Shown here one piece after another: positions 1-50,505 of a stretch of 50,505 nucleotides of DNA. The stretch is taken from NCBI GenBank assembly GCA_041665545.1, contig JBAYIQ010000006.1, forward strand, positions 1 through 50,505, read 5' to 3'. Origin of the DNA: Patescibacteria group bacterium (GTDB lineage: Bacteria; Patescibacteriota; Patescibacteriia; UBA1558; GWA2-36-10). Each line of letters starts with the position of its first letter. Within the stretch, counting starts at the first letter, position 1. The notes under the pieces were generated by a model. That model was not told where the DNA came from. It saw nothing but the letters and a program-made list of their open reading frames with translations, and searched no databases. The position numbers and the translations under genes are program-made.

Positions 1-85
1 AAGCAGAGGGGCAGGCATTTCGGATACCCGGTGATAGGTGATGTTCGCGAAGCGAACGAACCTAGCAGCGGGGGTACCCGCGCGC

Positions 86-121
86 GATAAGTGGAAAGAG
101 CGAAGCGAATTTCCACTTATC
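86..121. repeat. perfect 12-bp-stem hairpin GATAAGTGGAAA-N12-TTTCCACTTATC in the GC-rich window edge
   Basis: Read directly. Preceded by hairpin GTTCGC-gaa-GCGAAC (43-57). The decamer GCGAAGCGAA occurs twice (47-56, 100-109). The region is truncated by the window start. Confidence 0.6.
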
Positions 122-198
122 AGTGTGTTTACGCACCTGTTGACATTGTAGCCAAAATTAGCTAAAAAGTAAATAATAATTATTAATCATAAACAAGT

Positions 199-1098
199 AT
201 GAAGAAAAGCGAACTTGTCCCGCCAAAGCCTTCGGCGAAGGCGGGTGAAGTGGCCAAAAAGCCCCAGTTTTTGGCTAATAGCCACCCTCTAGCCAGTCTA
301 GCGCAGGAGCTTATTATCAGGGGATTTTCCAAAAGGACCATCAAGAGCTACTTATCCCACAATCAGAGATTTTTGGATTTTGTGGCTAAGTCGGCTAGGG
401 AGGTTGATAGTCAGGATATCAAAAACTATTTGCTTTATTTGAAAAGTAAAAATTACACCAACACTTCACTCAATCAAGTCATTTCCGCCCTCAAATTTTA
501 TTATCAACAGATTCTGCATCGGAAGCTGTTTTTTAGTGTTGTTAGGCCAAAAAAAGAAAAGTTTTTACCAACTGTTTTGACTAAGATTGAGATTATAAAA
601 ATAATCAACTGCGCTCACAACTTAAAGCATAAACTTTTATTATCCTTACTTTATGGCTCGGGCTTGCGGGTATCAGAAGTAGTGAAAATAAAAATCAGTC
701 ATTTGGATTTGGTGAGCAAAAGTTTGTTAGTCAAAGACGCCAAGGGCCAAAAAGACCGCTATACATTATTGAGTGGCATTAGTATAAAATTATTAAATTT
801 ATATTTACCAAAATTACCCAACACTCAAAAATATTTATTTAGTGGTATGAGTGGTGAGTCCAGTTTAAGTCAGCGTAGTGCTCAGAAAATATTTGATCAT
901 GCTTTGGCAGAATCTGGCATCAAAAAAGAGGCCAGTTGTCATAGCTTGAGGCATAGTTTTGCTACCCACTTGCTAGAAAGCGGGGTAGATATTCGTTACA
1001 TCCAAAAATTATTGGGCCACCAAAACATCAAGACCACAGAAATATATACTCACGTGGCTAGAAATTTTTGTAGTAATATCAAAAGCCCACTAGATTAA
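199..1098 (+). CDS. tyrosine site-specific recombinase (XerC/XerD / phage-integrase family)
   Basis: 299-aa ORF. N-terminal SAM-like core-binding region (RTIKSYLSHNQRFLDF...ALKFYY). C-terminal catalytic box LLYGSGLRVSE ... HSLRHSFATHLLESGVDIRYIQKLLGH..TEIYTHV. Lacks the long insertion of true integron IntI. TTGACA-17-TAAAAA promoter-like motif at 140-168. Confidence 0.85.
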   Translation: MKKSELVPPKPSAKAGEVAKKPQFLANSHPLASLAQELIIRGFSKRTIKSYLSHNQRFLDFVAKSAREVDSQDIKNYLLYLKSKNYTNTSLNQVISALKFYYQQILHRKLFFSVVRPKKEKFLPTVLTKIEIIKIINCAHNLKHKLLLSLLYGSGLRVSEVVKIKISHLDLVSKSLLVKDAKGQKDRYTLLSGISIKLLNLYLPKLPNTQKYLFSGMSGESSLSQRSAQKIFDHALAESGIKKEASCHSLRHSFATHLLESGVDIRYIQKLLGHQNIKTTEIYTHVARNFCSNIKSPLD

Positions 1099-1284
1099 AA
1101 AAGAAAAAGCCCACTTTTTTAGGGTTTTCTGGCGGGCTTGGCCTTGAAAACTTTACAGAGATATTGTATGTGCTAGTATTAAAAATAAATATACTCAATT
1201 AATACACCGCCTAGTACTTCTAGGACACAGGAAGTATATCAAGGTAATCAAACCATAATTTACAAAATAATTTAAACAAACAAT

Positions 1285-1521
1285 ATGAATCCATTATTTT
1301 ATTTTTTATTCGCCTTAGGTTTTTTTATCATGAGTACCAAGTCGGCTCAGGCCTACCTAGATCCCGGTAGCGGTTCTCTCTTATTTCAGATAATAGTTGG
1401 CGGAGTGCTTAGTGGGCTATTCGCCATAAAATTATATTATAGGAAAATAAAATTATTTTTCAAAAATAAAAAATCTAATAAACAAGAAAATATAGAACAT
1501 AATGATCCAGCAAAAAATTAA
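1285..1521 (+). CDS. small membrane protein with YLDPGSGS motif
   Basis: 78-aa ORF with two hydrophobic segments and a lysine-rich tail. Its end overlaps the start of the next ORF. Confidence 0.4.
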   Translation: MNPLFYFLFALGFFIMSTKSAQAYLDPGSGSLLFQIIVGGVLSGLFAIKLYYRKIKLFFKNKKSNKQENIEHNDPAKN

Positions 1522-2872
1522 AAGTTCGTTTAGAGATTCTAGCGGATTTTTATTTATTAGAGATGGACAATTGTTTCGACAAATAAACAAAAGCTACCAA
1601 GAAGATTATGAGCTACTACTATCTTCTGGTTTGTACCAAAAATTAATTTCTCAAAAATTACTCCTTGATCATCAAGAAGAGGGTCTTTTGGATTTTTATT
1701 CTTCAGACGGCTATAAAATAATAAAACCACGCCAGTTAGATATTATATCCTATCCCTATGAATGGTGTTTTTCCCAGCTCAAAGATGCGGCCTTACTCAC
1801 TTTGCAAATCCAAAAGTTATCCTTAGAGCATGGTCTGTCTCTCAAAGATGCTAGTGCTTATAATGTGCAATTTTATAATGGTCGCCCAATATTTATTGAT
1901 ACTTTATCATTTGAAAAATATAAAGAAGGTCGGCCTTGGTTTGCCTACAAACAATTTTGTCAGCATTTTCTAGCCCCAATAGCCCTGATGTCTTATAAAG
2001 ATTTGAATTTAGGACAATTGGCCAGGATTTTTATAGATGGCGTTGATCTGGGTCTGGCTAGTAAGCTACTGCCAATTTCTAGTAAATTAAATTTTTCTTT
2101 GTTGACCCATATTCATCTACACGCCAAAAGCCAAAAACATTATGCCGATAAAAAGATAAAACATCAGCCAAAAATAAGCCAGCAGGCCGTATTGGCCTTG
2201 ATAGACAATCTAGAATCGGCTGTCAAAAATTTGAAATTTCCTCAGACCAGCACGGAATGGGGAGAGTATTATAGCTTTACCAATTATTCTGATCAGGCCT
2301 TTGACTACAAAAAGGAGTTGGTGGAAGAATTTTTAGAAAAATTAAAACCAAATAATGTTTGGGATCTCGGAGGCAATACAGGGATCTTTAGTCGATTGGC
2401 TAGCGATAAAAATATACCCACTATTTGTTTTGATATAGATTTGGTTGCGGTTGAAAAAAATTATTTATACACCAAAAAAAATAAAGAAAAAAATTTATTG
2501 CCTTTATTTTTAGATCTTACTAATCCTAGTCCAAATATTGGCTGGGCCAATCAAGAGAGAGATTCCTGGCTAGATAGAGGGCCGGCTGACACCTTGATGG
2601 CTCTCGCTTTGATTCATCATTTGGCCATATCAAATAATTTGCCTTTTGATAAGATTGCTAGCTATTTTAGTAGTTTGGGAAATAATTTAATTATAGAATT
2701 TGTCCCTAAAGATGATTCTAAAGTAGAAAAATTATTAGCCACTCGAGAAGATATATTTTCTGAATATGATCAAGCTCATTTTGAAGAGGCCTTCGCTAGA
2801 TATTTTAATATCAAAGAATCAAAAAATATCAAAGAATCAAAAAGATGCTTGTATTTAATGACTAAAAAATAA
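1502..2872 (+). CDS. class I SAM-dependent methyltransferase with large N-terminal domain
   Basis: 456-aa ORF with the glycine-rich SAM motif VWDLGGNTGIFSRLA in the C-terminal half. In-frame 18-bp tandem duplication (NIKESK x2) at 2807-2842. Confidence 0.6.
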   Translation: MIQQKIKSSFRDSSGFLFIRDGQLFRQINKSYQEDYELLLSSGLYQKLISQKLLLDHQEEGLLDFYSSDGYKIIKPRQLDIISYPYEWCFSQLKDAALLTLQIQKLSLEHGLSLKDASAYNVQFYNGRPIFIDTLSFEKYKEGRPWFAYKQFCQHFLAPIALMSYKDLNLGQLARIFIDGVDLGLASKLLPISSKLNFSLLTHIHLHAKSQKHYADKKIKHQPKISQQAVLALIDNLESAVKNLKFPQTSTEWGEYYSFTNYSDQAFDYKKELVEEFLEKLKPNNVWDLGGNTGIFSRLASDKNIPTICFDIDLVAVEKNYLYTKKNKEKNLLPLFLDLTNPSPNIGWANQERDSWLDRGPADTLMALALIHHLAISNNLPFDKIASYFSSLGNNLIIEFVPKDDSKVEKLLATREDIFSEYDQAHFEEAFARYFNIKESKNIKESKRCLYLMTKK

Positions 2873-4434
2873 TGAAAAAAGATATTTTATTTCATCCTTG
2901 GCTTTTCGTCTTGATACCTATCATAAGTTTATTTGAAAATAATCAAGATATTGCCACTGCTCAATACTTGCCAAAGCCAATTATTATTTCTTTGTTAGGT
3001 GCTAGCGTTCTTTTTTTTACAATAAACATTATTATAAAAAATAAATACAAAAGCTCAATCATTAGCTCAATAATTATTATTTCTTTTTTTTATTTTTATT
3101 CATTTTCTGATATATTTTTTGTCCTAGACTCATATCTAGCTCAGGGATTAATATTTTACCAATCACTAGCCCTGGTGGTTTATGTTTTTACCATCATAGC
3201 CCTAGGTTTTGTCATTGCCTATAGTACTCATAAATTTGATAACACTAATAAACTCTTAAACTTTTTTGCTGGTGTAATAGTTATTTTACAGGTATTTAAT
3301 ATTGCCAATTATCAATACCAACACCAGGGAAGTATTGTGGATCAGATTAATTTTAAAGACCAACAAGCAGGTGAAAATAGTGAAATAAAAAATGTCGATA
3401 ATCTGCCAGATGTTTATTACATAATACTGGACGGCTATGCTAGGCAGGATGTTTTAAAAGATATTTATAATTATGATAATAGTGATTTTATAAATTTCCT
3501 AAAAACCAAAGGATTTTTTGTGGCTGATGATTCTACTTCAAATTATAACCAAACTTTTTTGTCTTTGGCTAGCACATTAAATATAAATTATTTAGATGAG
3601 GTGGCCACCAAAGTCGGCCATGAATCAAGTGATAGAGCCGTACTCAAAAAATTAATCAGTGATAATACGGTTAATGATTTTTTTAAAGCCAAGGGCTACA
3701 CTTTTGTCTCTCTACCATCTACTTGGGTTGGAACATACAAAAATATTAAATCGGATATTTATTTAGCTAATAATTTAAGACAAAATGATTTTGAGGCCCT
3801 ATTAGTTAAAAAAACTCCCTTATTTTTGTTTTCGTCAGGAGCCCAAGTTAAGGACATAGCCATATACATAGAAACTTTTTTAGATAAAATACCGGAAATT
3901 GCTAGCATAGAAGCTCCAACTTTTAGCTACATACACATACTATCACCTCATCCGCCATTTATATTTGAATCAAACGGGCAGGTTGCAGATATTGCCACAA
4001 CATGCTTGGACGGTACAGATGGTAGCTACTATTTTGATGTTTGTCCCGGCGGGGTAGAGAAGTATCAAAAACAATATGTGAGTCAATTATCCTATTTGAA
4101 TAAACGTTTTGAAAATATTATAAATAAAATATTAACCACCTCTAAAACTCCGCCGATTATTATTTTACAAAGTGATCACGGCCCGGGATCAATGTTGGAT
4201 TGGGATAGTCTGAAAAATAGTAATACAGTCGAAAGAATGAGCATATTGAATGCCTATTATGTGCCAGTAGAAACAAAAAAAATGCTTTATCCAAGCATTA
4301 CTCCAGTTAATACTTTTAGGGTGCTATTCAATTCAGTGTTTGGTGCTAACTTCGAAATTCTAGAAGATAAAAATTATTTTGCTACTTGGGGTAGGCCTTA
4401 TGACTTTGTCGATGTCACTAGTCAGGTAAAATAA
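2872..4434 (+). CDS. polytopic membrane protein with sulfatase / alkaline-phosphatase-superfamily domain (LTA-synthase or phosphoethanolamine-transferase-like)
   Basis: 520-aa ORF. About 5 N-terminal TM segments, then YYIILDGYARQD, ILSPHPPFIF and LQSDHGPG motifs typical of sulfatase-fold enzymes. Start overlaps the previous stop (TAATG). Confidence 0.6.
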   Translation: MKKDILFHPWLFVLIPIISLFENNQDIATAQYLPKPIIISLLGASVLFFTINIIIKNKYKSSIISSIIIISFFYFYSFSDIFFVLDSYLAQGLIFYQSLALVVYVFTIIALGFVIAYSTHKFDNTNKLLNFFAGVIVILQVFNIANYQYQHQGSIVDQINFKDQQAGENSEIKNVDNLPDVYYIILDGYARQDVLKDIYNYDNSDFINFLKTKGFFVADDSTSNYNQTFLSLASTLNINYLDEVATKVGHESSDRAVLKKLISDNTVNDFFKAKGYTFVSLPSTWVGTYKNIKSDIYLANNLRQNDFEALLVKKTPLFLFSSGAQVKDIAIYIETFLDKIPEIASIEAPTFSYIHILSPHPPFIFESNGQVADIATTCLDGTDGSYYFDVCPGGVEKYQKQYVSQLSYLNKRFENIINKILTTSKTPPIIILQSDHGPGSMLDWDSLKNSNTVERMSILNAYYVPVETKKMLYPSITPVNTFRVLFNSVFGANFEILEDKNYFATWGRPYDFVDVTSQVK

Positions 4435-4471
4435 AAAAGTCCCCTGGATTAAAAAAGAGCCTTGCGGCTCT

Positions 4472-5131
4472 TTATTTAGTAGTTACTATGGTGCATTTAT
4501 TATTTTGGCAAGCTATTTTAGCACCTCCACAGTCCAAGGGTACCTGACAACTCATATCACAAGCTATGGCCGTGCAATCAGGAGCGTTATTTTTATTGAC
4601 CACGCTAGTCGGATGACAGCAAGTAGCGGCTACGCAGTCAGCGTCAGTTTGGCAACTAGTTAGGTCAGCGGTGTTTTTGAGCAGATTAATTTTTAGCTTG
4701 GCATAGGTTTCGTGATCAGTATTAATGATGGTGGTCTGATAACCAAAGGCTTGAAGCAAATTTAAGCCCTCTCGCACCTCACTCTTAAAAGTATGTTTAA
4801 AAGTAATGCCGACCCCTGACCAGAGACACATTGCCCCGTCTGGACAAGGTGAATTAAAAAACTGGGTGATAGTGATTTTATAGTCGGTATTTTTGACAAG
4901 GGCTAATTGATTTTTGTGTAAAGTAAATTCTTCATCCAAACTAATGTATTGATCGGAATTATTATTTATTACCTCATTGGTGTTTTGATTAGTATTATCA
5001 TTTACATTTACAACTTGGTTAGCGTTTTGCTGGTCATTAGTATTTGGCAAAGTTGTTTTTGGTTTTGATAATGTGCAGGCCGATAAAATAAAAATGGAGC
5101 CAAGTAATATTAATATTTTTAATTTTTTCAT
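4472..5131 (-). CDS. lipoprotein with Cys-rich C-terminal domain
   Basis: Trimmed to the internal ATG. MKKLKILILLGSIFILSAC is a signal peptide plus lipobox Cys. Asn/Gln-rich linker. The C-terminus has about 12 Cys. Confidence 0.6.
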   Translation of the reverse strand: MKKLKILILLGSIFILSACTLSKPKTTLPNTNDQQNANQVVNVNDNTNQNTNEVINNNSDQYISLDEEFTLHKNQLALVKNTDYKITITQFFNSPCPDGAMCLWSGVGITFKHTFKSEVREGLNLLQAFGYQTTIINTDHETYAKLKINLLKNTADLTSCQTDADCVAATCCHPTSVVNKNNAPDCTAIACDMSCQVPLDCGGAKIACQNNKCTIVTTK

Positions 5132-5234
5132 ATTTTTTTGTAGCTTATGAATTAAATTCGCTTTACTCGGTACAGAAACATCTATTAACATACTATCTTA
5201 AATAATAAATTAAGTAAACAAAAAAAACAGGTAT

Positions 5235-5262
5235 TTGACAATTTTTTACAATATGATATTAT
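5235..5262 (+). promoter_or_regulatory. orphan sigma70-like promoter TTGACA-16-TATTAT
   Basis: TTGACA 5235-5240, TATTAT 5257-5262. No plus-strand ORF follows, only a hairpin-rich ~50 nt ending in a T-run. Confidence 0.45.
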
Positions 5263-5268
5263 GCTGTT

Positions 5269-5320
5269 GAAGACTTTCGGCCGTGGTTTATAAACCACAA
5301 GCTGGCGGAGGGTCTTTTTA
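5269..5320 (+). ncRNA. candidate small RNA (promoter + nested hairpin + T-run)
   Basis: AAGAC (5270-5274) pairs with GTCTT (5312-5316), enclosing the perfect hairpin GTGGTTTATAAACCAC (5283-5298). Followed by TTTTT. Convergent with the 3' end of the minus-strand ORF 5318-5734. Confidence 0.3.
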
Positions 5321-5734
5321 GTTATCTGCTGGGAATATTGATATTAACCATTTCTGCCCACTTTTTCTTTCTTCCTTTATTTGCACAAAAAAAAGATCTT
5401 TATCTTTAGTTATTCCAGCAAAGCGATGTAGTATTTCCGATTTTTTGTTAGGATTTTCCTTAGAAGCTGGTTCATATCTGGAATTACAAATTAGTTCAAT
5501 AGCACACGGAAAGTATTTGAGTCGCCTAGTCTTATCTCGGAAGTTAAGTTTATTATATAGATGTTGCCAAAACAATTCTAAAAATATTTTATCTTTATTA
5601 AAATAAGCCGATCTCACATATGGTCGTCTTTTTGTTTTTACCTTAATTTGTTTGTAAATTTTTTGAGCTTTGGCGGAGATTTCTTTAAAATTAGTCCCGC
5701 CAAGTTTGTCAGACTTAGTCTTGTAAACTTTCAT
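5318..5734 (-). CDS. hypothetical basic protein (138 aa)
   Basis: Clean ORF in host-like composition. No domain recognised. Confidence 0.5.
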   Translation of the reverse strand: MKVYKTKSDKLGGTNFKEISAKAQKIYKQIKVKTKRRPYVRSAYFNKDKIFLELFWQHLYNKLNFRDKTRRLKYFPCAIELICNSRYEPASKENPNKKSEILHRFAGITKDKDLFFVQIKEERKSGQKWLISIFPADN

Positions 5735-5774
5735 ATAATCGCTTTTCTTAAACTATTATATTTTTAGGATGTTT

Positions 5775-6137
5775 TTATTCGAAATTTTTTCTAATTATTT
5801 TTTCCACATCTTTTTGTAATTGTGCCAGATCTTCGGCTGTACCATCAAATCCGGGTATTGGCTGATAGGGATGATATTTGAATTGAACTTTCTTAATTTT
5901 TCCAGCTTCGTCAAAAAAGATGTCGCCCTCTGTCAATGAATCATCTAGATTAACCCCGTAAGCTTTAGCTACATGTTCATGCGACTCTGGACTAATAAAA
6001 ATTTTAAAAATGGAGGTAACAGAAAATTTAAGACGGGTCTGGCTGTGTTTATCACTGGCCGTCATGTCACAAAGGGTTATCTCTAAAAAATCTTCATAGT
6101 TTTTTCGTGGTGTTTCTGCACCAAATTTATTTTCCAT
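5775..6137 (-). CDS. hypothetical protein (120 aa)
   Basis: Clean ORF immediately downstream of ftsH on the same strand. No domain recognised. Confidence 0.5.
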   Translation of the reverse strand: MENKFGAETPRKNYEDFLEITLCDMTASDKHSQTRLKFSVTSIFKIFISPESHEHVAKAYGVNLDDSLTEGDIFFDEAGKIKKVQFKYHPYQPIPGFDGTAEDLAQLQKDVEKIIRKNFE

Positions 6138-6179
6138 GGTATTAATATAAAATCCTCGCCTAGTGGCGGGGAGGGTTAT

Positions 6180-7985
6180 TTAAGCCATCAGAGCAGCAAA
6201 CTCTTCTTTTTCAATAGTCTCTTTTTCGATCAGAGTAGCGACTATTTTTTCTATCTTAGCTTTATTATCATGAATAGTTTTTTCAGCCGTCTTGAGAGCA
6301 GTTTTTATGTAGTTAGAAATTTCTTCATCTATTACTTCAGCGGTTTTTTCGCTGTAGTCGCGACGCTCGTGAATTTCTTTGCCCAAGAAAATCATTTCTT
6401 CTTTTTCGCCAAAGGTGCGAGGTCCGAGTTTTTGGTCCATGCCATACTGAGTCACTATTTGTCTAGCCATTTGTGTGACCTTTTTCAGGTCATTGCTAGC
6501 ACCAGTGGTCACTTCATCGAAGAATATTTTTTCAGCCGCAAAGCCACCCAGCAAGACAGCCATGTTGTCAATAAAATCCGAGTAGCTGTGCATCTTTTTT
6601 TCTTCGTCAGGCAAGTTGATAGTATAGCCCGCGGCTCGTCCGCGAGAAATGATAGATATTTTGTGTACGGGATCAGAGTGGGGCAAGACATGGGAGATCA
6701 AAGCATGACCAGCTTCATGGTAGGCCGTGATTTTCTTTTCTTTTTCTGACAAGATGTAGGATTTTCTCTGCCGACCCAAGAGCACGCGTTCAATAGATTC
6801 CAAAACATCTTGGCCTAAGATTTTTTTCTCGTTTCTTTTGGCTACCACAATGGCGGCTTCGTTTAACAAGTTGGCTAGATCAGCGCCAGAAAATCCCGGA
6901 GTTCTTTGGGCCACGGTTTTTAAGTTGACGTCTTCAGCTAGCGGTTTGTTCTTGGCGTGGATTTTTAATATTTCTTCGCGGTCTTTGATGTCTGGTAAGT
7001 CAATCACTACTTGGCGATCAAAACGGCCCGGTCTCAAAAGGGCTGGGTCCAAGACATCAGGTCGGTTGGTAGCGGCAATGACAATAATATTGGTTTGGTT
7101 ATCAAAACCATCCATCTCTACCAATATCTGATTTAAAGTTTGTTCGCGTTCATCATGCGAGCCCCCGAGGCCGGCGCCTCTTTGGCGTCCGACAGCGTCA
7201 ATTTCATCAATGAAAATCAGACAAGGAGCGGCTTTTTTGGCTTTTTTGAATAAATCGCGGACACGAGAAGCGCCCACACCCACAAACATTTCCACAAACT
7301 CCGATCCAGAGATATGAAAGAAGGGCACTTTGGCTTCACCAGCCACAGCGCGAGCGAGTAGGGTTTTGCCAGTACCGGGCGCGCCAAGCAACAAGACACC
7401 GCGCGGAATTTTGGCACCAACATCAATAAATTTTTGTGGATTTTTCAAAAAGTCGACAATTTCTTTGAGGTCTTCTTTGGCTTCTTGAGCGCCAGCTACA
7501 TCACCAAAGTTTACTTTGTTGTTTTGGGAGGCCATCTTGGCGCCGGATTGTCCAAAAGACATAGCGCGATTGTTGACGCCCTGCACTTGGCGCATCATAA
7601 ACCAAACTACAGCAATAATAATAATCAAGGGCAGGAGATAGGGCAGGATAGCCAGCCACCAGATATTGTCGCTGTTTTCATCTTTGACCGAAATATTAGC
7701 GGCCGCAATTTTGTCTGCAGAGACGCCATAATTTTTGAGCATGTCGCTGAGTGGTTCATTAGTTTCTTTGCGAGTAGTTTCAGTAGTATTATCTTGCAGA
7801 GTTACCTCCAGTTTACTGCCAGTGACCGTGATGTTTTTCACTTGGTCAGCATTGATTTGGCTGACCAATTTAGCCACACTTACTTCTGTTGGTTTTTTGC
7901 TAGAGCTGTCAAAAAAACTGAAAATGCCCAATAGCAAAACTAGCATTAGAAAAAATATGGCAATATTTTTTATATTTTTGTTCAT
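6180..7985 (-). CDS. ftsH: ATP-dependent zinc metalloprotease FtsH
   Basis: Two TM segments, AAA+ Walker A GAPGTGKT, Walker B IIFIDEID, SRH, and the zinc site HEAGHAL. Confidence 0.97.
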
Positions 7986-8091
7986 CCGGTTAGAAATTTA
8001 GATAATTAAATCTTTACTTGCCAAAGTAAAATTTTGTTAAATATTTTTTACACATTTTACTAAACATTGTCCGGTGAATTTCTAACCGGAT
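7984..8091 (-). promoter_or_regulatory. 15-bp perfect inverted repeat in the ftsH leader that includes the first two nt of the start codon
   Basis: 7984-7998 (ATCCGGTTAGAAATT) is the exact reverse complement of 8077-8091. The arms are 78 nt apart. The ftsH ATG is the complement of 7983-7985. Confidence 0.6.
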
Positions 8092-8147
8092 TCATAGCAT
8101 TATTGATATATTTAATTTTAGCACCAAAAACGAATAATGTCCCGCTT

Positions 8148-9452
8148 TTATTCTTTAGTTACTTCAACAGGAGTTGTTTCAGTTGGAGCTGTTTCTGCAG
8201 GAGCGCTTTCCTCAGCCGGGACTGTTTTTTTGGCCTTGGTTTCTTTTTTCACAGCCGGCTTTTCTTCCTTCCCGCCCGAGGCGGGTCCGCCTTTGGCGGG
8301 TTCCTCATTTTCTTTTGATTCCTCTTTACTTTCGGCCTTGGTTTTTTTTGGTCCTTTGAGTGATAGACCCAAACGATGGTTTTCTGGCTCAATGGTCAAG
8401 ATAGTGAAGTCATAATTTTCACCAACCTTGATAGCGGCATCAGGAGAATTGATTTTTTTGTCGCTCAATTCTGAAATGTGTACTAAGCCGTGGATATCAT
8501 GATCCAGCTCCACAAAAGCGCCAAAAGGATTGACCTTCAAAACTTTGCCACGAACCTTATCGTTGACTTTGTAGCGCTCTTGAACTTTGATCCAAGGGTC
8601 TTTTTGTAATTTTTTTATAGATAAAGAAATTTTAGTTTCTTCAATTTCAATAATCTCGGCTTCTACTTGCTCGCCAACTTTGATAATATCGCGAGGGTCG
8701 TCAATGCGTTGCCAAGCCAATTCTGAAATATGGACCAAGCCCTCTAGGCCATCGCCAAATTCCACAAAAGCACCAAAGTTCACCACGCCAGTGACGCGGC
8801 CCTTGATTTTGTCGCCAACTTTGAATTGGGAGACTACTTTTTTTTGCTTGTCATCCCAAGCAGCCTTTTCTGAGACAATCAGTTTTTCATCTTTTTCATT
8901 AACATCAATAATTTTGGTTTTCAACATCTGATTGGCAAAGCTTTTCAAGTGAGTCAAGATTTTATTCTTGTCTCCGCCATCAATGCGAGGGTAGTGTTCA
9001 ATAGTCAGCTGGGATACTGGCAAGAAGCCAATGACATTGCCTAATTTGATCATCAGACCGCCTTTGTTGGCATCAATGACTTTGCAGTCAACGATTTCGC
9101 CTGTCTTGTATAGTTTTTCCAAATTATCCCAAGCTTTTTTGTGACCAGCTTCGCGCAAGGATAATTCCATGTAGCCATTTTCATTGTCCAAGCCCACGAC
9201 AGTAGCGTGAGCTTTGTCACCAACTTTCAAATTGGAAAATTCAGTGGATTCATCATAGATTTCACGACCACGAATAATACCGGTAGTAATACCGGCTAGG
9301 TCTAGATAAATCTCATTTTTAGAGATACTGATCACAGTACCTTCCACCAAATCGCCAACTCGCGGAACTTTTATAGCGTTATCTTGTTCCAGCAACACAT
9401 CCATAGGATGGTCTGATTTAACAGTTTTAACGGTGGGTTTTTTGCTTATCAT
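8148..9452 (-). CDS. rpsA: 30S ribosomal protein S1 (four S1 domains, low-complexity K/E/P/A tail)
   Basis: Repeated S1 OB-fold signatures (VGD.V.G.V..I...G.FV.L; GLVHISEL twice). Confidence 0.9.
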   Translation of the reverse strand: MISKKPTVKTVKSDHPMDVLLEQDNAIKVPRVGDLVEGTVISISKNEIYLDLAGITTGIIRGREIYDESTEFSNLKVGDKAHATVVGLDNENGYMELSLREAGHKKAWDNLEKLYKTGEIVDCKVIDANKGGLMIKLGNVIGFLPVSQLTIEHYPRIDGGDKNKILTHLKSFANQMLKTKIIDVNEKDEKLIVSEKAAWDDKQKKVVSQFKVGDKIKGRVTGVVNFGAFVEFGDGLEGLVHISELAWQRIDDPRDIIKVGEQVEAEIIEIEETKISLSIKKLQKDPWIKVQERYKVNDKVRGKVLKVNPFGAFVELDHDIHGLVHISELSDKKINSPDAAIKVGENYDFTILTIEPENHRLGLSLKGPKKTKAESKEESKENEEPAKGGPASGGKEEKPAVKKETKAKKTVPAEESAPAETAPTETTPVEVTKE

Positions 9453-9585
9453 TTAATTATTAAGTGTTAACCTGTGACCGGAGTCACAAGTTCTTGGGGT
9501 GCGAGCAAAAATTCACAAGCCAAGATGTTTGATTAATAAAATTTAAGTTGCTTTATATTAACACAAAGTTTCAAATAAATCAAGG

Positions 9586-9699
9586 GGCTGGCCCCTTCCA
9601 CTGTCATTCCCGCGAAAGCGGGAATCTACCATTGTTATACCAATGGCAAATCAATGGTAGATCCCGGATCAAGTCCGGGATGACAATGAGGGGCCAGCC
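9586..9699. repeat. GTCA...TGAC nested-palindrome element, copy R1
   Basis: Core 9603-9684: GTCA-TTCCCGCgaaaGCGGGAA-TCTACCATTG..CAATGGTAGA-TCCCGGAtcaagTCCGGGA-TGAC. Outer 11-bp stem GGCTGGCCCCT (9586-9596) / AGGGGCCAGCC (9689-9699). Confidence 0.85.
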
Positions 9700-9834
9700 G
9701 GCTATTAAAAGAGAGGATATTATTCCCTAAAAAGCCCTATTTTTAGGCATATTTTTGCCTATTTTTGTATTTACAACTATCATAAATTATGATAAAATAA
9801 AGGCGATTTAATAAGTTTAAATAGCTTAAAAATT

Positions 9835-10440
9835 ATGTATATTTCGTGGCATGGCAACAACTATTTTAAGATACAAAATAGTCAGCATAGCATTGTTTTG
9901 GACCCCTATTCTTTAGACAAAAATTTTAAGTATGGCAAAGCCAAAGGCGACGTGGCTATTTTTACTGATCCCCAAGGCGTGGAGGGTTGTAAGCTAGACG
10001 AAGAGGCCATGGTCATTGCTAGCGCTGGCGAGTATGAAACCAAGGATATTTTTGTTTATGGACTACAAACCAACGGTCATTTGATTTACTTAATTATCTT
10101 TGAAGATGTGCGTATTGCTTTCTTGGGTGAGTATGGCCATCAGCCCTTGACTGACAAAGATTTGGAGCTGGTCTCTGGCGCGGATATTTTGCTACTACCA
10201 GTTGGTGGTGGTGCCATGGCCAATGCCAAAGAAGCCAACAACATCATCGGACAGATAGAGCCCAGATTGGTCATCCCTAGCGCCTATCAAGTCAAGGAGT
10301 TAAAAAATAAAGCAGATGGCTTGGAGCTGTTTATCAAAGAGTTTGGCATTAAGCCCGAAGAGCATGACAAGTTCAAAGTCAGCGCTAGAGATTTGCCTCA
10401 AGATGATTTGAAATTAATAGTTTTAAAAGCCCAGGTATGA
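9835..10440 (+). CDS. MBL-fold / UPF0173-like hydrolase (tentative)
   Basis: 201-aa ORF. The N-terminus MYISWHGNNYFKIQ..IVLDPY resembles UPF0173-type metallo-hydrolases, but the metal motif is not clearly seen. Confidence 0.45.
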   Translation: MYISWHGNNYFKIQNSQHSIVLDPYSLDKNFKYGKAKGDVAIFTDPQGVEGCKLDEEAMVIASAGEYETKDIFVYGLQTNGHLIYLIIFEDVRIAFLGEYGHQPLTDKDLELVSGADILLLPVGGGAMANAKEANNIIGQIEPRLVIPSAYQVKELKNKADGLELFIKEFGIKPEEHDKFKVSARDLPQDDLKLIVLKAQV

Positions 10441-10769
10441 TAATTTTGCAAAATAACAAAAACAAAATTTATTTAACACTGGTTTTGTCGCTGGTAACTT
10501 TTATCGGACTGATCTTTGTCTGGCAGAAATTCAGTGTTTCCTCACAAGCGGCTCCAAAACCAGAAGTAAAAAATGATAATATCGAAGTCAGCTCTATTTC
10601 CCAAGATATTCAAAATAATCTGGAGCTAGCCAAGTTGCAATGGGAAAATATGCAGGATCAATTAGCAAAAAACCAAAAGCAACAAGAGCTATTTAATACC
10701 GCGCAAGAATATTTAAAAAATAAAGCATCTTCAACACCAACCAGTACAGCATCTAGTACTGCTAACTAA
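10437..10769 (+). CDS. membrane-anchored hypothetical protein
   Basis: 110 aa with one N-terminal TM segment. ATGA overlap with the upstream gene. Confidence 0.4.
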   Translation: MIILQNNKNKIYLTLVLSLVTFIGLIFVWQKFSVSSQAAPKPEVKNDNIEVSSISQDIQNNLELAKLQWENMQDQLAKNQKQQELFNTAQEYLKNKASSTPTSTASSTAN

Positions 10770-10786
10770 TAGTAGATAATAGTTTT

Positions 10787-13303
10787 ATGCCTAAAGTAAA
10801 ATCAACAAAACCAAAAGATAAAAAACCAGAGTCAAAAGATTTGGCAGTCATCGGTGATTCCCAAAACGGCGGTCGCATTGAGTCACTATCTTTGGTAGAG
10901 GAAATGCAAAGCTCTTACCTTGACTATGCTATGAGTGTCATAGTCTCTCGTGCTTTACCCGATGTCAGAGATGGCTTGAAGCCAGTACATCGTCGGATTT
11001 TGTATGCCATGTGGAGTGTCGGCCTGAAGCACAATGTCAAGTTCAGAAAATCAGCTACAGTTGTCGGTGAAGTGATGGGCAAATACCATCCGCATGGCGA
11101 CTCGGCTATTTATGACACTATGGCGCGCATGGCGCAAGATTTTGCTATGCGCTATACCCTAGTCAACGGCCAAGGAAACTTTGGCTCTATGGATGGTGAT
11201 AGACCAGCGGCCATGCGCTACACGGAAGCCAAGCTGGAAGCTTTGGCTGAAGAATTATTGCTTGATATTGATAGAAATACAGTTGATTTTGTGTCCAACT
11301 ATGATGGCAGTCACCAAGAGCCCAAAGTTTTGCCAGCCAAATTACCAAACTTATTGCTCAATGGCGCCACTGGTATTGCGGTTGGTATGTCAACGGCTAT
11401 TCCACCGCACAATTTGGGAGAATTGATTGATGCTATAGTTACAGTCATAGAAAATCCGGAAGCCACGATTGATGATTTGCTGGAGTTTGTCAAAGGACCG
11501 GATTATCCGACTGGCGGAGTGATCTACAACGCTGATGATATAAAAACTGTTTATGCTACGGGCCGTGGCGGTATTGTCTGTCGCGGAGAAGCGGAAATTA
11601 CCGAGACTAAGGCCGGTCAATATCAGATAGTGATCACTTCTATTCCTTTCCAAGTCAACAAAGCGACTTTACTGGAAAAAATTGCTCAGCTAGTCAAAGA
11701 CAAAAAATTAGATGGCATCAAGGATTTGCGCGATGAGTCAGACCGAGAGGGTGTGCGAGTAGTGATTGAGCTCAAAAAAGAAGCTTACCCGAAAAAAGTT
11801 TTGAACAATTTGTATAAGCATACTCAGCTACAAGAAACTTTTCATGTTAATATGTTGGCCTTGGTAGATGGCTTGCAACCTCGGGTACTGACTTTGAAAA
11901 ATATTTTGGAAGAATATATCAAACACCGCCAAGTAGTGGTAGTCAGACGCACGCAATTTGATCTGGACAAAGCCAAAGAGCGGGCGCATATTTTGGAGGG
12001 CTTGAATATTGCTCTGGATAAGATTGATATGGTGATCAAGACCATTCGCGCTTCCAAAGATAAAGAAGTGGCCAAAATCAACTTAATGACCAAGTTCAAA
12101 CTTTCTGAAAGACAGGCCCTAGCTATTTTGGAAATGCGTTTGCAGAATTTAGCCAACTTAGAAAGACTGAAAATTGAGCAAGAGTTGAAAGACAAATTGA
12201 AATTGATCAAAGAATTGTCGGCCATCTTAAGCAGTAAAGCCAAAGTATTGGGTATCATCAAAGATGAACTAAAAGATTTGCGTGCTCGTTTTGCTGATGA
12301 GCGTCGTACTAGAATAGTGAAATCGGCGGTCAATAAAATGAGTACCGAAGATTTGATTCCCAATGAATCCACAGTCATTACCTTAACGCACGATGGCTAC
12401 ATCAAGCGGGTGTCGCCAGAAATTTTCAAGACCCAAGGCCGAGGTGGCAAGGGAGTGATCGGACTGACTACCAAAGAGCAAGATGAGGTGCAATTATTTT
12501 TGGCTACCAACACTCACGCTGATTTGATGTTTTTCACCAGCAAGGGCAGGGTGTTTCAGCTCAAGGCCTATGAAGTGCCGGCTATGTCGCGGACTTCCAA
12601 AGGTCAAAATATTGTGAACTTTTTGCAATTATCTCCAGAAGAAAAAATTTCTTCAATTTTGCAGAGTGAAGATTTTTCAGCTTTCAAATATTTTGTCATG
12701 GTGACTCGTTTGGGTATTATAAAAAAAGTGGCTTTAGACCAACTGAGCAATGTCCGTCGTTCAGGACTCATTGCCATCAAACTAAAAGGTGATGATTCAT
12801 TGAATTGGGTCCAGCCATCCACTGGCAAAGACGAGATTATTTTGGTGACGGCCAATGGCCAGTCGATCAGATTCCGTGAAAAAGATGTGCGCGATATGGG
12901 ACGCAATGCCGCTGGTGTTCGTTCAGTGCGTTTCAAGAAAAACGACGAAGTAGTGGGCTTTGATATCATTGCCGAAGGCAAAGCCGGCAAAGACGAGCAA
13001 CTATTTGTCATTATGACTCATGGCTTTGGCAAGCGTACCTCACTGTCTGCCTACAAAGTGCAGGCCCGAGGCGGTTCGGGTATCAAGACCGCCCAAGTAA
13101 GCGCCAAGACTGGTACCATTGCTGGCGCGCGCATCATCAGTTCGCGAGTGGAGAGTGAAGATATTATCATCATCTCCAAAAAAGGCCAAGTCATTCGCTT
13201 GCCTATAAAAGCAGTCAGTATTTTGGGACGCGCCACCCAAGGTGTGCGTTTGATGCGTTTCAAAGATGCTGACGACAAAGTGTCGAATATTACATTTATA
13301 TAA
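10787..13303 (+). CDS. gyrA: DNA gyrase subunit A
   Basis: Motifs DGLKPVHRRILY, GKYHPHGD and AAMRYTEAKL (catalytic Tyr), plus a C-terminal beta-pinwheel. Confidence 0.97.
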   Translation: MPKVKSTKPKDKKPESKDLAVIGDSQNGGRIESLSLVEEMQSSYLDYAMSVIVSRALPDVRDGLKPVHRRILYAMWSVGLKHNVKFRKSATVVGEVMGKYHPHGDSAIYDTMARMAQDFAMRYTLVNGQGNFGSMDGDRPAAMRYTEAKLEALAEELLLDIDRNTVDFVSNYDGSHQEPKVLPAKLPNLLLNGATGIAVGMSTAIPPHNLGELIDAIVTVIENPEATIDDLLEFVKGPDYPTGGVIYNADDIKTVYATGRGGIVCRGEAEITETKAGQYQIVITSIPFQVNKATLLEKIAQLVKDKKLDGIKDLRDESDREGVRVVIELKKEAYPKKVLNNLYKHTQLQETFHVNMLALVDGLQPRVLTLKNILEEYIKHRQVVVVRRTQFDLDKAKERAHILEGLNIALDKIDMVIKTIRASKDKEVAKINLMTKFKLSERQALAILEMRLQNLANLERLKIEQELKDKLKLIKELSAILSSKAKVLGIIKDELKDLRARFADERRTRIVKSAVNKMSTEDLIPNESTVITLTHDGYIKRVSPEIFKTQGRGGKGVIGLTTKEQDEVQLFLATNTHADLMFFTSKGRVFQLKAYEVPAMSRTSKGQNIVNFLQLSPEEKISSILQSEDFSAFKYFVMVTRLGIIKKVALDQLSNVRRSGLIAIKLKGDDSLNWVQPSTGKDEIILVTANGQSIRFREKDVRDMGRNAAGVRSVRFKKNDEVVGFDIIAEGKAGKDEQLFVIMTHGFGKRTSLSAYKVQARGGSGIKTAQVSAKTGTIAGARIISSRVESEDIIIISKKGQVIRLPIKAVSILGRATQGVRLMRFKDADDKVSNITFI

Positions 13304-13306
13304 TTT

Positions 13307-13981
13307 ATGAATAAAAAGGGTCATAATTTTATATTTATTGATGAGTCTGGTGATCCTGGAAAACCATATAAGATTGATAATGCTGGTAATAAGGTACCAA
13401 CAGGAGCTAGTTTATTTTATATACTTTCAGCTATATGTATTGATACTAGCCAGTTATTTTTGGCAGAGCATGAAATAATGAGAGTCAAAAATAAATATGG
13501 TTTTAGAAATGAAATTAAAAGCACGACCATACCACTAGTTCTATATAAAGACCTTTTGAAAATAATCAACAAACTAGATGTGCAGGTGTATTATCGCTTG
13601 GTGGACAAGAAAAAATACACGGGTCAATTTGCTGTCTCTGGTAAAAGAAATTTACACAACATGTTTGATGAATATAATTTGGCTAAATTAGTAAAATTTG
13701 CTATACAAAAATGTAATCTTGACAATACAGAGGTGGTTATCGATCGGGCTGATCGCAGATTGTTGGATGGGGAGTTCATCAATTTTAATAAATATTTGAT
13801 GCACAAAGTGAACACTAAGACCATCAAAAGAATAAGCCATATTACGCATGTTGACTCAGAATATGTTAATGTTATGCAGATGTCGGATCTGATTAGTGGG
13901 GCCATAAAAGATAGTTTTACTGGGAAGAATAAAGATCTTAAGAAGATTATTAATAAAAATTTACTGCATAAAATTTGGTAA
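13307..13981 (+). CDS. DUF3800-like protein
   Basis: The N-terminal IFIDESGDPG motif is characteristic of DUF3800. 224 aa. Starts 3 nt after the gyrA stop. Very AT-rich. Confidence 0.55.
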   Translation: MNKKGHNFIFIDESGDPGKPYKIDNAGNKVPTGASLFYILSAICIDTSQLFLAEHEIMRVKNKYGFRNEIKSTTIPLVLYKDLLKIINKLDVQVYYRLVDKKKYTGQFAVSGKRNLHNMFDEYNLAKLVKFAIQKCNLDNTEVVIDRADRRLLDGEFINFNKYLMHKVNTKTIKRISHITHVDSEYVNVMQMSDLISGAIKDSFTGKNKDLKKIINKNLLHKIW

Positions 13982-14108
13982 AATAAAAAAGCGGGCACCC
14001 AGACCTGGGACACGCTTCAATTGAATATTATCACAATGATTATATTTGTCAAGTCATTGATGTCAATTATCTAATTTATTATATATTTTAGTTCACGATA
14101 TTAATAAA

Positions 14109-15122
14109 ATGAGCGAAAGAGTCATTTCAGCCGTAGAACAAAGCTCTGACAAAGTGCTAGACCTGACTTTGCGGCCACAAAATTTGCAAGACTATATTGG
14201 TCAGACTCAGGTCAAGGCCAATCTTGATATTGTTTTGCAGGCGGCCAAGGGAAGGCAGGAACCACTGGATCATGTCTTGCTCTATGGACCGCCGGGCTTG
14301 GGCAAAACTACTCTAGCGCACATCATAGCCCGCGAAATGGGCGCTGGTATCAAGGTGACTTCTGGCCCAGCTATTACCAAGGCCGGGGATTTGGCGGCCG
14401 TGATTACCAATTTACAGCCCGGTGATGTTTTGTTTATTGATGAAATACATCGTCTCAACAAAACCATTGAAGAGATACTTTATCCAGCCATGGAGGATTT
14501 TGCTTTGGATATTATTTTGGGCAAAGGTCCGTCAGCCCAGATATTGCGTTTGGATTTACCTAAGTTTACTTTGATTGGTGCTACTACCAGATACAACCTG
14601 CTGTCTTCGCCCCTGAGGGACAGGTTTGGCATGACTTTTCGTTTGGATTTTTATAGCCCTGAAGAGCTGGCTGATATTTTGAAGCGCTCCAGCCATATCC
14701 TGGGAGTGCAGATTGTACCCGAAGCTCGTAAAGAAATAGCTGATCGCAGTCGGGCTACGCCACGTATTGCCAATCGCATTTTGAAACGCGTGCGTGACTA
14801 TGCTCAGGTCAAGTCAGACGGCAATGTGTCAATTGATCTGACCAAAAAATCTTTAGACTTAATGGCGATTGATAAATACGGCTTAGATGATCTAGATCGT
14901 CGTTTGCTCAAAACCTTGATTGATAATTTTAAAGGCGGGCCAGTGGGCCTCAATACTCTAGCAGCCGCTATCCAAGAAGAAGCCGGCACTATTGAAGAGA
15001 TATTTGAACCCTATTTGATGCAACTGGGGTTTTTGGCGCGTACCGCCAAAGGTCGGGTGGCAACAGTGAGAGCTTATGAATATTTTGGATTGAAGGCGCC
15101 GGAGGATGGGAAGTTGTTTTAA
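14109..15122 (+). CDS. ruvB: Holliday junction branch-migration helicase RuvB
   Basis: Motifs [31 protein letters not shown] and a C-terminal winged helix. Confidence 0.97.
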
Positions 15123-15140
15123 GGAATTTTACAAAATATT

Positions 15141-15400
15141 TTTAGTGGGCCTTGTTTCAGGAAGGGAGGTGTGTCATGAAGAAGACATTTAGTTTGATTT
15201 GGGATCAGGTCAAGCAGTATCGTCGGGAAAGGCGGTATTTTGAGCACTATCTTGACAACATCATCAGAATCATGATGGGCATTAAACCCATCGACTATCG
15301 AGTCATCTCTCACCAGAACAGGCTTGTTCATTCCTCTTGGAGCAGTGATCGGCTGTTCTAGAAAGGAGGCCTCCACGGGGATTCCATAGAATCCCCTACG
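15141..15400 (+). other. GC-enriched mini-cassette A
   Basis: Composition shift right after the ruvB stop. SD GGGAGG lies 6 nt before the ATG at 15176. Hairpin GGGGATTC-cata-GAATCCCC at 15377-15396. Confidence 0.45.
15176..15361 (+). CDS. cassette A small ORF (61 aa), no recognised family
   Basis: MKKTFSLIWDQVKQYRRERRYFEHY... Preferred over the antisense 85-aa ORF because of its SD and spacing. Confidence 0.4.
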   Translation: MKKTFSLIWDQVKQYRRERRYFEHYLDNIIRIMMGIKPIDYRVISHQNRLVHSSWSSDRLF

Positions 15401-15452
15401 CTAAAAGTATTTTGTCATATTAATAATAAATGGATAAAATTATTTTAAAAGT

Positions 15453-15836
15453 ATGAATGAAGGCAGATTTATAAAAAATGAAAATCAGGAGCCAATCCTG
15501 ACATTCGAAGAATTCAGTAGGCCATGGCGATATGGCATACCCACACATAACAATTTCTTTAGGATATTTTCCGGACAGTGGGACACTCCCGCCGGGAGCG
15601 AGGACGTCAGTCAGGAGTTATTGGAAATGAAATTAAGAGATCCTAGATATATAAGCTACCAGAGATTTAGAGCAGAAAACTCACAACTAGATGCTGAATT
15701 GAGGCAGTTGGTGTCAGACTTGGATCCGGCTGGTAATATCAAGGTTTTTGAACAATCACTTCTGTCCGAAAAATTATATGAGGCATATAAAATAATGAGG
15801 GGATATGGAGTCTCAGGCCGCGATCTATTCATGTAA
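15453..15836 (+). CDS. hypothetical protein (127 aa)
   Basis: Clean ORF. No domain recognised. Confidence 0.45.
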   Translation: MNEGRFIKNENQEPILTFEEFSRPWRYGIPTHNNFFRIFSGQWDTPAGSEDVSQELLEMKLRDPRYISYQRFRAENSQLDAELRQLVSDLDPAGNIKVFEQSLLSEKLYEAYKIMRGYGVSGRDLFM

Positions 15837-15853
15837 TAAAATTATTTAAAAAT

Positions 15854-16489
15854 ATGGAGGATAAATTAATAGACGTTGGATTTTTGTACCCAGTTATTGA
15901 TGGTCAGATTTATGTAGGGCAAAGAGGCACAGAACCGCATCAAGGTTTTTATGGACCCATCGGCGGTAAATCGGAAAGTTACAATCCAAATGATCGGCCT
16001 TATATCAAGGAATATCCTGCCAAACCTCATATACCATATTCTGACATAATGGCTAAAGCCAGAGATAAAGAGTTTGGTCACTCTAGTGCTATCAGGGAAT
16101 TTTATGAAGAGGTTTTTCAAATTAAAACAGTACCATGGGATGAGGTGTCTAATATTTTTAAAATTGGAGCAATTACCGACACTTTTAATGATAAGATAAC
16201 TAATTGCCAATTTTATTTAGCTATGATTGATAGGAATAGTTTTGATTTGTCGCCTCGTGAATTAACAAATATTAGACCATTAGAAGAAATAAAAGTGGAA
16301 GAGTTGTATCCTTTGGCCATGGCCTCGTTGTTTGGATTAAAAAAAGTTTTTGCTAAAGGTGTAGTTAAAAAATTAGAGCCATACGCCTCATTAAATATTA
16401 TTAGCCAAATTCCAGACTTTGATAATAAGGGGATCAAACAGATTATGAAAAATAAAAACACATCAATTGAGGATTTAATGGTTTTGTAA
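15854..16489 (+). CDS. Nudix-like hydrolase (degenerate, split Nudix box)
   Basis: GPIGGKSES ... AIREFYEEVFQ resembles GX5EX7REUXEEXGU, but with a long insertion. Tentative. Confidence 0.35.
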   Translation: MEDKLIDVGFLYPVIDGQIYVGQRGTEPHQGFYGPIGGKSESYNPNDRPYIKEYPAKPHIPYSDIMAKARDKEFGHSSAIREFYEEVFQIKTVPWDEVSNIFKIGAITDTFNDKITNCQFYLAMIDRNSFDLSPRELTNIRPLEEIKVEELYPLAMASLFGLKKVFAKGVVKKLEPYASLNIISQIPDFDNKGIKQIMKNKNTSIEDLMVL

Positions 16490-16686
16490 AATTATTTTAA
16501 AAATATATTAAACACAGAATTAGTAATCGGCGGCAAGGACAGGTCATTACTAATTGATGCTTTATTTGAATTTGAAAATTAAATAAAAGAAATCAGGCCC
16601 CTCCCGAAGGAAAAGCCTGAAGCCGACGTGAGCCTAGACGGCCCACGGAGACGCTGGTAAGAGTGAAGTCGGGAGGCCGTGGCTGA

Positions 16687-16911
16687 CTACGGCTGGCTGA
16701 TCTGCACCGTGATGATGCCTTCCGAGTCAACATTTTGGATGTAGTCAATGTCGACCAAGAACTTGGCTACCAGAGGTTTCTTGCCCCACACCCCTGGTAT
16801 CTCGACCCCCGGCACTTCATCGGCCTGTAACCAGGCCTTGACCAGCTGGCCAGTCTTGAGCTTCAGAGTGTCACACCGATCGATGTAAATGGTCATGTAC
16901 GCTTGGGACAT
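16687..16911 (-). CDS. cassette D small ORF (74 aa), no recognised family
   Basis: Start trimmed to the ATG (complement of 16909-16911), 6 nt downstream of GAGGAGG. MSQAYMTIYIDRCDTLKLKTGQLV... Confidence 0.5.
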   Translation of the reverse strand: MSQAYMTIYIDRCDTLKLKTGQLVKAWLQADEVPGVEIPGVWGKKPLVAKFLVDIDYIQNVDSEGIITVQISQP

Positions 16912-16993
16912 GGAAAGCCTCCTCGGGAAACAACCCCTTTGGACGATTACCGGTCTTCTTACCAGAGGTGCTCGAAGAACTTTACGACATTTT

Positions 16994-17022
16994 ATCATAG
17001 CATATAAATAGAATATTGTCAA
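16994..17022 (-). promoter_or_regulatory. TTGACA-17-TATGAT promoter of cassette D
   Basis: TGTCAA at 17017-17022 and ATCATA at 16994-16999 on the plus strand. Confidence 0.6.
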
Positions 17023-17116
17023 TAGTGGGGGCAAGGGCAATCCTAACAAGTTGGAATAGACCCCAGGGCTTTCCCTATATAATCAAATTTATAATGTTTA
17101 AAAATTATTTAAGAAA

Positions 17117-17665
17117 ATGAAACCCAAACTACTCTTGCACGCTTGTTGTGCGCCATGCTCTATATATGTTTTGCAAAAATTGTCAGCTGACCACGAGGTG
17201 ACAATTTATTTTTATGATCCTAATATTCATCCGCGCCAAGAGTACAATCTGCGCCGTGATGAGTTGAAGAAATATGCTGAAAAATTCAAGATTGATTTTG
17301 TAGAAGGACCGTATGATAGCGCTAATTGGTTGGCGAGGACTAAGGGTTTGGAAAACGAGCCAGAAAGAGGTCAGCGCTGTGAAGTGTGTTTTGATATTCG
17401 TCTGGCCGAATCAGCCCGCTATGCTAAAAATAATAATTTTGATATCTGGACTACTGTCTTGTCGATAAGCCCGCACAAAGATGCTAAGCAGATCAATATG
17501 GTGGGTGAAAAAATTGCCGTCACAGTCGGCCTGCTATATATATCAGCCGATTGGAAGAAAAATGATGGCTTTAAAATAGCTGGCCAGTTATCTAAACAGG
17601 AAAATTTTTATCGGCAGGATTATTGCGGATGTATTTATTCGAAGAGGATTAATGAAAATAAGTAA
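17117..17665 (+). CDS. queH: epoxyqueuosine reductase QueH (DUF208)
   Basis: Motifs LLLHACCAPCS, GQRCEVCFDIRL and YRQDYCGCIYS. Confidence 0.85.
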   Translation: MKPKLLLHACCAPCSIYVLQKLSADHEVTIYFYDPNIHPRQEYNLRRDELKKYAEKFKIDFVEGPYDSANWLARTKGLENEPERGQRCEVCFDIRLAESARYAKNNNFDIWTTVLSISPHKDAKQINMVGEKIAVTVGLLYISADWKKNDGFKIAGQLSKQENFYRQDYCGCIYSKRINENK

Positions 17666-17668
17666 GCC

Positions 17669-17723
17669 GTCATCCCGCACTTGTTGCGGGATCTAGCAAG
17701 ATTCCTGCCTACGCAGGAATGAC
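17669..17723. repeat. GTCA...TGAC nested-palindrome element, copy R2 (55 bp)
   Basis: GTCA-TCCCGCActtgtTGCGGGA-TCTAGCAAGA-TTCCTGCctacGCAGGAA-TGAC, between queH and queA. Confidence 0.85.
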
Positions 17724-17729
17724 AAGCAT

Positions 17730-18767
17730 ATGAACATAAAATTATTTGATTACAATTTACCAGCTAAGCTCATTGCGCAAAAGCCGACTAGTCCTAGGGA
17801 TCATTCCCGCTTGTTTGTGTTTGATCGAATTAGCAAAAAAATACAGCATAAGCATTTTTATGATTTAGTAGACATATTAGGATCTAGTGATGTCTTGGTG
17901 CTCAATGAAACCAAAGTTTTTCCAGCCCGCCTCAAGGCCAAGAAAAAGACCGGCGGAATATTAGAAATATTTTTGTTGCAAGAACTGACGGCCGATAGTT
18001 ATCAAGTAATGGTCGGCGGTCGGCGCTTCGGTGTTGGTGATAAAATTGACTTTGCTCGCAATTTTTCAGGCTACTTCACAAAACAAGAAAAAGATAATAT
18101 TTGGCAGATTAAGTTCAATGTCTCAGGGCGGACTTTGGACAAAAAAATAGAGCAGTATGGACAGACGCCTTTGCCACCATATATCAAAGCGCATGATAAC
18201 AGCTTTGTCCGCCAGCGTTATCAGACTACTTATGCCAAAAACAGGGGATCAGTGGCTGCGCCGACCGCCGGACTGCATTTCACTCCTCAGCTATTGAAAA
18301 AATTACAGAAAAAAGGCGTCCAGATTTTCAAAGTCACTCTTCATGTGGGCTTAGGTACCTTTGCACCAGTGACCGCCACTGACATTACACAACATCATAT
18401 TCATAAAGAGTGGGCGGAGATAGATTTGCAGATCGCCAAACAACTAAATCAATTAAAAAAGCAGGGTAAAAATATCCTTGCTGTGGGCACAACCACGGCG
18501 CGAACTCTGGAAGCCATGACCAATAGCCGTGGCCAGCTTCAGAGCGGCAAAAGTTGGGTGGATATTTATATTTATCCGGGTTACAAATATCGTTTTGTTG
18601 ATGAATTGATTACTAACTTTCATTTGCCTAAGAGCTCGTTGCTGTTTATGGTCTCGGCTTTAGCTGGTAGGCAGAATATTATGAATTGCTATAATCTGGC
18701 TATCAAAAAAAAGTATCATTTCTTTTCTTTTGGCGATGCTATGTTTGTGACCAAAAATCGTTTCTAA
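17730..18767 (+). CDS. queA: S-adenosylmethionine:tRNA ribosyltransferase-isomerase QueA
   Basis: Motifs FDY.LP..LIAQ.P, PLPPYI, GSVAAPTAGLHFT and FFSFGDAM. Confidence 0.95.
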   Translation: MNIKLFDYNLPAKLIAQKPTSPRDHSRLFVFDRISKKIQHKHFYDLVDILGSSDVLVLNETKVFPARLKAKKKTGGILEIFLLQELTADSYQVMVGGRRFGVGDKIDFARNFSGYFTKQEKDNIWQIKFNVSGRTLDKKIEQYGQTPLPPYIKAHDNSFVRQRYQTTYAKNRGSVAAPTAGLHFTPQLLKKLQKKGVQIFKVTLHVGLGTFAPVTATDITQHHIHKEWAEIDLQIAKQLNQLKKQGKNILAVGTTTARTLEAMTNSRGQLQSGKSWVDIYIYPGYKYRFVDELITNFHLPKSSLLFMVSALAGRQNIMNCYNLAIKKKYHFFSFGDAMFVTKNRF

Positions 18768-18773
18768 AAACAA

Positions 18774-18798
18774 CACTACCGCCTGGTTGGCGGTAGTG
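18774..18798. terminator. 10-bp-stem hairpin CACTACCGCC-tggtt-GGCGGTAGTG
   Basis: Directly after the queA stop. The T-run is on the minus-strand side only. Confidence 0.4.
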
Positions 18799-19009
18799 CT
18801 TAGAAATCTTCCATGCTATGATATTCAATTGTCAGCAATATTTCAAGCTTTTCCATCAAGGACAACTATTATTTTTTTATTTAATCCCGGGCTGTGTGGC
18901 CTTTGGGATGTTTTAGTTATGCCTCATGGTCGCTCAAAATTGAGAATGAACTATAAACAGGGTTATTATAGCACATTTGGGCTTATTCAAAAAATTCAAC
19001 AGAAATTAT

Positions 19010-20356
19010 TTATAAAAATAAAATTATTAATAAATTAGTGATTACAAAAAATAAATGGGATTCAGTAAAATATCTAGATAAAAACCAGACCCCACCCATT
19101 AATAGTGTACCGTGTAAATAGACATTTTTTTGGGTATTGTTTTTATATTGTCTATATAAAAACAGCGGTAAAAAGGTAATAATAAATATTGTTTGCCAGA
19201 TAGCAAAATTATAAAATTGAGTTGGTTCAGAAATAATTTTCAGCTGTAGCAGTAAGCCAGCTAGTCCAAGCCCACGTGCTGGATAAAGATGGCCTAAGTA
19301 GTAAACTGTGTCGTGGTAGAAGGCCTTGGGATCCCATAAAATAAAAGGTAATAGTATAAGACAGACAAGAAACAGCATTACGAGTGGGTATTTAATAAAT
19401 TTTAATAAGGATTGTTTATTAATTGGTAAATACTTTTTAAATAAAATAAATGTTAAAAAGAAAGGCCAGAAAAAGATCATGTTTTGCTTAGTTAGGCCGG
19501 CTAAGCTGATCATAATGATTGAAAAAGTATAACGCTCTTTTTTTAAGAAAAAATACGCCCATAATAAAAAATACAGCGGGACTATATCACCAAAACCAAA
19601 AATTATGTCCGTGTATAAGAAAGTATTTAATGTAAAAAACAATAGTAATCCATTTTTCTTTTTTAAACTGGAGGGCAGTTTATATATTAGTAGACAAGCT
19701 AATAGGTATATTAGAAAATTGAGTATTCTATTATCATAAAAGTGAAAAATATTTATAAACACATATTTAAATGGTAGCGGTAAAATAAAGAAAAGCGGCA
19801 TATAAACATAGTTTTCCAAAGCCGGATTAAGCATTGTCCATTGTTTATGAACGCTGTCAAATTTTATCCAGTGATAGGTTTCATTATCCATAGCAGTACC
19901 ATAGTAATCTTCTTGGTATGGATTTTTTCCTTTTAGGATATAGTCAACCGCCGTTTCAGTCTGTAGAATACCATCCTGAGGGCTCCAAGCCGGGTTAGTA
20001 TTGTTGTATCGCCTATAGATATTTATTGATAAAATTAAAGCTTGGATTATTAAGAAACAAATTATTATCAATATTTTATTTTTATTATTATTTTTTTTAA
20101 TTGCCCAGTAATAAAAAATAGCTAATAAAGAAAAAATAAGTAATAAAACAAGTGATATTAACGTGAAACTACTGTTGTTAATTATATTTTCGGGGTTGAA
20201 GTCTAGGTTTGTAAAGAAAAGTTTTAAATAATCTAAGACACTTGAGAAAAACATAATCGATAAGATAAAAAAAAGAGTAAATTCCCAAGAACTATACTTG
20301 ATTAACATTAAGTAGGGTGAAAGGAGATCGTCAAAAGTTTTTTTAATTTTTTCCAT
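19010..20356 (-). CDS. polytopic GT-C-like membrane glycosyltransferase (DUF2029/GT87-like), paralogue 2
   Basis: 448 aa with at least 10 TM segments. First loop motif DGILQTE..YILKGKNPY. Collinear with the upstream paralogue. Confidence 0.5.
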   Translation of the reverse strand: MEKIKKTFDDLLSPYLMLIKYSSWEFTLFFILSIMFFSSVLDYLKLFFTNLDFNPENIINNSSFTLISLVLLLIFSLLAIFYYWAIKKNNNKNKILIIICFLIIQALILSINIYRRYNNTNPAWSPQDGILQTETAVDYILKGKNPYQEDYYGTAMDNETYHWIKFDSVHKQWTMLNPALENYVYMPLFFILPLPFKYVFINIFHFYDNRILNFLIYLLACLLIYKLPSSLKKKNGLLLFFTLNTFLYTDIIFGFGDIVPLYFLLWAYFFLKKERYTFSIIMISLAGLTKQNMIFFWPFFLTFILFKKYLPINKQSLLKFIKYPLVMLFLVCLILLPFILWDPKAFYHDTVYYLGHLYPARGLGLAGLLLQLKIISEPTQFYNFAIWQTIFIITFLPLFLYRQYKNNTQKNVYLHGTLLMGGVWFLSRYFTESHLFFVITNLLIILFL

Positions 20357-20364
20357 AGTTGACT

Positions 20365-21711
20365 TTATAAAAACATAGCTATTATCAAATTAGTAATAAC
20401 AACGCCAAGATGAGCCTCAGTAAAATTTCTAGAGAAAAACCACATCCCAGTCATTAATATGGTGCCATATAGATAGACGTGTTGAGGATTATTTTTTTTG
20501 AATTGTTTATATAATAGTAATGGTAAAAAAATTATAATAAATGTGACTTGCCATAAAACAAAACCATAATATTTTAGTGGGTCGCTAATAATATGTAAAT
20601 TCAATAATAATCCAGCTAACCCAACCCCACGAGCGGGGTATATATATTTAAGGTAGGTAACAGTGTCATAATAAAAAGCTCCCGGGTTCCATAAAATAAA
20701 AGGTAATAATATGACGCAACATAGAAGTAACATTATGAGTGGGTATTTAAGGTATTGTAGAAATGATCGCTGGTTAAGAGGCCAGAATTTTTTAAATAAA
20801 ATGTATGCTAAAAAGAAAGGCCAAAAAAATATTATATTTTGTTTACTTAAACCGGCAATGCTGATCATAATTATTGACTTGGAGTATTGCTCTTTTTTCA
20901 AATAATAGTAACTAGACAGTAAGAAGAGAAGGGGCAATATATCATTGAACCCGAAAACCATATGTAGATAAAAAAAATTATTCAAAGTGAAAAATATAAG
21001 GGCGCAATTTTTTTTCTTTTGGGTTTTTGGTATTTTGTAGATAAAAAAACAAGCCAGCAAGTAAATTATGAAATTGAAAATACGATTATCATAAAAACCA
21101 AAAATATTCGTGAACATTATTTTTAAAGGCAAGGGTAGAATAAAGCTAAGGGGCATATATACATAGCTTTCCAAGGCCGGGTTAATAAACCTCCATACTT
21201 TGCCGGCTCCACCCATTGTAATATAGTGGTCTCTAAAATTATCCATAGCAGTCTCGTGGTAGTTTTCTTCGTATGGATTTTTACCTTGCATTAACAAATT
21301 CATAGCTACTTCAGTTTGAGCAATGCCATCATGAGGGAGTGTATCTATGCGAGGATTGTTAAATCTTACATTAATTCTTGCAGCCACAGTCAAACCCTGT
21401 ATTAATAAAATGAAGATTATAACGACTATTTTAATTCTGTTCAGGTTTTTTTTAATTGCCCAAAAGTATATATATGACAAAGAATAAAAAATTACTATGC
21501 TTAAAAAAGTAAAAAAGAGCACCTGTGTGCTTAATTTGTCGGGATTCAAATAAATATTTTTTAATGTTATAAATTGGCAAGTCATATTGATTGTAACATC
21601 AAAAAAGATTGCCAGTAAAATGAAGAAAAAAACAAACTCCCAGGAGAGATATTTTATAATTATTAGGTATGGCGAAGCTAGTCCCCTAAGCGTTCTTTTT
21701 ATTTTTTCCAT
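20365..21711 (-). CDS. polytopic GT-C-like membrane glycosyltransferase, paralogue 1
   Basis: Also exactly 448 aa. Alignable end to end with 19010-20356 (MEKIK.T...SPYL.IIKY.SWEF ... ITNL). Loop motif DGIAQTE..LLMQGKNPY. Confidence 0.5.
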   Translation of the reverse strand: MEKIKRTLRGLASPYLIIIKYLSWEFVFFFILLAIFFDVTINMTCQFITLKNIYLNPDKLSTQVLFFTFLSIVIFYSLSYIYFWAIKKNLNRIKIVVIIFILLIQGLTVAARINVRFNNPRIDTLPHDGIAQTEVAMNLLMQGKNPYEENYHETAMDNFRDHYITMGGAGKVWRFINPALESYVYMPLSFILPLPLKIMFTNIFGFYDNRIFNFIIYLLACFFIYKIPKTQKKKNCALIFFTLNNFFYLHMVFGFNDILPLLFLLSSYYYLKKEQYSKSIIMISIAGLSKQNIIFFWPFFLAYILFKKFWPLNQRSFLQYLKYPLIMLLLCCVILLPFILWNPGAFYYDTVTYLKYIYPARGVGLAGLLLNLHIISDPLKYYGFVLWQVTFIIIFLPLLLYKQFKKNNPQHVYLYGTILMTGMWFFSRNFTEAHLGVVITNLIIAMFL

Positions 21712-22414
21712 ATTGTATTTTTAACAACCAAGGCATTATCAGTCCTTCTTTTATAATATTAGAAGAAATTTTAGATTTGCCCAAAATCCTTTCGACAAAA
21801 ATAATTGGCAGTTCTTTTATTTTGGCCTTATTTTTAAATAACGTATATTTTAGTTCCATTAAAAAAGCATAACCCTTACCATTGATTCTATTCAAGTCTA
21901 TCTTTTGTAAAGCATTGGTTTTTATGGCCATAAAACCAGCGGTATTGTCATTAATTGTGGTGTTTAAAATAGTTTTGGCATAAAAATTACCCATCCGGCT
22001 TAAAAAACGTCTTTTAAGGGGCCAGTTTTTGACACCGCCATTTTTTATATATCGCGAGCCAATGATTAAATCATGATCAGCAAGGTCGGCTATAAACTCC
22101 GGCAAGTATTTGGGGTCATGAGAAAAATCAGCATCCATGGTAACAACAAATTGATAGTTTTGTTGGAGGGTAATTTTGAAACCCTCAATATAGGCAGTAC
22201 CCAGGCCAAGCTTACCAGACCTTTTCAGTAAGCGGAGGCGAGGATTTTGTTTTTGCAATTCTTCGACAATACCACTAGTACCATCAGGTGAGTTATCATC
22301 AACAATCAAAATATCTACCAAAATTGGTAGACATAAAATTTGCTCAATTAATTTGGCTATATTGTCACGCTCGTTGTAGGTGGGGATTATTATTAGTCCC
22401 TCTTGATTTGGCAT
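21686..22414 (-). CDS. GT2 polyprenol-phosphate mannosyl/glycosyl-transferase (Dpm1/Ppm1-like)
   Basis: Motifs IIIPTYNERDNI, VDDNSPDGT, MDADFSHDP and GSRY. Overlaps the downstream paralogue start by 26 nt. Confidence 0.85.
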   Translation of the reverse strand: MPNQEGLIIIPTYNERDNIAKLIEQILCLPILVDILIVDDNSPDGTSGIVEELQKQNPRLRLLKRSGKLGLGTAYIEGFKITLQQNYQFVVTMDADFSHDPKYLPEFIADLADHDLIIGSRYIKNGGVKNWPLKRRFLSRMGNFYAKTILNTTINDNTAGFMAIKTNALQKIDLNRINGKGYAFLMELKYTLFKNKAKIKELPIIFVERILGKSKISSNIIKEGLIMPWLLKIQYGKNKKNA

Positions 22415-22432
22415 GGTTATATTTTACCACAC

Positions 22433-23494
22433 CTAGTTAAAATGAAAATGCACGGTATCTCCATCTTTGATCTCATACTCCTTGCCTTCCATGCGGATCA
22501 AGCCCTTTTCTTTGGCCTGATTCCAGCCACCACATTTGATGATGTCTTGCCAGTTGACTACTTCAGCGCGGATAAAGCCCTTTTCAAAATCAGTGTGGAT
22601 GACACCGGCGGCCTGCGGTGCTTTGGCACCCCTAGTCACGGTCCAAGCTTTGCTTTCCATGGGGCCAGTAGTGATGAAGGTAATTAAACCCAGTAGTTCG
22701 TAGCTGGCTTGGATCAAGGCATCTAAGCCGCTGGTTTTGATACCCAATTCTTTTATATATTCACTGGCTTCTTCGGGTTTTAAGTCAGCCAATTCGGCTT
22801 CGATTTTGGCACAGACAGCAATAGCATTGTTGGGTAAGTTCAAATCTTTACCCAAATCATTTTCGTCAATATTGTATAAATAAATAATTGGCTTGGAAGT
22901 TAGCAAGTTTAAGGTTTTTAAAATCTTTTTTTCTTCATCAGTCCATTCATTTTTATTTAGCAACTCATTTGCTTCCAGCATGGTGCGGGCTTTTTCCAAA
23001 ACCACTTTTTCTTTATCAAGGGATTTTTCGTAAACACCCTTCATTTTGCTAATCACTTTATCCAAATATTTAGTCAAAGTGTCTAAGTCAGCCAAGATCA
23101 ATTCCAAATTAATTATTTGTTTGTCATATTCAGGATCTATCTGGCCATGCACATGGATGACGTTATTATCATTAAAATTTCTAATGACTTGAACAATGGC
23201 GTCTACCTCACGGATATTGGCTAAAAATTTATTACCCAAACCCTGCCCCTCGCTAGCACCCTTGACTAGGCCAGCAATATCCACAAACTCAATAGTTGTT
23301 GGGACAATTTTTTCAGAATTAGAAATTTTGGCTAGTTGGTCTAGACGATTATCAGGTACAGCTACTACTCCGACATTGGGGTCAATGGTGCAGAAAGGGT
23401 AGTTGGCAATATCTACTTTGTTTTTGGTCAAGGCCTTGAAAATGGTTGATTTACCGACATTTGGCAGGCCGACAATTCCTAAAGAAAATGACAT
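22433..23494 (-). CDS. ychF: ribosome-binding ATPase YchF
   Basis: Motifs [25 protein letters not shown] and a C-terminal TGS domain (FIRAEV). Confidence 0.95.
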
Positions 23495-23568
23495 AAAGTT
23501 TATTTATATGGGGCATTAAACCATAAATTTGTATAAAAATCAACGATTGGTTATAATACGTCTACTTT

Positions 23569-25575
23569 ATGGTAAATATTGATTTCAAAAAAGAGCTCAA
23601 TGAGGGACAATATGCCGTGGTTAGCGCTTCGGCTGGGCCTCATTTAGTATTGGCTGGAGCAGGATCTGGCAAGACCAGAACTCTGGTTTATCGCGTGGCT
23701 TGGCTTTTATCAAAGCAAGTGGCTCCAGAAAAGATTTTGCTTTTGACTTTTACCAACAAAGCCGCCAACGAGATGATTGCGCGGGTAAAATCTCTTTTAC
23801 ACTGGCCACCTGACAAAAAATTGACTCTGTGGGCTGGTACTTTTCATTCTGTGGCCAACCGCTTACTTAGAATGTATGGTGAAGCAGTTGGCGTGCCCAA
23901 AGATTTTGCCATTATTGATGAAGATGATAAAAAGGCCCTACTCAAAGGTATTATAAAAGATTTTTTCAGTCAGCTGGACTTGAAGCGCTTGCCTTCGCCC
24001 AGTGTAGTTAATGAGATTTTTAGCTTTGCCACTAATTCGCAGATTAGTATTGAGGAAAGTTTGACTAGAAAATATTCTGACTGGCAACCGCTATTGGAAT
24101 ATTTTGAAAAAATAAAAGTAGAATTTGATAAACGTAAACAGTCAGCTAAGTTATTGGATTTTGATGATTTATTATTGTACTGGTATCGTCTGACCGAGGA
24201 GCCAAGCATTGGCGAGTTGCTAGCCAAAAAATGGGAGCATATTTTGGTAGACGAATATCAGGACACCAACACCCTGCAAGCCAAAATTATTTTTAATTTA
24301 GCCAAAAAGCATAAAAATATTTTGGTAGTCGGCGATGACGCCCAAAGTATTTATTCTTTTCGAGCGGCCAACATTCAAAATATTCTTGACTTCCCTCAAG
24401 TGTTTTCCAATTGTCAGGTGCACAAATTAGAAATAAATTATCGCTCTACGCCGGAGATTGTGGAGCTAGCCAATGCCGTGATTGCTAGCAACACCAAGCA
24501 GTTTGCCAAGAATTTGCAGTCCGTGATTCCTAAATACATCAAACCAGAATTGATCGCTCTCAAAACAAATCGCGAAGAAGCGGGTTTTATAGCTGACCGC
24601 ATTCAAGGTTTGTTGGCTGATGGCTTGGAGCCCAATGAAATTGTAGTTTTGTTTCGCGCCACGCACCATTCCCAATATTTGGAAATGGAGCTCAATCGCC
24701 GCCAGATTGTTTACGAACTAAGAGGTGGTTTGAAGTTTTTTGAACGCGCTCATATCAAAGACGTCTTGGCTTGGCTGAGGGTATTTTACAATTTACAGGA
24801 TGAGATATCTTGGGTCAGGATATTACAGCTTTATGAAGGCATTGGTCCAGCTTCAGCCCAAAAGATTTTTCAAACTATTATAAAGCACGGCAGTTTGGAG
24901 CTGAAAGGCATGAACATTCAGCTTGGCCAAACCGGACAAAAGAGTTGGTCGTTTATTAGCGTGGTGTTTGAAAAAATGTTACTCAAAAAAGACAGCACTT
25001 TGACCGAGTTATTGGAGATAGTAATTGATGAGTATAGTGGTTATTTGAAAAATACTTATACTGATTTTTATGAGCGGCTAGAGGATTTGGAGCAACTTAA
25101 AGTATTTGCCAGCAACTATCAAGATCTGAGCACTTTTTTGACCGAAATTACTTTGCAGGAACAGTTTGCCGAAGTTAATGCTAATAATAAAAAGAACAAT
25201 GTTATATTGAGCACTGTCCATCAGGCCAAGGGCTTAGAGTGGCAGGCAGTTTTTATCATGAATTTAACTGATCAAAGTTTTCCACATCCGCTAGCCGTCA
25301 GCGAGGAAGAGCAGGAAGAAGAACGTCGCTTGTTTTATGTAGCCGTCACTCGAGCCAAGCAACAGCTGTATTTAGTTTATCCTTTGGCTAACTTAAGTTT
25401 CGGCGGTTTCAAGATGCTCCAGCCCTCAGAGTTTATTGCTGACCTGGATGGCCGTTTGTTAAATTATAATCAACTAGCCAAATCAACTGCTTGGAAGTCC
25501 GATGGTGATGTGCAATATGTCAGCGAGCTAGATGATAGTAGTGATGGTTTTTTACCCGATGTCAGCGAGTGGTAA
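23569..25575 (+). CDS. UvrD/PcrA/Rep-family SF1 DNA helicase
   Basis: Motifs LN..Q..AV, AGAGSGKT, ILVDEYQDTN, VGDDAQSIYSFRAA, YRS, TVHQAKGLEW and LFYVAVTRAK. Confidence 0.9.
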   Translation: MVNIDFKKELNEGQYAVVSASAGPHLVLAGAGSGKTRTLVYRVAWLLSKQVAPEKILLLTFTNKAANEMIARVKSLLHWPPDKKLTLWAGTFHSVANRLLRMYGEAVGVPKDFAIIDEDDKKALLKGIIKDFFSQLDLKRLPSPSVVNEIFSFATNSQISIEESLTRKYSDWQPLLEYFEKIKVEFDKRKQSAKLLDFDDLLLYWYRLTEEPSIGELLAKKWEHILVDEYQDTNTLQAKIIFNLAKKHKNILVVGDDAQSIYSFRAANIQNILDFPQVFSNCQVHKLEINYRSTPEIVELANAVIASNTKQFAKNLQSVIPKYIKPELIALKTNREEAGFIADRIQGLLADGLEPNEIVVLFRATHHSQYLEMELNRRQIVYELRGGLKFFERAHIKDVLAWLRVFYNLQDEISWVRILQLYEGIGPASAQKIFQTIIKHGSLELKGMNIQLGQTGQKSWSFISVVFEKMLLKKDSTLTELLEIVIDEYSGYLKNTYTDFYERLEDLEQLKVFASNYQDLSTFLTEITLQEQFAEVNANNKKNNVILSTVHQAKGLEWQAVFIMNLTDQSFPHPLAVSEEEQEEERRLFYVAVTRAKQQLYLVYPLANLSFGGFKMLQPSEFIADLDGRLLNYNQLAKSTAWKSDGDVQYVSELDDSSDGFLPDVSEW

Positions 25576-25605
25576 AATAAGAAAAATTTGCTATAATATC
25601 GATGC

Positions 25606-25660
25606 GTCATCCCGCACTTGTTGCGGGATCTAGCTAGATTCCTGCCTGCGCAGGAATGAC
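25606..25660. repeat. GTCA...TGAC nested-palindrome element, copy R3 (55 bp)
   Basis: GTCA-TCCCGCActtgtTGCGGGA-TCTAGCTAGA-TTCCTGCctgcGCAGGAA-TGAC. Near-identical to R2 and R7. Confidence 0.85.
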
Positions 25661-25678
25661 AGTTCAAATAACACAATA

Positions 25679-26470
25679 ATGACTGAAAAAAAAGATACAA
25701 TAATTTTAGATTTAGAGACCAAAAAGTCTTTTGATGAAGTGGGTGGCCAGCACAATCGTCATCTTTTGGGTGTCTCGGTAGTTGGCGTTTATTCCTATAA
25801 TCGTAATTCTTATAAAGGTTTTAGAGAGGGGGAGTTTGATCAGCTTTTAGAATTATTAAAAAATACTGAGTTGATAGTGGGTTTTAATAGCAAGAGTTTT
25901 GATTTTACTGTTTTGCAACCCTACTACAAAAATTTTGATTTGAGCACCATAAATCATTTGGATATTTTGGAAGAGATTGTCTATGCCTTGGGTCATAGGT
26001 TGAAATTGGAAAGCGTGGCCATGAGCACCTTGGGCTACGGCAAGTCTGGTTCGGGCCTCGATGCCATCCGTTACTTCAAAAGCAATGATTGGGAGAATCT
26101 GACTAAATATTGTCTAGAAGATGTCAAAGTAACGCGAGAGGTTTATGAATATGGCTTGGATCATGGCTATATTTGGTACAGCAACTCCGGGCAAAAAGAA
26201 AAAATAGTGGCTCGCTGGAAAAAAAGTGGAGCTAGCACAGTGGAAGAGACTGTCAAAAATGCCCTAAGAAATGGCGAACAGTTGGAAATTGATTATATAG
26301 ACGAGCAGGGTAAGACCAGTAAGCGTAAAATTGATATTCAAAGCATCAATGGTAATAAAATTCGCGCTTTTTGTTATTTACGAGACGCCATTAGGATTTT
26401 TGATCTAGATAAAATAAAAAAAGCCCAAGTAGTTGGGAAAATGAAAAGCTGGCAGAATAGTTTGTTGTAG
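25679..26470 (+). CDS. DEDD/RNase H-fold exonuclease fused to a WYL-like domain
   Basis: Motifs ILDLET, GFNSKSFDF and YCLEDV (Exo I-III-like). The C-terminal LEIDYIDEQGKTSKRKIDIQSI..IRAFCYLRDAIRIFDLDKI resembles a WYL domain. Confidence 0.55.
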   Translation: MTEKKDTIILDLETKKSFDEVGGQHNRHLLGVSVVGVYSYNRNSYKGFREGEFDQLLELLKNTELIVGFNSKSFDFTVLQPYYKNFDLSTINHLDILEEIVYALGHRLKLESVAMSTLGYGKSGSGLDAIRYFKSNDWENLTKYCLEDVKVTREVYEYGLDHGYIWYSNSGQKEKIVARWKKSGASTVEETVKNALRNGEQLEIDYIDEQGKTSKRKIDIQSINGNKIRAFCYLRDAIRIFDLDKIKKAQVVGKMKSWQNSLL

Positions 26471-26486
26471 TGTTTATAAATTTTTA

Positions 26487-26600
26487 GGCTCGCTGACCCC
26501 TTAGGATGTCATGCCGAACTTGTTTCGGCATCTCCATTAGCCACTTAGCAATTTGAGATCCTGAAATAAATTCAGGATGACAATATGAGGTCAGCGAGCC
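26487..26600. repeat. GTCA...TGAC nested-palindrome element, copy R5
   Basis: Core 26508-26581: GTCA-TGCCGAActtgttTCGGCA-TCTC..GAGA-TCCTGAAataaaTTCAGGA-TGAC. Outer 12-bp stem GGCTCGCTGACC (26487-26498) / GGTCAGCGAGCC (26589-26600). Confidence 0.85.
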
Positions 26601-26620
26601 CTTAAGTAGTCTAAAAACGG

Positions 26621-27466
26621 CTATTTTTTGTTTTTTCTAGCTTTATGTAATTGTAGAGTATTATAAAGCAGCATAGCCACAGTCATGGGCCCTACCCCGC
26701 CTGGTACTGGTGTGATGTGGCTGACTTTATCAAAGACCGCGCTATAATCAACATCGCCGACAACTTGGTGATCGTCAATTTTATTGGTACCAACATCAAT
26801 GACAATAGCTCCATTTTTAACCATGTCTTCCTTGATGAAGAATGGCTGGCCAATAGCCACTATCAAAATATCAGCTGTACTGGTATATTTTTTTAATTCA
26901 GGATTTTTGGGGTCTAGCAACTGGGCGTGAATATTTTTGTCAGCCAATACTTTAGTCAGTGGTTGAAAGAAAACATCGCCCTTAGCCACGATAACGGCTG
27001 ATTTATTATTTAAATCTTCTTCAGTAGATTCAATTAGTTTCAAAATTCCCAAAGCCAAACCAGGGATAAAATCACTTGTCCCCGCCAACAATTTTTTTAT
27101 ATTATTGGGGTGAAAACCATCGACATCTTTTTTGGGGTCGATAGCTTTTATTATTTGGTCAACAGCAAGGTGTTGGGGTAGTGGTAGCTGGACCAAAATA
27201 GCGTCAGTGAGCTCATCTTTGTTTAAAAAATCAATAGTTTCTAAGACTTGTTCTAAGGTGATATTGTCAGGCATTAGGTATTCATGAAATTCTATACCGA
27301 TTTGCTCACAGGCCTTTTTTTTGAGACGTACGTAGAGTTTTGAGGCCGGGTCATCGCCAACCAAAATAACAGCCAATTCAGGTTTTAAGTCGTTGGTTTT
27401 TATTTCCACTGTTAAATTTTGTTGGATTTCGGCGGCTAGTGCTTTACCGTCAATTATTTTGGACAT
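26621..27466 (-). CDS. folD: bifunctional methylene-THF dehydrogenase / methenyl-THF cyclohydrolase
   Basis: Motifs IIDGK, LAVILVGDDPAS..YV, DVDGFHP and TPVPGGVGPMTVAML. Confidence 0.93.
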   Translation of the reverse strand: MSKIIDGKALAAEIQQNLTVEIKTNDLKPELAVILVGDDPASKLYVRLKKKACEQIGIEFHEYLMPDNITLEQVLETIDFLNKDELTDAILVQLPLPQHLAVDQIIKAIDPKKDVDGFHPNNIKKLLAGTSDFIPGLALGILKLIESTEEDLNNKSAVIVAKGDVFFQPLTKVLADKNIHAQLLDPKNPELKKYTSTADILIVAIGQPFFIKEDMVKNGAIVIDVGTNKIDDHQVVGDVDYSAVFDKVSHITPVPGGVGPMTVAMLLYNTLQLHKARKNKK

Positions 27467-27480
27467 AAGTTTGTTTATTC

Positions 27481-27571
27481 GTCATCCCGCACTTCCGCCA
27501 AAGGCGGACAGGTGTTGCGGGATCTAGTTTTAGATTATTACAAACTAGATTCCTGCCTACGCAGGAATGAC
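27481..27571. repeat. GTCA...TGAC nested-palindrome element, copy R4 (91 bp, expanded)
   Basis: Same ends and hairpins as R2/R3. It carries an extra hairpin CCGCCaaaGGCGG (27495-27507) inside hairpin 1 and an extended central stem TCTAGTTT..AAACTAGA. Confidence 0.85.
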
Positions 27572-27578
27572 AGCAAGT

Positions 27579-28841
27579 TTATAGTTCCGGATACAGCGGA
27601 AACTTTGCCATCAAATTTAATATTTTATTTTGATTATTTTCTGAAACTGATTTTGATTTCAAAGTCGTGATAATGACATCGGCAATTATTTCCATATCTT
27701 TTTCTTTTAAGCCCCGAGTAGTCAGAGCGGCCGTGCCCAATCTAATACCAGATGGATCCATTGGTTTTCTAGTGTCAAAAGGAACCATGTTTTTGTTGGT
27801 ATAGATATAGGTCTGGTCTAGCAGAGTTTCAGCTTCTTTGCCGGACAAGCCCAAAGGTGTCACATCGATCAGTAGGAGATGATTGTCAGTGCCGCCGGAA
27901 ACCATTTTTATTTCAGCTTCATGAAATTTGTTTTCCAAAGTTTTGCAATTTTTTAAAATCTGTTCTTGGTAGGATTTGAATTCTGGTTGCAAGGCCTCAC
28001 CAAAAGCCACAGCTTTGGCGGCAATGATGTGTTCCAGCGGTCCACCTTGAGTTCCAGGAAAAACAGCGCTGTCTATTTTTTGTGCTAAGTTTTTCTTTCC
28101 ACTAGGATCTAGGTGATCATTTATTTTTGATAAAATCATAGCACCTCGTGGACCACGTAAGGTCTTGTGGGTGGTAGTAGTCACTACATCGGCTACTGGC
28201 ACAGGATCAGGGTGTAGGCCAGCGGCTACTAGGCCAGCAATATGGGCCATGTCAACCATCAAATAAGCGCCAACTTCATCGGCAATATTTTTGAATTTAG
28301 CAAAATCAATTTGGCGTGAATAAGCTGAAGCGCCAGCTAAGATAATTTTTGGTTTGTGGGCGATAGCTTGGCTACGGACTTCATCAAAATCAATTAACTC
28401 GGTTTCTTTGCTGACGCCATAGCTGACAAAATTGTAGGATTTACCAGAAAAATTGACTGGATGTCCATGAGTCAAATGTCCACCATGCGCCAGTGAAAAT
28501 CCCAAAATAGTATCATGCAAATTGGCTAGCGCCATGTAGGCAGCGGCATTGGCTTGGGAGCCAGAGTGGGGTTGGACATTGGCGTGCTCGGCTTGGAATA
28601 ATTTTTTGGCGCGTTCAATAGCTAAAGTTTCAGCTTGGTCAATGAACTCATTGCCACCATAGTATCTTTTGTTGGGGTAGCCCTCGGCATATTTATTGGT
28701 CAACACCGAAGCAGTGGCCTCTAGGACAGCCAGAGAAACAAAATTCTCCGAGGCAATCATTTCCGCGCCTTGGCGTTGGCGATTGAGCTCGGCCTCCAAA
28801 ATATGGGCAATAGTTGGGTCTTGTTGGTTTAGGTGTTTCAT
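27579..28841 (-). CDS. glyA: serine hydroxymethyltransferase
   Basis: Motifs [22 protein letters not shown] (PLP Lys) and GGPLEH. Confidence 0.97.
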
Positions 28842-28961
28842 ATGTTTGTTTTTGGTTATAATAAAAATCTATTGTTTAGTGTAGCATATTAGCTATTTCC
28901 TGCAATATTTAAATAATGAGCCCCCGGCCGCGTGTGGCGACAGGGGGCCCGATGGTCTGGT

Positions 28962-29297
28962 TCAGGCGGCCGGTTGTCTATGCTGGTGTCGCTTGGCTAG
29001 CTCATAGACGGCCGTCAGACGTCGATCAATCTCCCGTGGCGACATGCGGAAGACAGTCATCAGTTTCTGGAACTTGGGTTCCTGACTGATGGTGCCTCGG
29101 TTGATGACAACCTCGCGCAGGATCAATTGATTGATGACCCAGCAACGTTGCAGCTTGACCGAGAGTTTCGGACACTTGGGCGTGGCCTCATCAATGATGT
29201 CGACCATGCCGTCGATCTCTTCGTCACTGCAGTTACCTACCCAGTGGAGCGCATGTCGCTCCACGTCTGCCTTGTGAAGCGAACGTCGCTTTGCCAT
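28962..29297 (-). CDS. cassette E ORF (111 aa), no recognised family (possible C-terminal HTH)
   Basis: AAGGAGG lies 4 nt before the ATG. G/C-rich third codon positions. The KLMTVFRMSPREIDRRLTAVYELAKR segment is HTH-like (weak). Confidence 0.5.
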   Translation of the reverse strand: MAKRRSLHKADVERHALHWVGNCSDEEIDGMVDIIDEATPKCPKLSVKLQRCWVINQLILREVVINRGTISQEPKFQKLMTVFRMSPREIDRRLTAVYELAKRHQHRQPAA

Positions 29298-29380
29298 GGT
29301 TCCTCCTTGATCAGACTTTGCCTATCCCGGTATTAGTCGGGTGGTCAGTGGTTAGCGAAGGGTACGAAAGTCAATTGAAT

Positions 29381-29408
29381 ATTATATAGTTTATTAGGGA
29401 TTTGTCAA
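29381..29408 (-). promoter_or_regulatory. TTGACA-16-TATAAT promoter of cassette E
   Basis: TGTCAA at 29403-29408 and ATTATA at 29381-29386 on the plus strand. Confidence 0.6.
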
Positions 29409-29455
29409 CCCCTGCCTCATTTGCTGATATTAAGTTTTTAGATTAATATTAAATT

Positions 29456-29917
29456 ATGTTAAAAATAACCATAATTGCGGTTGGCAAAATAAAAGAAAAA
29501 TTTTGGCAAGAGTCAATACAAGAATATAGCAAAAGATTAAAACCTTATGTGGTTCTTGATTTTGTAGAAATAAAAGCCGAGGCCTTTTCTGTCAAAAATA
29601 AAAAACAATCCCAAATCAAAGAAAATAAACACCTGATAAATATTTTAGAAAAATATGAAAGCAAAAATATTTATTTGTTAGCAGAAGATGGTAAGGAATT
29701 AAATTCTTTGGGTTTTTCTAAATTTATTGAAAGTAAATTGGACCTAGTTTTTGTAATTGGTGGGGCTTTGGGTTGGGCAGAGGAGATAAGAAAAAAATAC
29801 CCACAAGCTATTTCTCTATCTCAACTGACCATGCCGCATGAAATGGCGAGGGTGGTATTATTGGAGCAAATATATAGAGCCACCACGATTATTAATGACA
29901 AAGATTATCATTATTGA
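29456..29917 (+). CDS. rlmH: 23S rRNA (pseudouridine1915-N3)-methyltransferase RlmH (SPOUT)
   Basis: Motifs MLKITIIAVGKIK...EY.KRL and FVIGGA.G. 153 aa. Confidence 0.88.
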   Translation: MLKITIIAVGKIKEKFWQESIQEYSKRLKPYVVLDFVEIKAEAFSVKNKKQSQIKENKHLINILEKYESKNIYLLAEDGKELNSLGFSKFIESKLDLVFVIGGALGWAEEIRKKYPQAISLSQLTMPHEMARVVLLEQIYRATTIINDKDYHY

Positions 29918-29942
29918 CAATAGTATTTATGTGTATTAATAT
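29914..29942 (+). promoter_or_regulatory. TTGACA-17-TAATAT promoter of cassette F (overlaps the rlmH stop)
   Basis: TTGACA at 29914-29919 and TAATAT at 29937-29942. Confidence 0.55.
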
Positions 29943-29972
29943 TGTTTTTAGAAATTTTTAAATAAAATACTT

Positions 29973-30221
29973 TTAGGGGGTGTACGATCTTTAAAGGAGG
30001 TGCGTCATGAGTGACCAAAGAGCTTCAGCGAGAGTAGTGAAGCGATGGCGAAGGAATGCTCGTCGAGTTGATCATCGGCTCAAAACCGGTTATCCGGTTT
30101 GTTCTGTCCCGCGCCATTTCAAGGGCAATTGCTTGCAAAGGTTTTTTGCCCGGCTGAGGAAGTAGGCCGACTCATGGCCCTCGAATCGAGGGAAAGATCA
30201 CAAATTTCCCTCACCCCCTAA
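29973..30221 (+). other. GC-rich mini-cassette F bounded by a 10-bp inverted repeat
   Basis: TTAGGGGGTG (29973-29982) and CACCCCCTAA (30212-30221). There is also an inner 7-bp complementary pair, GATCTTT / AAAGATC. Confidence 0.6.
30007..30165 (+). CDS. cassette F arginine-rich peptide (52 aa)
   Basis: AAGGAGG lies 6 nt before the ATG. MSDQRASARVVKRWRRNARRVDHRLKTGYPVCSVPRHFKGNCLQRFFARLRK has 16 of 52 residues R/K. Below the ORF-track length cut-off. Followed by hairpin CCCTCG-aat-CGAGGG (30178-30192). Confidence 0.35.
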   Translation: MSDQRASARVVKRWRRNARRVDHRLKTGYPVCSVPRHFKGNCLQRFFARLRK

Positions 30222-30310
30222 GAGTATTTTTAGTAAAATAGTAGCCCATTGACTATTTTTTATTTTTACGATATAATTAGATATATATCTAAATATCTAA
30301 ATAAACGGCC

Positions 30311-30589
30311 ATGTCTTTATCAAAAACATTTTCAGCTCTATCCGAACCAAACCGTCAGAAAATCTTGGATTTATTGAAAAAAGGCGAGTTGTCGGTCAAT
30401 GAAATTGGTAAGTATTTAGAGGTGACTACGCCCACTTTATCACATCACTTGGATATTTTGAAAAGAGCTGATTTGATATCTAGTCGTCGGCAAGGTCAGC
30501 AGATTATCTATTCTCTTAATTTTAGTATTTTGGAAGAAGTGGCGGAAAAAATAGCCAAATTTTTGGCCGTTAAAAAAGCAAAAAAATAA
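30311..30589 (+). CDS. ArsR/SmtB-family transcriptional regulator (SdpR-like)
   Basis: ALSEPNRQKILDLL..GELSVNEI......TLSHHL.IL..A.LI..RR.GQ...YSL. Confidence 0.85.
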   Translation: MSLSKTFSALSEPNRQKILDLLKKGELSVNEIGKYLEVTTPTLSHHLDILKRADLISSRRQGQQIIYSLNFSILEEVAEKIAKFLAVKKAKK

Positions 30590-30592
30590 TTC

Positions 30593-30722
30593 ACCCCGTT
30601 AAATAAATTTAATTTAGATATAGTATATATTTTTCATTTAATAATTTACAAACAAATAATTTTTTAAATATTAATAATTAAATTTAATTTTCGTGTGAAA
30701 CGCGAAAATTATTTAACGGGGT
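30593..30722. repeat. 14-bp inverted repeat enclosing a 102-bp AT-rich spacer
   Basis: ACCCCGTTAAATAA (30593-30606) / TTATTTAACGGGGT (30709-30722). Inner hairpin AATTTTCG.G-tgaaa-CGCGAAAATT (30686-30710). Confidence 0.7.
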
Positions 30723-30733
30723 AAATAAAATAT

Positions 30734-31399
30734 ATGCAATCACCAATTAAATTAACCTGGAAAAGCGAAATTTGGTCAATAATACTTATATTGATCACAG
30801 TGGCTTCAAGTTTTTATTTTTATGCTCATTTTCCTGAACGAGTGGTTACCCACTGGGGTTTTATGGGCGAGCCCAATGGTTGGTCAAGCAGAGCAGGTGC
30901 CGCCTTTGGTCTCATGGCCATGGTGCCGGGTATGTATTTGATGTTTTTATTATTACCACTGCTGGATCCCAAAAAAGAACGCTATATTGAATTTGCTAAA
31001 GTTTTTCATTTATTTAAAAATGTTTTATTGACTTTTTTTACGGTAATTTATTTATTGTCTAGTTTGTACAATATCGGCTATCCAATCAGAATTCAATTTT
31101 GGGTGCCCTGGCTGGTCGGTTTGTTGATGATTTTTCTTGGTAATTATTTAGGTAAAATAAAACCCAATTGGTTCGTGGGAATCAGAACTCCTTGGACTTT
31201 GTCTTCAGAAAATGTCTGGTACAAAACTCACCGAGTCGGTGGTTGGGCGTTTATATTATTTGGTGTCTGTATTATTGTTTCACCGAATTTGTCGCCAGCT
31301 TGGGGCGCTCGTTTGTTTACTGGTGGAGCTATAATTTGTATTTTTGGTACAATATTATATTCTTACATTTTGTATTTACAAGAGCGGAATAAAAAATAA
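30734..31399 (+). CDS. SdpI/YhfL-family membrane protein (DUF1648 + SdpI)
   Basis: FPERVVTHWGFMGEPNGWSSR (DUF1648-like) and GNYLGKIKPNWFVGIRTPWTLSSENVW.KTHR (SdpI signature). Confidence 0.75.
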   Translation: MQSPIKLTWKSEIWSIILILITVASSFYFYAHFPERVVTHWGFMGEPNGWSSRAGAAFGLMAMVPGMYLMFLLLPLLDPKKERYIEFAKVFHLFKNVLLTFFTVIYLLSSLYNIGYPIRIQFWVPWLVGLLMIFLGNYLGKIKPNWFVGIRTPWTLSSENVWYKTHRVGGWAFILFGVCIIVSPNLSPAWGARLFTGGAIICIFGTILYSYILYLQERNKK

Positions 31400-31418
31400 A
31401 ATAGTTTTTTGTTGAGGT

Positions 31419-31569
31419 CCGCTGACACACCCATTGTCATCCTGAATTTATTTCCCCCGGCCCGCCATAGGCGGAGCCTCGCAGAATGCGGGGCGAGCAG
31501 GATCTCAAATTGCAGAGTGGCAACGGAGATGCCGAAACAAGTTCGGCATGACAGCGTTAGGGTCAGCGG
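31419..31569. repeat. GTCA...TGAC nested-palindrome element, copy R6 (R5-type, inverted, with a 44-bp insertion)
   Basis: Core 31436-31552. Hairpin GCCGAACTTGTTTCGGC is identical to that of R5. A 44-bp GC-rich insert (31454-31497, containing CCGCCataGGCGG) splits the TCCTGAA..TTCAGGA hairpin loop. Outer stem CCGCTGAC (31419-31426) / GTCAGCGG (31562-31569). Confidence 0.85.
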
Positions 31570-31585
31570 GTTTATGGTTTTTAAA

Positions 31586-31623
31586 TAAAAAAAGCAGGGT
31601 CCGGGTTTTGTTTCCGGACCCTG
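31586..31623 (-). terminator. intrinsic terminator of cassette H
   Basis: CAGGGTCCGG (31595-31604) / CCGGACCCTG (31614-31623). The A-run at 31586-31593 gives a T-run on the minus strand. Confidence 0.75.
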
Positions 31624-31629
31624 TGTGGT

Positions 31630-32076
31630 TCAGGATGCAGGCAGACGCTTGACGGCCAAGCGCAGGACATCGATGTACTCGATGACCCAAACTGAGGCGC
31701 CTTGCTTGGTGGCGGACAGAACCTTCTTCTCGATCAGGCGACGAACTTCCCTGGTCGGTAGCTGGAGGATATCGGCGGCTGTCTTGGTGTTGATCTGGCT
31801 GTTCATTGTGTTCATGATCGCCATCAGCTGATCAGAAACTTCCATGGGGTTGACATCCAGCCCAGCGCAGAGACCAGCGAAGTCCATGTGCTGAGGCAAA
31901 CAGCCGTCGTGTTCCATGATCGGCAGATATAGACCGTTGTAGCGCGAAGCCAAGGGGTTTTGGCGAGTCGTCAGCAGTCTGGCTTGGAGCTCCACTCCTT
32001 CCTTCAAGAGTTCGATCTTATGACCCTCGGTTTTCATCCACCAGTGTGGCTCATAGTCCACTTGGTTGAGATCCAC
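31630..32076 (-). CDS. cassette H protein with C-terminal excisionase/MerR-type HTH (HTH_17-like)
   Basis: INTKTAADILQLPTREVRRLIEKKVLSATKQGASVWVIEYIDVL matches the Xis/AlpA-type pattern (T..aA..L.....V.rLi..g.L.a.k.G....I). GTG start 5 nt after GGAGGTG. Confidence 0.5.
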   Translation of the reverse strand: MDLNQVDYEPHWWMKTEGHKIELLKEGVELQARLLTTRQNPLASRYNGLYLPIMEHDGCLPQHMDFAGLCAGLDVNPMEVSDQLMAIMNTMNSQINTKTAADILQLPTREVRRLIEKKVLSATKQGASVWVIEYIDVLRLAVKRLPAS

Positions 32077-32126
32077 GATTTCACCTCCCCGCTAAGTGTT
32101 TGACAGTTTAAGAACAAGGAAAAAGT

Positions 32127-32154
32127 ATTATATATTTTTTAGTTTTTTTGTCAA
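32127..32154 (-). promoter_or_regulatory. TTGACA-16-TATAAT promoter of cassette H
   Basis: TGTCAA at 32149-32154 and ATTATA at 32127-32132 on the plus strand. Lies inside the out-of-frame continuation of elp3. Confidence 0.55.
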
Positions 32155-32232
32155 GTAAGTGCCTTCTAATTTATAGCCCAAGTGACGGTAGTAGTTGCGT
32201 ACACCAATGCCAGAAATTACGGCTATTTTTTT
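32149..32232 (-). other. out-of-frame conserved C-terminal segment of Elp3
   Basis: The shifted frame reads [28 protein letters not shown], the typical Elp3 GNAT C-terminus. It is separated from the main ORF by the A7 run (complement of 32226-32232). Confidence 0.7.
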
Positions 32233-33743
32233 AGATTGTTATCTTGGGTTATTTTTTCCGCCTCTTTCATCAGGCGTTTGCCAAGACCCAAGTGCTGAGT
32301 TTGGCCTAGCTCATCATCAAGCGCTTCATGGTAGACTGGTACCATTTGCCCATAGACATGTAGCTCGCGGATTATAGAAGCATTTTTTAATTCAGGAAAG
32401 ATATTTTTTTTAGGATCATGATTTAGGCGCAGTCGCAAAAAAGCATAGACTTTACTTTGGTCTTTGTTTTCAAAACTTAGGAATATTTCTTTACCTTGGC
32501 TGGCTAGATAATCACGCCGTACTAATTCTAAATCCTGGAGCTCATACTTTTCATCTCTTACTTCACGGCAACGCAAGCATTGACAAGAAGCACCACATCT
32601 TGCCAACTCTTTTTGCAGATACTGGCGCAGATTGGTAATTTTGTTGCCAGCCACTATGCTTTCCTCTGGTATGTCGCGGATTAGGCGATTGATGCGCAAA
32701 TAAGGCGGTACTATTTTTTTTACATTGATTAATAAATTGAGCAGTTGCTTTTTGGTATAGGGTTTGTATTTTTTTTGTTTGAACAATTTGTATAATTCAG
32801 CGTGCTCATTGACCACACAAGGATAAATTTTTATTTGGTCAGGTTGTAGATCTGGCGAAGTAAAAACATATTTAAACATGGCCAAATCTTTTTGGGGCGT
32901 GCTTCCTGGCAGATCGGGCATGTAGTGGTGGTCGACTTTGATGCCGACTTCTTTGAGTTGCCTAGTGGCTTCAATGCTTTGCTCTAGCGTATGTCTGCGT
33001 TTGATTTTTTTTAGAATTTTGTTATCAGTGTGTTGGATCCCCAGCTGAACGCGAGTAGTGCCCAAAGCGCGCATCTTTTTTATTTCTGCGGGGTTGATAA
33101 AGTCCGGTCTGGTTTCCAAAGTCAAACCAATGATTTTGTATTTGGCAGTTTCGTTTATTTTTTGCTCTTTTTCTAAAGCAAGTGGTTTACGTTTAGTTTT
33201 TTTAGGAAATATATTAGCTGCATAAAAACAATCACGGATAAATTCATTTTGATATTTAGTGGGATAGACAGACCAAGTGCCACCCAAGACCAGTACTTCC
33301 AATTTATCGACAGCGTGGCCGTTGTTTTCTAAGGCCTGAATGCGCATAGTCACTTGGCGAAATGGATTAAAAAGATTCATCTTGGCGCGGGCCGCGGCTG
33401 GCTCATTGGATAAATAGCTTTTGGGCATGCCGATTTCAGTCGGACAGTAGACACAAGTGCCTGGACAAGCAAAGGGCTTGGTCAGCACCGTGATGACTGA
33501 AACGCCTGACAAAGTACGAACGGCCCGTTTTTTTAGCAATTGTTCAAACTGGCTGTTAGCTTTTATTTTGTGTTTTTTTAGCAATTGACGATAGGCCAAA
33601 ATCAAGGTAGCCTTAGTATTGGCTGGTAGTTTACGAGAGCTAAAAGCTTGACGCAATTGTTTGGAAAAATCTAAATCAGTGGGGTATTTTTGCCCCATTA
33701 ATTCTAAGACAATTTCTTCAAATATTTTATTATTTTTTTCCAT
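32223..33743 (-). CDS. elp3: Elp3-type radical-SAM / GNAT tRNA modification enzyme, truncated by a frameshift at an A7 run
   Basis: Radical SAM region [11 protein letters not shown] and GNAT motif [16 protein letters not shown]. The ORF stops at DNNLKK* inside the homopolymer. Confidence 0.85.
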
Positions 33744-34413
33744 GAGTGATATAAAAAAAGATTTGCAAAATGTTTATGATGCTGTGGCCAAGGAGTTTTC
33801 CAACACCAGATACACGCCTTGGCAGGAGTTATCCGTTTTTATACCATATTTGCCAGATGGGGGCAAGATTTTGGATTTGGGTTGTGGTAATGGTCGTTTG
33901 TTAAAAGTATTGGAAGAATCACAGAAAAAATATGACTATTTGGGGGTTGATTTTAGCGCCAATTTGTTAGAGCAAGCTAAAAAGCAATTTCCAAAGCTTA
34001 ATTTTCAGTTGGCTGATATGGCCAGTATTAATTTTCCAGAGAATAGTTTTGATGCAATTTGTTTAGTGGCCTCTTTTCACCACCTTGATACCAAAAAAGA
34101 AAGAGAGGACTTGTTGAAAAAAATATATAGCTGGCTGAAACCGGGTGGAGTTTTGTTTATGACTAATTGGAATCTACTTCAGCCAAAATATTATCAATAT
34201 TTTTTTAAAAACATATTTCACAAGAGAGCTTGGAACGATTGTTTCATTCCCTACAAATTGCCCGACAAGAGCGCTGTTTTTTGGCGCTATTATCACCATT
34301 TTACAAAAGGTGAATTAAGAAAACTATTAAAAAAAGGCGGTTTCAAAATATCAGCCAATGATATTTACCGCACAAAATATAATTTGAATTGTTTAGCGCA
34401 AAAAGGTAAGTAA
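33742..34413 (+). CDS. Trm9/ALKBH8-like class I SAM methyltransferase
   Basis: Trimmed to the ATG at 33742. VYDAVAKEFSNTRYTPW plus ILDLGCGNGRLL and FHHL....R match the Trm9 pattern. The start codon overlaps the divergent elp3 start (CATG). Confidence 0.65.
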   Translation: MSDIKKDLQNVYDAVAKEFSNTRYTPWQELSVFIPYLPDGGKILDLGCGNGRLLKVLEESQKKYDYLGVDFSANLLEQAKKQFPKLNFQLADMASINFPENSFDAICLVASFHHLDTKKEREDLLKKIYSWLKPGGVLFMTNWNLLQPKYYQYFFKNIFHKRAWNDCFIPYKLPDKSAVFWRYYHHFTKGELRKLLKKGGFKISANDIYRTKYNLNCLAQKGK

Positions 34414-35286
34414 TATTGGAATAAAAATAATACTGAACAATAAAGATAGAGAAATAATATTAGCAGCTAAGTTTTGGTCTAATTTTTCTAAAGAAGAAAA
34501 GGTCAATGTATTGTAACCCACGGGGGCGACAGATGCCAATATGACAATAGATTTTTCTAAGCCATCTAACCCAAATAACCAAACTAACAATAACCCCAAG
34601 AGTAGCCCTAAGCCAGAGCGTAATATTAGAGCTATTATCGGTATAGTGATATTTTTTAGTTTGGGCTGAAAATATATGCCCAAGGATAACATTATTAATG
34701 GCGAAATTAAATAAGACAATGGTTGTAAAAAATCATAAACTGGCCCAGTAATTTTTATTTTTAGTAAATTTAAAATAATAGCTAAAATTAGTGCCCAAAT
34801 TGGTGGCGATAATAATATTTTTTTTCTTATAATTTTTTTATCATTTGTACCTTGTCCATATTTAGTTGCCAGATAATAAATAAAAGTAAAGGTTAAAATA
34901 CCATTAGCAAAGTCAAATAGTGATATCAAAGCTACACCCTCCATGCCAAAGGCGGCCAAGGTAAAGGGCAGTAAAAATCCAATATTCATGATTAAGCAGG
35001 CAATCAAAAATGAGCCCAGAGATTCACGGGGTAGTTTTAGCGTACGGCTAATAGCCAGAGTAATTATATAGGTAACCAAAATTATAAAAATAGCACTTAA
35101 GGGCAAAGACCACAATTGGGAGTTCAATTTTATATTAGAGATGGATAATAAAATTAAAGCTGGTGCGGCTATATAAAATACTAGTTTTAAAAATAAGTCA
35201 GCGTCTTCTTTTTTTAAAACATTAATTTTTTTTAACAAATATCCTAGTGCAAAAATTAATAAAATGGGTAATAATTTTAGATACAT
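34393..35286 (-). CDS. AEC-family (auxin efflux carrier-like) membrane transporter
   Basis: 297 aa and about 9-10 TM segments. The N-terminus LPILLIFALGYLLKK..L...D...L..LV.Y...PALI is typical of this family. Confidence 0.75.
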   Translation of the reverse strand: MYLKLLPILLIFALGYLLKKINVLKKEDADLFLKLVFYIAAPALILLSISNIKLNSQLWSLPLSAIFIILVTYIITLAISRTLKLPRESLGSFLIACLIMNIGFLLPFTLAAFGMEGVALISLFDFANGILTFTFIYYLATKYGQGTNDKKIIRKKILLSPPIWALILAIILNLLKIKITGPVYDFLQPLSYLISPLIMLSLGIYFQPKLKNITIPIIALILRSGLGLLLGLLLVWLFGLDGLEKSIVILASVAPVGYNTLTFSSLEKLDQNLAANIISLSLLFSIIFIPILLTFLR

Positions 35287-35298
35287 AGTTATATATTT

Positions 35299-35718
35299 TT
35301 ATTTTAGATCCAAGAATTCTTCTTCATCATCAAAACCATAGTCATAAACAATCTCTTCACCCTTAGAGATTTTTTTGAGGGCTTTCATCATAAGATAGCG
35401 ATCATTTCTGGCCTGGGGGTAAAAAATGTCAGCATTAGGATTTTTACGGTCATGATTGTAGACTGATCCATAGCCCAGCATGATACAATCTTTGCGGTGG
35501 GTTTCTAAATAGAGGGGATAAAAAGTTAACAAATCTGATTCATCGTCCAAATATTTTACATCTTTTTTGGATAAATAAATAACCGGGAAAGTTTCAATGA
35601 TTTCTCCTTTTTTGATGTCATCAGTGGCTATTACTCCCAAGCCCTTACCCGGCGTCTCGACAATTTTGATTTTGGTCGGGGGTATGATTTTAAATTTTTT
35701 GGTCATTTGGTTGGTCAA
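35299..35718 (-). CDS. SET-domain protein (putative lysine methyltransferase)
   Basis: Motifs KGLGVIATDDIKKGEII, YNHD..PN and ISKGEEIVYDYGF. Confidence 0.8.
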   Translation of the reverse strand: MTNQMTKKFKIIPPTKIKIVETPGKGLGVIATDDIKKGEIIETFPVIYLSKKDVKYLDDESDLLTFYPLYLETHRKDCIMLGYGSVYNHDRKNPNADIFYPQARNDRYLMMKALKKISKGEEIVYDYGFDDEEEFLDLK

Positions 35719-35797
35719 CTAATTTTTACTTTATTTACTCAAGTTTTTCTATAATATTATATTTTGATGATTGTGGCAAGGGGGATTTATGGGGTTT

Positions 35798-35826
35798 TTG
35801 ACAATTATGTTTTTATTATCTAAAAT
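35798..35826 (+). promoter_or_regulatory. TTGACA-17-TAAAAT promoter of cassette L
   Basis: TTGACA at 35798-35803 and TAAAAT at 35821-35826. Confidence 0.55.
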
Positions 35827-35871
35827 GTTAGAGGATCTAAGGTTCTTTACTTCGACTTGGGGGTAACAATC

Positions 35872-36153
35872 ATGACTTTCTTGGAGTTCAAGCAGGTAGT
35901 AGGAAAGCATTTTCAGACAACTGGTCAATTCACGCATGTGACCAAACATCAGTTTGGTCTGCAACATCCCGCTTTTTCAGCCATGGTCTGGCATCAAGAT
36001 GAAACAGTGGAGCTTCATGTACGCAATCCCTTTGATGATCACTGGAATGCTTGGTTGGCAACAATCAATATGCCGACAGTCGTCGGCGCGACCACTGGTT
36101 TGGAAGCCGTCCAACAGCTGGTTGAGAAACTAGCCAAACACCATTGTCGCTAG
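35872..36153 (+). CDS. cassette L ORF (93 aa), no recognised family
   Basis: ATG at 35872, 8 nt after GGGGG. MTFLEFKQVVGKHFQTTGQF... Confidence 0.45.
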   Translation: MTFLEFKQVVGKHFQTTGQFTHVTKHQFGLQHPAFSAMVWHQDETVELHVRNPFDDHWNAWLATINMPTVVGATTGLEAVQQLVEKLAKHHCR

Positions 36154-36185
36154 GGGCCTTCGTCGGAGGGCCCTTTACTTTTTGG
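36154..36185 (+). terminator. hairpin GGGCCTTC-gtcg-GAGGGCCC plus T-rich tail
   Basis: Read directly after the cassette L stop. Confidence 0.55.
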
Positions 36186-36819
36186 GAGAATATTTTTTTA
36201 CTTCTTCAAAAACTTTTAACCAATTGGGGCAGGGGACGACATTCAATTTGCTGTCAGTAGCATGGTGGTCGTATAAAAAAATTATTCCCTTATAATTTTC
36301 TCCTAAAAATTCCAGAAGTTTGGCGTTATCATCGATAATGCCTTGAACGCTTGGGTACAATTCATTTAAAATTTTGGCCTTCCAGGCATTGCCAGTAGTA
36401 TGTGGCACATTCAATGGTCTGGCAATAATTGGGGCTAGTGGAAACTTGTGTTTTTTAAGCCAGATCTCTGTTCCGGCAGTTACGCTCTGGGGTCGCACAG
36501 TAATATAGGCAACAATAGGAATAATTTCGTTAATTTTTTTTAAATAAATATCGGCGTCTTCTATTAATGGCAAATTTTCTTGTAATTCATTGGAATGAAT
36601 TTCTTTATCAATCCATTTTTGAGCTTCAGCATGCTGCCAATAGGGTACATTTTGGGTGTAGCGATATTTTTCAATTATTTCCTTGACTGACAAATTTTCT
36701 GGATTGCCAAAATTTTCTTGCAGTTTATTCACCAAATGCCCAATGGTAAAAGACAGGGTCTCGTCAATATCGACAGCTAGGCCAGGGGTGTTTATTCTGG
36801 GCAAAATGATTTTAGACAT
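36175..36819 (-). CDS. HAD-superfamily hydrolase (nucleotidase-like)
   Basis: DxDxT motif in GLAVDIDETLSF. C-terminal IIDDN. Confidence 0.55.
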   Translation of the reverse strand: MSKIILPRINTPGLAVDIDETLSFTIGHLVNKLQENFGNPENLSVKEIIEKYRYTQNVPYWQHAEAQKWIDKEIHSNELQENLPLIEDADIYLKKINEIIPIVAYITVRPQSVTAGTEIWLKKHKFPLAPIIARPLNVPHTTGNAWKAKILNELYPSVQGIIDDNAKLLEFLGENYKGIIFLYDHHATDSKLNVVPCPNWLKVFEEVKKYSPKK

Positions 36820-36821
36820 AA

Positions 36822-37226
36822 CTATTGTTTGTTTTTTGGCTCTGGTTGTTCAGAATAGGTTGTATAGTCAACAGTCAATTCCTCACCTTTTTTAATATTT
36901 CTTAAAGCAAAAAAATTGTATTTTTTATCTAAACTAACGCTGGGTTTTTTGGAGTGGTTTAGATACCAGCCTGGTGCTAGTTGGTTAAAATTGGCTGGGC
37001 AGGCAAGCCGTCCATTTTTTAATAAGCAAAAATCGTCGTATAATTTTTTTATTTCCGGGCTTAATTTTTTGATCATTGATTCTTTGAGCCAGACAATTTT
37101 AACTTTTTCTCCCAAAAACATCCTAGTACCCTTTTTAATAGGACGAATAGCAAAAACGCCGACACCGTGAGTCTTGGATGATTTTAGTCTGGTATAAACC
37201 TGATGGTGTGGTAGTTGATTTTTCAT
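36822..37226 (-). CDS. SET-domain protein (second copy)
   Basis: Motifs HGVGVFAIRPIKKGTRMF, YLNHS..P and IKKGEELTVDY. Confidence 0.75.
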   Translation of the reverse strand: MKNQLPHHQVYTRLKSSKTHGVGVFAIRPIKKGTRMFLGEKVKIVWLKESMIKKLSPEIKKLYDDFCLLKNGRLACPANFNQLAPGWYLNHSKKPSVSLDKKYNFFALRNIKKGEELTVDYTTYSEQPEPKNKQ

Positions 37227-37358
37227 AGAATAAATTATTATTGACGCAGTAAGTTTAGCTAATTTAGGAGTGTTTGTAAATTATCTAAGCGGCCAGACCT
37301 TAATTGTGTTTTATTAGGGGCTTATGATAGAATAATATATATAAATTAACCTAATTTT

Positions 37359-38726
37359 ATGGATGCTAGTATTTTTAAGTCCTACGATGTCAGGGGTCTG
37401 TATCCCAAGCAAATAGATGCTGAAATTGCCAAGCAAATAGCCATGGCTTATTTGAGTGTGGTCAGCCGTAAATTGCACAAGCCAGTTAAAAACCTAAAGA
37501 TTGTGGTGGCTAAAGATGTGCGTGAGGCCTCAGAGCCCCTGATGAAGGCCGCTGTTGAAGTTTTCTTGAAATATGGCACTGAAGTTCACGACCTAGAACT
37601 GGTGTCTATTAACGATTTTTATTTTGCGGCTGGTTATTTCAAATATGATTGCGGATTTATGGCTACGGCTTCTCATAATCCCCCTGGCTATGGCGGCTTT
37701 AAGATGGTTACCAATAATACCGAATACACCGATAGTATTAAGTTTATTAGTGGGGAACAAGTTCACAAAGAGTTATCCGCTTTAAGTGGTTTTCACCCCG
37801 AAGAGAAAAAAGGAAAATATAAAAAAAAGGATGTAAGCAAAGAACACCTTAAACACATCTTGTCTTTTGTCGATGTTAAGAAAATAAAAAAATTAAAAGT
37901 GTTAGCTGATACTGGTAACGGCATGGTTGGTTTGATTTTGCCTAAGCTGTTTGCCAAGTTGCCAGTAGAATTGATAAGTATTTTCTCTGAGTTAGACCCA
38001 AAGTTTCCTAATAGGCCACCAAACCCACTAGCCAAAGACGCTTTTTTGTCGGCCAGCAGAGAAATTTTGAAACAGAAAGCTGACCTAGGAGTGATGTTTG
38101 ACGTGGATGGTGATCGCATGTTTTTGTTGGATGAGAAAGGTCAGTTCATCAGAGGTGATATGACTATATTGCTTTTGGCCAAGATGTTGTTGAAGAAAAA
38201 TCCGGGCGAAGGCATAGTTTATAATTTGATTTGTTCGCACGCCGTACCGGAGTTGATTGCTAAGTGGGGCGGTAGACCAATCCGTAGTGAAGTTGGCTAT
38301 ATCAATTTGGTCAGGCACATGCACACCGAGCATGGCTCAATAAGCTGTGAGGTTTCTGGACATTTTGCCTTTAAAGAAAATTATTATGCTGACTCTGGCC
38401 TGATTGCTTTGGTTTTGGCTTTACAAGCTATTTCTGAAGATGGTCGTCCTTTATCAGAAATTATTAAAGATTTTACTTTGTATTATCGCGGTGACGAATT
38501 TAATATTGAAGTGGAAAATATTCCAGCCAAATTGGAAAAAATACGCTATCATTATCGCGATAACATCAAAGATGAGATTGACGGCATTACAGTGGAGTTT
38601 GGGGACTGGTGGTTCAATGTCCGCCCTTCCAATACTGAGCCATTATTGAGAATTACAGTTGAAGCCAAAGACAAGCAGTCAGCCGAGCAACATCAGCAAG
38701 AAATTTTACAAGTAATTAATAACTAA
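37359..38726 (+). CDS. phosphoglucomutase / phosphomannomutase family protein
   Basis: Active-site loop TASHNPPGYGGFK, metal loop DVDGDR, and the C-terminal RPSNTEP. Confidence 0.9.
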   Translation: MDASIFKSYDVRGLYPKQIDAEIAKQIAMAYLSVVSRKLHKPVKNLKIVVAKDVREASEPLMKAAVEVFLKYGTEVHDLELVSINDFYFAAGYFKYDCGFMATASHNPPGYGGFKMVTNNTEYTDSIKFISGEQVHKELSALSGFHPEEKKGKYKKKDVSKEHLKHILSFVDVKKIKKLKVLADTGNGMVGLILPKLFAKLPVELISIFSELDPKFPNRPPNPLAKDAFLSASREILKQKADLGVMFDVDGDRMFLLDEKGQFIRGDMTILLLAKMLLKKNPGEGIVYNLICSHAVPELIAKWGGRPIRSEVGYINLVRHMHTEHGSISCEVSGHFAFKENYYADSGLIALVLALQAISEDGRPLSEIIKDFTLYYRGDEFNIEVENIPAKLEKIRYHYRDNIKDEIDGITVEFGDWWFNVRPSNTEPLLRITVEAKDKQSAEQHQQEILQVINN

Positions 38727-39532
38727 TGATTGGAATATTTGATTCAGGTCTAGGCGGTTTGACAATTTTTAAGTCTATTGAAAAAAAGTTGCCGCAATTT
38801 GACTATATTTATTTAGGTGACAATGCCCGCGCTCCTTATGGCAATCGTAGTCAAGAAGTGATTTATGAGTATACTAGGCAGGCGGTTGATTATTTGTTTG
38901 AAGCCGGTTGTGATTTGGTTATTTTGGCTTGTAATACTGCATCATCTGATGCTTTGCACAAACTACAACAGAGTTATTTGCCGAAAAAATATCCAGGGAA
39001 AAATATTTTGGGGGTCATAAGACCATTAGCTGAGGTAGCAAGTAAGCTGACAAAAAATAAAGTAATAGCCGTGATGGGTACGCGTGGTACGGTAGAATCA
39101 AATTCATATATTCGTGAACTCAAAACTCAAAGTTTGAAAATAAAAGTAATACAGCAGGCCTGTCCATTGCTCGTTCCTTTAATTGAGGAAAATTGGGAAA
39201 AAACACCAGAGACTAAAATGATTTTAAAAAAATATATCCGACCGCTCAAGAGCCATTTTCCAGATACCGTCATATTGGGTTGTACACACTATGGCTGGCT
39301 ACAAAAAGATATGCAAAAATATTTTGGTAAAAATATAAAAGTCTTGGATAGCGGTAAAATAGTGGCTGATAAGTTGAGTGAGTACCTAAACAAGCATCCG
39401 GAGTATGCTCATGCTTCAAAAAGCCAAGCTAAGAGAATATTTTTGACTACCGATGATCAAAAAAGATTTGCCATAGCCGCACAGAAATATTTGGGTAGAA
39501 AAATTAAAGCAGAAAAAATTAGTTTGCAATAA
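38726..39532 (+). CDS. murI: glutamate racemase
   Basis: Motifs IGIFDSGLGGLT, LACNTAS and LGCTHY. Confidence 0.93.
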   Translation: MIGIFDSGLGGLTIFKSIEKKLPQFDYIYLGDNARAPYGNRSQEVIYEYTRQAVDYLFEAGCDLVILACNTASSDALHKLQQSYLPKKYPGKNILGVIRPLAEVASKLTKNKVIAVMGTRGTVESNSYIRELKTQSLKIKVIQQACPLLVPLIEENWEKTPETKMILKKYIRPLKSHFPDTVILGCTHYGWLQKDMQKYFGKNIKVLDSGKIVADKLSEYLNKHPEYAHASKSQAKRIFLTTDDQKRFAIAAQKYLGRKIKAEKISLQ

Positions 39533-39545
39533 AATTGAGTGAATA

Positions 39546-39644
39546 AAAAAATACTCCAACCCTGCTGTCATCCCGCACTTGTTGCGGGATCTCGCTAGAT
39601 TCCTGCCTTCGCAGGAATGACGCTATAAAGTCGGAGTATTTTTT
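39546..39644. repeat. GTCA...TGAC nested-palindrome element, copy R7, inside a terminator-like outer stem
   Basis: Core 39567-39621: GTCA-TCCCGCActtgtTGCGGGA-TCTCGCTAGA-TTCCTGCcttcGCAGGAA-TGAC. Outer stem AAAAAATACTCC (39546-39557) / GGAGTATTTTTT (39633-39644). Confidence 0.85.
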
Positions 39645-39658
39645 ATTAGGCTATATTA

Positions 39659-40507
39659 TTATTTTTTGGCACTTACAACCTTGACAGAGGAGTCTTTGAT
39701 ATCGTTTATCAAATCGCCAATATTGAGGATTGGTTTACCAAAATATTTACTGCGCAAGGTTTCTAAGTTGAGTATGTGCACTTTTTTACCATCTTTGATG
39801 ACATATATTTCTGGGCCACAACCACGGACCAAAGTACCTTCTTTGAATTGAGTCAAAGTAGTGTTGGCTTTGTTTTTGCACTCTACTACTTTTTCACCCA
39901 AGACTTGTGGGGCGGGTACTAAGACCGGATTAGGAACATAGTTTAACAAGTTGTTGCCACTGTGACTGCCACCGCCATTGTTAATCTCTGGAGCTGGAGG
40001 CACGACTGGTTCAGCGATTGGAGGAGTAGTGGTAGCACATATTTGGGTTGCTAAAACCACGTCAGTCAGGTTGACTACTCCATCACCACTAACGTCAGCT
40101 GAGGGCTGAAGTTGGGCGGCAAGGGCTACGTCTCCAACATTAATTACGTGGTCATTATTCAAATCAAAATTTGGATCATAGGTGCCAGCCAAAATATTGG
40201 TCTTGACTCCTTGAGCAATACCGATGTTTCCCATTAACTTGGCACAGTTGACAACATCAGTTAGATCCTTTTGGTCATCATTATTAGTGGTGCTTCCGCC
40301 ACTACTTGGCGGGGTGACAGTCAACTCTGGTTCAGCTGGTTGTGGTGTTGAATCAGATACTCCCTTGATTGGTCTAGCCAAAGCTTGGTCGGATCCTTCT
40401 AATCCATCTAGTTCATTGGCCAAAACGTCGTTGATTAGGCCTAAATTTAGAGCCATGATAGCAATAGCCATAAATAGAGCCAATCCTTTGTTAAGATTTT
40501 TTAGCAT
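39659..40507 (-). CDS. secreted protein with two dockerin-type (EF-hand-like) repeats
   Basis: Signal peptide. DLNNDHVINVGDVALAAQ and DVSGDGVVNLTDVVLATQ repeats. Pro-rich linkers. Confidence 0.65.
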   Translation of the reverse strand: MLKNLNKGLALFMAIAIMALNLGLINDVLANELDGLEGSDQALARPIKGVSDSTPQPAEPELTVTPPSSGGSTTNNDDQKDLTDVVNCAKLMGNIGIAQGVKTNILAGTYDPNFDLNNDHVINVGDVALAAQLQPSADVSGDGVVNLTDVVLATQICATTTPPIAEPVVPPAPEINNGGGSHSGNNLLNYVPNPVLVPAPQVLGEKVVECKNKANTTLTQFKEGTLVRGCGPEIYVIKDGKKVHILNLETLRSKYFGKPILNIGDLINDIKDSSVKVVSAKK

Positions 40508-40609
40508 AGTTTTTTACTTAATTTAGTTAATTAATACCTGTTTTCCGTCAAAACCGTAGCAAAAAACTGTGGTTTTGTCAAGCCCTTGTTTGTCTAACTG
40601 TATAGGTAG

Positions 40610-41566
40610 TTATTTTAAGCCAATTAGGCCTTTTATTTTTTCTAAGTTTTTATCGGCCTCACTTTGAGCTTTTTTGGCTCCTTCAGCTAATATTTTTTCC
40701 ACTTCTTTGGGGTGGTCTTGGAAGTAGTTTCTTTTGGCTTGAATTGGTTTCAAGAAATCTAAGACAACTTTAGTTAACTCTTCTTTTAATTCTACATTCA
40801 TTAGTTTTCCTTTTTGGAAAGCAGTGTTTAAAGATTTTGTTTTTTCAGGAGAGCCAAAATAAGAATATAGTTCCAAAAGATTTTTTATGCCTTGTTCGTC
40901 AGTGACAGCCTTTTTTATTTTTTTACTTATCGTATCTGGGTCATCGTCAATGGCAATGTAGCTGGCTTCGCCCAAGGACTTACTCATTTTTTTAGTAGAA
41001 TTATTGAGCGACATCAGGCGACGAGCTGGGGACAAGACTGGTTTTATTTCTGGAAAAAAATCACCATAGCGATTATTAAATTTTCTGGCAATTATTCTAG
41101 TCAATTCTAAGTGCTGAACTTGATCTTCGCCAACTGGTACATACTCAGCTAGGTAAAGCAAAATATCAGCGGCCTGCAAACTAGGATAAGTGAGTAAGCC
41201 GGCATTGATATTGTCAGGATGATGCAAGCTTTTATCTTTGAATTGCGTCATGCGCTCTAGTTCGGAGACTGGCACTAGGCAATTAAAAATCCAAGCTAAC
41301 TCGGCATGGCCAATGACTTCAGATTGTTTAAACAAAATTGATTTTTTGGGGTTGATACCCAAGGCCAGTAGGTCCACTGCCAGATCAAGGGTTTGTTTTT
41401 GCAAATCTTCTTTAGAAATTTTGACAGTCAGCGAGTGTAGGTCAGCAATAAAAAAAGAACAGCTATATTGATTTTGGAGTTCCACCCAATTTTTGACTGC
41501 CCCTAGATAGTTGCCCAAATGCAAATGCCCAGTGGGCTTGATACCCGAGATAAGTTTTTTTAGCAT
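40610..41566 (-). CDS. trpS: tryptophan--tRNA ligase
   Basis: HIGH-type motif GIKPTGHLHLGNYLGA, plus KMSKS and VPVGEDQ.QH. Confidence 0.96.
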   Translation of the reverse strand: MLKKLISGIKPTGHLHLGNYLGAVKNWVELQNQYSCSFFIADLHSLTVKISKEDLQKQTLDLAVDLLALGINPKKSILFKQSEVIGHAELAWIFNCLVPVSELERMTQFKDKSLHHPDNINAGLLTYPSLQAADILLYLAEYVPVGEDQVQHLELTRIIARKFNNRYGDFFPEIKPVLSPARRLMSLNNSTKKMSKSLGEASYIAIDDDPDTISKKIKKAVTDEQGIKNLLELYSYFGSPEKTKSLNTAFQKGKLMNVELKEELTKVVLDFLKPIQAKRNYFQDHPKEVEKILAEGAKKAQSEADKNLEKIKGLIGLK

Positions 41567-41587
41567 AAGATTTATGTTTATAGAGAT

Positions 41588-41616
41588 ATTATATTATGAA
41601 TCAATGGCCTGGTCAA
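41588..41616 (-). promoter_or_regulatory. trpS promoter TTGACC-17-TATAAT
   Basis: GGTCAA at 41611-41616 and ATTATA at 41588-41593 on the plus strand. The -35 lies inside direct-repeat copy 1. Confidence 0.6.
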
Positions 41617-41619
41617 TTT
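41599..41619. repeat. 21-bp direct repeat, copy 1 (AATCAATGGCCTGGTCAATTT)
   Basis: Identical to 41974-41994. The two copies bracket cassette S. Confidence 0.9.
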
Positions 41620-41635
41620 AACATAAAGTGCAAAG

Positions 41636-41664
41636 AAAAAAGGAGCCCCCTCAACGGAAGCTCC
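41636..41664 (-). terminator. intrinsic terminator of cassette S
   Basis: GGAGC (41642-41646) / GCTCC (41660-41664), with a T-run on the minus strand (plus-strand A-run 41636-41641). Confidence 0.65.
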
Positions 41665-41689
41665 GGGACTCATTGCGCAAGCCCAATGA

Positions 41690-41896
41690 TTAACTGTCAT
41701 CCATGCGGGTTGGAGGCATCTCCCGTCTCTTGGTGACAAAATCACCCTCAACGACCAATTCTTCAGCCCAATAATAGACTCTAACAGTTTTCTTTAGAAA
41801 GGGATGACAGATAGTGACGCCCTTGGAATCATCAACAGTAACCGTCAGCTCGGGAGAATCGACGATTAGGGTCATACTTGTTAATCTCATTTTCAT
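41690..41896 (-). CDS. cassette S small ORF (68 aa; 66 aa if the second ATG at 41890 is used), no recognised family
   Basis: AAGGAG is 1 nt from the first ATG and 7 nt from the second, so the second is the likelier start. Beta-strand-like sequence MTLIVDSPELTVTVDDSKGVTI. Confidence 0.5.
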   Translation of the reverse strand: MKMRLTSMTLIVDSPELTVTVDDSKGVTICHPFLKKTVRVYYWAEELVVEGDFVTKRREMPPTRMDDS

Positions 41897-41946
41897 GCTC
41901 CTTGATTTTTTGAGGGTTTGAGGGAAGGAACAATACTATATGACAC

Positions 41947-41975
41947 AACTTATCATTCCCGTTATTTTATGTCAA
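41947..41975 (-). promoter_or_regulatory. TTGACA-17-TAAGTT promoter of cassette S
   Basis: TGTCAA at 41970-41975 and AACTTA at 41947-41952 on the plus strand. Confidence 0.5.
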
Positions 41976-41994
41976 TCAATGGCCTGGTCAATTT
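41974..41994. repeat. 21-bp direct repeat, copy 2
   Basis: Identical to 41599-41619. Carries a second TTGACC. Confidence 0.9.
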
Positions 41995-42017
41995 TATAGT
42001 AGTTTGAAATAACTAAT

Positions 42018-42057
42018 AAAAAAACCGCCCCTCGACTACGCTCGGGGCGGTTTTTTT
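42018..42057. terminator. bidirectional intrinsic terminator AAAAAAACCGCCCC-N12-GGGGCGGTTTTTTT
   Basis: Read directly. Lies downstream of the RNase J stop. Confidence 0.8.
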
Positions 42058-42070
42058 GTTGCTTATTTTT

Positions 42071-43957
42071 TTACACCTCTATTACTACCGGTAAGATCAT
42101 AGGTCTACGTTCAGTTTTTTGGAAAATGTATTGACCTAAGTCATTGCGTAAAGTTTCTTTGATGTAGGTTTCGTTTATTTGTGAATTAGTCTTGTTGTGT
42201 TCGTTGACAATATTTTTTACTTTGGTGCGAATGGTTTCTACCAATTCTTTTTGCTCGCGCATGTAAATAAAGCCACGAGAAATAATATCAGGTGAGTGTA
42301 CCATTTTTCCATTTTTACCAGAGATAGTGACAATGACCACAATCATGCCATCCTCAGCCATCATTTGTCGGTCGCGCAAAACAATGTTGGACACATCGCC
42401 AACTCCCAAGCCATCGACAAACACATAGTCAGTCAGGACCTTTTCTTTGGTAAGCTGTCCTTGGCGATTGAGGTCAAACTCAATCACCTGACCATTGTCA
42501 GCCACAAATATATTTTCGGGCTTGATGCCAGCGCGTAAAGCCACTTTAGCGTGGATGCGTAAAAAGGAGTGGTTGCCATAGATAGGAATGTGGTATTTTG
42601 GTTTGACCATGTTTATCAGGTCCAAGAGGTCCTCTTGTTTGGCGTGGCCACCAGCGTGTACGTCCATCATTTTGTAATGAATGACGTCAGCCCCTAGGCG
42701 ATAGAGCTGGTCTTTGAGTCGCTGGACCGATCTTTCATTGCCTGGAATTACGGATGAGGAAAATACTACCGTATCTCCTTTTTCAATTTTTAAGCTGCGG
42801 TGTTCTTTATTGGCAATACGCATCAAAACAGCATTGTCTTCGCCTTGGGCACCAGTGCAGAGGATAATAACTTTGTTATCGGCATAATGGCGCATTTCTT
42901 TGATGTCAATGATGGTGCCTTTTTTGACAGTCATGTAGCCAAGCTGTTGGGCTAGTTCAACATTGCGCTTCATACTGAAACCTTCGATTACTATTTTTTT
43001 ACCTAGCTTTTCGGCTGACCAGATGATCTGTTGGATACGTCCTAAGAGTGAAGAGAAAGTACCGACAATAACGCGAGCTGGTGCTTGACTCAAAATGTCG
43101 TCAATATTGTGCTGAATGTCAAATTCAGCTAATTGATGTCCGGGCTCGGTAGCATTGGTACTGTCAGCCATCAGGGCCAAAATATTTTGTTTGCCTAAGT
43201 TTTTTATTTTTTCCATCTCGGCTGGCGCATCGCCGGAAGTTTTTGGGTCAAGCTTGAAGTCACCAGTGTGCACTACTTTGCCAGCCGGTGAATCCAAGAT
43301 AACGCCCAAGGATCCAGGAATATTGTGGGAGACACCAAAAAAAGTGGCTCGGAATTTTCCCAGTTGTAAGACGCTATCTTTTTGGATTGATTTTAATCTT
43401 AAAGGGCTGGTTTTGAAATCCTCCTGTCTTTTGGAAATGATTCCCAAAGTCAAAGGCGTGCCATAAATAACGGGGTTGCCTAAAATAGGAGCCAAGTGAG
43501 GCACAGCGCCAATATGATCATAGTGTCCGTGGGTAATGATTACACCGCGGATATTTTTTTCTTTGCCTTTCAAGTAAGCAGTGTTGGGGATGATATAGTC
43601 AATACCCGGCATGTCTTCTTCGGGCCATTGTAAGCCCATATCAATAATGACAATGTCATTTTCATATTCAAAGACAGTCATGTTGCGACCGACTTCTTCA
43701 CAGCCACCCAAAGGTATGATGCGTAGCTTGCCCTTGCTTACTAACAAATTTTTTGTTCGGTGAGCATGAGCTTTGGGGTCAGTAATTTTTTTAGCTTGGG
43801 GAGTTAGGCCTTGGCTAAAGTTTTTTTGTCGCTTGTTTTTGTTCAAGCGGGGACCGTGCTTAGGAGCGCGGTGCGGATTTGTTTTGGATCGGGATCCATG
43901 TTTGATAGAAACATTTGGCGTTAGCCTTCTATCAGTCATATCAGAATTTACATTCAT
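42071..43957 (-). CDS. rnj: ribonuclease J (MBL / beta-CASP) with a ~70-aa basic N-terminal extension
   Basis: Motifs ITHGHYDHIG, GDFK.D and HASGHA-like HAGGHAKQED. Confidence 0.92.
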   Translation of the reverse strand: MNVNSDMTDRRLTPNVSIKHGSRSKTNPHRAPKHGPRLNKNKRQKNFSQGLTPQAKKITDPKAHAHRTKNLLVSKGKLRIIPLGGCEEVGRNMTVFEYENDIVIIDMGLQWPEEDMPGIDYIIPNTAYLKGKEKNIRGVIITHGHYDHIGAVPHLAPILGNPVIYGTPLTLGIISKRQEDFKTSPLRLKSIQKDSVLQLGKFRATFFGVSHNIPGSLGVILDSPAGKVVHTGDFKLDPKTSGDAPAEMEKIKNLGKQNILALMADSTNATEPGHQLAEFDIQHNIDDILSQAPARVIVGTFSSLLGRIQQIIWSAEKLGKKIVIEGFSMKRNVELAQQLGYMTVKKGTIIDIKEMRHYADNKVIILCTGAQGEDNAVLMRIANKEHRSLKIEKGDTVVFSSSVIPGNERSVQRLKDQLYRLGADVIHYKMMDVHAGGHAKQEDLLDLINMVKPKYHIPIYGNHSFLRIHAKVALRAGIKPENIFVADNGQVIEFDLNRQGQLTKEKVLTDYVFVDGLGVGDVSNIVLRDRQMMAEDGMIVVIVTISGKNGKMVHSPDIISRGFIYMREQKELVETIRTKVKNIVNEHNKTNSQINETYIKETLRNDLGQYIFQKTERRPMILPVVIEV

Positions 43958-43979
43958 AATTTAATTGTTAATTAGTTGT

Positions 43980-45809
43980 TTATTTTTTAAGAGAACGCTT
44001 GGTTTTGATGTACCAAGTGTTGATAGTACTCAAGCGGTCAGCTGGCAAGTTGATGAATTGGACTTGATCCAAGCCCTTTAACTTGTTGGCTACCGGGTAA
44101 GTATAAGTTGGGCTATATAAAAATACAGCAAAATTTAGTTCAGTTATTTTTTTCTGGAAGTTTTTTAATGGTTCAATTTTGGCTTCCAAGGTGCTAGCGT
44201 TTCTGGCCTGTTCCAAGTATTTATCAATATCCTTGTTGCCTAAGTTTGATAAATTGAGGCCAGGACTTTTGACCTGCGAAGAGTGCCAGAATAGATACGG
44301 TCCAGAATTAATATTTAATTGTTCGCTAAAAATCAAAGCTTGATAATTGCGTGGTTCAATGACTTCTTTGAGCATGCGTTCGCGAGGGATGATTTCCAGT
44401 TGGGTTTTGATACCAAGGGCTTCCCAATTTTCTTTGATGATTGAGGCGGCTTTGGTCATTTCTGGCTGGTCAATGGTGGTGATTTTTAACTCAGCTGTGG
44501 AAGTGCTTTTACCTTTGGTAATAATGCGCCATTCACTGCCTTCGACTTTTTTGTAGCCAAGTTTGTCTAATAATTCGGCAGCTTTGTTTTGATTGCCAAG
44601 TTCGGTTTTGATATTAGAGTCATAGCCCATATCGCCAGGCAAGACTGGGGAATAAATTATTTGGCCATTGTTTTCAGCGGCCTCTCTAATAATCCTTTCT
44701 TTATCGACACTAAGGTCAAGCGCTTGGCGAAAATTATTTTCAGCCAAAAGAGCATTATTGCCAGGGTTGAAAAACACAGCGGTGTAGCGGGGGTTGTGTA
44801 GCTCCTTGAGTGTCAGGTCATTATTTTTGACGCTATTTTTGTATTCGTTGGGCAAGTAAGCCAGGCCCTCAACATTTTTGTTTTGCAAAGCCTGTACGGC
44901 TGTCTGGAAGTCGGGATAAAATTTGAAAATCAAATCCTTAATATATGGCTGGCCAGCGTGATATTTATCAAAACTTACTAAGGCATAGGTTTTGATGTTG
45001 CCACTCTGATCCTTGGTTAGGGATTTGAACATATAGGGACCGCAACCAATTGGCTTGATATTTAGTTCGGTCAGGGGAGCGCCAATAGCTGGTATGCTGT
45101 ACCACAAATGTTCTGGCAAAATTCCGATGGTCAAGGAAGACAAAAACAATGGGTTTGGTTTTTCTAGATTGAATTGAATGGTATTTTCATTTAGGGCCTG
45201 GACATTGACTCCTGAAAAAGTAGAGCGGTAGGGACTTTTGTATTCAGCTTTTTTTATACTTTCAATAGTAAAGATTATATCCTCAGCCGTCACTGCTTCA
45301 CCATCGTGCCACTGCAAGCCAGAGCGTAATTCAAAAGTATATTGGTCTTGGTTGGCGTTGATAGTATAGCCGCTAGCCAAGTCTGGTTGCAGAGAGCCAT
45401 TGCCATCGGTTTTCATCAGGCCAGCATAAACCAATTTGCTTAGGTCGCGGTCAGAATCACTGGTGGCCAAAATTGGATTGACATAAAAAGGAGCGCCGAC
45501 CATGCCTTCAATATAGCTACCACCAAAAGCAGGGGCTTCTTGGGAGTGCTTGATATAGAATCGCCAAGTCAGAGCGCAAGCCGAGCCCAGTAAAATAATA
45601 ATAGCTAAAAATAATTGAGCTTTTTCCAAGCGGTTTAGAAATTTTGGCAATTGTCTGAACTGGTGCCAGCTAGGAATTTTCTTTTTATTTAAATTCAAAA
45701 TCAATTGTTGATCGTCATCAGGCTGTTCTTTGGGGAAAAAGAACCTCTTTATTTTTCTAATCAAATAGAAAGATGCTAACAAAAATTTTTGGGTTTTTTG
45801 TTTAGCCAA
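43980..45809 (-). CDS. ABC transporter substrate-binding protein, family 5 (OppA/DppA-like), N-terminally TM-anchored
   Basis: 609 aa. SBP_bac_5-like motifs (LVYAGLMK, WHDGEAVTAEDI). Apparent TTG start. Confidence 0.8.
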   Translation of the reverse strand: MAKQKTQKFLLASFYLIRKIKRFFFPKEQPDDDQQLILNLNKKKIPSWHQFRQLPKFLNRLEKAQLFLAIIILLGSACALTWRFYIKHSQEAPAFGGSYIEGMVGAPFYVNPILATSDSDRDLSKLVYAGLMKTDGNGSLQPDLASGYTINANQDQYTFELRSGLQWHDGEAVTAEDIIFTIESIKKAEYKSPYRSTFSGVNVQALNENTIQFNLEKPNPLFLSSLTIGILPEHLWYSIPAIGAPLTELNIKPIGCGPYMFKSLTKDQSGNIKTYALVSFDKYHAGQPYIKDLIFKFYPDFQTAVQALQNKNVEGLAYLPNEYKNSVKNNDLTLKELHNPRYTAVFFNPGNNALLAENNFRQALDLSVDKERIIREAAENNGQIIYSPVLPGDMGYDSNIKTELGNQNKAAELLDKLGYKKVEGSEWRIITKGKSTSTAELKITTIDQPEMTKAASIIKENWEALGIKTQLEIIPRERMLKEVIEPRNYQALIFSEQLNINSGPYLFWHSSQVKSPGLNLSNLGNKDIDKYLEQARNASTLEAKIEPLKNFQKKITELNFAVFLYSPTYTYPVANKLKGLDQVQFINLPADRLSTINTWYIKTKRSLKK

Positions 45810-45876
45810 AACTAAAGAGTTTTTTATTGACTGCCAAGAGGGCTTTATATTTTTAGCATTAAATATTAAAACCAGT

Positions 45877-46095
45877 TTAGCTGATAAACAAGCTAGCTAA
45901 GGCAGAGGCCAAAAACAAGAAGCTCAAAACAATAGTTAAGCGGAAAATGAATTTTTCAGCTCCTCGTTTGGTGCGATAGATGGCGCTGTCGCCACCAAAA
46001 GTGGCACCCAGGCCCGATCCTTTTTGTTGTAACAAAATCGTTACTATTAACAAAATAGAAATAACGATTTGCAAGATGTTCAAGATATTTTTCAT
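45877..46095 (-). CDS. secG: preprotein translocase subunit SecG
   Basis: Trimmed to the internal ATG. MKNILNILQIVISILLIVTILLQQKGSGLGATFGG...RG.E..IFRLT. TTGACA-17-TAATAT promoter at 46114-46142. Confidence 0.85.
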   Translation of the reverse strand: MKNILNILQIVISILLIVTILLQQKGSGLGATFGGDSAIYRTKRGAEKFIFRLTIVLSFLFLASALASLFIS

Positions 46096-46113
46096 GTGGA
46101 GAATTAAATTAGC

Positions 46114-46142
46114 TTTTTGAATATTAGCATAAAGAAAGTTTA
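46114..46142 (-). promoter_or_regulatory. secG promoter TTGACA-17-TAATAT
   Basis: TGTCAA at 46137-46142 and ATATTA at 46114-46119 on the plus strand. Confidence 0.6.
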
Positions 46143-46272
46143 TTGTCAATGTCGGGGCATATTTTGATGCTAAATATTGACTTGGGATTATAGCTTGTAG
46201 TAGTATAGGGCGGTAAGTGTATAATGATGTTTTTAGGGGTGTTGGTGGGTGTTTCAGACCTGGAGGTGAAAC

Positions 46273-46431
46273 ATGAGCGTTGACAATCATGACGCCGAGT
46301 CCACTCCGACTTGGCAAATTCGAGACATCAGAGAGATTGTGTGTCCAGTGGATTCGCCCCATTATCTCCAATGTGACTGTGATTCCTGTCGGGCCATGTT
46401 GGAGATCGAGCTCCAGAAGCACCGCCGTTAA
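46273..46431 (+). CDS. island W micro-ORF 1 (52 aa, CPx9CxCxxC)
   Basis: GGAGGTG lies 4 nt before the ATG. MSVDNHDAESTPTWQIRDIREIVCPVDSPHYLQCDCDSCRAMLEIELQKHRR. Below the ORF-track cut-off. Confidence 0.35.
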   Translation: MSVDNHDAESTPTWQIRDIREIVCPVDSPHYLQCDCDSCRAMLEIELQKHRR

Positions 46432-46463
46432 CAATGAGGCATTCCCAGTCAAGGAGGCGATTC

Positions 46464-46595
46464 ATGAAGATCGGGTATTCTCACAGAAGAACCGCTGGTG
46501 TGTTCAGTCGGCACCGGCAGCGTCAACGCCGGCGTGCTCAGGCCGAGTACCGACGCATTCGTCAGCGCGGTCGCGTACGGCGAGGTCGTCGGTAA
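46464..46595 (+). CDS. island W micro-ORF 2 (43 aa, 17 Arg)
   Basis: AAGGAGG lies 6 nt before the ATG. MKIGYSHRRTAGVFSRHRQRQRRRAQAEYRRIRQRGRVRRGRR. Confidence 0.35.
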   Translation: MKIGYSHRRTAGVFSRHRQRQRRRAQAEYRRIRQRGRVRRGRR

Positions 46596-46635
46596 TTGGA
46601 TTCGCTCGTCGACATTTGATCTTTCCGCGTTTCTT

Positions 46636-46675
46636 AGGCCGTTCCCTGTTTCTGGGGGACGGCCTGATTTTTTAT
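46636..46675 (+). terminator. intrinsic terminator AGGCCGT-N16-ACGGCCT plus T-run
   Basis: Stem arms at 46636-46642 and 46659-46665, followed by GATTTTTTAT. Confidence 0.7.
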
Positions 46676-46708
46676 AAAAAAGAGGCGAACAGTTGGACTG
46701 CTCGCCTC
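46671..46708 (-). terminator. intrinsic terminator GAGGCGA-N13-TCGCCTC plus minus-strand T-run
   Basis: Stem arms at 46682-46688 and 46702-46708. Lies downstream of the 292-aa ORF stop. Confidence 0.65.
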
Positions 46709-46723
46709 GAGAATCTATGGGTG

Positions 46724-47602
46724 TCAGAAGTCTTCTTCTTCTCTGATGCCGATTTCGATCAGAGAATCTCTGCCTAGCTGATGGAGTGCCGGGTAAAGGG
46801 CTCGGTTCTGCTTCTCAGTGTCTAGCGGCTGGCCAAAGATATTGAGCCAGGCTCGCCGCAAGAATGAGTCTGTGAACCGGCCGTATTTGCTATTGCCAAG
46901 GGTACGGCGATAGAAGCTGACACGGTCGGCGAGGATCAAGATCACCTGCTGAAGCGCCTCACTGCGCACTTGATGTGTTTGACGCTCATCCTCGTGCTGA
47001 TTGCGCTCTTGCTGATAGCGAACCCTGTTAGCATGTTCAGCCAGCAAGAGACCAGTCAGACGATTGTACACTTCGCCTTGCGGTCGATCCAGTAGCTCGA
47101 AGAGCTGGGGCAGTTCAGCGAACTTGAAACGCAGGCGATTGTTGGAATCATCGGATGCTTGCAAACCAGAAGCACTGAGGTCATGATCTAACACCTGGAA
47201 ATAGCTCCAGTCAAAGTATCCGACAAGCTCATGACCTCTGATGAAAATGCGACTGCCCCAATGACCGCCAATAGACACCTCGCAATAGGTGTCTACCAGT
47301 GGTTCGTTGTTGATGCCACGTGGCAAAAGTCGGTGAGCATGAGGTTCACCCTTGTCCATGAACCAATATTCGCGATGCCGCAAAAATATTGGTTCACCAA
47401 TAGCGATGAGTAGCCATAGACCGAGTAAGATAAGGACAATTTTGTAGTAAATGTTTGGGGTTGAAGAAATTAACGCACTGATAATCGTGAAGAGGACGAT
47501 AAACGTCGGGATCGCGATCTTGTGACCAACGCGATGAGCTCCACTACGAGCTTTTTGGCAGAGCTCACATTCGGGTTCGCACTTAACATTGGGTTGACTC
47601 AT
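46724..47602 (-). CDS. island W membrane protein (292 aa), no recognised family
   Basis: TAGGAGG lies 5 nt before the ATG. N-terminal CEPECELC, two TM helices, then a ~200-aa soluble region with a charged coiled-coil-like stretch. Confidence 0.6.
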   Translation of the reverse strand: MSQPNVKCEPECELCQKARSGAHRVGHKIAIPTFIVLFTIISALISSTPNIYYKIVLILLGLWLLIAIGEPIFLRHREYWFMDKGEPHAHRLLPRGINNEPLVDTYCEVSIGGHWGSRIFIRGHELVGYFDWSYFQVLDHDLSASGLQASDDSNNRLRFKFAELPQLFELLDRPQGEVYNRLTGLLLAEHANRVRYQQERNQHEDERQTHQVRSEALQQVILILADRVSFYRRTLGNSKYGRFTDSFLRRAWLNIFGQPLDTEKQNRALYPALHQLGRDSLIEIGIREEEDF

Positions 47603-47742
47603 CTTGACCTCCTATCGATAGGCTCATTTGTCCTACCGAGGGAAGCGCCGCTAATTGGCTATTCAGCTTGACATTATTATCAGCTGACATTCCAATCAGG
47701 GCTAGTGACACCATAGATTTTGAAAGGGCATTTAATGGGATA

Positions 47743-47771
47743 AACTTATTATCATTTATATTTTTTGTCAA
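47743..47771 (-). promoter_or_regulatory. TTGACA-17-TAAGTT promoter with a ~140-nt leader for the 292-aa ORF
   Basis: TGTCAA at 47766-47771 and AACTTA at 47743-47748 on the plus strand. The palindrome CCTATCGATAGG (47611-47622) overlaps the SD. Confidence 0.5.
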
Positions 47772-47802
47772 ATAAAAAAGAGTCACTGGTGTTTGTAATA
47801 TC

Positions 47803-47926
47803 GTCATTCTGGAGCGCAGTCGCGTCTGACGCGGCGAAGCGATAGAATCTATAAGCTAGTGTATTGTAGTAGATTCTATCGGTCGTTACCTGCCTGCCGG
47901 CAGGCAGGCGCTCCCTCCAGAATGAC
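47803..47926. repeat. GTCA...TGAC nested-palindrome element, copy R8 (124 bp, divergent)
   Basis: GTCATTCTGGAG ... CGCGtctgaCGCG ... ATAGAATCT-N20-AGATTCTAT ... CCTGCCTGCCGGCAGGCAGG ... CTCC(c)TCCAGAATGAC. Confidence 0.8.
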
Positions 47927-47944
47927 AGGGTAGTTGGCATTTGT

Positions 47945-49522
47945 TTATTTATAAGATTTTCTATGTTGCTGGCGATAATTTTTGATAGCAAACTTGTGCG
48001 CTTGATTACGCATGTATTGAACAAAAAGAGATAAAGCACTGGTACGCAGTAGGCGAATTGAAGTTTTTCTGCTAGGCAAAAATATTTCTTCTTCTTTTTT
48101 AGCCAAGGATATTGTTTTATTTTTCCAAGTTTTTGGTAATATTTTTGACACTACACTAAGTTGTGGTTTGCCACCATCCAAAATAATTAAATCGGGCTCG
48201 GGCCATTCCTTGTGTCTAAGCCGGCGACTCAAAACTTCTTGCATCATCCAAGCGTCATTGGGACCAGCCACATATTTTATTTTGAACCAGCGGTATTGGT
48301 CAGCGGCAATTTTGCCATCTTGAAAAACAACCATAGCGCCGACGGCCAGTGTGCCCTGAATATTGGAAATGTCATAAATCTCAATTCGACGCGGTAAGAC
48401 TTTTAATTTGAGTAGTGACTGCAAAGCACTAAGCTGTTGCCATTTAGTTTGGTCAATATTTCTTTCCAAATGATCTTGAGCATTTTTTTGTACTAACTCC
48501 AGTAGTTTTTTATTATGACCTTGTTTTGGTACTAGTATTTTTATTTTTTTAGACAAAATAGTTTGCGTTTTATTTATTTTCTCGGGCAAGAGCAGACTAG
48601 CTGGCTGGTCCATTTTATCGCTATAAAATTGGTTGATAAAATTTTCAATAATTTCAGCATCAGATAATTTAAGTTCATTTTGAATAATAAAATTAAATTT
48701 GTCACCCAAAATTCCCCGGCGTATTTGCATGGCGGTCAAAGCCACAGTTTGTCCGAAGCTGGTCAGATTAATAATATCTTGGTTGATGTTTTGGTTGGAA
48801 ATTACTTTTTGTTTGGCTTGTAGTTTTTGTAGGGATTGCAGTTGGTCGCGTTTTATTTTGGCTAGTTCAAAGTTTTTTTCGGCACTGAATTTTTTTAATT
48901 CTCGCAACAAACTAGCTTCCAATTCGTAGGTCTCGCCACGGATTATTTTTTTTGCTTGATTTATTAGGTCACTATATTCAGCAACAGAAATTAATTTTTC
49001 ACAAGGACCCAAACAACGATGCATATGATATTCCAAACAAACTTTGCCTTTGGGTAATCGTGATAAATCACGGCCACAGGTGCGTAAAGGCAGGATGCGA
49101 TGCAAAAGTCGGACAGTAGTGCGTGCCGCAAAAGTAGAGGTGTATGGTCCAAAATGCTGGCCCTTTCTTTTTTGCCGACCATGAATGACAACAATACGCG
49201 GAAAGATTTCATTAGTAATGACTATGTAGCCCCAATTTTTGTCATCTTTCAAAACAATATTATATTTGGGCTGGTGTTTTTTTATTTGGCTGGCTTCTAG
49301 TAGTAAGCTTTCGGTTTCATTATCTACCAGTGTGTAGCGAATGTGGGCGATTTCTTGGAGCATCAGTAATTTTTGTTCAGTCAATTCACTGCTTTTTTGC
49401 CAATAGGAAACCAAGCGGCTTTTGAGATTTTTGGCTTTGCCGATATAGATGATTTGTCCCTGTTTATTTAGGAAAAAATAGACTCCGGGACTGGTGGGTA
49501 TTTTTTTGAAATCAGGTGTCAT
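47945..49522 (-). CDS. uvrC: excinuclease ABC subunit C, apparently lacking the C-terminal (HhH)2 domain
   Basis: Trimmed to the ATG at 49522. GIY-YIG motif PGVYFFLNKQGQIIYIGKAKNLKSRL, a UVR-like helix and an RNase H-like endonuclease domain. Ends right after MRNQAHKFAIKNYRQQHRK. Confidence 0.88.
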   Translation of the reverse strand: MTPDFKKIPTSPGVYFFLNKQGQIIYIGKAKNLKSRLVSYWQKSSELTEQKLLMLQEIAHIRYTLVDNETESLLLEASQIKKHQPKYNIVLKDDKNWGYIVITNEIFPRIVVIHGRQKRKGQHFGPYTSTFAARTTVRLLHRILPLRTCGRDLSRLPKGKVCLEYHMHRCLGPCEKLISVAEYSDLINQAKKIIRGETYELEASLLRELKKFSAEKNFELAKIKRDQLQSLQKLQAKQKVISNQNINQDIINLTSFGQTVALTAMQIRRGILGDKFNFIIQNELKLSDAEIIENFINQFYSDKMDQPASLLLPEKINKTQTILSKKIKILVPKQGHNKKLLELVQKNAQDHLERNIDQTKWQQLSALQSLLKLKVLPRRIEIYDISNIQGTLAVGAMVVFQDGKIAADQYRWFKIKYVAGPNDAWMMQEVLSRRLRHKEWPEPDLIILDGGKPQLSVVSKILPKTWKNKTISLAKKEEEIFLPSRKTSIRLLRTSALSLFVQYMRNQAHKFAIKNYRQQHRKSYK

Positions 49523-49588
49523 GTCATTAATATAGCAGACATTAAATATTAAAAGCAATTTTTGATTTTTATCATTCATTACATCTTT

Positions 49589-49617
49589 TTGACAAAAGAT
49601 TTGTTATATATTAATAT
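49589..49617 (+). promoter_or_regulatory. TTGACA-17-TAATAT promoter of island X
   Basis: TTGACA at 49589-49594 and TAATAT at 49612-49617. Back to back with the uvrC start region. Confidence 0.55.
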
Positions 49618-49686
49618 GGTCAGTCGTGTTCGTAGCAAATAGCCACATTGTTTGCTTAGTTTGTTCATTAGCTAGGGGGTAAAATC

Positions 49687-49905
49687 ATGCCAATGTCAGT
49701 AAGGGACGCCGTCATCAAGCGGACAGCAGAAGCTTTGGAAATTCCCGAGAGCCGGGTGACCATGGAAACGGTCATTCCTGCGTGCTGTCTGCAATCCGTG
49801 ATGATGTATGTAGTGAGTGATACTCTCAAGGGGGCTTTTATCGATGATATCGGAGAAGGAAAGACAGTTCAGGCGGTGATCAATGGTTTTTTTGACACCC
49901 ATTGA
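49687..49905 (+). CDS. island X ORF 1 (72 aa), acyl-carrier-protein-like pattern without the phosphopantetheine Ser
   Basis: V...VIKRTAEALEIPESRVT.E......CCLQSVMMYVVSDTL...F......GKTVQAVINGF parallels ACP (..AE.LG.....V..[22 protein letters not shown]......TVQ.AID.I), but DSL is replaced by CCL. By-eye similarity only. Confidence 0.4.
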   Translation: MPMSVRDAVIKRTAEALEIPESRVTMETVIPACCLQSVMMYVVSDTLKGAFIDDIGEGKTVQAVINGFFDTH

Positions 49906-50070
49906 CATCCTTGACTTTGGTGGCCCAACAAACCCATCAAGCAGAAAATTCATCTGCGCTATTGGTGGGTTTTCTGTTTGTTTTTGATTTTTTAATTGTT
50001 TTGGGATAAGCTGATAAATAGACTTTGTTGTTTTGTTAGTCAAACTTGGAAATAGAACGGGGGTGTCTAA

Positions 50071-50307
50071 ATGGAGATCATTGATCCTAGCCAAGATGCG
50101 GAAAGACGGCAAGCAGCGCAGAGAATCACCCCGCAAGTTTGTCGTTGTGGCTGTCACATCGAAGATGAGGATGGCATCCCTCTGACCAAGCACGATGGGC
50201 CATGCTGTGAGACCTGCATTTGTGGTCTCAGCATCGTCATTGGTGGCTTGGACGAGCATCAGCGTCGCTGTTCTGTCTACCAGGCCAGCCAGAAAAAAAA
50301 GGGCTAG
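50071..50307 (+). CDS. island X ORF 2 (78 aa), Cys-rich (8 Cys: CRCGCH, CCETCIC)
   Basis: GGGGG lies 7 nt before the ATG. No family recognised. Confidence 0.4.
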   Translation: MEIIDPSQDAERRQAAQRITPQVCRCGCHIEDEDGIPLTKHDGPCCETCICGLSIVIGGLDEHQRRCSVYQASQKKKG

Positions 50308-50324
50308 CTTGTTCTTTTCGGCAC

Positions 50325-50357
50325 AACCCAGGTTCGCAGGGACCTGGGTTTTCTTTT
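50325..50357 (+). terminator. intrinsic terminator AACCCAGGT-N8-ACCTGGGTT plus T-run
   Basis: Stem arms at 50325-50333 and 50342-50350, followed by TTCTTTT. Confidence 0.75.
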
Positions 50358-50505
50358 GGTAAAAAAATACCCCCTCTTTTTCCGGTCTGGCCTAGAATCT
50401 TTGGTCTTCTTCAGTGGTAAACTGGGGGTATGTATGCAAAAATTAAACACAGTAACTTAAGTTGGTACAAGCTCAAGTTACTCATTGACGAGTGGGTTTA
50501 CCAAA

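Follow-up and report, generated by a model that had tools for sequence, protein, structure and literature searches.

The CGTC-tagged REPs are a superfamily of bacterial hairpin repeats whose CGTC-1 and CGTC-2 families were described by Di Nocera, De Gregorio & Rocco (2013, BMC Genomics 14:522; PMC3733652). A unit is defined by a C/TGTC tag, a stem of 8-9 bp that opens with an A-T and a T-A pair, a loop of 4 nt (CGTC-1) or 5 nt (CGTC-2 to CGTC-4) and a 3-nt tail with the consensus CCA. The units occur mostly as head-to-head dimers with the tags outside, frequently as heterodimers, and are extragenic, lying mainly between co-directional or convergent ORFs and near the 3' end of the upstream ORF (PMC3733652). 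The superfamily includes the dRS3/NTS repeats of Neisseria and the RPE-6 and RPE-4 elements of Rickettsia (PMC3733652), and is the same as the Ssn-related motifs (SRM; PMC11893778). The NTS/SRM hairpins have been identified as single-stranded-DNA recognition sites of small GIY-YIG nucleases, termed Ssn (Chenal et al. 2025, Nat Commun 16:2388; PMC11893778), whose genes are typically bracketed by the repeats. Ssn binds the hairpin only as single-stranded DNA; the GTC tag is needed to cut, the C after the stem is needed to bind, and the cut falls a few nt 5' of the tag (PMC11893778). In Neisseria, Ssn reduces the recombination of incoming DNA that bears the repeats, and a resemblance of the system to insertion sequences was raised by Chenal et al. 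as a hypothesis only (PMC11893778).

We analysed a window of 50,505 nt, the whole of a stretch of DNA from a Patescibacteria (CPR) bacterium, in which a preliminary description had pointed to eight elements built of nested palindromes. The gene content and the names of FolD homologues (Komeilibacteria, Patescibacteria) are the basis of the CPR assignment. All eight are real and lie where they had been reported, at a density of about one doublet per 6 kb. They are listed below together with their parts.

E1, 9586..9701: head-to-head heterodimer, 150 nt from either of two divergent genes, rpsA and one for a metallo-beta-lactamase-fold (MBL) hydrolase.
E1 left unit, 9602-9629, + strand: ATTCCCGC/GAAA, CGTC-1 type.
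E1 right unit, 9657-9685, - strand: ATCCCGGA/CTTGA, CGTC-2 type.
E1 outer stem: GGCTGGCCCC/GGGGCCAGCC, wrapping the dimer; the spacer ends are complementary.
E2, 17668..17724: minimal 55-nt heterodimer, ATCCCGCA/CTTGT and ATTCCTGC/CTAC, starting 3 nt past the queH stop and ending 6 nt ahead of the queA start codon.
E3, 25605..25661: minimal 55-nt heterodimer of the E2 sub-family, between the pcrA stop and an RNaseH-like/WYL gene, just downstream of a TGcTATAAT box.
E4, 26487..26600 (core 26508-26581): heterodimer of ATGCCGAA/CTTGT and ATCCTGAA/TTTAT within the outer palindrome GGCTCGCTGACC/GGTCAGCGAGCC, in the convergent spacer between the RNaseH-like gene and folD.
E5, 27480..27572: sub-family of E2, E3 and E7 with a longer, stem-forming spacer, 7 nt past the glyA stop and 14 nt ahead of the folD start codon.
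E5 left-unit loop insertion, 27495-27513: 19 nt, holding the hairpin CCGCCAAAGGCGG.
E6, 31419..31569 (core 31436-31552): E4 sub-family in the opposite orientation, in a convergent spacer, with the outer stem CCGCTGAC/GTCAGCGG.
E6 insertion, 31454-31497: 44-nt double hairpin in one unit.
E7, 39550..39640 (core 39567-39621): minimal 55-nt heterodimer in the convergent spacer after murI, flanked by the 8-bp outer stem AATACTCC/GGAGTATT, which is unrelated to the other outer stems.
E8, 47803..47926: diverged member with both ends GTCATTCTGGAG around the inner palindrome GATAGAATCTA/TAGATTCTATC, starting 18 nt past the uvrC stop codon.
E8 GC-hairpin insertions: 47817-47834 and 47889-47908.

Seven of the eight elements are built from two perfect hairpin units, inverted relative to each other and with their tags pointing outward; the eighth copy represents a diverged sub-family with the stem ATTCTGGA. 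A unit opens with (C/T)GTC and continues with an 8-bp stem (A-T and T-A as its first pairs), a loop of 4 or 5 nt and the trinucleotide C-T-N. The window has twelve such strict units where 100 first-order Markov resamples predict 0.01; counting every hairpin with an 8-bp stem, it has 21 where 2.9 are expected. CGTC or TGTC opens each of the 14 intact units, and all 14 have GTC on the 5' side of the stem and C directly on its 3' side. The loops are 4 or 5 nt long in 12 units (GAAA, GNAG, CTTGT, CTTGA, TTTAT), while in four further units, belonging to copies 5, 6 and 8, the loop is split by a small inserted GC-rich hairpin. Every dimer is tag-outward and none of the eight is a homodimer. The outer stems that had been reported on four copies are present on copies 1, 4, 6 and 7; those of copies 1, 4 and 6 are mutually related (GCTCGCTGRCC) and are therefore part of a composite repeat, whereas that of copy 7 stands apart. 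A shorter relative of E8, 73 nt in length, lies just outside the window (L246 7846-7918, same genome). An IS1595 transposase is encoded nearby (L246 8485-9150).

The preliminary description had recognised no named family in these elements, but by anatomy and sequence the doublets belong to the CGTC-tagged REP superfamily already described. With CGTC-1 and CGTC-2 the window units share the tag, the 8-bp stem beginning with AT, the 4- and 5-nt loops and a short unpaired tail, as well as the arrangement in head-to-head dimers, often heterodimers, some of them within larger palindromes and with complementary spacer ends; they are likewise extragenic and close to gene 3' ends. Positions 9603-9627 translate to VIPAKAGI and SFPRKRES, the R. 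conorii CGTC-1 peptides given in Additional file 3 of Di Nocera et al. (PMC3733652). The differences are that the tails, which always start with C, read CTA, CTC or CTT against the published consensus CCA, that every window dimer joins two unit types, often CGTC-1 with CGTC-2, that several loops carry secondary GC-hairpin insertions and that the host phylum, CPR/Patescibacteria, is outside the five listed in 2013. The Rickettsia elements RPE-6 and RPE-4, which correspond to CGTC-1 and CGTC-4 in R. conorii, are of the same unit type, and the RPE-6 peptides are those encoded by the window unit just mentioned; the rickettsial copies are often in frame within genes, whereas no intragenic copy is seen in the window.

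The relationship to the Neisseria repeats is also apparent in the sequence. Using the 28-nt NTS consensus (CGTCATTCCCGCGMAVGCGGGAATCYRG; PMC11893778), three window units could be matched with three or fewer mismatches against 0.00 expected, the best of them, which is the unit that encodes the R. conorii peptides, with two, and both the GTC tag and the C that follows the palindrome are kept. The published SRM search sequence (HGTCWYN(0-2)YYVSBRHN(0-5)WNVSBRGN(0-2)RNCYNB; PMC11893778) matches exactly in five of the 14 intact units against 0.1 expected. Most window units fall just outside this motif; for example, the ATTCCTGC, ATGCCGAA and ATCCTGAA units miss it at one degenerate position, V, which excludes T. 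Since the search sequence misses most window units and the ATCCTGAA type, the published censuses probably undercount the family. The window has single genes flanked by repeats (E3-gene-E4-gene-E5), resembling the NTS-gene-NTS configuration, but its repeats are almost exclusively tight head-to-head doublets as against the large clusters around surface-protein genes. We consider it probable that the elements are head-to-head CGTC-REP heterodimers, that is NTS/SRM hairpins, that are recognised by an Ssn encoded elsewhere in the chromosome and have recently multiplied.

The proposal that structure rather than sequence is conserved among the copies is borne out by covariation. In the stems 98.4% of cells are paired, both-sided changes occur in six of eight pairs, and the covariation score was reached by none of 500 shuffles; columns 5-6 and 24-25 are invariant among 83 distinct units. 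When units are defined by GTCAT...ATC alone, the count of stem mismatches is bimodal with a peak at zero, and 23 and 30 different perfectly complementary inner stems are present in the two sets of loci. A covariance model built from the 83 distinct units, with which the window was searched with filters off, recovers exactly the 12 strict units (33-44 bits); the next match, at 16.8 bits, is the opposite strand of one of those 12 hairpins. Folded as single-stranded DNA, the elements form 2-, 3- or 4-way structures, their z-scores lying between -3.7 and -9.0; three- and four-way junctions had been suggested previously.

All eight elements are intergenic in a window that is 85% coding (P ~ 2e-7) and the covariance model has no match inside a gene of the window, in agreement with the strictly intergenic location first reported. 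Four of the spacers are co-directional and three convergent, as had been described, but that of E1 is divergent. Seven of the eight elements begin 3-37 nt past a stop codon. The hairpins of the elements are stable on both strands. Together with the argument of Di Nocera et al. that many REPs are transcribed (PMC3733652), this placement would suit a module acting in RNA, as bidirectional terminators, 3'-end stabilisers or 5'-UTR regulators; the right unit of E2 moreover puts AGGA 11 nt ahead of the queA ATG, and E3 follows a -10-like box. We regard such a primary role, which had been among the early suggestions, as quite improbable. No U-tract is present in any of the 16 outward flanks (16-nt flanks, both strands, eight elements), a loose terminator scan accepts a single inner unit, and canonical terminators exist elsewhere in the genome (4454, 18772-18800). 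E1 lies between divergent genes, and the corresponding sites of relatives are without the elements. Conservation across phyla extends to the unpaired GTC tag and the C-tail, of which an RNA hairpin has no need, and SsnA does not bind RNA (PMC11893778). Scans of the window with Rfam at gathering thresholds and for tRNA/tmRNA gave no matches. A dedicated enzyme probably recognises the elements in their single-stranded DNA form. An orientation bias related to replication, which it had been proposed to assess, could not be established: the GC skew is positive over almost the whole window, and the four A-to-B heterodimers of the window share one direction but a fifth, just outside, is reversed, leaving no usable bias.

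A census beyond the window located the same unit types in stretches from genomes (more than 119, drawn from many phyla, CPR among them) and from metagenomes (more than 118). Two more copies of the elements lie in the window genome (L246). Stems are fully complementary in 140 of 143 genome-scan matches, and of the 241 units in the 237 other loci 211 have T or C immediately ahead of GTC. The tag and C-tail are retained across these phyla, the search patterns having required CT in the tail. The ATCCTGAA stem type is the commonest in the cross-phylum sample, whose selecting pattern includes that stem. Pairs of units in the other loci are tag-outward in 57 cases and tag-inward in 18.

A profile search of ORFs of at least 50 aa in the 237 loci identified seven small PF01541 GIY-YIG ORFs of one sub-family near units. 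Bracketing by units is strict for four of the seven and partial, or cut short by the end of a contig, for the other three; among the other ORFs it is seen in 17 of 4627. Each of the other bracketed ORFs is either an ordinary gene (an LMW phosphatase/ArsC-like gene, peptide deformylase, ApaG, DUF1697) or a spurious frame that runs through a repeat array, and GIY-YIG is the only protein family repeatedly bracketed by units in the 237-locus sample. Our recovery of this bracketing, in loci of several phyla, is independent of the published one; in a Kerfeldbacteria (CPR) MAG (L026) a unit lies just upstream of one of the seven genes. When the ORFs of 90 aa or more near units in the 119 genome loci were clustered all against all, no recurrent family appeared, the largest cluster covering six loci; the small GIY-YIG genes remained unclustered at that length and emerged from reading the flanks by eye and from the profile search. 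A search of solved structures gave no relative of the GIY-YIG proteins. These proteins are candidate Ssn relatives (cd10448), and the bracketing of small GIY-YIG genes by the same unit types is a further likeness to the NTS/SRM system.

HUH enzymes recognise a hairpin together with a short unpaired guide or tag, as established for IS608 and RAYT. The doublets also share the architecture of REPINs and of E. coli BIMEs, in which tagged hairpins form extragenic inverted doublets and each doublet multiplies as a unit, and in REPIN-RAYT systems a single-copy enzyme gene is likewise bracketed by repeats. On these grounds the elements might be substrates of a Y1/HUH enzyme, that is, REPINs of a non-GTAG type served by RAYT or an IS200/IS605 TnpA, as the preliminary description had suggested. 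This we find very improbable, given that the tag is YGTC and not the GTAG (GTRG) of RAYT-type REPs, that Di Nocera et al. found no CGTC-positive species with a Y1 gene flanked by CGTC units (PMC3733652), that the window has no Y1 gene and that no transposase family recurs near units in the 237 loci, where only GIY-YIG is recurrently bracketed. REP sequences are species-specific, whereas CGTC-type units are nearly identical across phyla. What stands of the suggestion is that the hairpins are probably mobile and served by a dedicated single-strand enzyme; the published partner is of another class, a small GIY-YIG single-strand nuclease (Ssn) in place of the Y1 transposase.

A role as target sites of a site-specific recombinase or an IS110-type element would have a precedent in dRS3, a known phage recombinase target used by Neisseria filamentous prophages (cited in PMC11893778), and an XerC/D-like integrase gene is present in the window (199-1098). 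It is the reading to which we give least credence: the elements are uninterrupted by insertions save the tiny GC hairpins, the integrase looks like a housekeeping Xer-type gene, and a target role explains the use of the repeats but not their origin or multiplication.

Recognition by Ssn has to be set against the gene content of the host. No ssn-like gene is present in the window with 2.1 kb upstream and 9 kb downstream (about 62 kb of genome) or in six relatives, where only the GIY-YIG domain of UvrC gives matches. The extra ~11 kb is part of a 169-kb ENA contig of the same genome (the bin of this organism holds ENA ERZ27249449 k141_1076410 and JGI Ga0376277_0003431), and the inspected part is about 6% of the genome if its size is ~1 Mb, as we assume. 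The repeats could then be orphan relics whose cognate Ssn was lost or never present, neutral or mildly useful hairpins spread by recombination, gene conversion or transfer. An SsnA homologue is undetectable in 19% of genomes with > 200 SRM (PMC11893778), and a possible loss of the dedicated enzyme had already been put forward by Di Nocera et al. (PMC3733652). We consider this unlikely, though it deserves more weight than the other alternatives, since the inspected part of the genome is so small, tag and C-tail are intact in 14 of 14 units and the signs of very recent, active multiplication described next argue against it.

The expansion in this genome appears to be recent, because six syntenic relatives are without units and two copies are identical over 54 of 54 positions. 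The relatives, whose pcrA genes are 67-88.5% identical to that of the window genome at the nucleotide level, have no units in ~109 kb of syntenic DNA, a result that supplies the presence/absence comparison proposed at the outset. The E3 site is empty in five of them (L121, L250, L251, L249, L123) and is occupied in the sixth (L122) by a degenerate GTCATTGCGAG...GCAGGAATGAC element. The identical pair is E7 and a second copy in the same genome (L246 5387-5440). The elements are probably mobile, because they are present or absent between relatives and occur as identical copies within the genome. A classical MITE combines terminal inverted repeats with a target-site duplication and derives from an IS with a DDE transposase; the elements have inverted ends, and no target-site duplication is visible at E3, the one clean filled-versus-empty site.

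Returning to the reading that we favour, the chromosome would encode, outside the part inspected, at least one Ssn nuclease that recognises the doublets. Head-to-head pairing gives either strand one sense unit at its 5' side, so that the enzyme could nick both strands immediately outside the pair. Such pairs would have multiplied recently as units in a MITE- or REPIN-like manner, and any effects on mRNA would be secondary. Going further, we tentatively suggest as a possible, though not the likelier, outcome that the doublets are non-autonomous mobile elements mobilised in trans by an Ssn-type GIY-YIG nuclease, REPIN-like and undergoing a recent burst in a CPR lineage. If true, a GIY-YIG single-strand nuclease would take the place of the Y1 transposase in a REPIN-like system. 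The relatives without repeats at the same sites and the identical copies offer a natural before/after comparison and material for testing mobilisation by Ssn.

The elements are already explained in outline and hold little surprise; what is new here is a Patescibacteria/CPR bacterium as host lineage of a known repeat system, and the apparently recent expansion of that system. The host range of the CGTC-REP/SRM repeats is extended to a Patescibacteria/CPR bacterium, seemingly one with a small genome, at high density. Such a density would fit the remark of Chenal et al. that SRM-rich genomes are enriched in symbionts (PMC11893778). Very roughly 300 units would be present genome-wide if the density of the window held over ~1 Mb, the size assumed above. 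CPR bacteria depend on DNA uptake, so a nuclease able to cleave entering single strands at such units could matter to them.

The eight intergenic hairpin-doublet elements of the window (E1-E8, numbered in coordinate order) belong, by anatomy and sequence, to the CGTC-tagged REPs of Di Nocera, De Gregorio and Rocco (PMC3733652), and the earlier impression that they match no named family is thus superseded. All eight were found where the preliminary description had placed them, bounded by GTCAT...ATGAC. Its reading of them as nested palindromes captured the inverted architecture, but a simpler rule describes them, viz., one hairpin unit present twice, inverted, with the tag outward. Each unit consists of (C/T)GTC, an 8-bp stem half, a loop of 4 or 5 nt, the complementary half and C-T-N, and its first two stem pairs are A-T and T-A. 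The stems ATCCCGCA, ATGCCGAA, ATCCTGAA and ATCCCGGA carry 5-nt loops (CTTGT, CTTGA or TTTAT), ATTCCTGC and ATTCCCGC carry 4-nt loops (GNAG or GAAA), and none of the eight elements pairs identical units. The published CGTC-REPs likewise have a terminal CGTC, in many repeats "changed to TGTC", a 3-nt tail and a mainly head-to-head dimeric arrangement with the tags outside; the dimers are often heterodimers, some lie within larger palindromes, and they are found between unidirectional or convergent ORFs, near 3' ends (PMC3733652). CGTC-1 is the same repeat as Neisseria dRS3 and Rickettsia RPE-6 (PMC3733652), and translation of window positions 9603-9627 yields VIPAKAGI and SFPRKRES, exactly the peptides listed for the intragenic CGTC-1 units of R. 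conorii (supplement, PMC3733652). The sole departure is the tail, CTN here versus the published CCA consensus (PMC3733652).

Two further layers are superimposed on this plan. Small GC-rich hairpins (for example CCGCCAAAGGCGG, CCGCCATAGGCGG, GTCGCGTCTGACGCGGC and CCTGCCTGCCGGCAGGCAGG) split the loop or a stem half in copies 5, 6 and 8, and such insertions also occur in units of unrelated genomes (loci L046, L074, L094, L103, L106 and L116); they may be a second tiny repeat class targeting hairpin loops, or what is left of spacers that were longer in the ancestor. In addition, the outer stems of copies 1, 4 and 6 are related (GCTCGCTGRCC), copies 4 and 6 being one composite in opposite orientations, and variants of this outer palindrome (GGCTCGCTGACC, GCGGCTCGCTGGCC, GGCTGGCCCC) surround four doublets of differing sub-families, which recalls the 41-bp palindromes around all CGTC-1 dimers of H. 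neapolitanus (Di Nocera et al., PMC3733652).

Inserted hairpins and outer palindromes (window coordinates unless stated)
27495-27513: GC-rich hairpin inserted in a unit
31454-31497: GC-rich hairpin insertion in a unit
47817-47834: GC-rich hairpin insertion in a unit
47889-47908: GC-rich hairpin insertion in a unit
9586-9602/9685-9701: outer palindrome
26487-26498/26589-26600: outer palindrome
31419-31426/31562-31569: outer palindrome
7826-7845/7919-7940 of L246 (same genome, just downstream of the window): outer palindrome

The window contains 12 strict units against 0.01 expected from 100 Markov resamples, and the elements folded as single-stranded DNA give z-scores of -3.7 to -9.0. With filters off, a covariance model derived from 83 different units of many genomes picked out of the window precisely the 12 intact units, which score 33-44 bits; the next-best match, at 16.8 bits, is the reverse strand of one of these hairpins, and no intragenic match was found in the window. 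The strictly intergenic placement noticed at the outset is borne out, all eight elements being extragenic although 85% of the window is coding (P about 2e-7), and seven start 3-37 nt past a stop codon. The statement that every copy lies in a convergent or co-directional spacer needs correction, copy 1 being at the exact midpoint of a divergent spacer, 150 nt from either gene. A terminator or structured-RNA module had also been proposed, and a primary role of this kind appears improbable, as U-tracts are missing from all element flanks and a loose terminator scan accepts a single unit, while canonical terminators are present elsewhere in the window. As regards neighbouring signals, E3 lies between a TGcTATAAT box just upstream and the start codon of an RNaseH-like/WYL gene downstream (25585-25600), and hence in a predicted 5' UTR. 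The queA ATG is located 6 nt past the end of E2, and the AGGA of the right stem of E2, about 11 nt before the ATG (17701-17729), might be the queA ribosome-binding site.

The stems are constrained to pair, as had been proposed. Standard pairs fill 98.4% of cells in the alignment of 83 units, both-side changes are seen at six of the eight pairs, and the covariation score was approached neither by 500 shuffles (0/500) nor by any slid control. Since these units were selected for pairing, two less biased tests were added. A pattern search that left two stem pairs free gave 143 listed genome matches, 140 of which are Watson-Crick at both pairs, in five combinations. When units were defined only by GTCAT-N6-loop-N6-ATC, the mismatch count was bimodal with a peak at zero, and the two locus sets contained 23 and 30 different inner stems with perfect complementarity.

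The family is widespread. A degenerate unit pattern matched more than 119 stretches of a one-genome-per-species collection, and an exact-stem pattern more than 118 metagenome stretches. The hosts among the matches listed include CPR lineages (Gracilibacteria, Saccharibacteria, Kerfeldbacteria, Falkowbacteria, Magasanikbacteria and Roizmanbacteria) as well as Gastranaerophilales, Bacteroidota, Sphingomonads, Rickettsiales, Treponema, Elusimicrobiota and Ignavibacteria. Across these phyla the unpaired tag and tail are conserved; among the matches listed, T or C precedes GTC in 211 of 241 units, the 5-nt loops CTTGT, CTTGA and TTTAT predominate, and tag-outward pairs outnumber tag-inward pairs by 57 to 18. 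Half-units (GTCATCCCGCAC followed by some 9-11 nt) recurring in tandem every 20-22 nt or so are seen upstream of a full hairpin in L208, L093, L164, L175, L169, L167, L157, L022, L104, L026 and L019, and could be protein-binding arrays or slippage products.

The CGTC-REP study identified no dedicated transposase (Di Nocera et al., PMC3733652). On reading metagenome flanks, we observed small ORFs starting MK..Y(F/Y)VYI..N directly 3' of a unit. When every ORF of 50 aa or more in the 237 listed loci was searched with a profile, ten GIY-YIG ORFs (PF01541) emerged, seven of them in one sub-family that is associated with the units; other ORFs are bracketed likewise in 17 of 4627 cases in these loci, all unrelated genes or spurious frames. 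In L208 and L093 the half-unit arrays lie immediately 5' of the GIY-YIG gene.

GIY-YIG sub-family genes and their flanking units
L093, L185, L208, L212: a tag-outward unit on either side, each within 80 nt (strict bracketing)
L043: 3' unit degenerate
L026 (Kerfeldbacteria MAG): cut by the contig end
L162: untagged hairpins on both sides

Chenal et al. 2025 (PMC11893778) had already reported the link between such hairpins and a GIY-YIG gene. The Neisseria NTS, CGTCATTCCCGCGMAVGCGGGAATCYRG, contains dRS3, its general form is the Ssn-related motif (SRM), and the motifs flank GIY-YIG family genes (cd10448, named Ssn) as in NTS-ssnA-NTS. Binding by SsnA requires the hairpin to be single-stranded DNA, neither duplex DNA nor RNA being bound, and cleavage falls a few nucleotides 5' of it; the GTC preceding the palindrome is important for cleavage, and the C that immediately follows is the most important for binding. 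SsnA lowers transformation by NTS-bearing DNA about five-fold, and a homologue is present in 81% of genomes with more than 200 SRM (PMC11893778). Three window units match the NTS consensus at three or fewer mismatches (0.00 expected), five match the published SRM search sequence (0.1 expected), and both GTC and the critical C are present in 14 of 14 intact units. The proposal that the elements are substrates of a Y1/RAYT or IS200/IS605-type enzyme finds little room here, since their tag is not of the RAYT type and no recurrent association with a Y1 gene is seen in the 237 listed loci, and we regard it as very unlikely. No ssn gene was found by profile search in about 62 kb of this genome, UvrC being the sole match. 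The possibility that these are orphan repeats devoid of a cognate enzyme seems doubtful, though less so than the terminator role.

The remaining window units fail the SRM search sequence at a single degenerate position, V (no T), the third inner stem position. The search sequence misses the ATCCTGAA, ATTCCTGC and ATGCCGAA types, and ATCCTGAA is the commonest unit of the cross-phylum sample (109 of the 241 units listed, from a search pattern that included this stem). Published SRM censuses therefore likely underestimate the family.

The units were gained recently in this lineage. Six contigs of relatives are syntenic (glyA-folD-RNaseH-like-pcrA...queA), with pcrA nucleotide identities to the window of 67-88.5%, and the covariance model found no unit in about 109 kb of their syntenic DNA. 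In L121, L250, L251 and L249 the E3 site is empty, the same TATAAT box being followed immediately by a short spacer, and E3 is also absent from L123, the most distant relative. L122 carries at 11760-11805 a degenerate element, GTCATTGCGAG...GCAGGAATGAC (GTCATTGCGAGCGCC...GGCGAGCAGGAATGAC), at the E3 junction (after TATAATATCGATGC; E3 at window 25606-25660), which suggests that the site was either ancestrally occupied, with rapid turnover of content, or struck twice. The E4 and E5 sites of the relatives hold an ordinary hairpin or another hairpin-pair repeat, CCTCCCCTTGACAGGGGAGG plus CCCCCTTGTCAAAGGGGG, which looks like another REP-like family in the same niches, in relatives without CGTC units.

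Copies of the CCTCCCCTTGACAGGGGAGG plus CCCCCTTGTCAAAGGGGG repeat, framed CCCC.../...GGGG
L121: 9924-10000
L122: 9925-10000 and 10841-10931
L250: 9917-10000

Within the genome itself, the window lies in a 169-kb ENA contig, 100% identical over the overlap, and the 9 kb past the window end contain three more doublets: one identical to E7 (54/54), one of the GTCATTGCGAG type, and a short E8 relative that sits inside an outer palindrome of the same family as those in the window. It is therefore the doublet, and not the single unit, that multiplies.

The window (50,505 bp, 38.9% G+C) is crowded with housekeeping genes (ftsH, rpsA, gyrA, ruvB, queH, queA, pcrA, folD, glyA, Elp3, murI, RNase J, uvrC); equivalog-model scores of its proteins are weak, and the nearest FolD homologues that bear a name come from MAGs of Komeilibacteria and Patescibacteria, so that the host looks like a member of the candidate phyla radiation (CPR). 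Just beyond its end, an IS1595-family DDE transposase gene and an HTH_17 gene (L246 8485-9150) replace a segment that ends, in the JGI contig, with a 187-aa ORF (window 49696-50259). Window positions 1-123 are repeated exactly 2.1 kb upstream (4-126 of L243, the DNA just upstream); these repeats bracket two small ORFs just before a XerC/D-like integrase gene (199-1098) and may mark the attachment sites of a small integrated element. Tandem paralogous 448-aa genes (19010-20356 and 20365-21711), with a weak GT87 glycosyltransferase match, share stretches about 72-84% identical (repeat families D1, D16 and D20).

By analogy with the published system, the hairpin would be the single-stranded-DNA recognition site of an Ssn nuclease, at least one of which is presumably encoded outside the about 62 kb read. 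The geometry of a tag-outward doublet would place one sense unit at the 5' side of each strand, so that the enzyme would nick each strand just outside the doublet. Such nicking would need a single-stranded state, e.g., during DNA uptake, replication or cruciform extrusion, and could be how incoming DNA is restricted or how the doublet multiplies. Thus, the initial observation stands and its interpretation was right in part, the family being a described one with a known partner enzyme. The window extends it to a new lineage of hosts, gives evidence that it expanded in a burst very recently, and hints that the motif as published is drawn too narrowly.

Follow-up and report, generated by a model that had tools for sequence, protein, structure and literature searches.

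The promoter of trpS has been duplicated around a 354-bp unit with a single small open reading frame (ORF) in a Patescibacteria genome, and related genomes carry the corresponding empty site. The account we favor, with somewhat better than even confidence, is that the trpS promoter was duplicated as this single-gene unit came inside it and that the derived allele later spread by recombination. Since the target promoter was duplicated, the newcomer and trpS would each keep one promoter, and the locus thereby offers a clean, nucleotide-resolved case of an orphan mini-gene entering a small, streamlined Patescibacteria genome with the adjoining essential gene spared. It reveals no new mechanism and amounts to a fairly ordinary gain and loss of small accessory genes. 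The exchange of alternative small genes at the rnj-trpS islet across species-level lineages is indirect evidence of recombination-driven gene flux in this group.

A direct repeat brackets a small unit upstream of trpS

In the 50.5-kb stretch of DNA analyzed here (the window), the 21-mer AATCAATGGCCTGGTCAATTT occurs exactly twice (Table 1). An exact match search confirmed the original prediction that the two copies bracket a minus-strand unit, and allowing up to three mismatches yielded no further match in the window and 0 in 100 shuffles, as expected of a sequence that is not a dispersed motif. Within 4 kb, the pair is also the sole perfect direct repeat of at least 15 nt around an intergenic unit. 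An assembly artefact can be ruled out because at least six independent contigs, drawn from two populations, have the same structure.

The repeat probably extends past 21 bp. Downstream of the 21-mer, copy 2 continues as GA+CATAAAATAA and copy 1 as CATAATATAA, which match at 9/10 positions with a 2-nt indel (empirical p ~0.006), and on this reading the entire promoter from -35 to -10 (~31-33 bp) would have been duplicated. The unit had also been described as a GC block, but this feature is not strong (43.5% GC for the insert versus 38.9% for the window and 37-42% for the flanks). A foreign origin by composition was rejected as a weak signal, the GC content of the insert falling within the range of neighboring genes.

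Table 1. Features of the rnj-trpS locus, in window positions.
Feature	Position	Strand	Basis
trpS (tryptophan-tRNA ligase), right-hand conserved flank	40610..41566	-	Pfam PF00579, E 2e-69
Repeat copy 1, trpS-proximal	41599..41619	-	Exact 21-mer match; promoter scan
Inverted-repeat arm at insert/repeat junction, 10 nt, 9/10	41618..41627	.	Weak feature, may be chance
354-bp insert: putative -10 box, 5' UTR with AAGGAG, 66/68-codon ORF, 3' hairpins, terminator	41620..41973	-	Empty-site comparison
Predicted intrinsic terminator of cassette, GGAGCTTCC-GTTGA-GGGGGCTCC plus TTTTTTCTTT	41632..41664	-	Terminator scan; RNA fold
Orphan ORF, 66 codons + stop	41690..41890	-	ORF list; ATG at 41890, stop at 41690
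Alternative ORF start, ATG, giving 68 aa	41896	-	
Putative Shine-Dalgarno AAGGAG of ORF	41903-41898	-	
Partner arm of terminal inverted repeat (TTTATGTCAA)	41966..41975	.	
Repeat copy 2, rnj-proximal	41974..41994	-	Exact 21-mer match; promoter scan; left flank equals L088 single-copy site
Junction where relatives hold ~310-bp DUF378 segment	42003..42017	-	TTTTTTTAT-TAGTTAT-TTCAAAC, common to window and L001
Predicted bidirectional rnj terminator	42015..42060	.	Terminator scan; fold -26 kcal/mol, z -5.8
rnj (ribonuclease J), left-hand conserved flank	42071..43957	-	Pfam RNase_J domains; synteny in relatives

Relatives carry the empty site and a different gene

The site lies between the genes rnj and trpS in the window and also in L001, L088, L006, L090, L092, L094, L102, L103, and L005. 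In L088, the single-copy site reads ttcaaactactata + 21-mer + cataatataat; base for base, its left flank is the left flank of copy 2 in the window and its right flank is the right flank of copy 1, with nothing between. Comparison with this empty site identifies the 354-bp unit as an insertion, and the existence of single-copy, insert-free relatives supports the original prediction of an insertion scar that duplicated the -35 region of trpS and would have kept trpS expressed. The duplicated arrangement is far from universal among relatives: L001 (GCA_964540095.1) alone shares it, its repeat copies having diverged (18/21), and the insert is absent from at least 12 related lineages. The small ORF (ORF66) is restricted to the window/L004 and to L001-L003, which are independent assemblies, and the insert is 93.5% identical between the window and L001.

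What most relatives have at this position is a DUF378 gene, which lies on the opposite strand between the upstream terminator and the single trpS promoter in nine lineages (L006, L085, L086, L088, L090, L092, L099, L102, and L103). Three lineages (L094, L005, and L095-98) have neither DUF378 nor the ORF. Both the window and L001 are devoid of DUF378 and have an identical junction in its place, including a TAGTTAT filler, and this common junction points to a single origin of the cassette-bearing allele. We propose that the ancestral occupant of the rnj-trpS islet was the divergently transcribed DUF378 gene, that it was lost in the cassette-bearing allele, and that this derived allele (DUF378 absent, ORF66 present) arose once.

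We also searched for a source of the insert. Neither the DUF378 segment nor the remainder of the window nor the other loci resemble the insert; an inverted or decayed DUF378 segment was considered and rejected, as the two sequences shared nothing above 10-nt chance words. No second copy or donor of the 354 bp was found in the window or in 0.8 Mb of related loci, and no donor or paralogue in protein, IMG/VR viral, JGI metagenome, phage, or plasmid collections; the JGI scan also missed L095 and L096, JGI contigs known to hold the pattern, and the JGI collection is therefore incomplete for this clade.

Each gene is predicted to have its own promoter

The promoter scan agrees with the original prediction for both repeat copies. 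TTGACC of copy 1 (41616-41611) is the -35 of a predicted trpS promoter, TTGACC-17-TATAAT (11/12), and TTGACC of copy 2 (41991-41986) is a predicted -35 upstream of the cassette, reading into the small ORF as TTGACC-16-TAAAAT (10/12). The original prediction had a different motif, TTGACA-17-TAAGTT, driving the ORF. That motif is indeed present in the insert, but its -10 box scores just 3/6, which makes the copy-2 promoter the stronger candidate. Upstream of trpS, AAATTGACCA is kept in seven lineages whose TrpS identity is as low as 76%, and the whole clade shows conservation of the -35 context. At the other end of the unit, the terminator stem (41664-41642) has 9 bp with six GC pairs and is followed by a T-run, and L001 matches the window at every one of the 70 positions that separate the stop codon from copy 1 (100% identity). 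The terminator is predicted to insulate trpS from the upstream promoter; promoter activity, terminator activity, and ORF expression are all predictions from sequence. A trpS leader or riboswitch (T-box) was tried and rejected, the top matches of a permissive Rfam search of 41500-42100 falling over the rnj terminator.

Based on these features, we propose that the upstream promoter copy would give the new ORF its -35 box and probably its whole promoter, that the cassette terminator would halt the ORF transcript, and that the downstream copy would re-create an intact TTGACC-17-TATAAT for the essential trpS. Only a duplicating insertion could survive under this model, because a non-duplicating one would cut trpS off behind the terminator. 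For the origin of the duplication itself we see two candidates: a staggered break could have captured a fragment and then been filled in, or a small circle could have entered through a Campbell-type crossover in the promoter homology.

The insert-bearing allele moved between lineages

The two carriers of the cassette are not sisters. A neighbor-joining tree of trpS groups L001 with L088 (200/200) and the window with L085, L086, and L095 (200/200), and the window is never paired with L001 (0/200). Divergence between the carriers is nevertheless low in the cassette: dS between the window and L001 is 0.081 for ORF66 versus 0.49 for rnj, 0.62 for sbp, 0.80 for trpS, and 1.24 for murI, that is, 6-15 times below the four flanking genes, a ratio that rests on only ~4 synonymous changes. 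Taken together, the non-sister carriers and the low dS of the ORF indicate that the allele moved laterally.

The opposing view is old vertical inheritance, in which the clade ancestor had the cassette, precise losses occurred via the 21-bp repeats, DUF378 was regained or kept, and selection on two promoters preserved the identity of the repeats. If the repeats recombined with each other, exactly the L088 empty site would result, promoter function could keep both copies constant, and short intergenic regions are ~90% conserved in general (the 5' non-coding part of the cassette, with 89% identity, is on a par with other short intergenic regions at 85-91%). However, vertical inheritance needs precise loss to have happened repeatedly and DUF378 to have returned in two or more subclades. 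Every deeper branch, as far as 76% TrpS identity, has DUF378. The reading also conflicts with the tree and with the dS of the ORF. We already disfavor this reading and regard it as highly improbable.

The most likely vehicle for the lateral move is homologous recombination via the conserved flanks. We propose that the allele would have crossed in this way from one species-level lineage to another within a Patescibacteria clade that is Komeilibacteria-like, probably after DNA uptake. Both natural competence and recombination-based cassette insertion have been demonstrated in Saccharibacteria, which are also Patescibacteria (PMC10633639). At informative sites, L001 is window-like over the final ~350 nt of rnj, at a 15-nt indel after the rnj stop, and up to ~35 nt past copy 1, and it is L088-like over the first 600 nt of trpS, a mosaic that fits recombination. 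The low-divergence tract is short and patchy: rnj dS is still 0.35-0.41 in the last windows of the gene, and the terminator stem of L001 is L088-like. As the tract does not clearly reach into rnj, any recombination end-points would lie very near the cassette. The dS of DUF378 is also reduced between the two subclades (0.19-0.27). Mosaicism affects the entire islet, and youth does not set the cassette apart.

Variable cassettes that lie between conserved flanking genes and are swapped by recombination are an established concept (PMC3787668). One close comparison is with the minimal mobile elements (MMEs) of Neisseria described by Saunders & Snyder 2002, according to the definition as it is cited in PMC3787668 and PMC1797815. 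As in an MME, one site between rnj and trpS holds ORF66 (two lineages), DUF378 (nine), or neither (three); the cassette has one 66-codon ORF and no mobility gene or insertion sequence (IS); and its distribution is incongruent with the phylogeny of the flanking genes, as would be expected of recombination after DNA uptake. Direct repeats, however, are no part of the definition of an MME, whereas the 21-bp promoter duplication at this locus would be a scar left when the insert first entered by a non-homologous route. The hosts differ as well, since the lineage studied here is known from metagenomes only and its transformation and recombination are inferred. Two further points went beyond the original prediction: the allele with the insert is without the ancestral DUF378 gene, and it has moved between lineages.

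Could the unit be a mobile element?

An alternative to recombination of a single allele is a non-autonomous transposable cassette of the MITE or mobile-insertion-cassette type, with short terminal inverted repeats, a long target-site duplication of 19-21 bp, a transposase acting in trans, and two independent insertions into the same promoter. A 10-nt inverted repeat (9/10) lies exactly across both insert/repeat junctions, two of the four occurrences of TTATGTYAA in the window are at the junctions, and the low-divergence tract is nearly limited to the cassette. The significance of the inverted repeat is weak and post hoc, however (empirical p 0.004, or 0.023 for AT-rich ends), and one of its arms is better read as part of the duplicated -10 region. 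Moreover, the identical DUF378-less junction in the window and L001 argues for one event, not two, no other copy exists in the window, the 0.8 Mb of related loci, or the collections searched, and no transposase was noticed among the ORFs of the 50.5-kb window. We consider such a cassette unlikely. A stronger version, which we rate lower still, is that the single orphan gene with its 10-nt inverted ends represents a new minimal mobile cassette that targets sigma-70-type promoters, duplicates ~21-33 bp, captures its own promoter while regenerating that of the host, relies on an enzyme in trans, and entered two Patescibacteria species independently.

Two known systems bear on transposition. Mobile insertion cassettes (MICs), for instance MIC231 of Bacillus cereus, consist of a passenger gene, short inverted repeats, and a target duplication with no transposase; their inverted repeats are recognizably those of a resident IS, and they are present in more than one copy, typically several. 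The unit described here is likewise a small passenger-gene unit with no transposase, short inverted repeats, and a target duplication, but its inverted repeat is only 10 nt and of doubtful significance, and it is single-copy in the searches made. The second system is IS1634 and IS1549, for which long and variable direct repeats of 8-514 bp have been documented (PMC2266710) and which resemble our case in their unusually long direct target duplication (here 21 bp, possibly 31-33 bp). They differ in that the 354-bp unit has one unrelated ORF, no transposase seen, no family-type ends, and no other copies found.

Alternatively, a tyrosine recombinase of the Xer or integron type, supplied in trans, could have integrated a 375-bp circle site-specifically, and the 21-mers would then be attL/attR cores. 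The direct repeats that bound the insert are perfect (21/21), an Xer-family recombinase is encoded in the window, and the insert/copy-1 junction holds TTATGTTAAAT and GTTAAAT, in which we see, as a lead only, a likeness to the XerD arm of the E. coli dif site and to the GTTRRRY core of integrons. No link was found to the tyrosine recombinase that the original prediction raised: the enzyme lies 40 kb away and is of the Xer housekeeping type, passing the XerA/Xer cut-off and scoring 203.5 as an integron integrase against a cut-off of 265. Neither junction has a full dif-like site (28-mer), the window has no tRNA or tmRNA gene, and the 3' region has a predicted terminator in place of an attC-like element. 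Furthermore, the cassette is known at one site only, and the core center of one L001 repeat differs at 3 of 21 positions, a variant that recurs at the single-copy site of L086. We find integration at att cores very unlikely.

The resemblance to Campbell-type att-core integration, as in IMEX elements at dif, is that identical direct repeats stand at the insert ends and that their recombination restores the empty site. The differences are that no integrase is in or next to the insert and that the target is a sigma-70-type promoter rather than a tRNA gene or dif. To our knowledge, this insert is also far smaller than any known integrative element. Integron cassettes are normally promoterless and expressed from Pc, unlike this one, which has its own predicted promoter (10/12).

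The small ORF may or may not encode a functional protein

Among 5.8 billion proteins, the ORF falls in two protein clusters only, and a phmmer search of 1.84 billion representatives recovered only P0002 besides spurious matches to repeat proteins. It has no match in Pfam, PHROG, PADLOC, NCBIfam, or PDB. Remote homology to fn3/MBG repeat proteins (P0123 and P0124) was rejected because the E-values arise by summing 8-22 near-identical repeats; a single repeat gives a pairwise E of just 0.001.

These results raise the possibility that the ORF is not a functional protein gene and that the unit is a passenger, neutral or regulatory (for instance a proto-gene or a module of promoter and terminator), whose frame is young or fortuitous. 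We hold this reading to be a minority one. Apart from the lack of homologues beyond its own clusters, the ORF has a dN/dS of ~0.9 between the window and L001 (dN 0.072, dS 0.081; 0.89), its 14 substitutions are split 5/4/5 over codon positions, and its AlphaFold2 model is all-beta with a mean pLDDT of 56. The ORF thus appears to carry no sign of selection, which two sequences have little power to measure. On the other hand, a strong AAGGAG stands 7 nt ahead of the ATG, the ATG and open frame are kept in both lineages, and the unit has a dedicated predicted promoter and terminator. A structured RNA in place of a protein is unsupported, as no Rfam family reached threshold anywhere in the window and the cassette transcript has an unremarkable fold (z -1.4). 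The passenger question concerns function, and either answer is compatible with the insertion history.

A repeat-bracketed insertion upstream of trpS

As the original prediction held, the 21-mer AATCAATGGCCTGGTCAATTT brackets a minus-strand unit: it has two exact copies in the window, with no further site there at up to three mismatches (and 0 matches in 100 shuffles). A scan of the whole window for direct repeats up to 4 kb apart turned up no second perfect one of like kind flanking an intergenic unit. Past the 21-mer the copies are still 9/10 alike with a 2-nt indel (GA+CATAAAATAA versus CATAATATAA; empirical p ~0.006), and at first the entire promoter, ~31-33 bp, was probably duplicated. By composition the insert is only a weak outlier (43.5% GC versus 38.9% for the window).

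Features of the rnj-trpS region, in the order of minus-strand transcription
Feature	Position	Strand	Remark
rnj	42071-43957	minus	
Bidirectional terminator	42015-42060		between rnj and copy 2
Repeat copy 2	41974-41994	read on minus	
AAGGAG	41903-41898	minus	
Small ORF (ORF66)	41890 or 41896 to 41690	minus	ATG 41890, 66 codons; ATG 41896, 68 codons
Cassette terminator	41664-41632	minus	9-bp stem and T-run
Repeat copy 1	41599-41619	read on minus	
trpS	41566-40610	minus	

The host is a Patescibacteria bacterium whose nearest named relatives by TrpS are Candidatus Komeilibacteria. Using TrpS as a probe, we retrieved the locus from a series of relatives whose TrpS identity falls from 94% to 67%. One of these, L088 (ENA ERZ781236; 89% TrpS identity), has the same SBP-rnj-X-trpS-murI synteny and a single promoter copy. 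Its site reads ...ttcaaactactata AAATTGACCAGGCCATTGATT cataatataat..., with the left flank of copy 2 on one side, the right flank of copy 1 on the other and no insert. This is an empty site resolved to the single nucleotide. L085, L086 and L095-98 likewise have one copy, with the 21-mer identical or slightly variant. The single-copy sites of relatives, and the match of the L088 flanks to those of copies 2 and 1, show that one 21-mer and the 354 bp at 41620-41973 were inserted into the ancestral site. The insert-free site anticipated by the original prediction thus exists and supports its main proposal of an insertion with target duplication that kept the trpS promoter.

A promoter scan predicts TTGACC-17-TATAAT (11/12), reading from copy 1 into trpS, and TTGACC-16-TAAAAT (10/12), by which copy 2 would drive the small ORF. 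The TTGACA-17-TAAGTT promoter first proposed for the ORF is there as sequence, but its -10 box is poor. The -35 context AAATTGACCA is kept in seven lineages with a variable spacer, which supports the copy-1 promoter as the real trpS promoter. The cassette ends in a predicted strong terminator that, if placed between the sole promoter and trpS, would block an essential gene; after the duplication the ORF would have a promoter copy ahead of it, and the second would lie downstream of the terminator. Selection would then admit only insertions that regenerate the trpS promoter, and this alone would be sufficient reason for so clean a scar.

By default we favor one of two routes, each of which yields the observed structure and requires no special enzyme: a fragment was captured as the overhangs of a staggered break were filled in, or a small circle already bearing a promoter-like segment crossed over inside that segment, in the Campbell manner. 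A transposon-like element with terminal inverted repeats and a long target duplication is possible, given that a 10-nt inverted repeat (9/10) straddles both junctions and that these junctions hold two of the window's four TTATGTYAA motifs. However, the inverted repeat has an empirical p of just 0.004 (for AT-rich ends, 0.023), one of its arms fits better as a piece of the duplicated -10 region, and no further copy was found in any sequence searched. IS1634 and IS1549 are known to make long direct repeats (PMC2266710); no other feature links the cassette to that family. Site-specific recombination at the 21-mers is also possible, but the tyrosine recombinase in the window (199-1098), which the original prediction had proposed to test for this role, is an Xer-type housekeeping enzyme 40 kb from the cassette that passes NF040815 (230 bits; cut-off 220) and fails the integron-integrase model (203.5; cut-off 265); the junctions lack a dif-like 28-mer and the window lacks a tRNA gene. 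A mobile mini-element that targets promoters has little support, and we consider it highly improbable. The cassette is a further example of a type of genome variation already known, to which the duplicated promoter adds a twist, and not a new mechanism.

A variable islet between rnj and trpS

In nine lineages (L006, L085, L086, L088, L090, L092, L099, L102, L103) the single trpS promoter is separated from the upstream terminator by a gene for a 66-80-aa DUF378 membrane protein, transcribed away from trpS. Both DUF378 and ORF66 are absent from L094 (75% TrpS identity), L005 (67%) and L095-98, the last having a secreted TSP3-repeat protein gene upstream instead of rnj. The window and L001 (GCA_964540095.1), the other cassette carrier, lack DUF378 with a common junction, TTTTTTTAT-TAGTTAT-TTCAAAC, and no DUF378 gene occurs elsewhere in the 50.5-kb window. 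This makes the site a variable islet of at least four states, whose ORF66 allele is at the same time a DUF378-loss allele. The cassette is a single-gene orphan unit in this islet, which is probably exchanged by recombination, and it replaces the ancestral DUF378 gene. The sub-lineage that trpS places nearest to the window has, upstream of the islet, not rnj but a divergently oriented gene for a secreted protein with a bacterial TSP3 repeat (L085 1-220, L086 1-270, L095 1-700), and in L095-98 the terminator and DUF378 were both lost at a short CAAA microhomology.

Probable lateral passage of the cassette

Among 5.8 billion sequences ORF66 forms only two protein clusters, one with the window, Logan SRR18595301 (L004) and a 169-kb contig, the other (P0002) with L001 and, from Logan assemblies, L002 and L003. 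The window and L001 share 93.5% identity over the 354-bp insert. In a trpS neighbor-joining tree, L001 groups with L088, and the window with L085, L086 and L095, each in 200/200 bootstraps; the two carriers group in 0/200. Between them dS is 0.49 for rnj, 0.62 for sbp, 0.80 for trpS and 1.24 for murI (dN/dS 0.04-0.07 in each). For ORF66 it is 0.081 (dN 0.072; dN/dS 0.89), with ~4 synonymous differences versus ~16 or more expected at the lowest flanking rate, a low value set in a mosaic neighborhood where DUF378 dS is 0.19-0.27 between two subclades versus 1.0 for trpS. Short intergenic regions elsewhere are 85-91% identical and the 5' non-coding part of the cassette is similar (89%); between the stop codon and copy 1, identity over 70 nt is 100%. 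Low ORF66 dS, non-sister carriers and the shared DUF378-less junction together indicate that the allele arose once and then passed laterally between two lineages of species rank.

We scored which side L001 takes at positions where the window and L088 differ. Over the last ~350 nt of rnj it matches the window at 32 sites versus 16 for L088; it shares the window's 15-nt indel just past the rnj stop, and the agreement runs on to ~35 nt beyond copy 1. The terminator stem and the first 600 nt of trpS fall on the L088 side. A short recombination tract carrying the whole DUF378-less, ORF66-bearing allele would fit this pattern, if not cleanly, with end-points close to the cassette because dS between the window and L001 is still 0.35-0.41 in the final rnj windows. 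The trpS-proximal repeat of L001 has three clustered differences (CAGGCC to CACACT), a variant identical to the single-copy allele of L086, which points to patchy exchange among lineages. Divergence along the locus is strongly uneven, as in murI versus rnj, and trpS dS between L088 and L085 is 1.04, yet that of the adjacent DUF378 is 0.19. This heterogeneity across the window, L001, L088 and L085 indicates pervasive recombination among these Patescibacteria lineages. Experiments in Saccharibacteria have demonstrated natural competence and the insertion of cassettes by recombination (PMC10633639).

The ORF66 product

Searches of Pfam, PHROG, PADLOC, NCBIfam and PDB sequences gave no match to the product, MRLTSMTLIVDSPELTVTVDDSKGVTICHPFLKKTVRVYYWAEELVVEGDFVTKRREMPPTRMDDS. 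In an exhaustive phmmer search of 1.84 billion representatives the only hits were P0002 and a pair of long repeat proteins (fn3 x8, MBG x22); we rejected this pair because their scores sum many weak matches to near-identical repeats. An AlphaFold2 model is all-beta and too poor for searching (mean pLDDT 56). The conserved AAGGAG-7-ATG, the frame open in both alleles and the dedicated predicted promoter and terminator argue that ORF66 is translated. By codon position, the 14 substitutions that separate the two alleles divide 5/4/5, and these alleles give no sign so far of selection on the protein (dN/dS as above). ORF66 may be a very young gene, a fast-evolving gene or a passenger. The cassette is not a known RNA, nor did we find unusual RNA structure in it.

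Other features of the window

A 57-nt dispersed intergenic repeat (17668-17724, 25605-25661, 39566-39622; split copy 27477-27573) consists of two GC-rich hairpins, CGTCATCCCGCACTTGTTGCGGGATCTAGC.AGATTCCTGCCT.CGCAGGAATGACA, with copies 91-100% identical and a fold of -26.2 kcal/mol (z -4.35). It matches no Rfam family and looks like a REP- or terminator-like repeat family. The ~1.7 kb between uvrC and secG (46238-47956) has no counterpart in syntenic L001 (5146-5646). Within it lie a 292-aa ORF (46724-47602) that lacks a Pfam match and the block where GC content peaks for the window (up to 0.59). The longest ORF through secG (45877-46452, TTG start) begins ~120 codons upstream of the SecG domain. 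Two SET-domain genes (35299-35718 and 36822-37226) stand against one SET-domain gene and a GNAT acetyltransferase in L001, a further small gene-content difference between the lineages. Tandem 448-aa paralogues (19010-20356 and 20365-21711) share ~72-84% DNA identity over parts of their length, and the first, the one tested, has a weak GT87 glycosyltransferase match under the Pfam cut-off. Lastly, a perfect 18-nt tandem duplication at 2807-2842 (AATATCAAAGAATCAAAA twice), near the 3' end of the ORF at 1502-2872, would be an in-frame six-codon duplication.

What the first reader, a model, noticed from the sequence alone, without database searches (positions are those of the whole stretch)
46170..47771. 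Island W: two SD-led micro-ORFs (a Cys-motif peptide and a 40 % arginine peptide) convergent with an orphan two-TM protein
Seen: on the plus strand are ORF 46273-46431 (52 aa, C-x9-C-x-C-xx-C) and ORF 46464-46595 (43 aa, 17 Arg). Each has GGAGG at canonical spacing, followed by a clean terminator at 46636-46675. On the minus strand, TTGACA-17-TAAGTT (47743-47771) is followed by a ~140-nt leader, TAGGAGG and a 292-aa ORF (46724-47602). That ORF has a CxxCxxC N-terminus, two TM helices and its own terminator at 46671-46708. The palindrome CCTATCGATAGG overlaps its SD. This is the highest-GC stretch I counted (40/60). Inference: a self-contained three-gene module of foreign origin. A small basic peptide, a zinc-ribbon-like peptide and a membrane protein would fit a toxin/antitoxin, abortive-infection or phage-lysis-type arrangement. 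I cannot support a specific function. A weak candidate plus-strand promoter is TTGACT-18-TAGTAT at 46170-46199.
Basis: partly seen in the sequence, partly recalled or inferred. Interest (0 to 1): 0.65.

Follow-up and report, generated by a model that had tools for sequence, protein, structure and literature searches.

The report
Orphan island with riboregulated membrane protein
A 1.8-kb foreign-looking insert in a groundwater ultra-small bacterium (Patescibacteria) carries genes for tiny arginine-rich proteins and an orphan membrane-anchored protein; that protein's mRNA starts with a previously undescribed, conserved RNA structure that hides its ribosome-binding site, and what the module does is unknown.

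Summary
The region is an insertion at window 46150-47944, between uvrC and secG, which are adjacent in related Patescibacteria genomes. It is not a fixed three-gene unit but two separable cassettes.

1. Small-protein operon. It has its own conserved promoter and encodes very basic, fast-evolving small proteins. The 43-aa arginine peptide is conserved in three other lineages, and its substitutions are mostly synonymous in that frame. The 52-aa Cys peptide has no homologue anywhere.

2. Membrane protein gene. It encodes a protein with two transmembrane helices (292 aa). The protein family is very rare: five clusters in 1.8-5.8 billion proteins, plus a distant paralogous subfamily.

New result: every member of this gene family is preceded by a conserved, structured leader RNA of about 135 nt. 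It forms helix P1 enclosing hairpin P2, then hairpin P3, which pairs an anti-SD sequence with the GGAGG ribosome-binding site. The structure has 35 pairs, 14 of them with compensatory changes, and no Rfam match.

The two cassettes occur together in five lineages, in convergent or divergent order, but each also occurs alone. I found no homology to toxin-antitoxin, defence, phage or any other known family.

Best guess: a conditionally translated membrane effector with nucleic-acid-binding small partner proteins. The function remains unproven.

The parts
46150..47944 (.). Inserted island between the uvrC stop codon and the ancestral secG promoter
   Evidence: Alignments to empty-site genomes L018, L019 and L012. 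GC is 49.4 % against 38.5 % for the rest of the window.
46177..46206 (+). Promoter of the small-protein operon (TTGACT-18-TAGTAT)
   Evidence: Consensus scan. The -35 and -10 boxes and the start-site region are conserved in 8 loci, including distant ones.
46273..46431 (+). 52-aa Cys-motif ORF (C-x9-C-x-C-xx-C), SD at 46262-46266; specific to this lineage
   Evidence: ORF and SD. No DNA or protein homologue in any related locus. Only its SD-bearing flanks are shared with L004 and L022. GC by codon position resembles that of the 292-aa gene.
46464..46595 (+). 43-aa arginine-rich peptide (17 Arg), SD at 46453-46457; conserved core G[VL]FSRHRQRQRRRA
   Evidence: Homologues in L004 (56 aa), L022 (56 aa) and L007 (50 aa). 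Substitutions are mostly synonymous in this frame and not in the other two.
46634..46677 (+). Intrinsic terminator of the small-protein operon
   Evidence: 15-bp stem plus T-run. Conserved in L004, L008 and L026.
46672..46708 (-). Intrinsic terminator of the 2-TM gene; back-to-back with the plus-strand terminator
   Evidence: 12-bp stem plus T-run. Conserved in L004 and L007.
46724..47602 (-). 292-aa orphan membrane-anchored protein: short N-terminus with conserved CxxC, two TM helices, a beta-rich domain at about residues 76-160, then a helical C-terminal domain with the invariant motif YRR..GNS..G.F.D.FLR
   Evidence: ORF. Only 5 clusters in 1.8-5.8 billion proteins. Alignments A1 and A7. 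AF2 model, mean pLDDT 61. No family or fold match.
47603..47736 (-). Conserved structured 5' leader RNA.
   Evidence: RNAalifold consensus. Covariance model R1 finds the leader upstream of every family member, including sequences not used to build it, at 90-118 bits. 35 pairs, 97 % of cells paired, 14 pairs with compensatory change, 0 of 500 shuffles as good. Single-sequence fold z = -3.7. No Rfam match.
47743..47771 (-). Promoter of the 2-TM gene (TTGACA-17-TAAGTT)
   Evidence: Sequence. TTGACAAAA and the -10 position are kept in all 6 aligned relatives.
47803..47930 (.). Multi-branched hairpin repeat (GTCATTC...GAATGAC termini) at the uvrC-side edge of the island; looks like a copy of a repeat family dispersed in the host genome
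   Evidence: Fold z = -5.5 on the plus strand and -7.0 on the minus strand. Elements with the same kind of termini lie at 9600, 17668, 25605, 27545 and 39566, and at the same position in L006 and L007. Fragments occur in other contigs.

Best explanation
**Shown.** A 1.8-kb accessory island (46150-47944) of atypically high GC is inserted between uvrC and secG of a groundwater Patescibacteria genome. It consists of two cassettes, each with its own promoter.

- **Cassette A (plus strand).** A promoter, two SD-led small ORFs and a terminator. It belongs to a modular, fast-evolving family of extremely basic small proteins. Relatives carry a short arginine-rich form (43-56 aa) and/or a "long form" (105-115 aa). 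The long form has a His/Arg-rich N-terminus with the same [VG]FSR..R.RRR motif, a conserved RRLCIALNRVEGLS...KYDLP core, a Pro-rich linker and a C-terminal CxCxxC. In the window the slots between the conserved SD-bearing junctions hold a lineage-specific 52-aa Cys peptide and a 43-aa arginine peptide.
- **Cassette B (minus strand).** A promoter, a structured leader of about 135 nt, and the gene for a 292-aa protein with two TM helices.

**Inferred mechanism.**
1. The protein is probably anchored with both ends in the cytoplasm.
2. The leader's P3 hairpin pairs CUUCC with the GGAGG SD, so the mRNA is translationally silent by default. It would open only when a trigger remodels the P1/P2 domain. 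I put this at about 0.6.
3. The most probable trans-acting candidates are the co-inherited arginine-rich/Cys-motif small proteins acting as RNA binders. I put this at about 0.2-0.25.
4. The membrane protein is a conditionally made effector of a stress or conflict type. I put this at about 0.3.
For: - **Insertion.** Empty sites with uvrC and secG adjacent.
- **Composition.** Island genes are 10-20 GC points above their flanks in the window, L029, L007, L021 and L008.
- **Assembly.** The identical sequence occurs in three independent assemblies.
- **Arg peptide is coding.** 8 synonymous against 2 non-synonymous changes versus L022. The other frames show the opposite pattern, or a stop.
- **Small-protein family.**
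- **Promoters conserved.**
- **Leader.**
  - 35 pairs, 97 % paired, 14 compensatory, 0 of 500 shuffles as good, and slid controls collapse.
  - Found by the covariance model in front of all type-1 and type-2 2-TM genes, including L028-L033, which were not used to build the model.
  - Found nowhere else in the window or in 15 other loci.
  - In L029 the palindrome is lost but the hairpin is kept through changes in both arms.
- **Co-occurrence of A and B in different arrangements.** Convergent in the window, L004/L005 and L007. Divergent in L020, L028/L029 and L030.
- **Topology.** Two hydrophobic helices with basic flanks.
Against: - There is no transcript, protein or binding data. Only DNA runs exist.
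- Cassette A occurs without B (L008, L022). B occurs without an adjacent A (L021). A strict regulator-target pairing is therefore not obligatory.
- The 52-aa Cys ORF is unsupported by conservation.
- No homology to any characterised RNA-binding protein, effector, toxin or defence protein.
- The AF2 model is of low to moderate confidence (mean pLDDT 61), and fold searches found nothing.
- The leader sample is small: 7-9 distinct sequences from one narrow clade, so relatedness inflates the shuffle statistics.
- The leader could instead sense a small ligand or temperature.
Confidence: 0.4

Rival explanations
1. Toxin-antitoxin or abortive-infection type conflict module. The 2-TM protein is a membrane-damaging toxin kept silent by its leader, and the small basic proteins are antitoxins or sensors.
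For: - Patchy presence among strains that are 86-90 % identical.
- Atypical GC.
- Cassette shuffling and tandem paralogues in L020.
- Tight translational repression is typical of toxic membrane proteins.
Against: - No PADLOC, Pfam, NCBIfam or PHROGs hit.
- The genes are transcribed separately, convergently or divergently, not as one operon.
- Each cassette can occur alone, which is unexpected for an addictive pair.
- The locus always sits next to secG, rather than being scattered as mobile defence genes usually are.
Confidence: 0.2
2. Two unrelated cassettes that merely share a recombination hot spot next to secG. The small basic proteins have nothing to do with the membrane protein or its leader.
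For: - The small-protein operon is present with no 2-TM gene in L008 and L022.
- The 2-TM gene is present with no small-protein gene in L021.
- Each cassette has its own promoter and terminator.
- Hairpin repeats at the edges could promote recombination.
Against: - The cassettes co-occur in five lineages. These span both 2-TM subfamilies (about 30 % identity) and both relative orientations.
- Both families are extremely rare in public data, so repeated chance adjacency is unlikely.
Confidence: 0.2
3. The leader is a small-molecule riboswitch or an RNA thermometer. It controls a membrane protein involved in stress or host-interaction physiology, and the small proteins play no part in the switch.
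For: - Conserved P1/P2 domain with invariant internal-loop and loop nucleotides, directly upstream of an SD-sequestering hairpin. This is the standard layout of a translational riboswitch.
- L021 has the leader but no neighbouring small-protein gene.
Against: - The two-helix domain with a small internal loop is simple for a metabolite aptamer.
- The downstream gene is not a transporter or enzyme that would hint at a ligand.
- No Rfam relative.
- No well-supported alternative ON-state helix was found.
Confidence: 0.15
4. Remnant of a phage or other mobile element. The 2-TM protein would be a holin-like or superinfection-exclusion protein, and the small basic proteins would be phage DNA- or RNA-binding proteins.
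For: - Higher GC than the host.
- Small Cys-motif and basic proteins are common in phages.
- The 52-aa ORF has weak, sub-threshold hits to a PHROG and to the Lar family.
Against: - No relatives in IMG/VR, INPHARED phages, PLSDB plasmids or BFVD folds.
- No integrase, att sites or other phage genes in the island.
- At 292 aa the protein is far larger than holins.
- No endolysin.
Confidence: 0.05

Closest known systems
Translational cis-regulatory leaders that sequester the Shine-Dalgarno sequence (translational riboswitches, RNA thermometers, ribosomal-protein leaders)
   Same: A conserved multi-helix 5' UTR whose last hairpin pairs an anti-SD (CUUCC) with the GGAGG SD just before the start codon. 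Compensatory changes support it.
   Different: No Rfam family matches. The ligand or trigger is unknown. It occurs only in front of one orphan membrane-protein family in a narrow Patescibacteria clade.
Arginine-rich-motif (ARM) RNA-binding peptides, such as lambda N with boxB or HIV Rev/Tat with RRE/TAR. This comparison rests on my own knowledge, not on a tool result.
   Same: A short peptide with about 40 % Arg and a contiguous RHRQRQRRR run, encoded next to an mRNA that has a conserved hairpin and internal-loop leader.
   Different: No sequence homology was tested or claimed. Binding is untested. The peptide genes also occur where no such leader is present (L008, L022).
TIGR04104 (cxxc_20_cxxc putative zinc-finger protein followed by TM helices)
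   Same: An N-terminal CxxC followed by two TM helices. There is a weak alignment over residues 11-74.
   Different: The score is 12.9 bits against a cut-off of 45. There is only one CxxC. A 220-residue cytoplasmic domain is present that the family lacks.
Type I/II toxin-antitoxin and abortive-infection modules with membrane effectors
   Same: A small accessory locus with patchy distribution, and a membrane protein under tight translational control next to small proteins.
   Different: No HMM match. Transcription is separate and convergent. Each component is found alone. The chromosomal position beside secG is fixed.

Membership tests
Any Rfam cis-regulatory RNA family | Covariance-model score at or above the family's gathering threshold | tested here: not met
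   No hits at gathering thresholds over the whole window. Only chance-level hits at E <= 10 in 46100-48000, none on the leader.
Structured cis-regulatory leader (generic kind) | Conserved secondary structure supported by compensatory base changes, in a fixed position upstream of homologous genes | tested here: met
   35 pairs, 14 with changes on both sides, 97 % paired, 0 of 500 shuffles as good. Present upstream of all 2-TM family genes found.
Riboswitch | Direct binding of a small-molecule ligand that switches the expression platform | not testable with these tools
   No ligand can be inferred. The downstream gene gives no metabolic clue.
Known anti-phage defence systems (PADLOC-DB) | Significant match of a component to a defence-protein HMM | tested here: not met
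   The only hit is MTase_II at E = 0.039, 10.5 bits, for the 292-aa protein. There is none for the micro-ORFs.
Toxin-antitoxin module | Adjacent, co-transcribed toxin and antitoxin genes that belong to known families and always occur as a pair | tested here: not met
   Convergent, separately terminated transcription units. No Pfam or NCBIfam family. Each cassette is found alone. Toxicity itself is not testable here.
Phage lysis cassette (holin plus endolysin) | A small holin of 70-150 aa with TM helices next to a muralytic enzyme; phage relatives | tested here: not met
   The protein is 292 aa. There is no endolysin ORF. No PHROG, phage, IMG/VR or BFVD relatives.
TIGR04104 cxxc_20_cxxc zinc-finger/TM protein | Score at or above the 45-bit cut-off; two CxxC pairs | tested here: not met
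   12.9 bits, E = 0.11. Only C12-x2-C15 is conserved.
Lar family restriction-alleviation protein (TIGR03655), considered for the 52-aa ORF | Score at or above the 39.6-bit cut-off | tested here: not met
   14.9 bits, E = 0.026.
Arginine-rich-motif RNA-binding peptides | Specific binding of the Arg-rich segment to a cognate RNA hairpin or internal loop | not testable with these tools
   Only composition (17 of 43 Arg) and proximity to a structured leader are shown.
Zinc-binding anti-sigma (ZAS) factors | An H-x3-C-x2-C motif within an N-terminal anti-sigma domain of about 80 aa, with an adjacent ECF sigma gene | tested here: not met
   The N-terminal cytoplasmic segment is only about 28 aa, with C-x2-C-x7-H. 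There is no sigma gene in the island. No Pfam hit.

The most novel reading that the evidence does not exclude
The island would be a self-contained protein-RNA switch unique to Patescibacteria. The arginine-rich/CxCxxC small proteins bind the conserved P1/P2 internal-loop domain of the leader. That binding opens or locks the SD-sequestering hairpin, so that a membrane-anchored effector of a new fold is made only under a specific condition, such as phage attack or host contact. This would be a new riboregulated conflict or host-interaction system built from three families with no known relatives.
Probability: 0.15. Interest if true: 0.75.

Novelty: new variant of a known kind. Interest (0 to 1): 0.5.

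Why it matters
Patescibacteria have tiny genomes with few recognised regulators and many orphan genes. This work yields three things.

- **A new candidate cis-regulatory RNA.** It is supported by covariation and has a clear expression platform (SD sequestration). It is absent from Rfam.
- **A new small-protein family.** It is modular, extremely basic, and evolves by cassette swapping at conserved SD-bearing junctions.
- **An orphan membrane-anchored protein family.** It is fixed beside secG but gained and lost between close strains.

If the small proteins prove to act on the leader, this would be a compact protein-RNA switch in an organism group where regulation is almost unexplored. If the membrane protein is a conflict or host-contact effector, it would add a new type to those repertoires. 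Even without a function, the leader can be tested directly with reporter and probing assays.

Tried and rejected
**Family and structure searches (all without a significant hit)**
- Pfam, PADLOC, PHROGs and NCBIfam scans of all island proteins and their relatives.
- Profile searches against PDB sequences.
- AF2 with 3 sequences: mean pLDDT 40, unusable.
- AF2 with 5 sequences: mean pLDDT 61. Foldseek against PDB and BFVD: best E = 0.35-0.4, TM < 0.3, no match.

**Searches for relatives elsewhere**
- tblastn against INPHARED phages and PLSDB plasmids: none.
- IMG/VR scans with both protein profiles and with the leader pattern: none.
- Leader pattern in JGI metagenome contigs: none.
- Rfam at gathering and at permissive thresholds: none.

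**Tests of specific ideas**
- The 165-aa alternative frame (46280-46777) is rejected. It shows 0 synonymous against 9 non-synonymous changes and runs through the terminators into the convergent gene.
- Homology of the 52-aa Cys ORF to the long-form C-terminus is not supported beyond the CxCxxC motif (hhalign probability 1.7 %). Homology to the 61-aa second ORF of L026 is not supported either (no BLASTP alignment).
- The palindrome as a DNA operator is rejected, because L029 loses the palindrome but keeps the hairpin.
- The search for an alternative ON-state helix or pseudoknot in the leader found only weak, G-U-rich candidates.
- Population polymorphism of the island: none visible in Logan contigs of four groundwater runs.
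- No RNA-seq runs exist for this organism.
- Literature searches found nothing relevant.
Full report
**1. What is in the sequence**

The window is a low-GC (38.9 %) bacterial genome fragment. The genes flanking the finding are:
- an SBP_bac_5 solute-binding protein (43980-45809, minus strand);
- SecG (45877-46095, minus strand);
- UvrC (47945-49579, minus strand).

Related UvrC loci are all Patescibacteria/Parcubacteria-type MAGs. Runs holding the sequence are groundwater metagenomes. The identical region occurs in three independent assemblies (ENA, JGI, Logan), so it is not an assembly artefact.

- the two SD-led micro-ORFs;
- the two back-to-back intrinsic terminators;
- the 292-aa ORF with two hydrophobic helices;
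- its TTGACA-17-TAAGTT promoter;
- the palindrome over the SD;
- the GC rise.

Two details need correcting.
- The plus-strand promoter is at 46177-46206.
- The N-terminal Cys pattern is C-x3-C-x2-C, of which only CxxC is conserved.

**2. It is an insertion**

In six related genomes (L011-L014, L018, L019), uvrC is followed within 40-140 nt by the secG promoter and secG. Junction alignments place the island between the uvrC stop codon and the ancestral secG -35 box, at window 46150-47944.

The island is 49.4 % GC against 38.5 % for the rest of the window. The corresponding genes are 10-20 GC points above their flanks in every lineage where they occur.

Its uvrC-side edge (47803-47930) is a strongly folding multi-branched hairpin, with z = -5.5 and -7.0 on the two strands. 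Its GTCAT...ATGAC termini match dispersed hairpin repeats elsewhere in the window. Similar elements sit at the same position in L006 and L007. I read it as a host repeat, not as part of the module.

**3. The 292-aa protein**

It has no Pfam, PADLOC, PHROGs or NCBIfam family.

It is extremely rare.
- A word-indexed search of 5.8 billion clusters found only itself and two relatives, at 88 % and 68 % identity.
- A full HMMER profile scan of 1.84 billion representatives added only two more: P0004 at E = 8e-47 and P0005 at E = 4e-18.
- A distant paralogous subfamily ("type 2") was found through a second gene in L020. It has the same architecture and shares the H.H..P...I.IGGW and S.YG.F motifs. It comprises the L020 second gene/L033, L028/L029, L030 and L031/L032.

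AF2 with five sequences gives a modest model (mean pLDDT 61). It shows two TM helices, a beta-rich domain of about seven strands (residues 76-160) and a helical bundle. Foldseek against PDB and BFVD finds nothing. Basic residues flank both helices and the connecting loop is short. This suggests that both ends are cytoplasmic, which is an inference.

Wherever enough context exists, the gene lies upstream of secG and points the same way (window, L004/L005, L007, L021, L029).

**4. The leader RNA (main new result)**

Upstream of the start codon, the nucleotide sequence is better conserved than the protein itself.

RNAalifold predicts three elements:
- an 11-bp helix P1 enclosing a hairpin P2, with conserved internal-loop and loop nucleotides;
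- directly after it, a hairpin P3 in which CUUCC pairs with the GGAGG SD;
- within P3, CUCGGUAGG pairing with CCUAUCGA.

A covariance model built from six leaders gave the following.
- It found the motif only in front of 2-TM family genes.
- Those hits included sequences not used to build the model: L028/L029 at 97 bits, and L030-L032 at 90-100 bits.
- It found nothing else in the window or in 15 other loci.

On seven distinct sequences:
- 97 % of cells are paired;
- 14 of 35 pairs show changes on both sides;
- no shuffle out of 500 reaches these values;
- sliding the partners collapses the signal.

In L029 the palindrome is lost (CCTGTTGATAGG), but the hairpin is kept through matching changes in the 5' arm (CUCAACAGG). 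This rules out a DNA-operator reading. The window leader alone folds into the same structure, with z = -3.7.

There is no Rfam match. No U-tract follows P3. The platform is therefore translational: the SD is hidden by default (inference). The trigger is unknown, and I found no convincing alternative helix.

**5. The micro-ORFs**

*The 43-aa Arg peptide.* It has homologues in L004 (56 aa), L022 (56 aa) and L007 (50 aa), sharing the core G[VL]FSRHRQRQRRRA. Against L022 the core shows 8 synonymous and 2 non-synonymous codon changes. The third frame has a stop in L007. The Arg frame is therefore the coding one.

*The long form.* Relatives also carry a long form of 105-115 aa:
- L004 1234-1557;
- P0007 in L022-L025;
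- P0008 in L026/L027;
- L020 41-385;
- L028/L029;
- a fragment in L030.

The long form has four parts:
- a His/Arg-rich N-terminus carrying the same [VG]FSR..R.RRR motif;
- a conserved RRLCIALNRVEGLS...IN..IL..KYDLP core;
- a Pro-rich linker;
- a C-terminal CxCxxC.

*The 52-aa Cys ORF.* It has no DNA or protein homologue in any locus. It shares only the CxCxxC motif with the long form (hhalign probability 1.7 %). It gives no BLASTP alignment to the 61-aa second ORF of L026. Only its SD-bearing flanks are shared with L004 and L022. The slots between conserved junctions thus hold different ORFs in different strains:
- window: Cys52 + Arg43;
- L004 and L022: Arg56 + long form;
- L008: one 90-aa form;
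- L007: Arg50 only;
- L026: long form + a 61-aa ORF.

The operon promoter is conserved in all eight loci. The Cys ORF has a canonical SD and coding-like GC periodicity, but it remains unverified.

**6. Linkage**

| Arrangement | Loci |
|---|---|
| Both cassettes, convergent | window, L004/L005, L007 |
| Both cassettes, divergent | L020, L028/L029, L030 |
| Small-protein operon alone (between secG and uvrC) | L008, L022 |
| 2-TM gene alone (directly before secG) | L021 |

The cassettes co-occur across both 2-TM subfamilies. Both families are extremely rare, so chance adjacency is unlikely. The pairing is nevertheless not obligatory.

**7. Interpretation**

Shown:
- an acquired, compositionally distinct island made of two promoter-equipped cassettes;
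- a real, conserved Arg-peptide gene;
- an orphan membrane-protein family;
- a new conserved leader that sequesters the SD.

Inferred, with my estimate for each step:
- the leader keeps the mRNA untranslated until a trigger acts (about 0.6);
- the co-inherited Arg-rich/Cys-motif proteins bind nucleic acid and are the best candidates for that trigger (about 0.2-0.25);
- the membrane protein is a conditionally produced stress or conflict effector (about 0.3).

Rival readings are listed separately with their evidence: a TA or Abi module, two unrelated cassettes at a hot spot, a small-molecule riboswitch or RNA thermometer, and a phage remnant. None has homology support.

**8. Comparison with known systems**

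The leader works like translational riboswitches, RNA thermometers and ribosomal-protein leaders, but it belongs to no Rfam family. The Arg peptide resembles ARM peptides in composition only. The 2-TM protein fails the thresholds of TIGR04104 and of all defence, TA and phage models tested.

**9. Verdict**

- Novelty: a new variant of a known kind, that is, an accessory island with a riboregulated gene, built from families without known relatives.
- Interest is moderate (0.5). The leader RNA is a concrete, testable new motif, but function is unknown and the sample is small and phylogenetically narrow.

Noticed in passing
window 47803-47930; also 9600-9628, 17668-17724, 25605-25661, 27545-27573, 39566-39622, 26498-26538 and 31522-31562: A family of dispersed intergenic hairpin repeats with GTCAT...ATGAC-type termini. 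The copy at the island edge folds into a multi-branched structure (z = -5.5 and -7.0 on the two strands). Similar elements sit at the same junction in L006 and L007, and contigs of relatives (L004, L005, L009) break near this point. They may be REP- or MITE-like recombination hot spots.
   Followed up: partly
L020 338-340 (minus strand), inside the long-form small-protein gene (L020 41-385): An in-frame TGA sits exactly where L004 and P0008 have a Cys codon (RK-C-RRRLCIAL), and the reading frame continues with conserved sequence after it. The contig has 0.77x coverage, so a sequencing error is likely. A pseudogene or recoding cannot be excluded.
   Followed up: no
L020 699-1634 and 1898-2857: Two tandem paralogous 2-TM genes (type 1 and type 2). 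Each has its own TTGACAAAA promoter and its own copy of the structured leader.
   Followed up: partly
L006 1-2700: In one contig of the 88 % relative, the 2-TM gene is preceded by type IV pilin-like (N_methyl) genes instead of uvrC. Homology to the window stops at about 47796, at the hairpin repeat. This is either a genuine rearrangement or a repeat-mediated misassembly.
   Followed up: no
L026 922-1740 and L029 beyond 6900: In the lineage carrying the type-2 protein, the island lies between secG and uvrA rather than between secG and uvrC. The repeated neighbourhood with nucleotide-excision-repair genes may be coincidence.
   Followed up: no
L001 6508-7173, about 850 nt beyond uvrC (window about 50430 onward, running past the window end); also L001 6173-6460: A 221-aa IS1595-family DDE transposase fragment and an HTH_17 gene lie just past uvrC on the longer contig. 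The last 450 nt of the window rise to 47-53 % GC.
   Followed up: no
window about 28920, 16595 and 31614: Other short high-GC peaks (57-59 % over 300 nt) in the window. The one near 28920 slightly exceeds this island at the 300-nt scale. I did not examine them. The leader model R1 does not match there.
   Followed up: no
window 19674-19846 and 21029-21201: A 173-nt direct repeat (72 % identity) spaced 1355 nt apart, together with a second repeated block at the same spacing (19883 and 21238). This suggests tandem paralogous genes.
   Followed up: no
window 46434-46463: An in-frame ATG 30 nt upstream would extend the Arg peptide to 53 aa. It has no SD, and in L004 the equivalent ATG is out of frame, so the SD-led 43-aa start is preferred.
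   Followed up: yes
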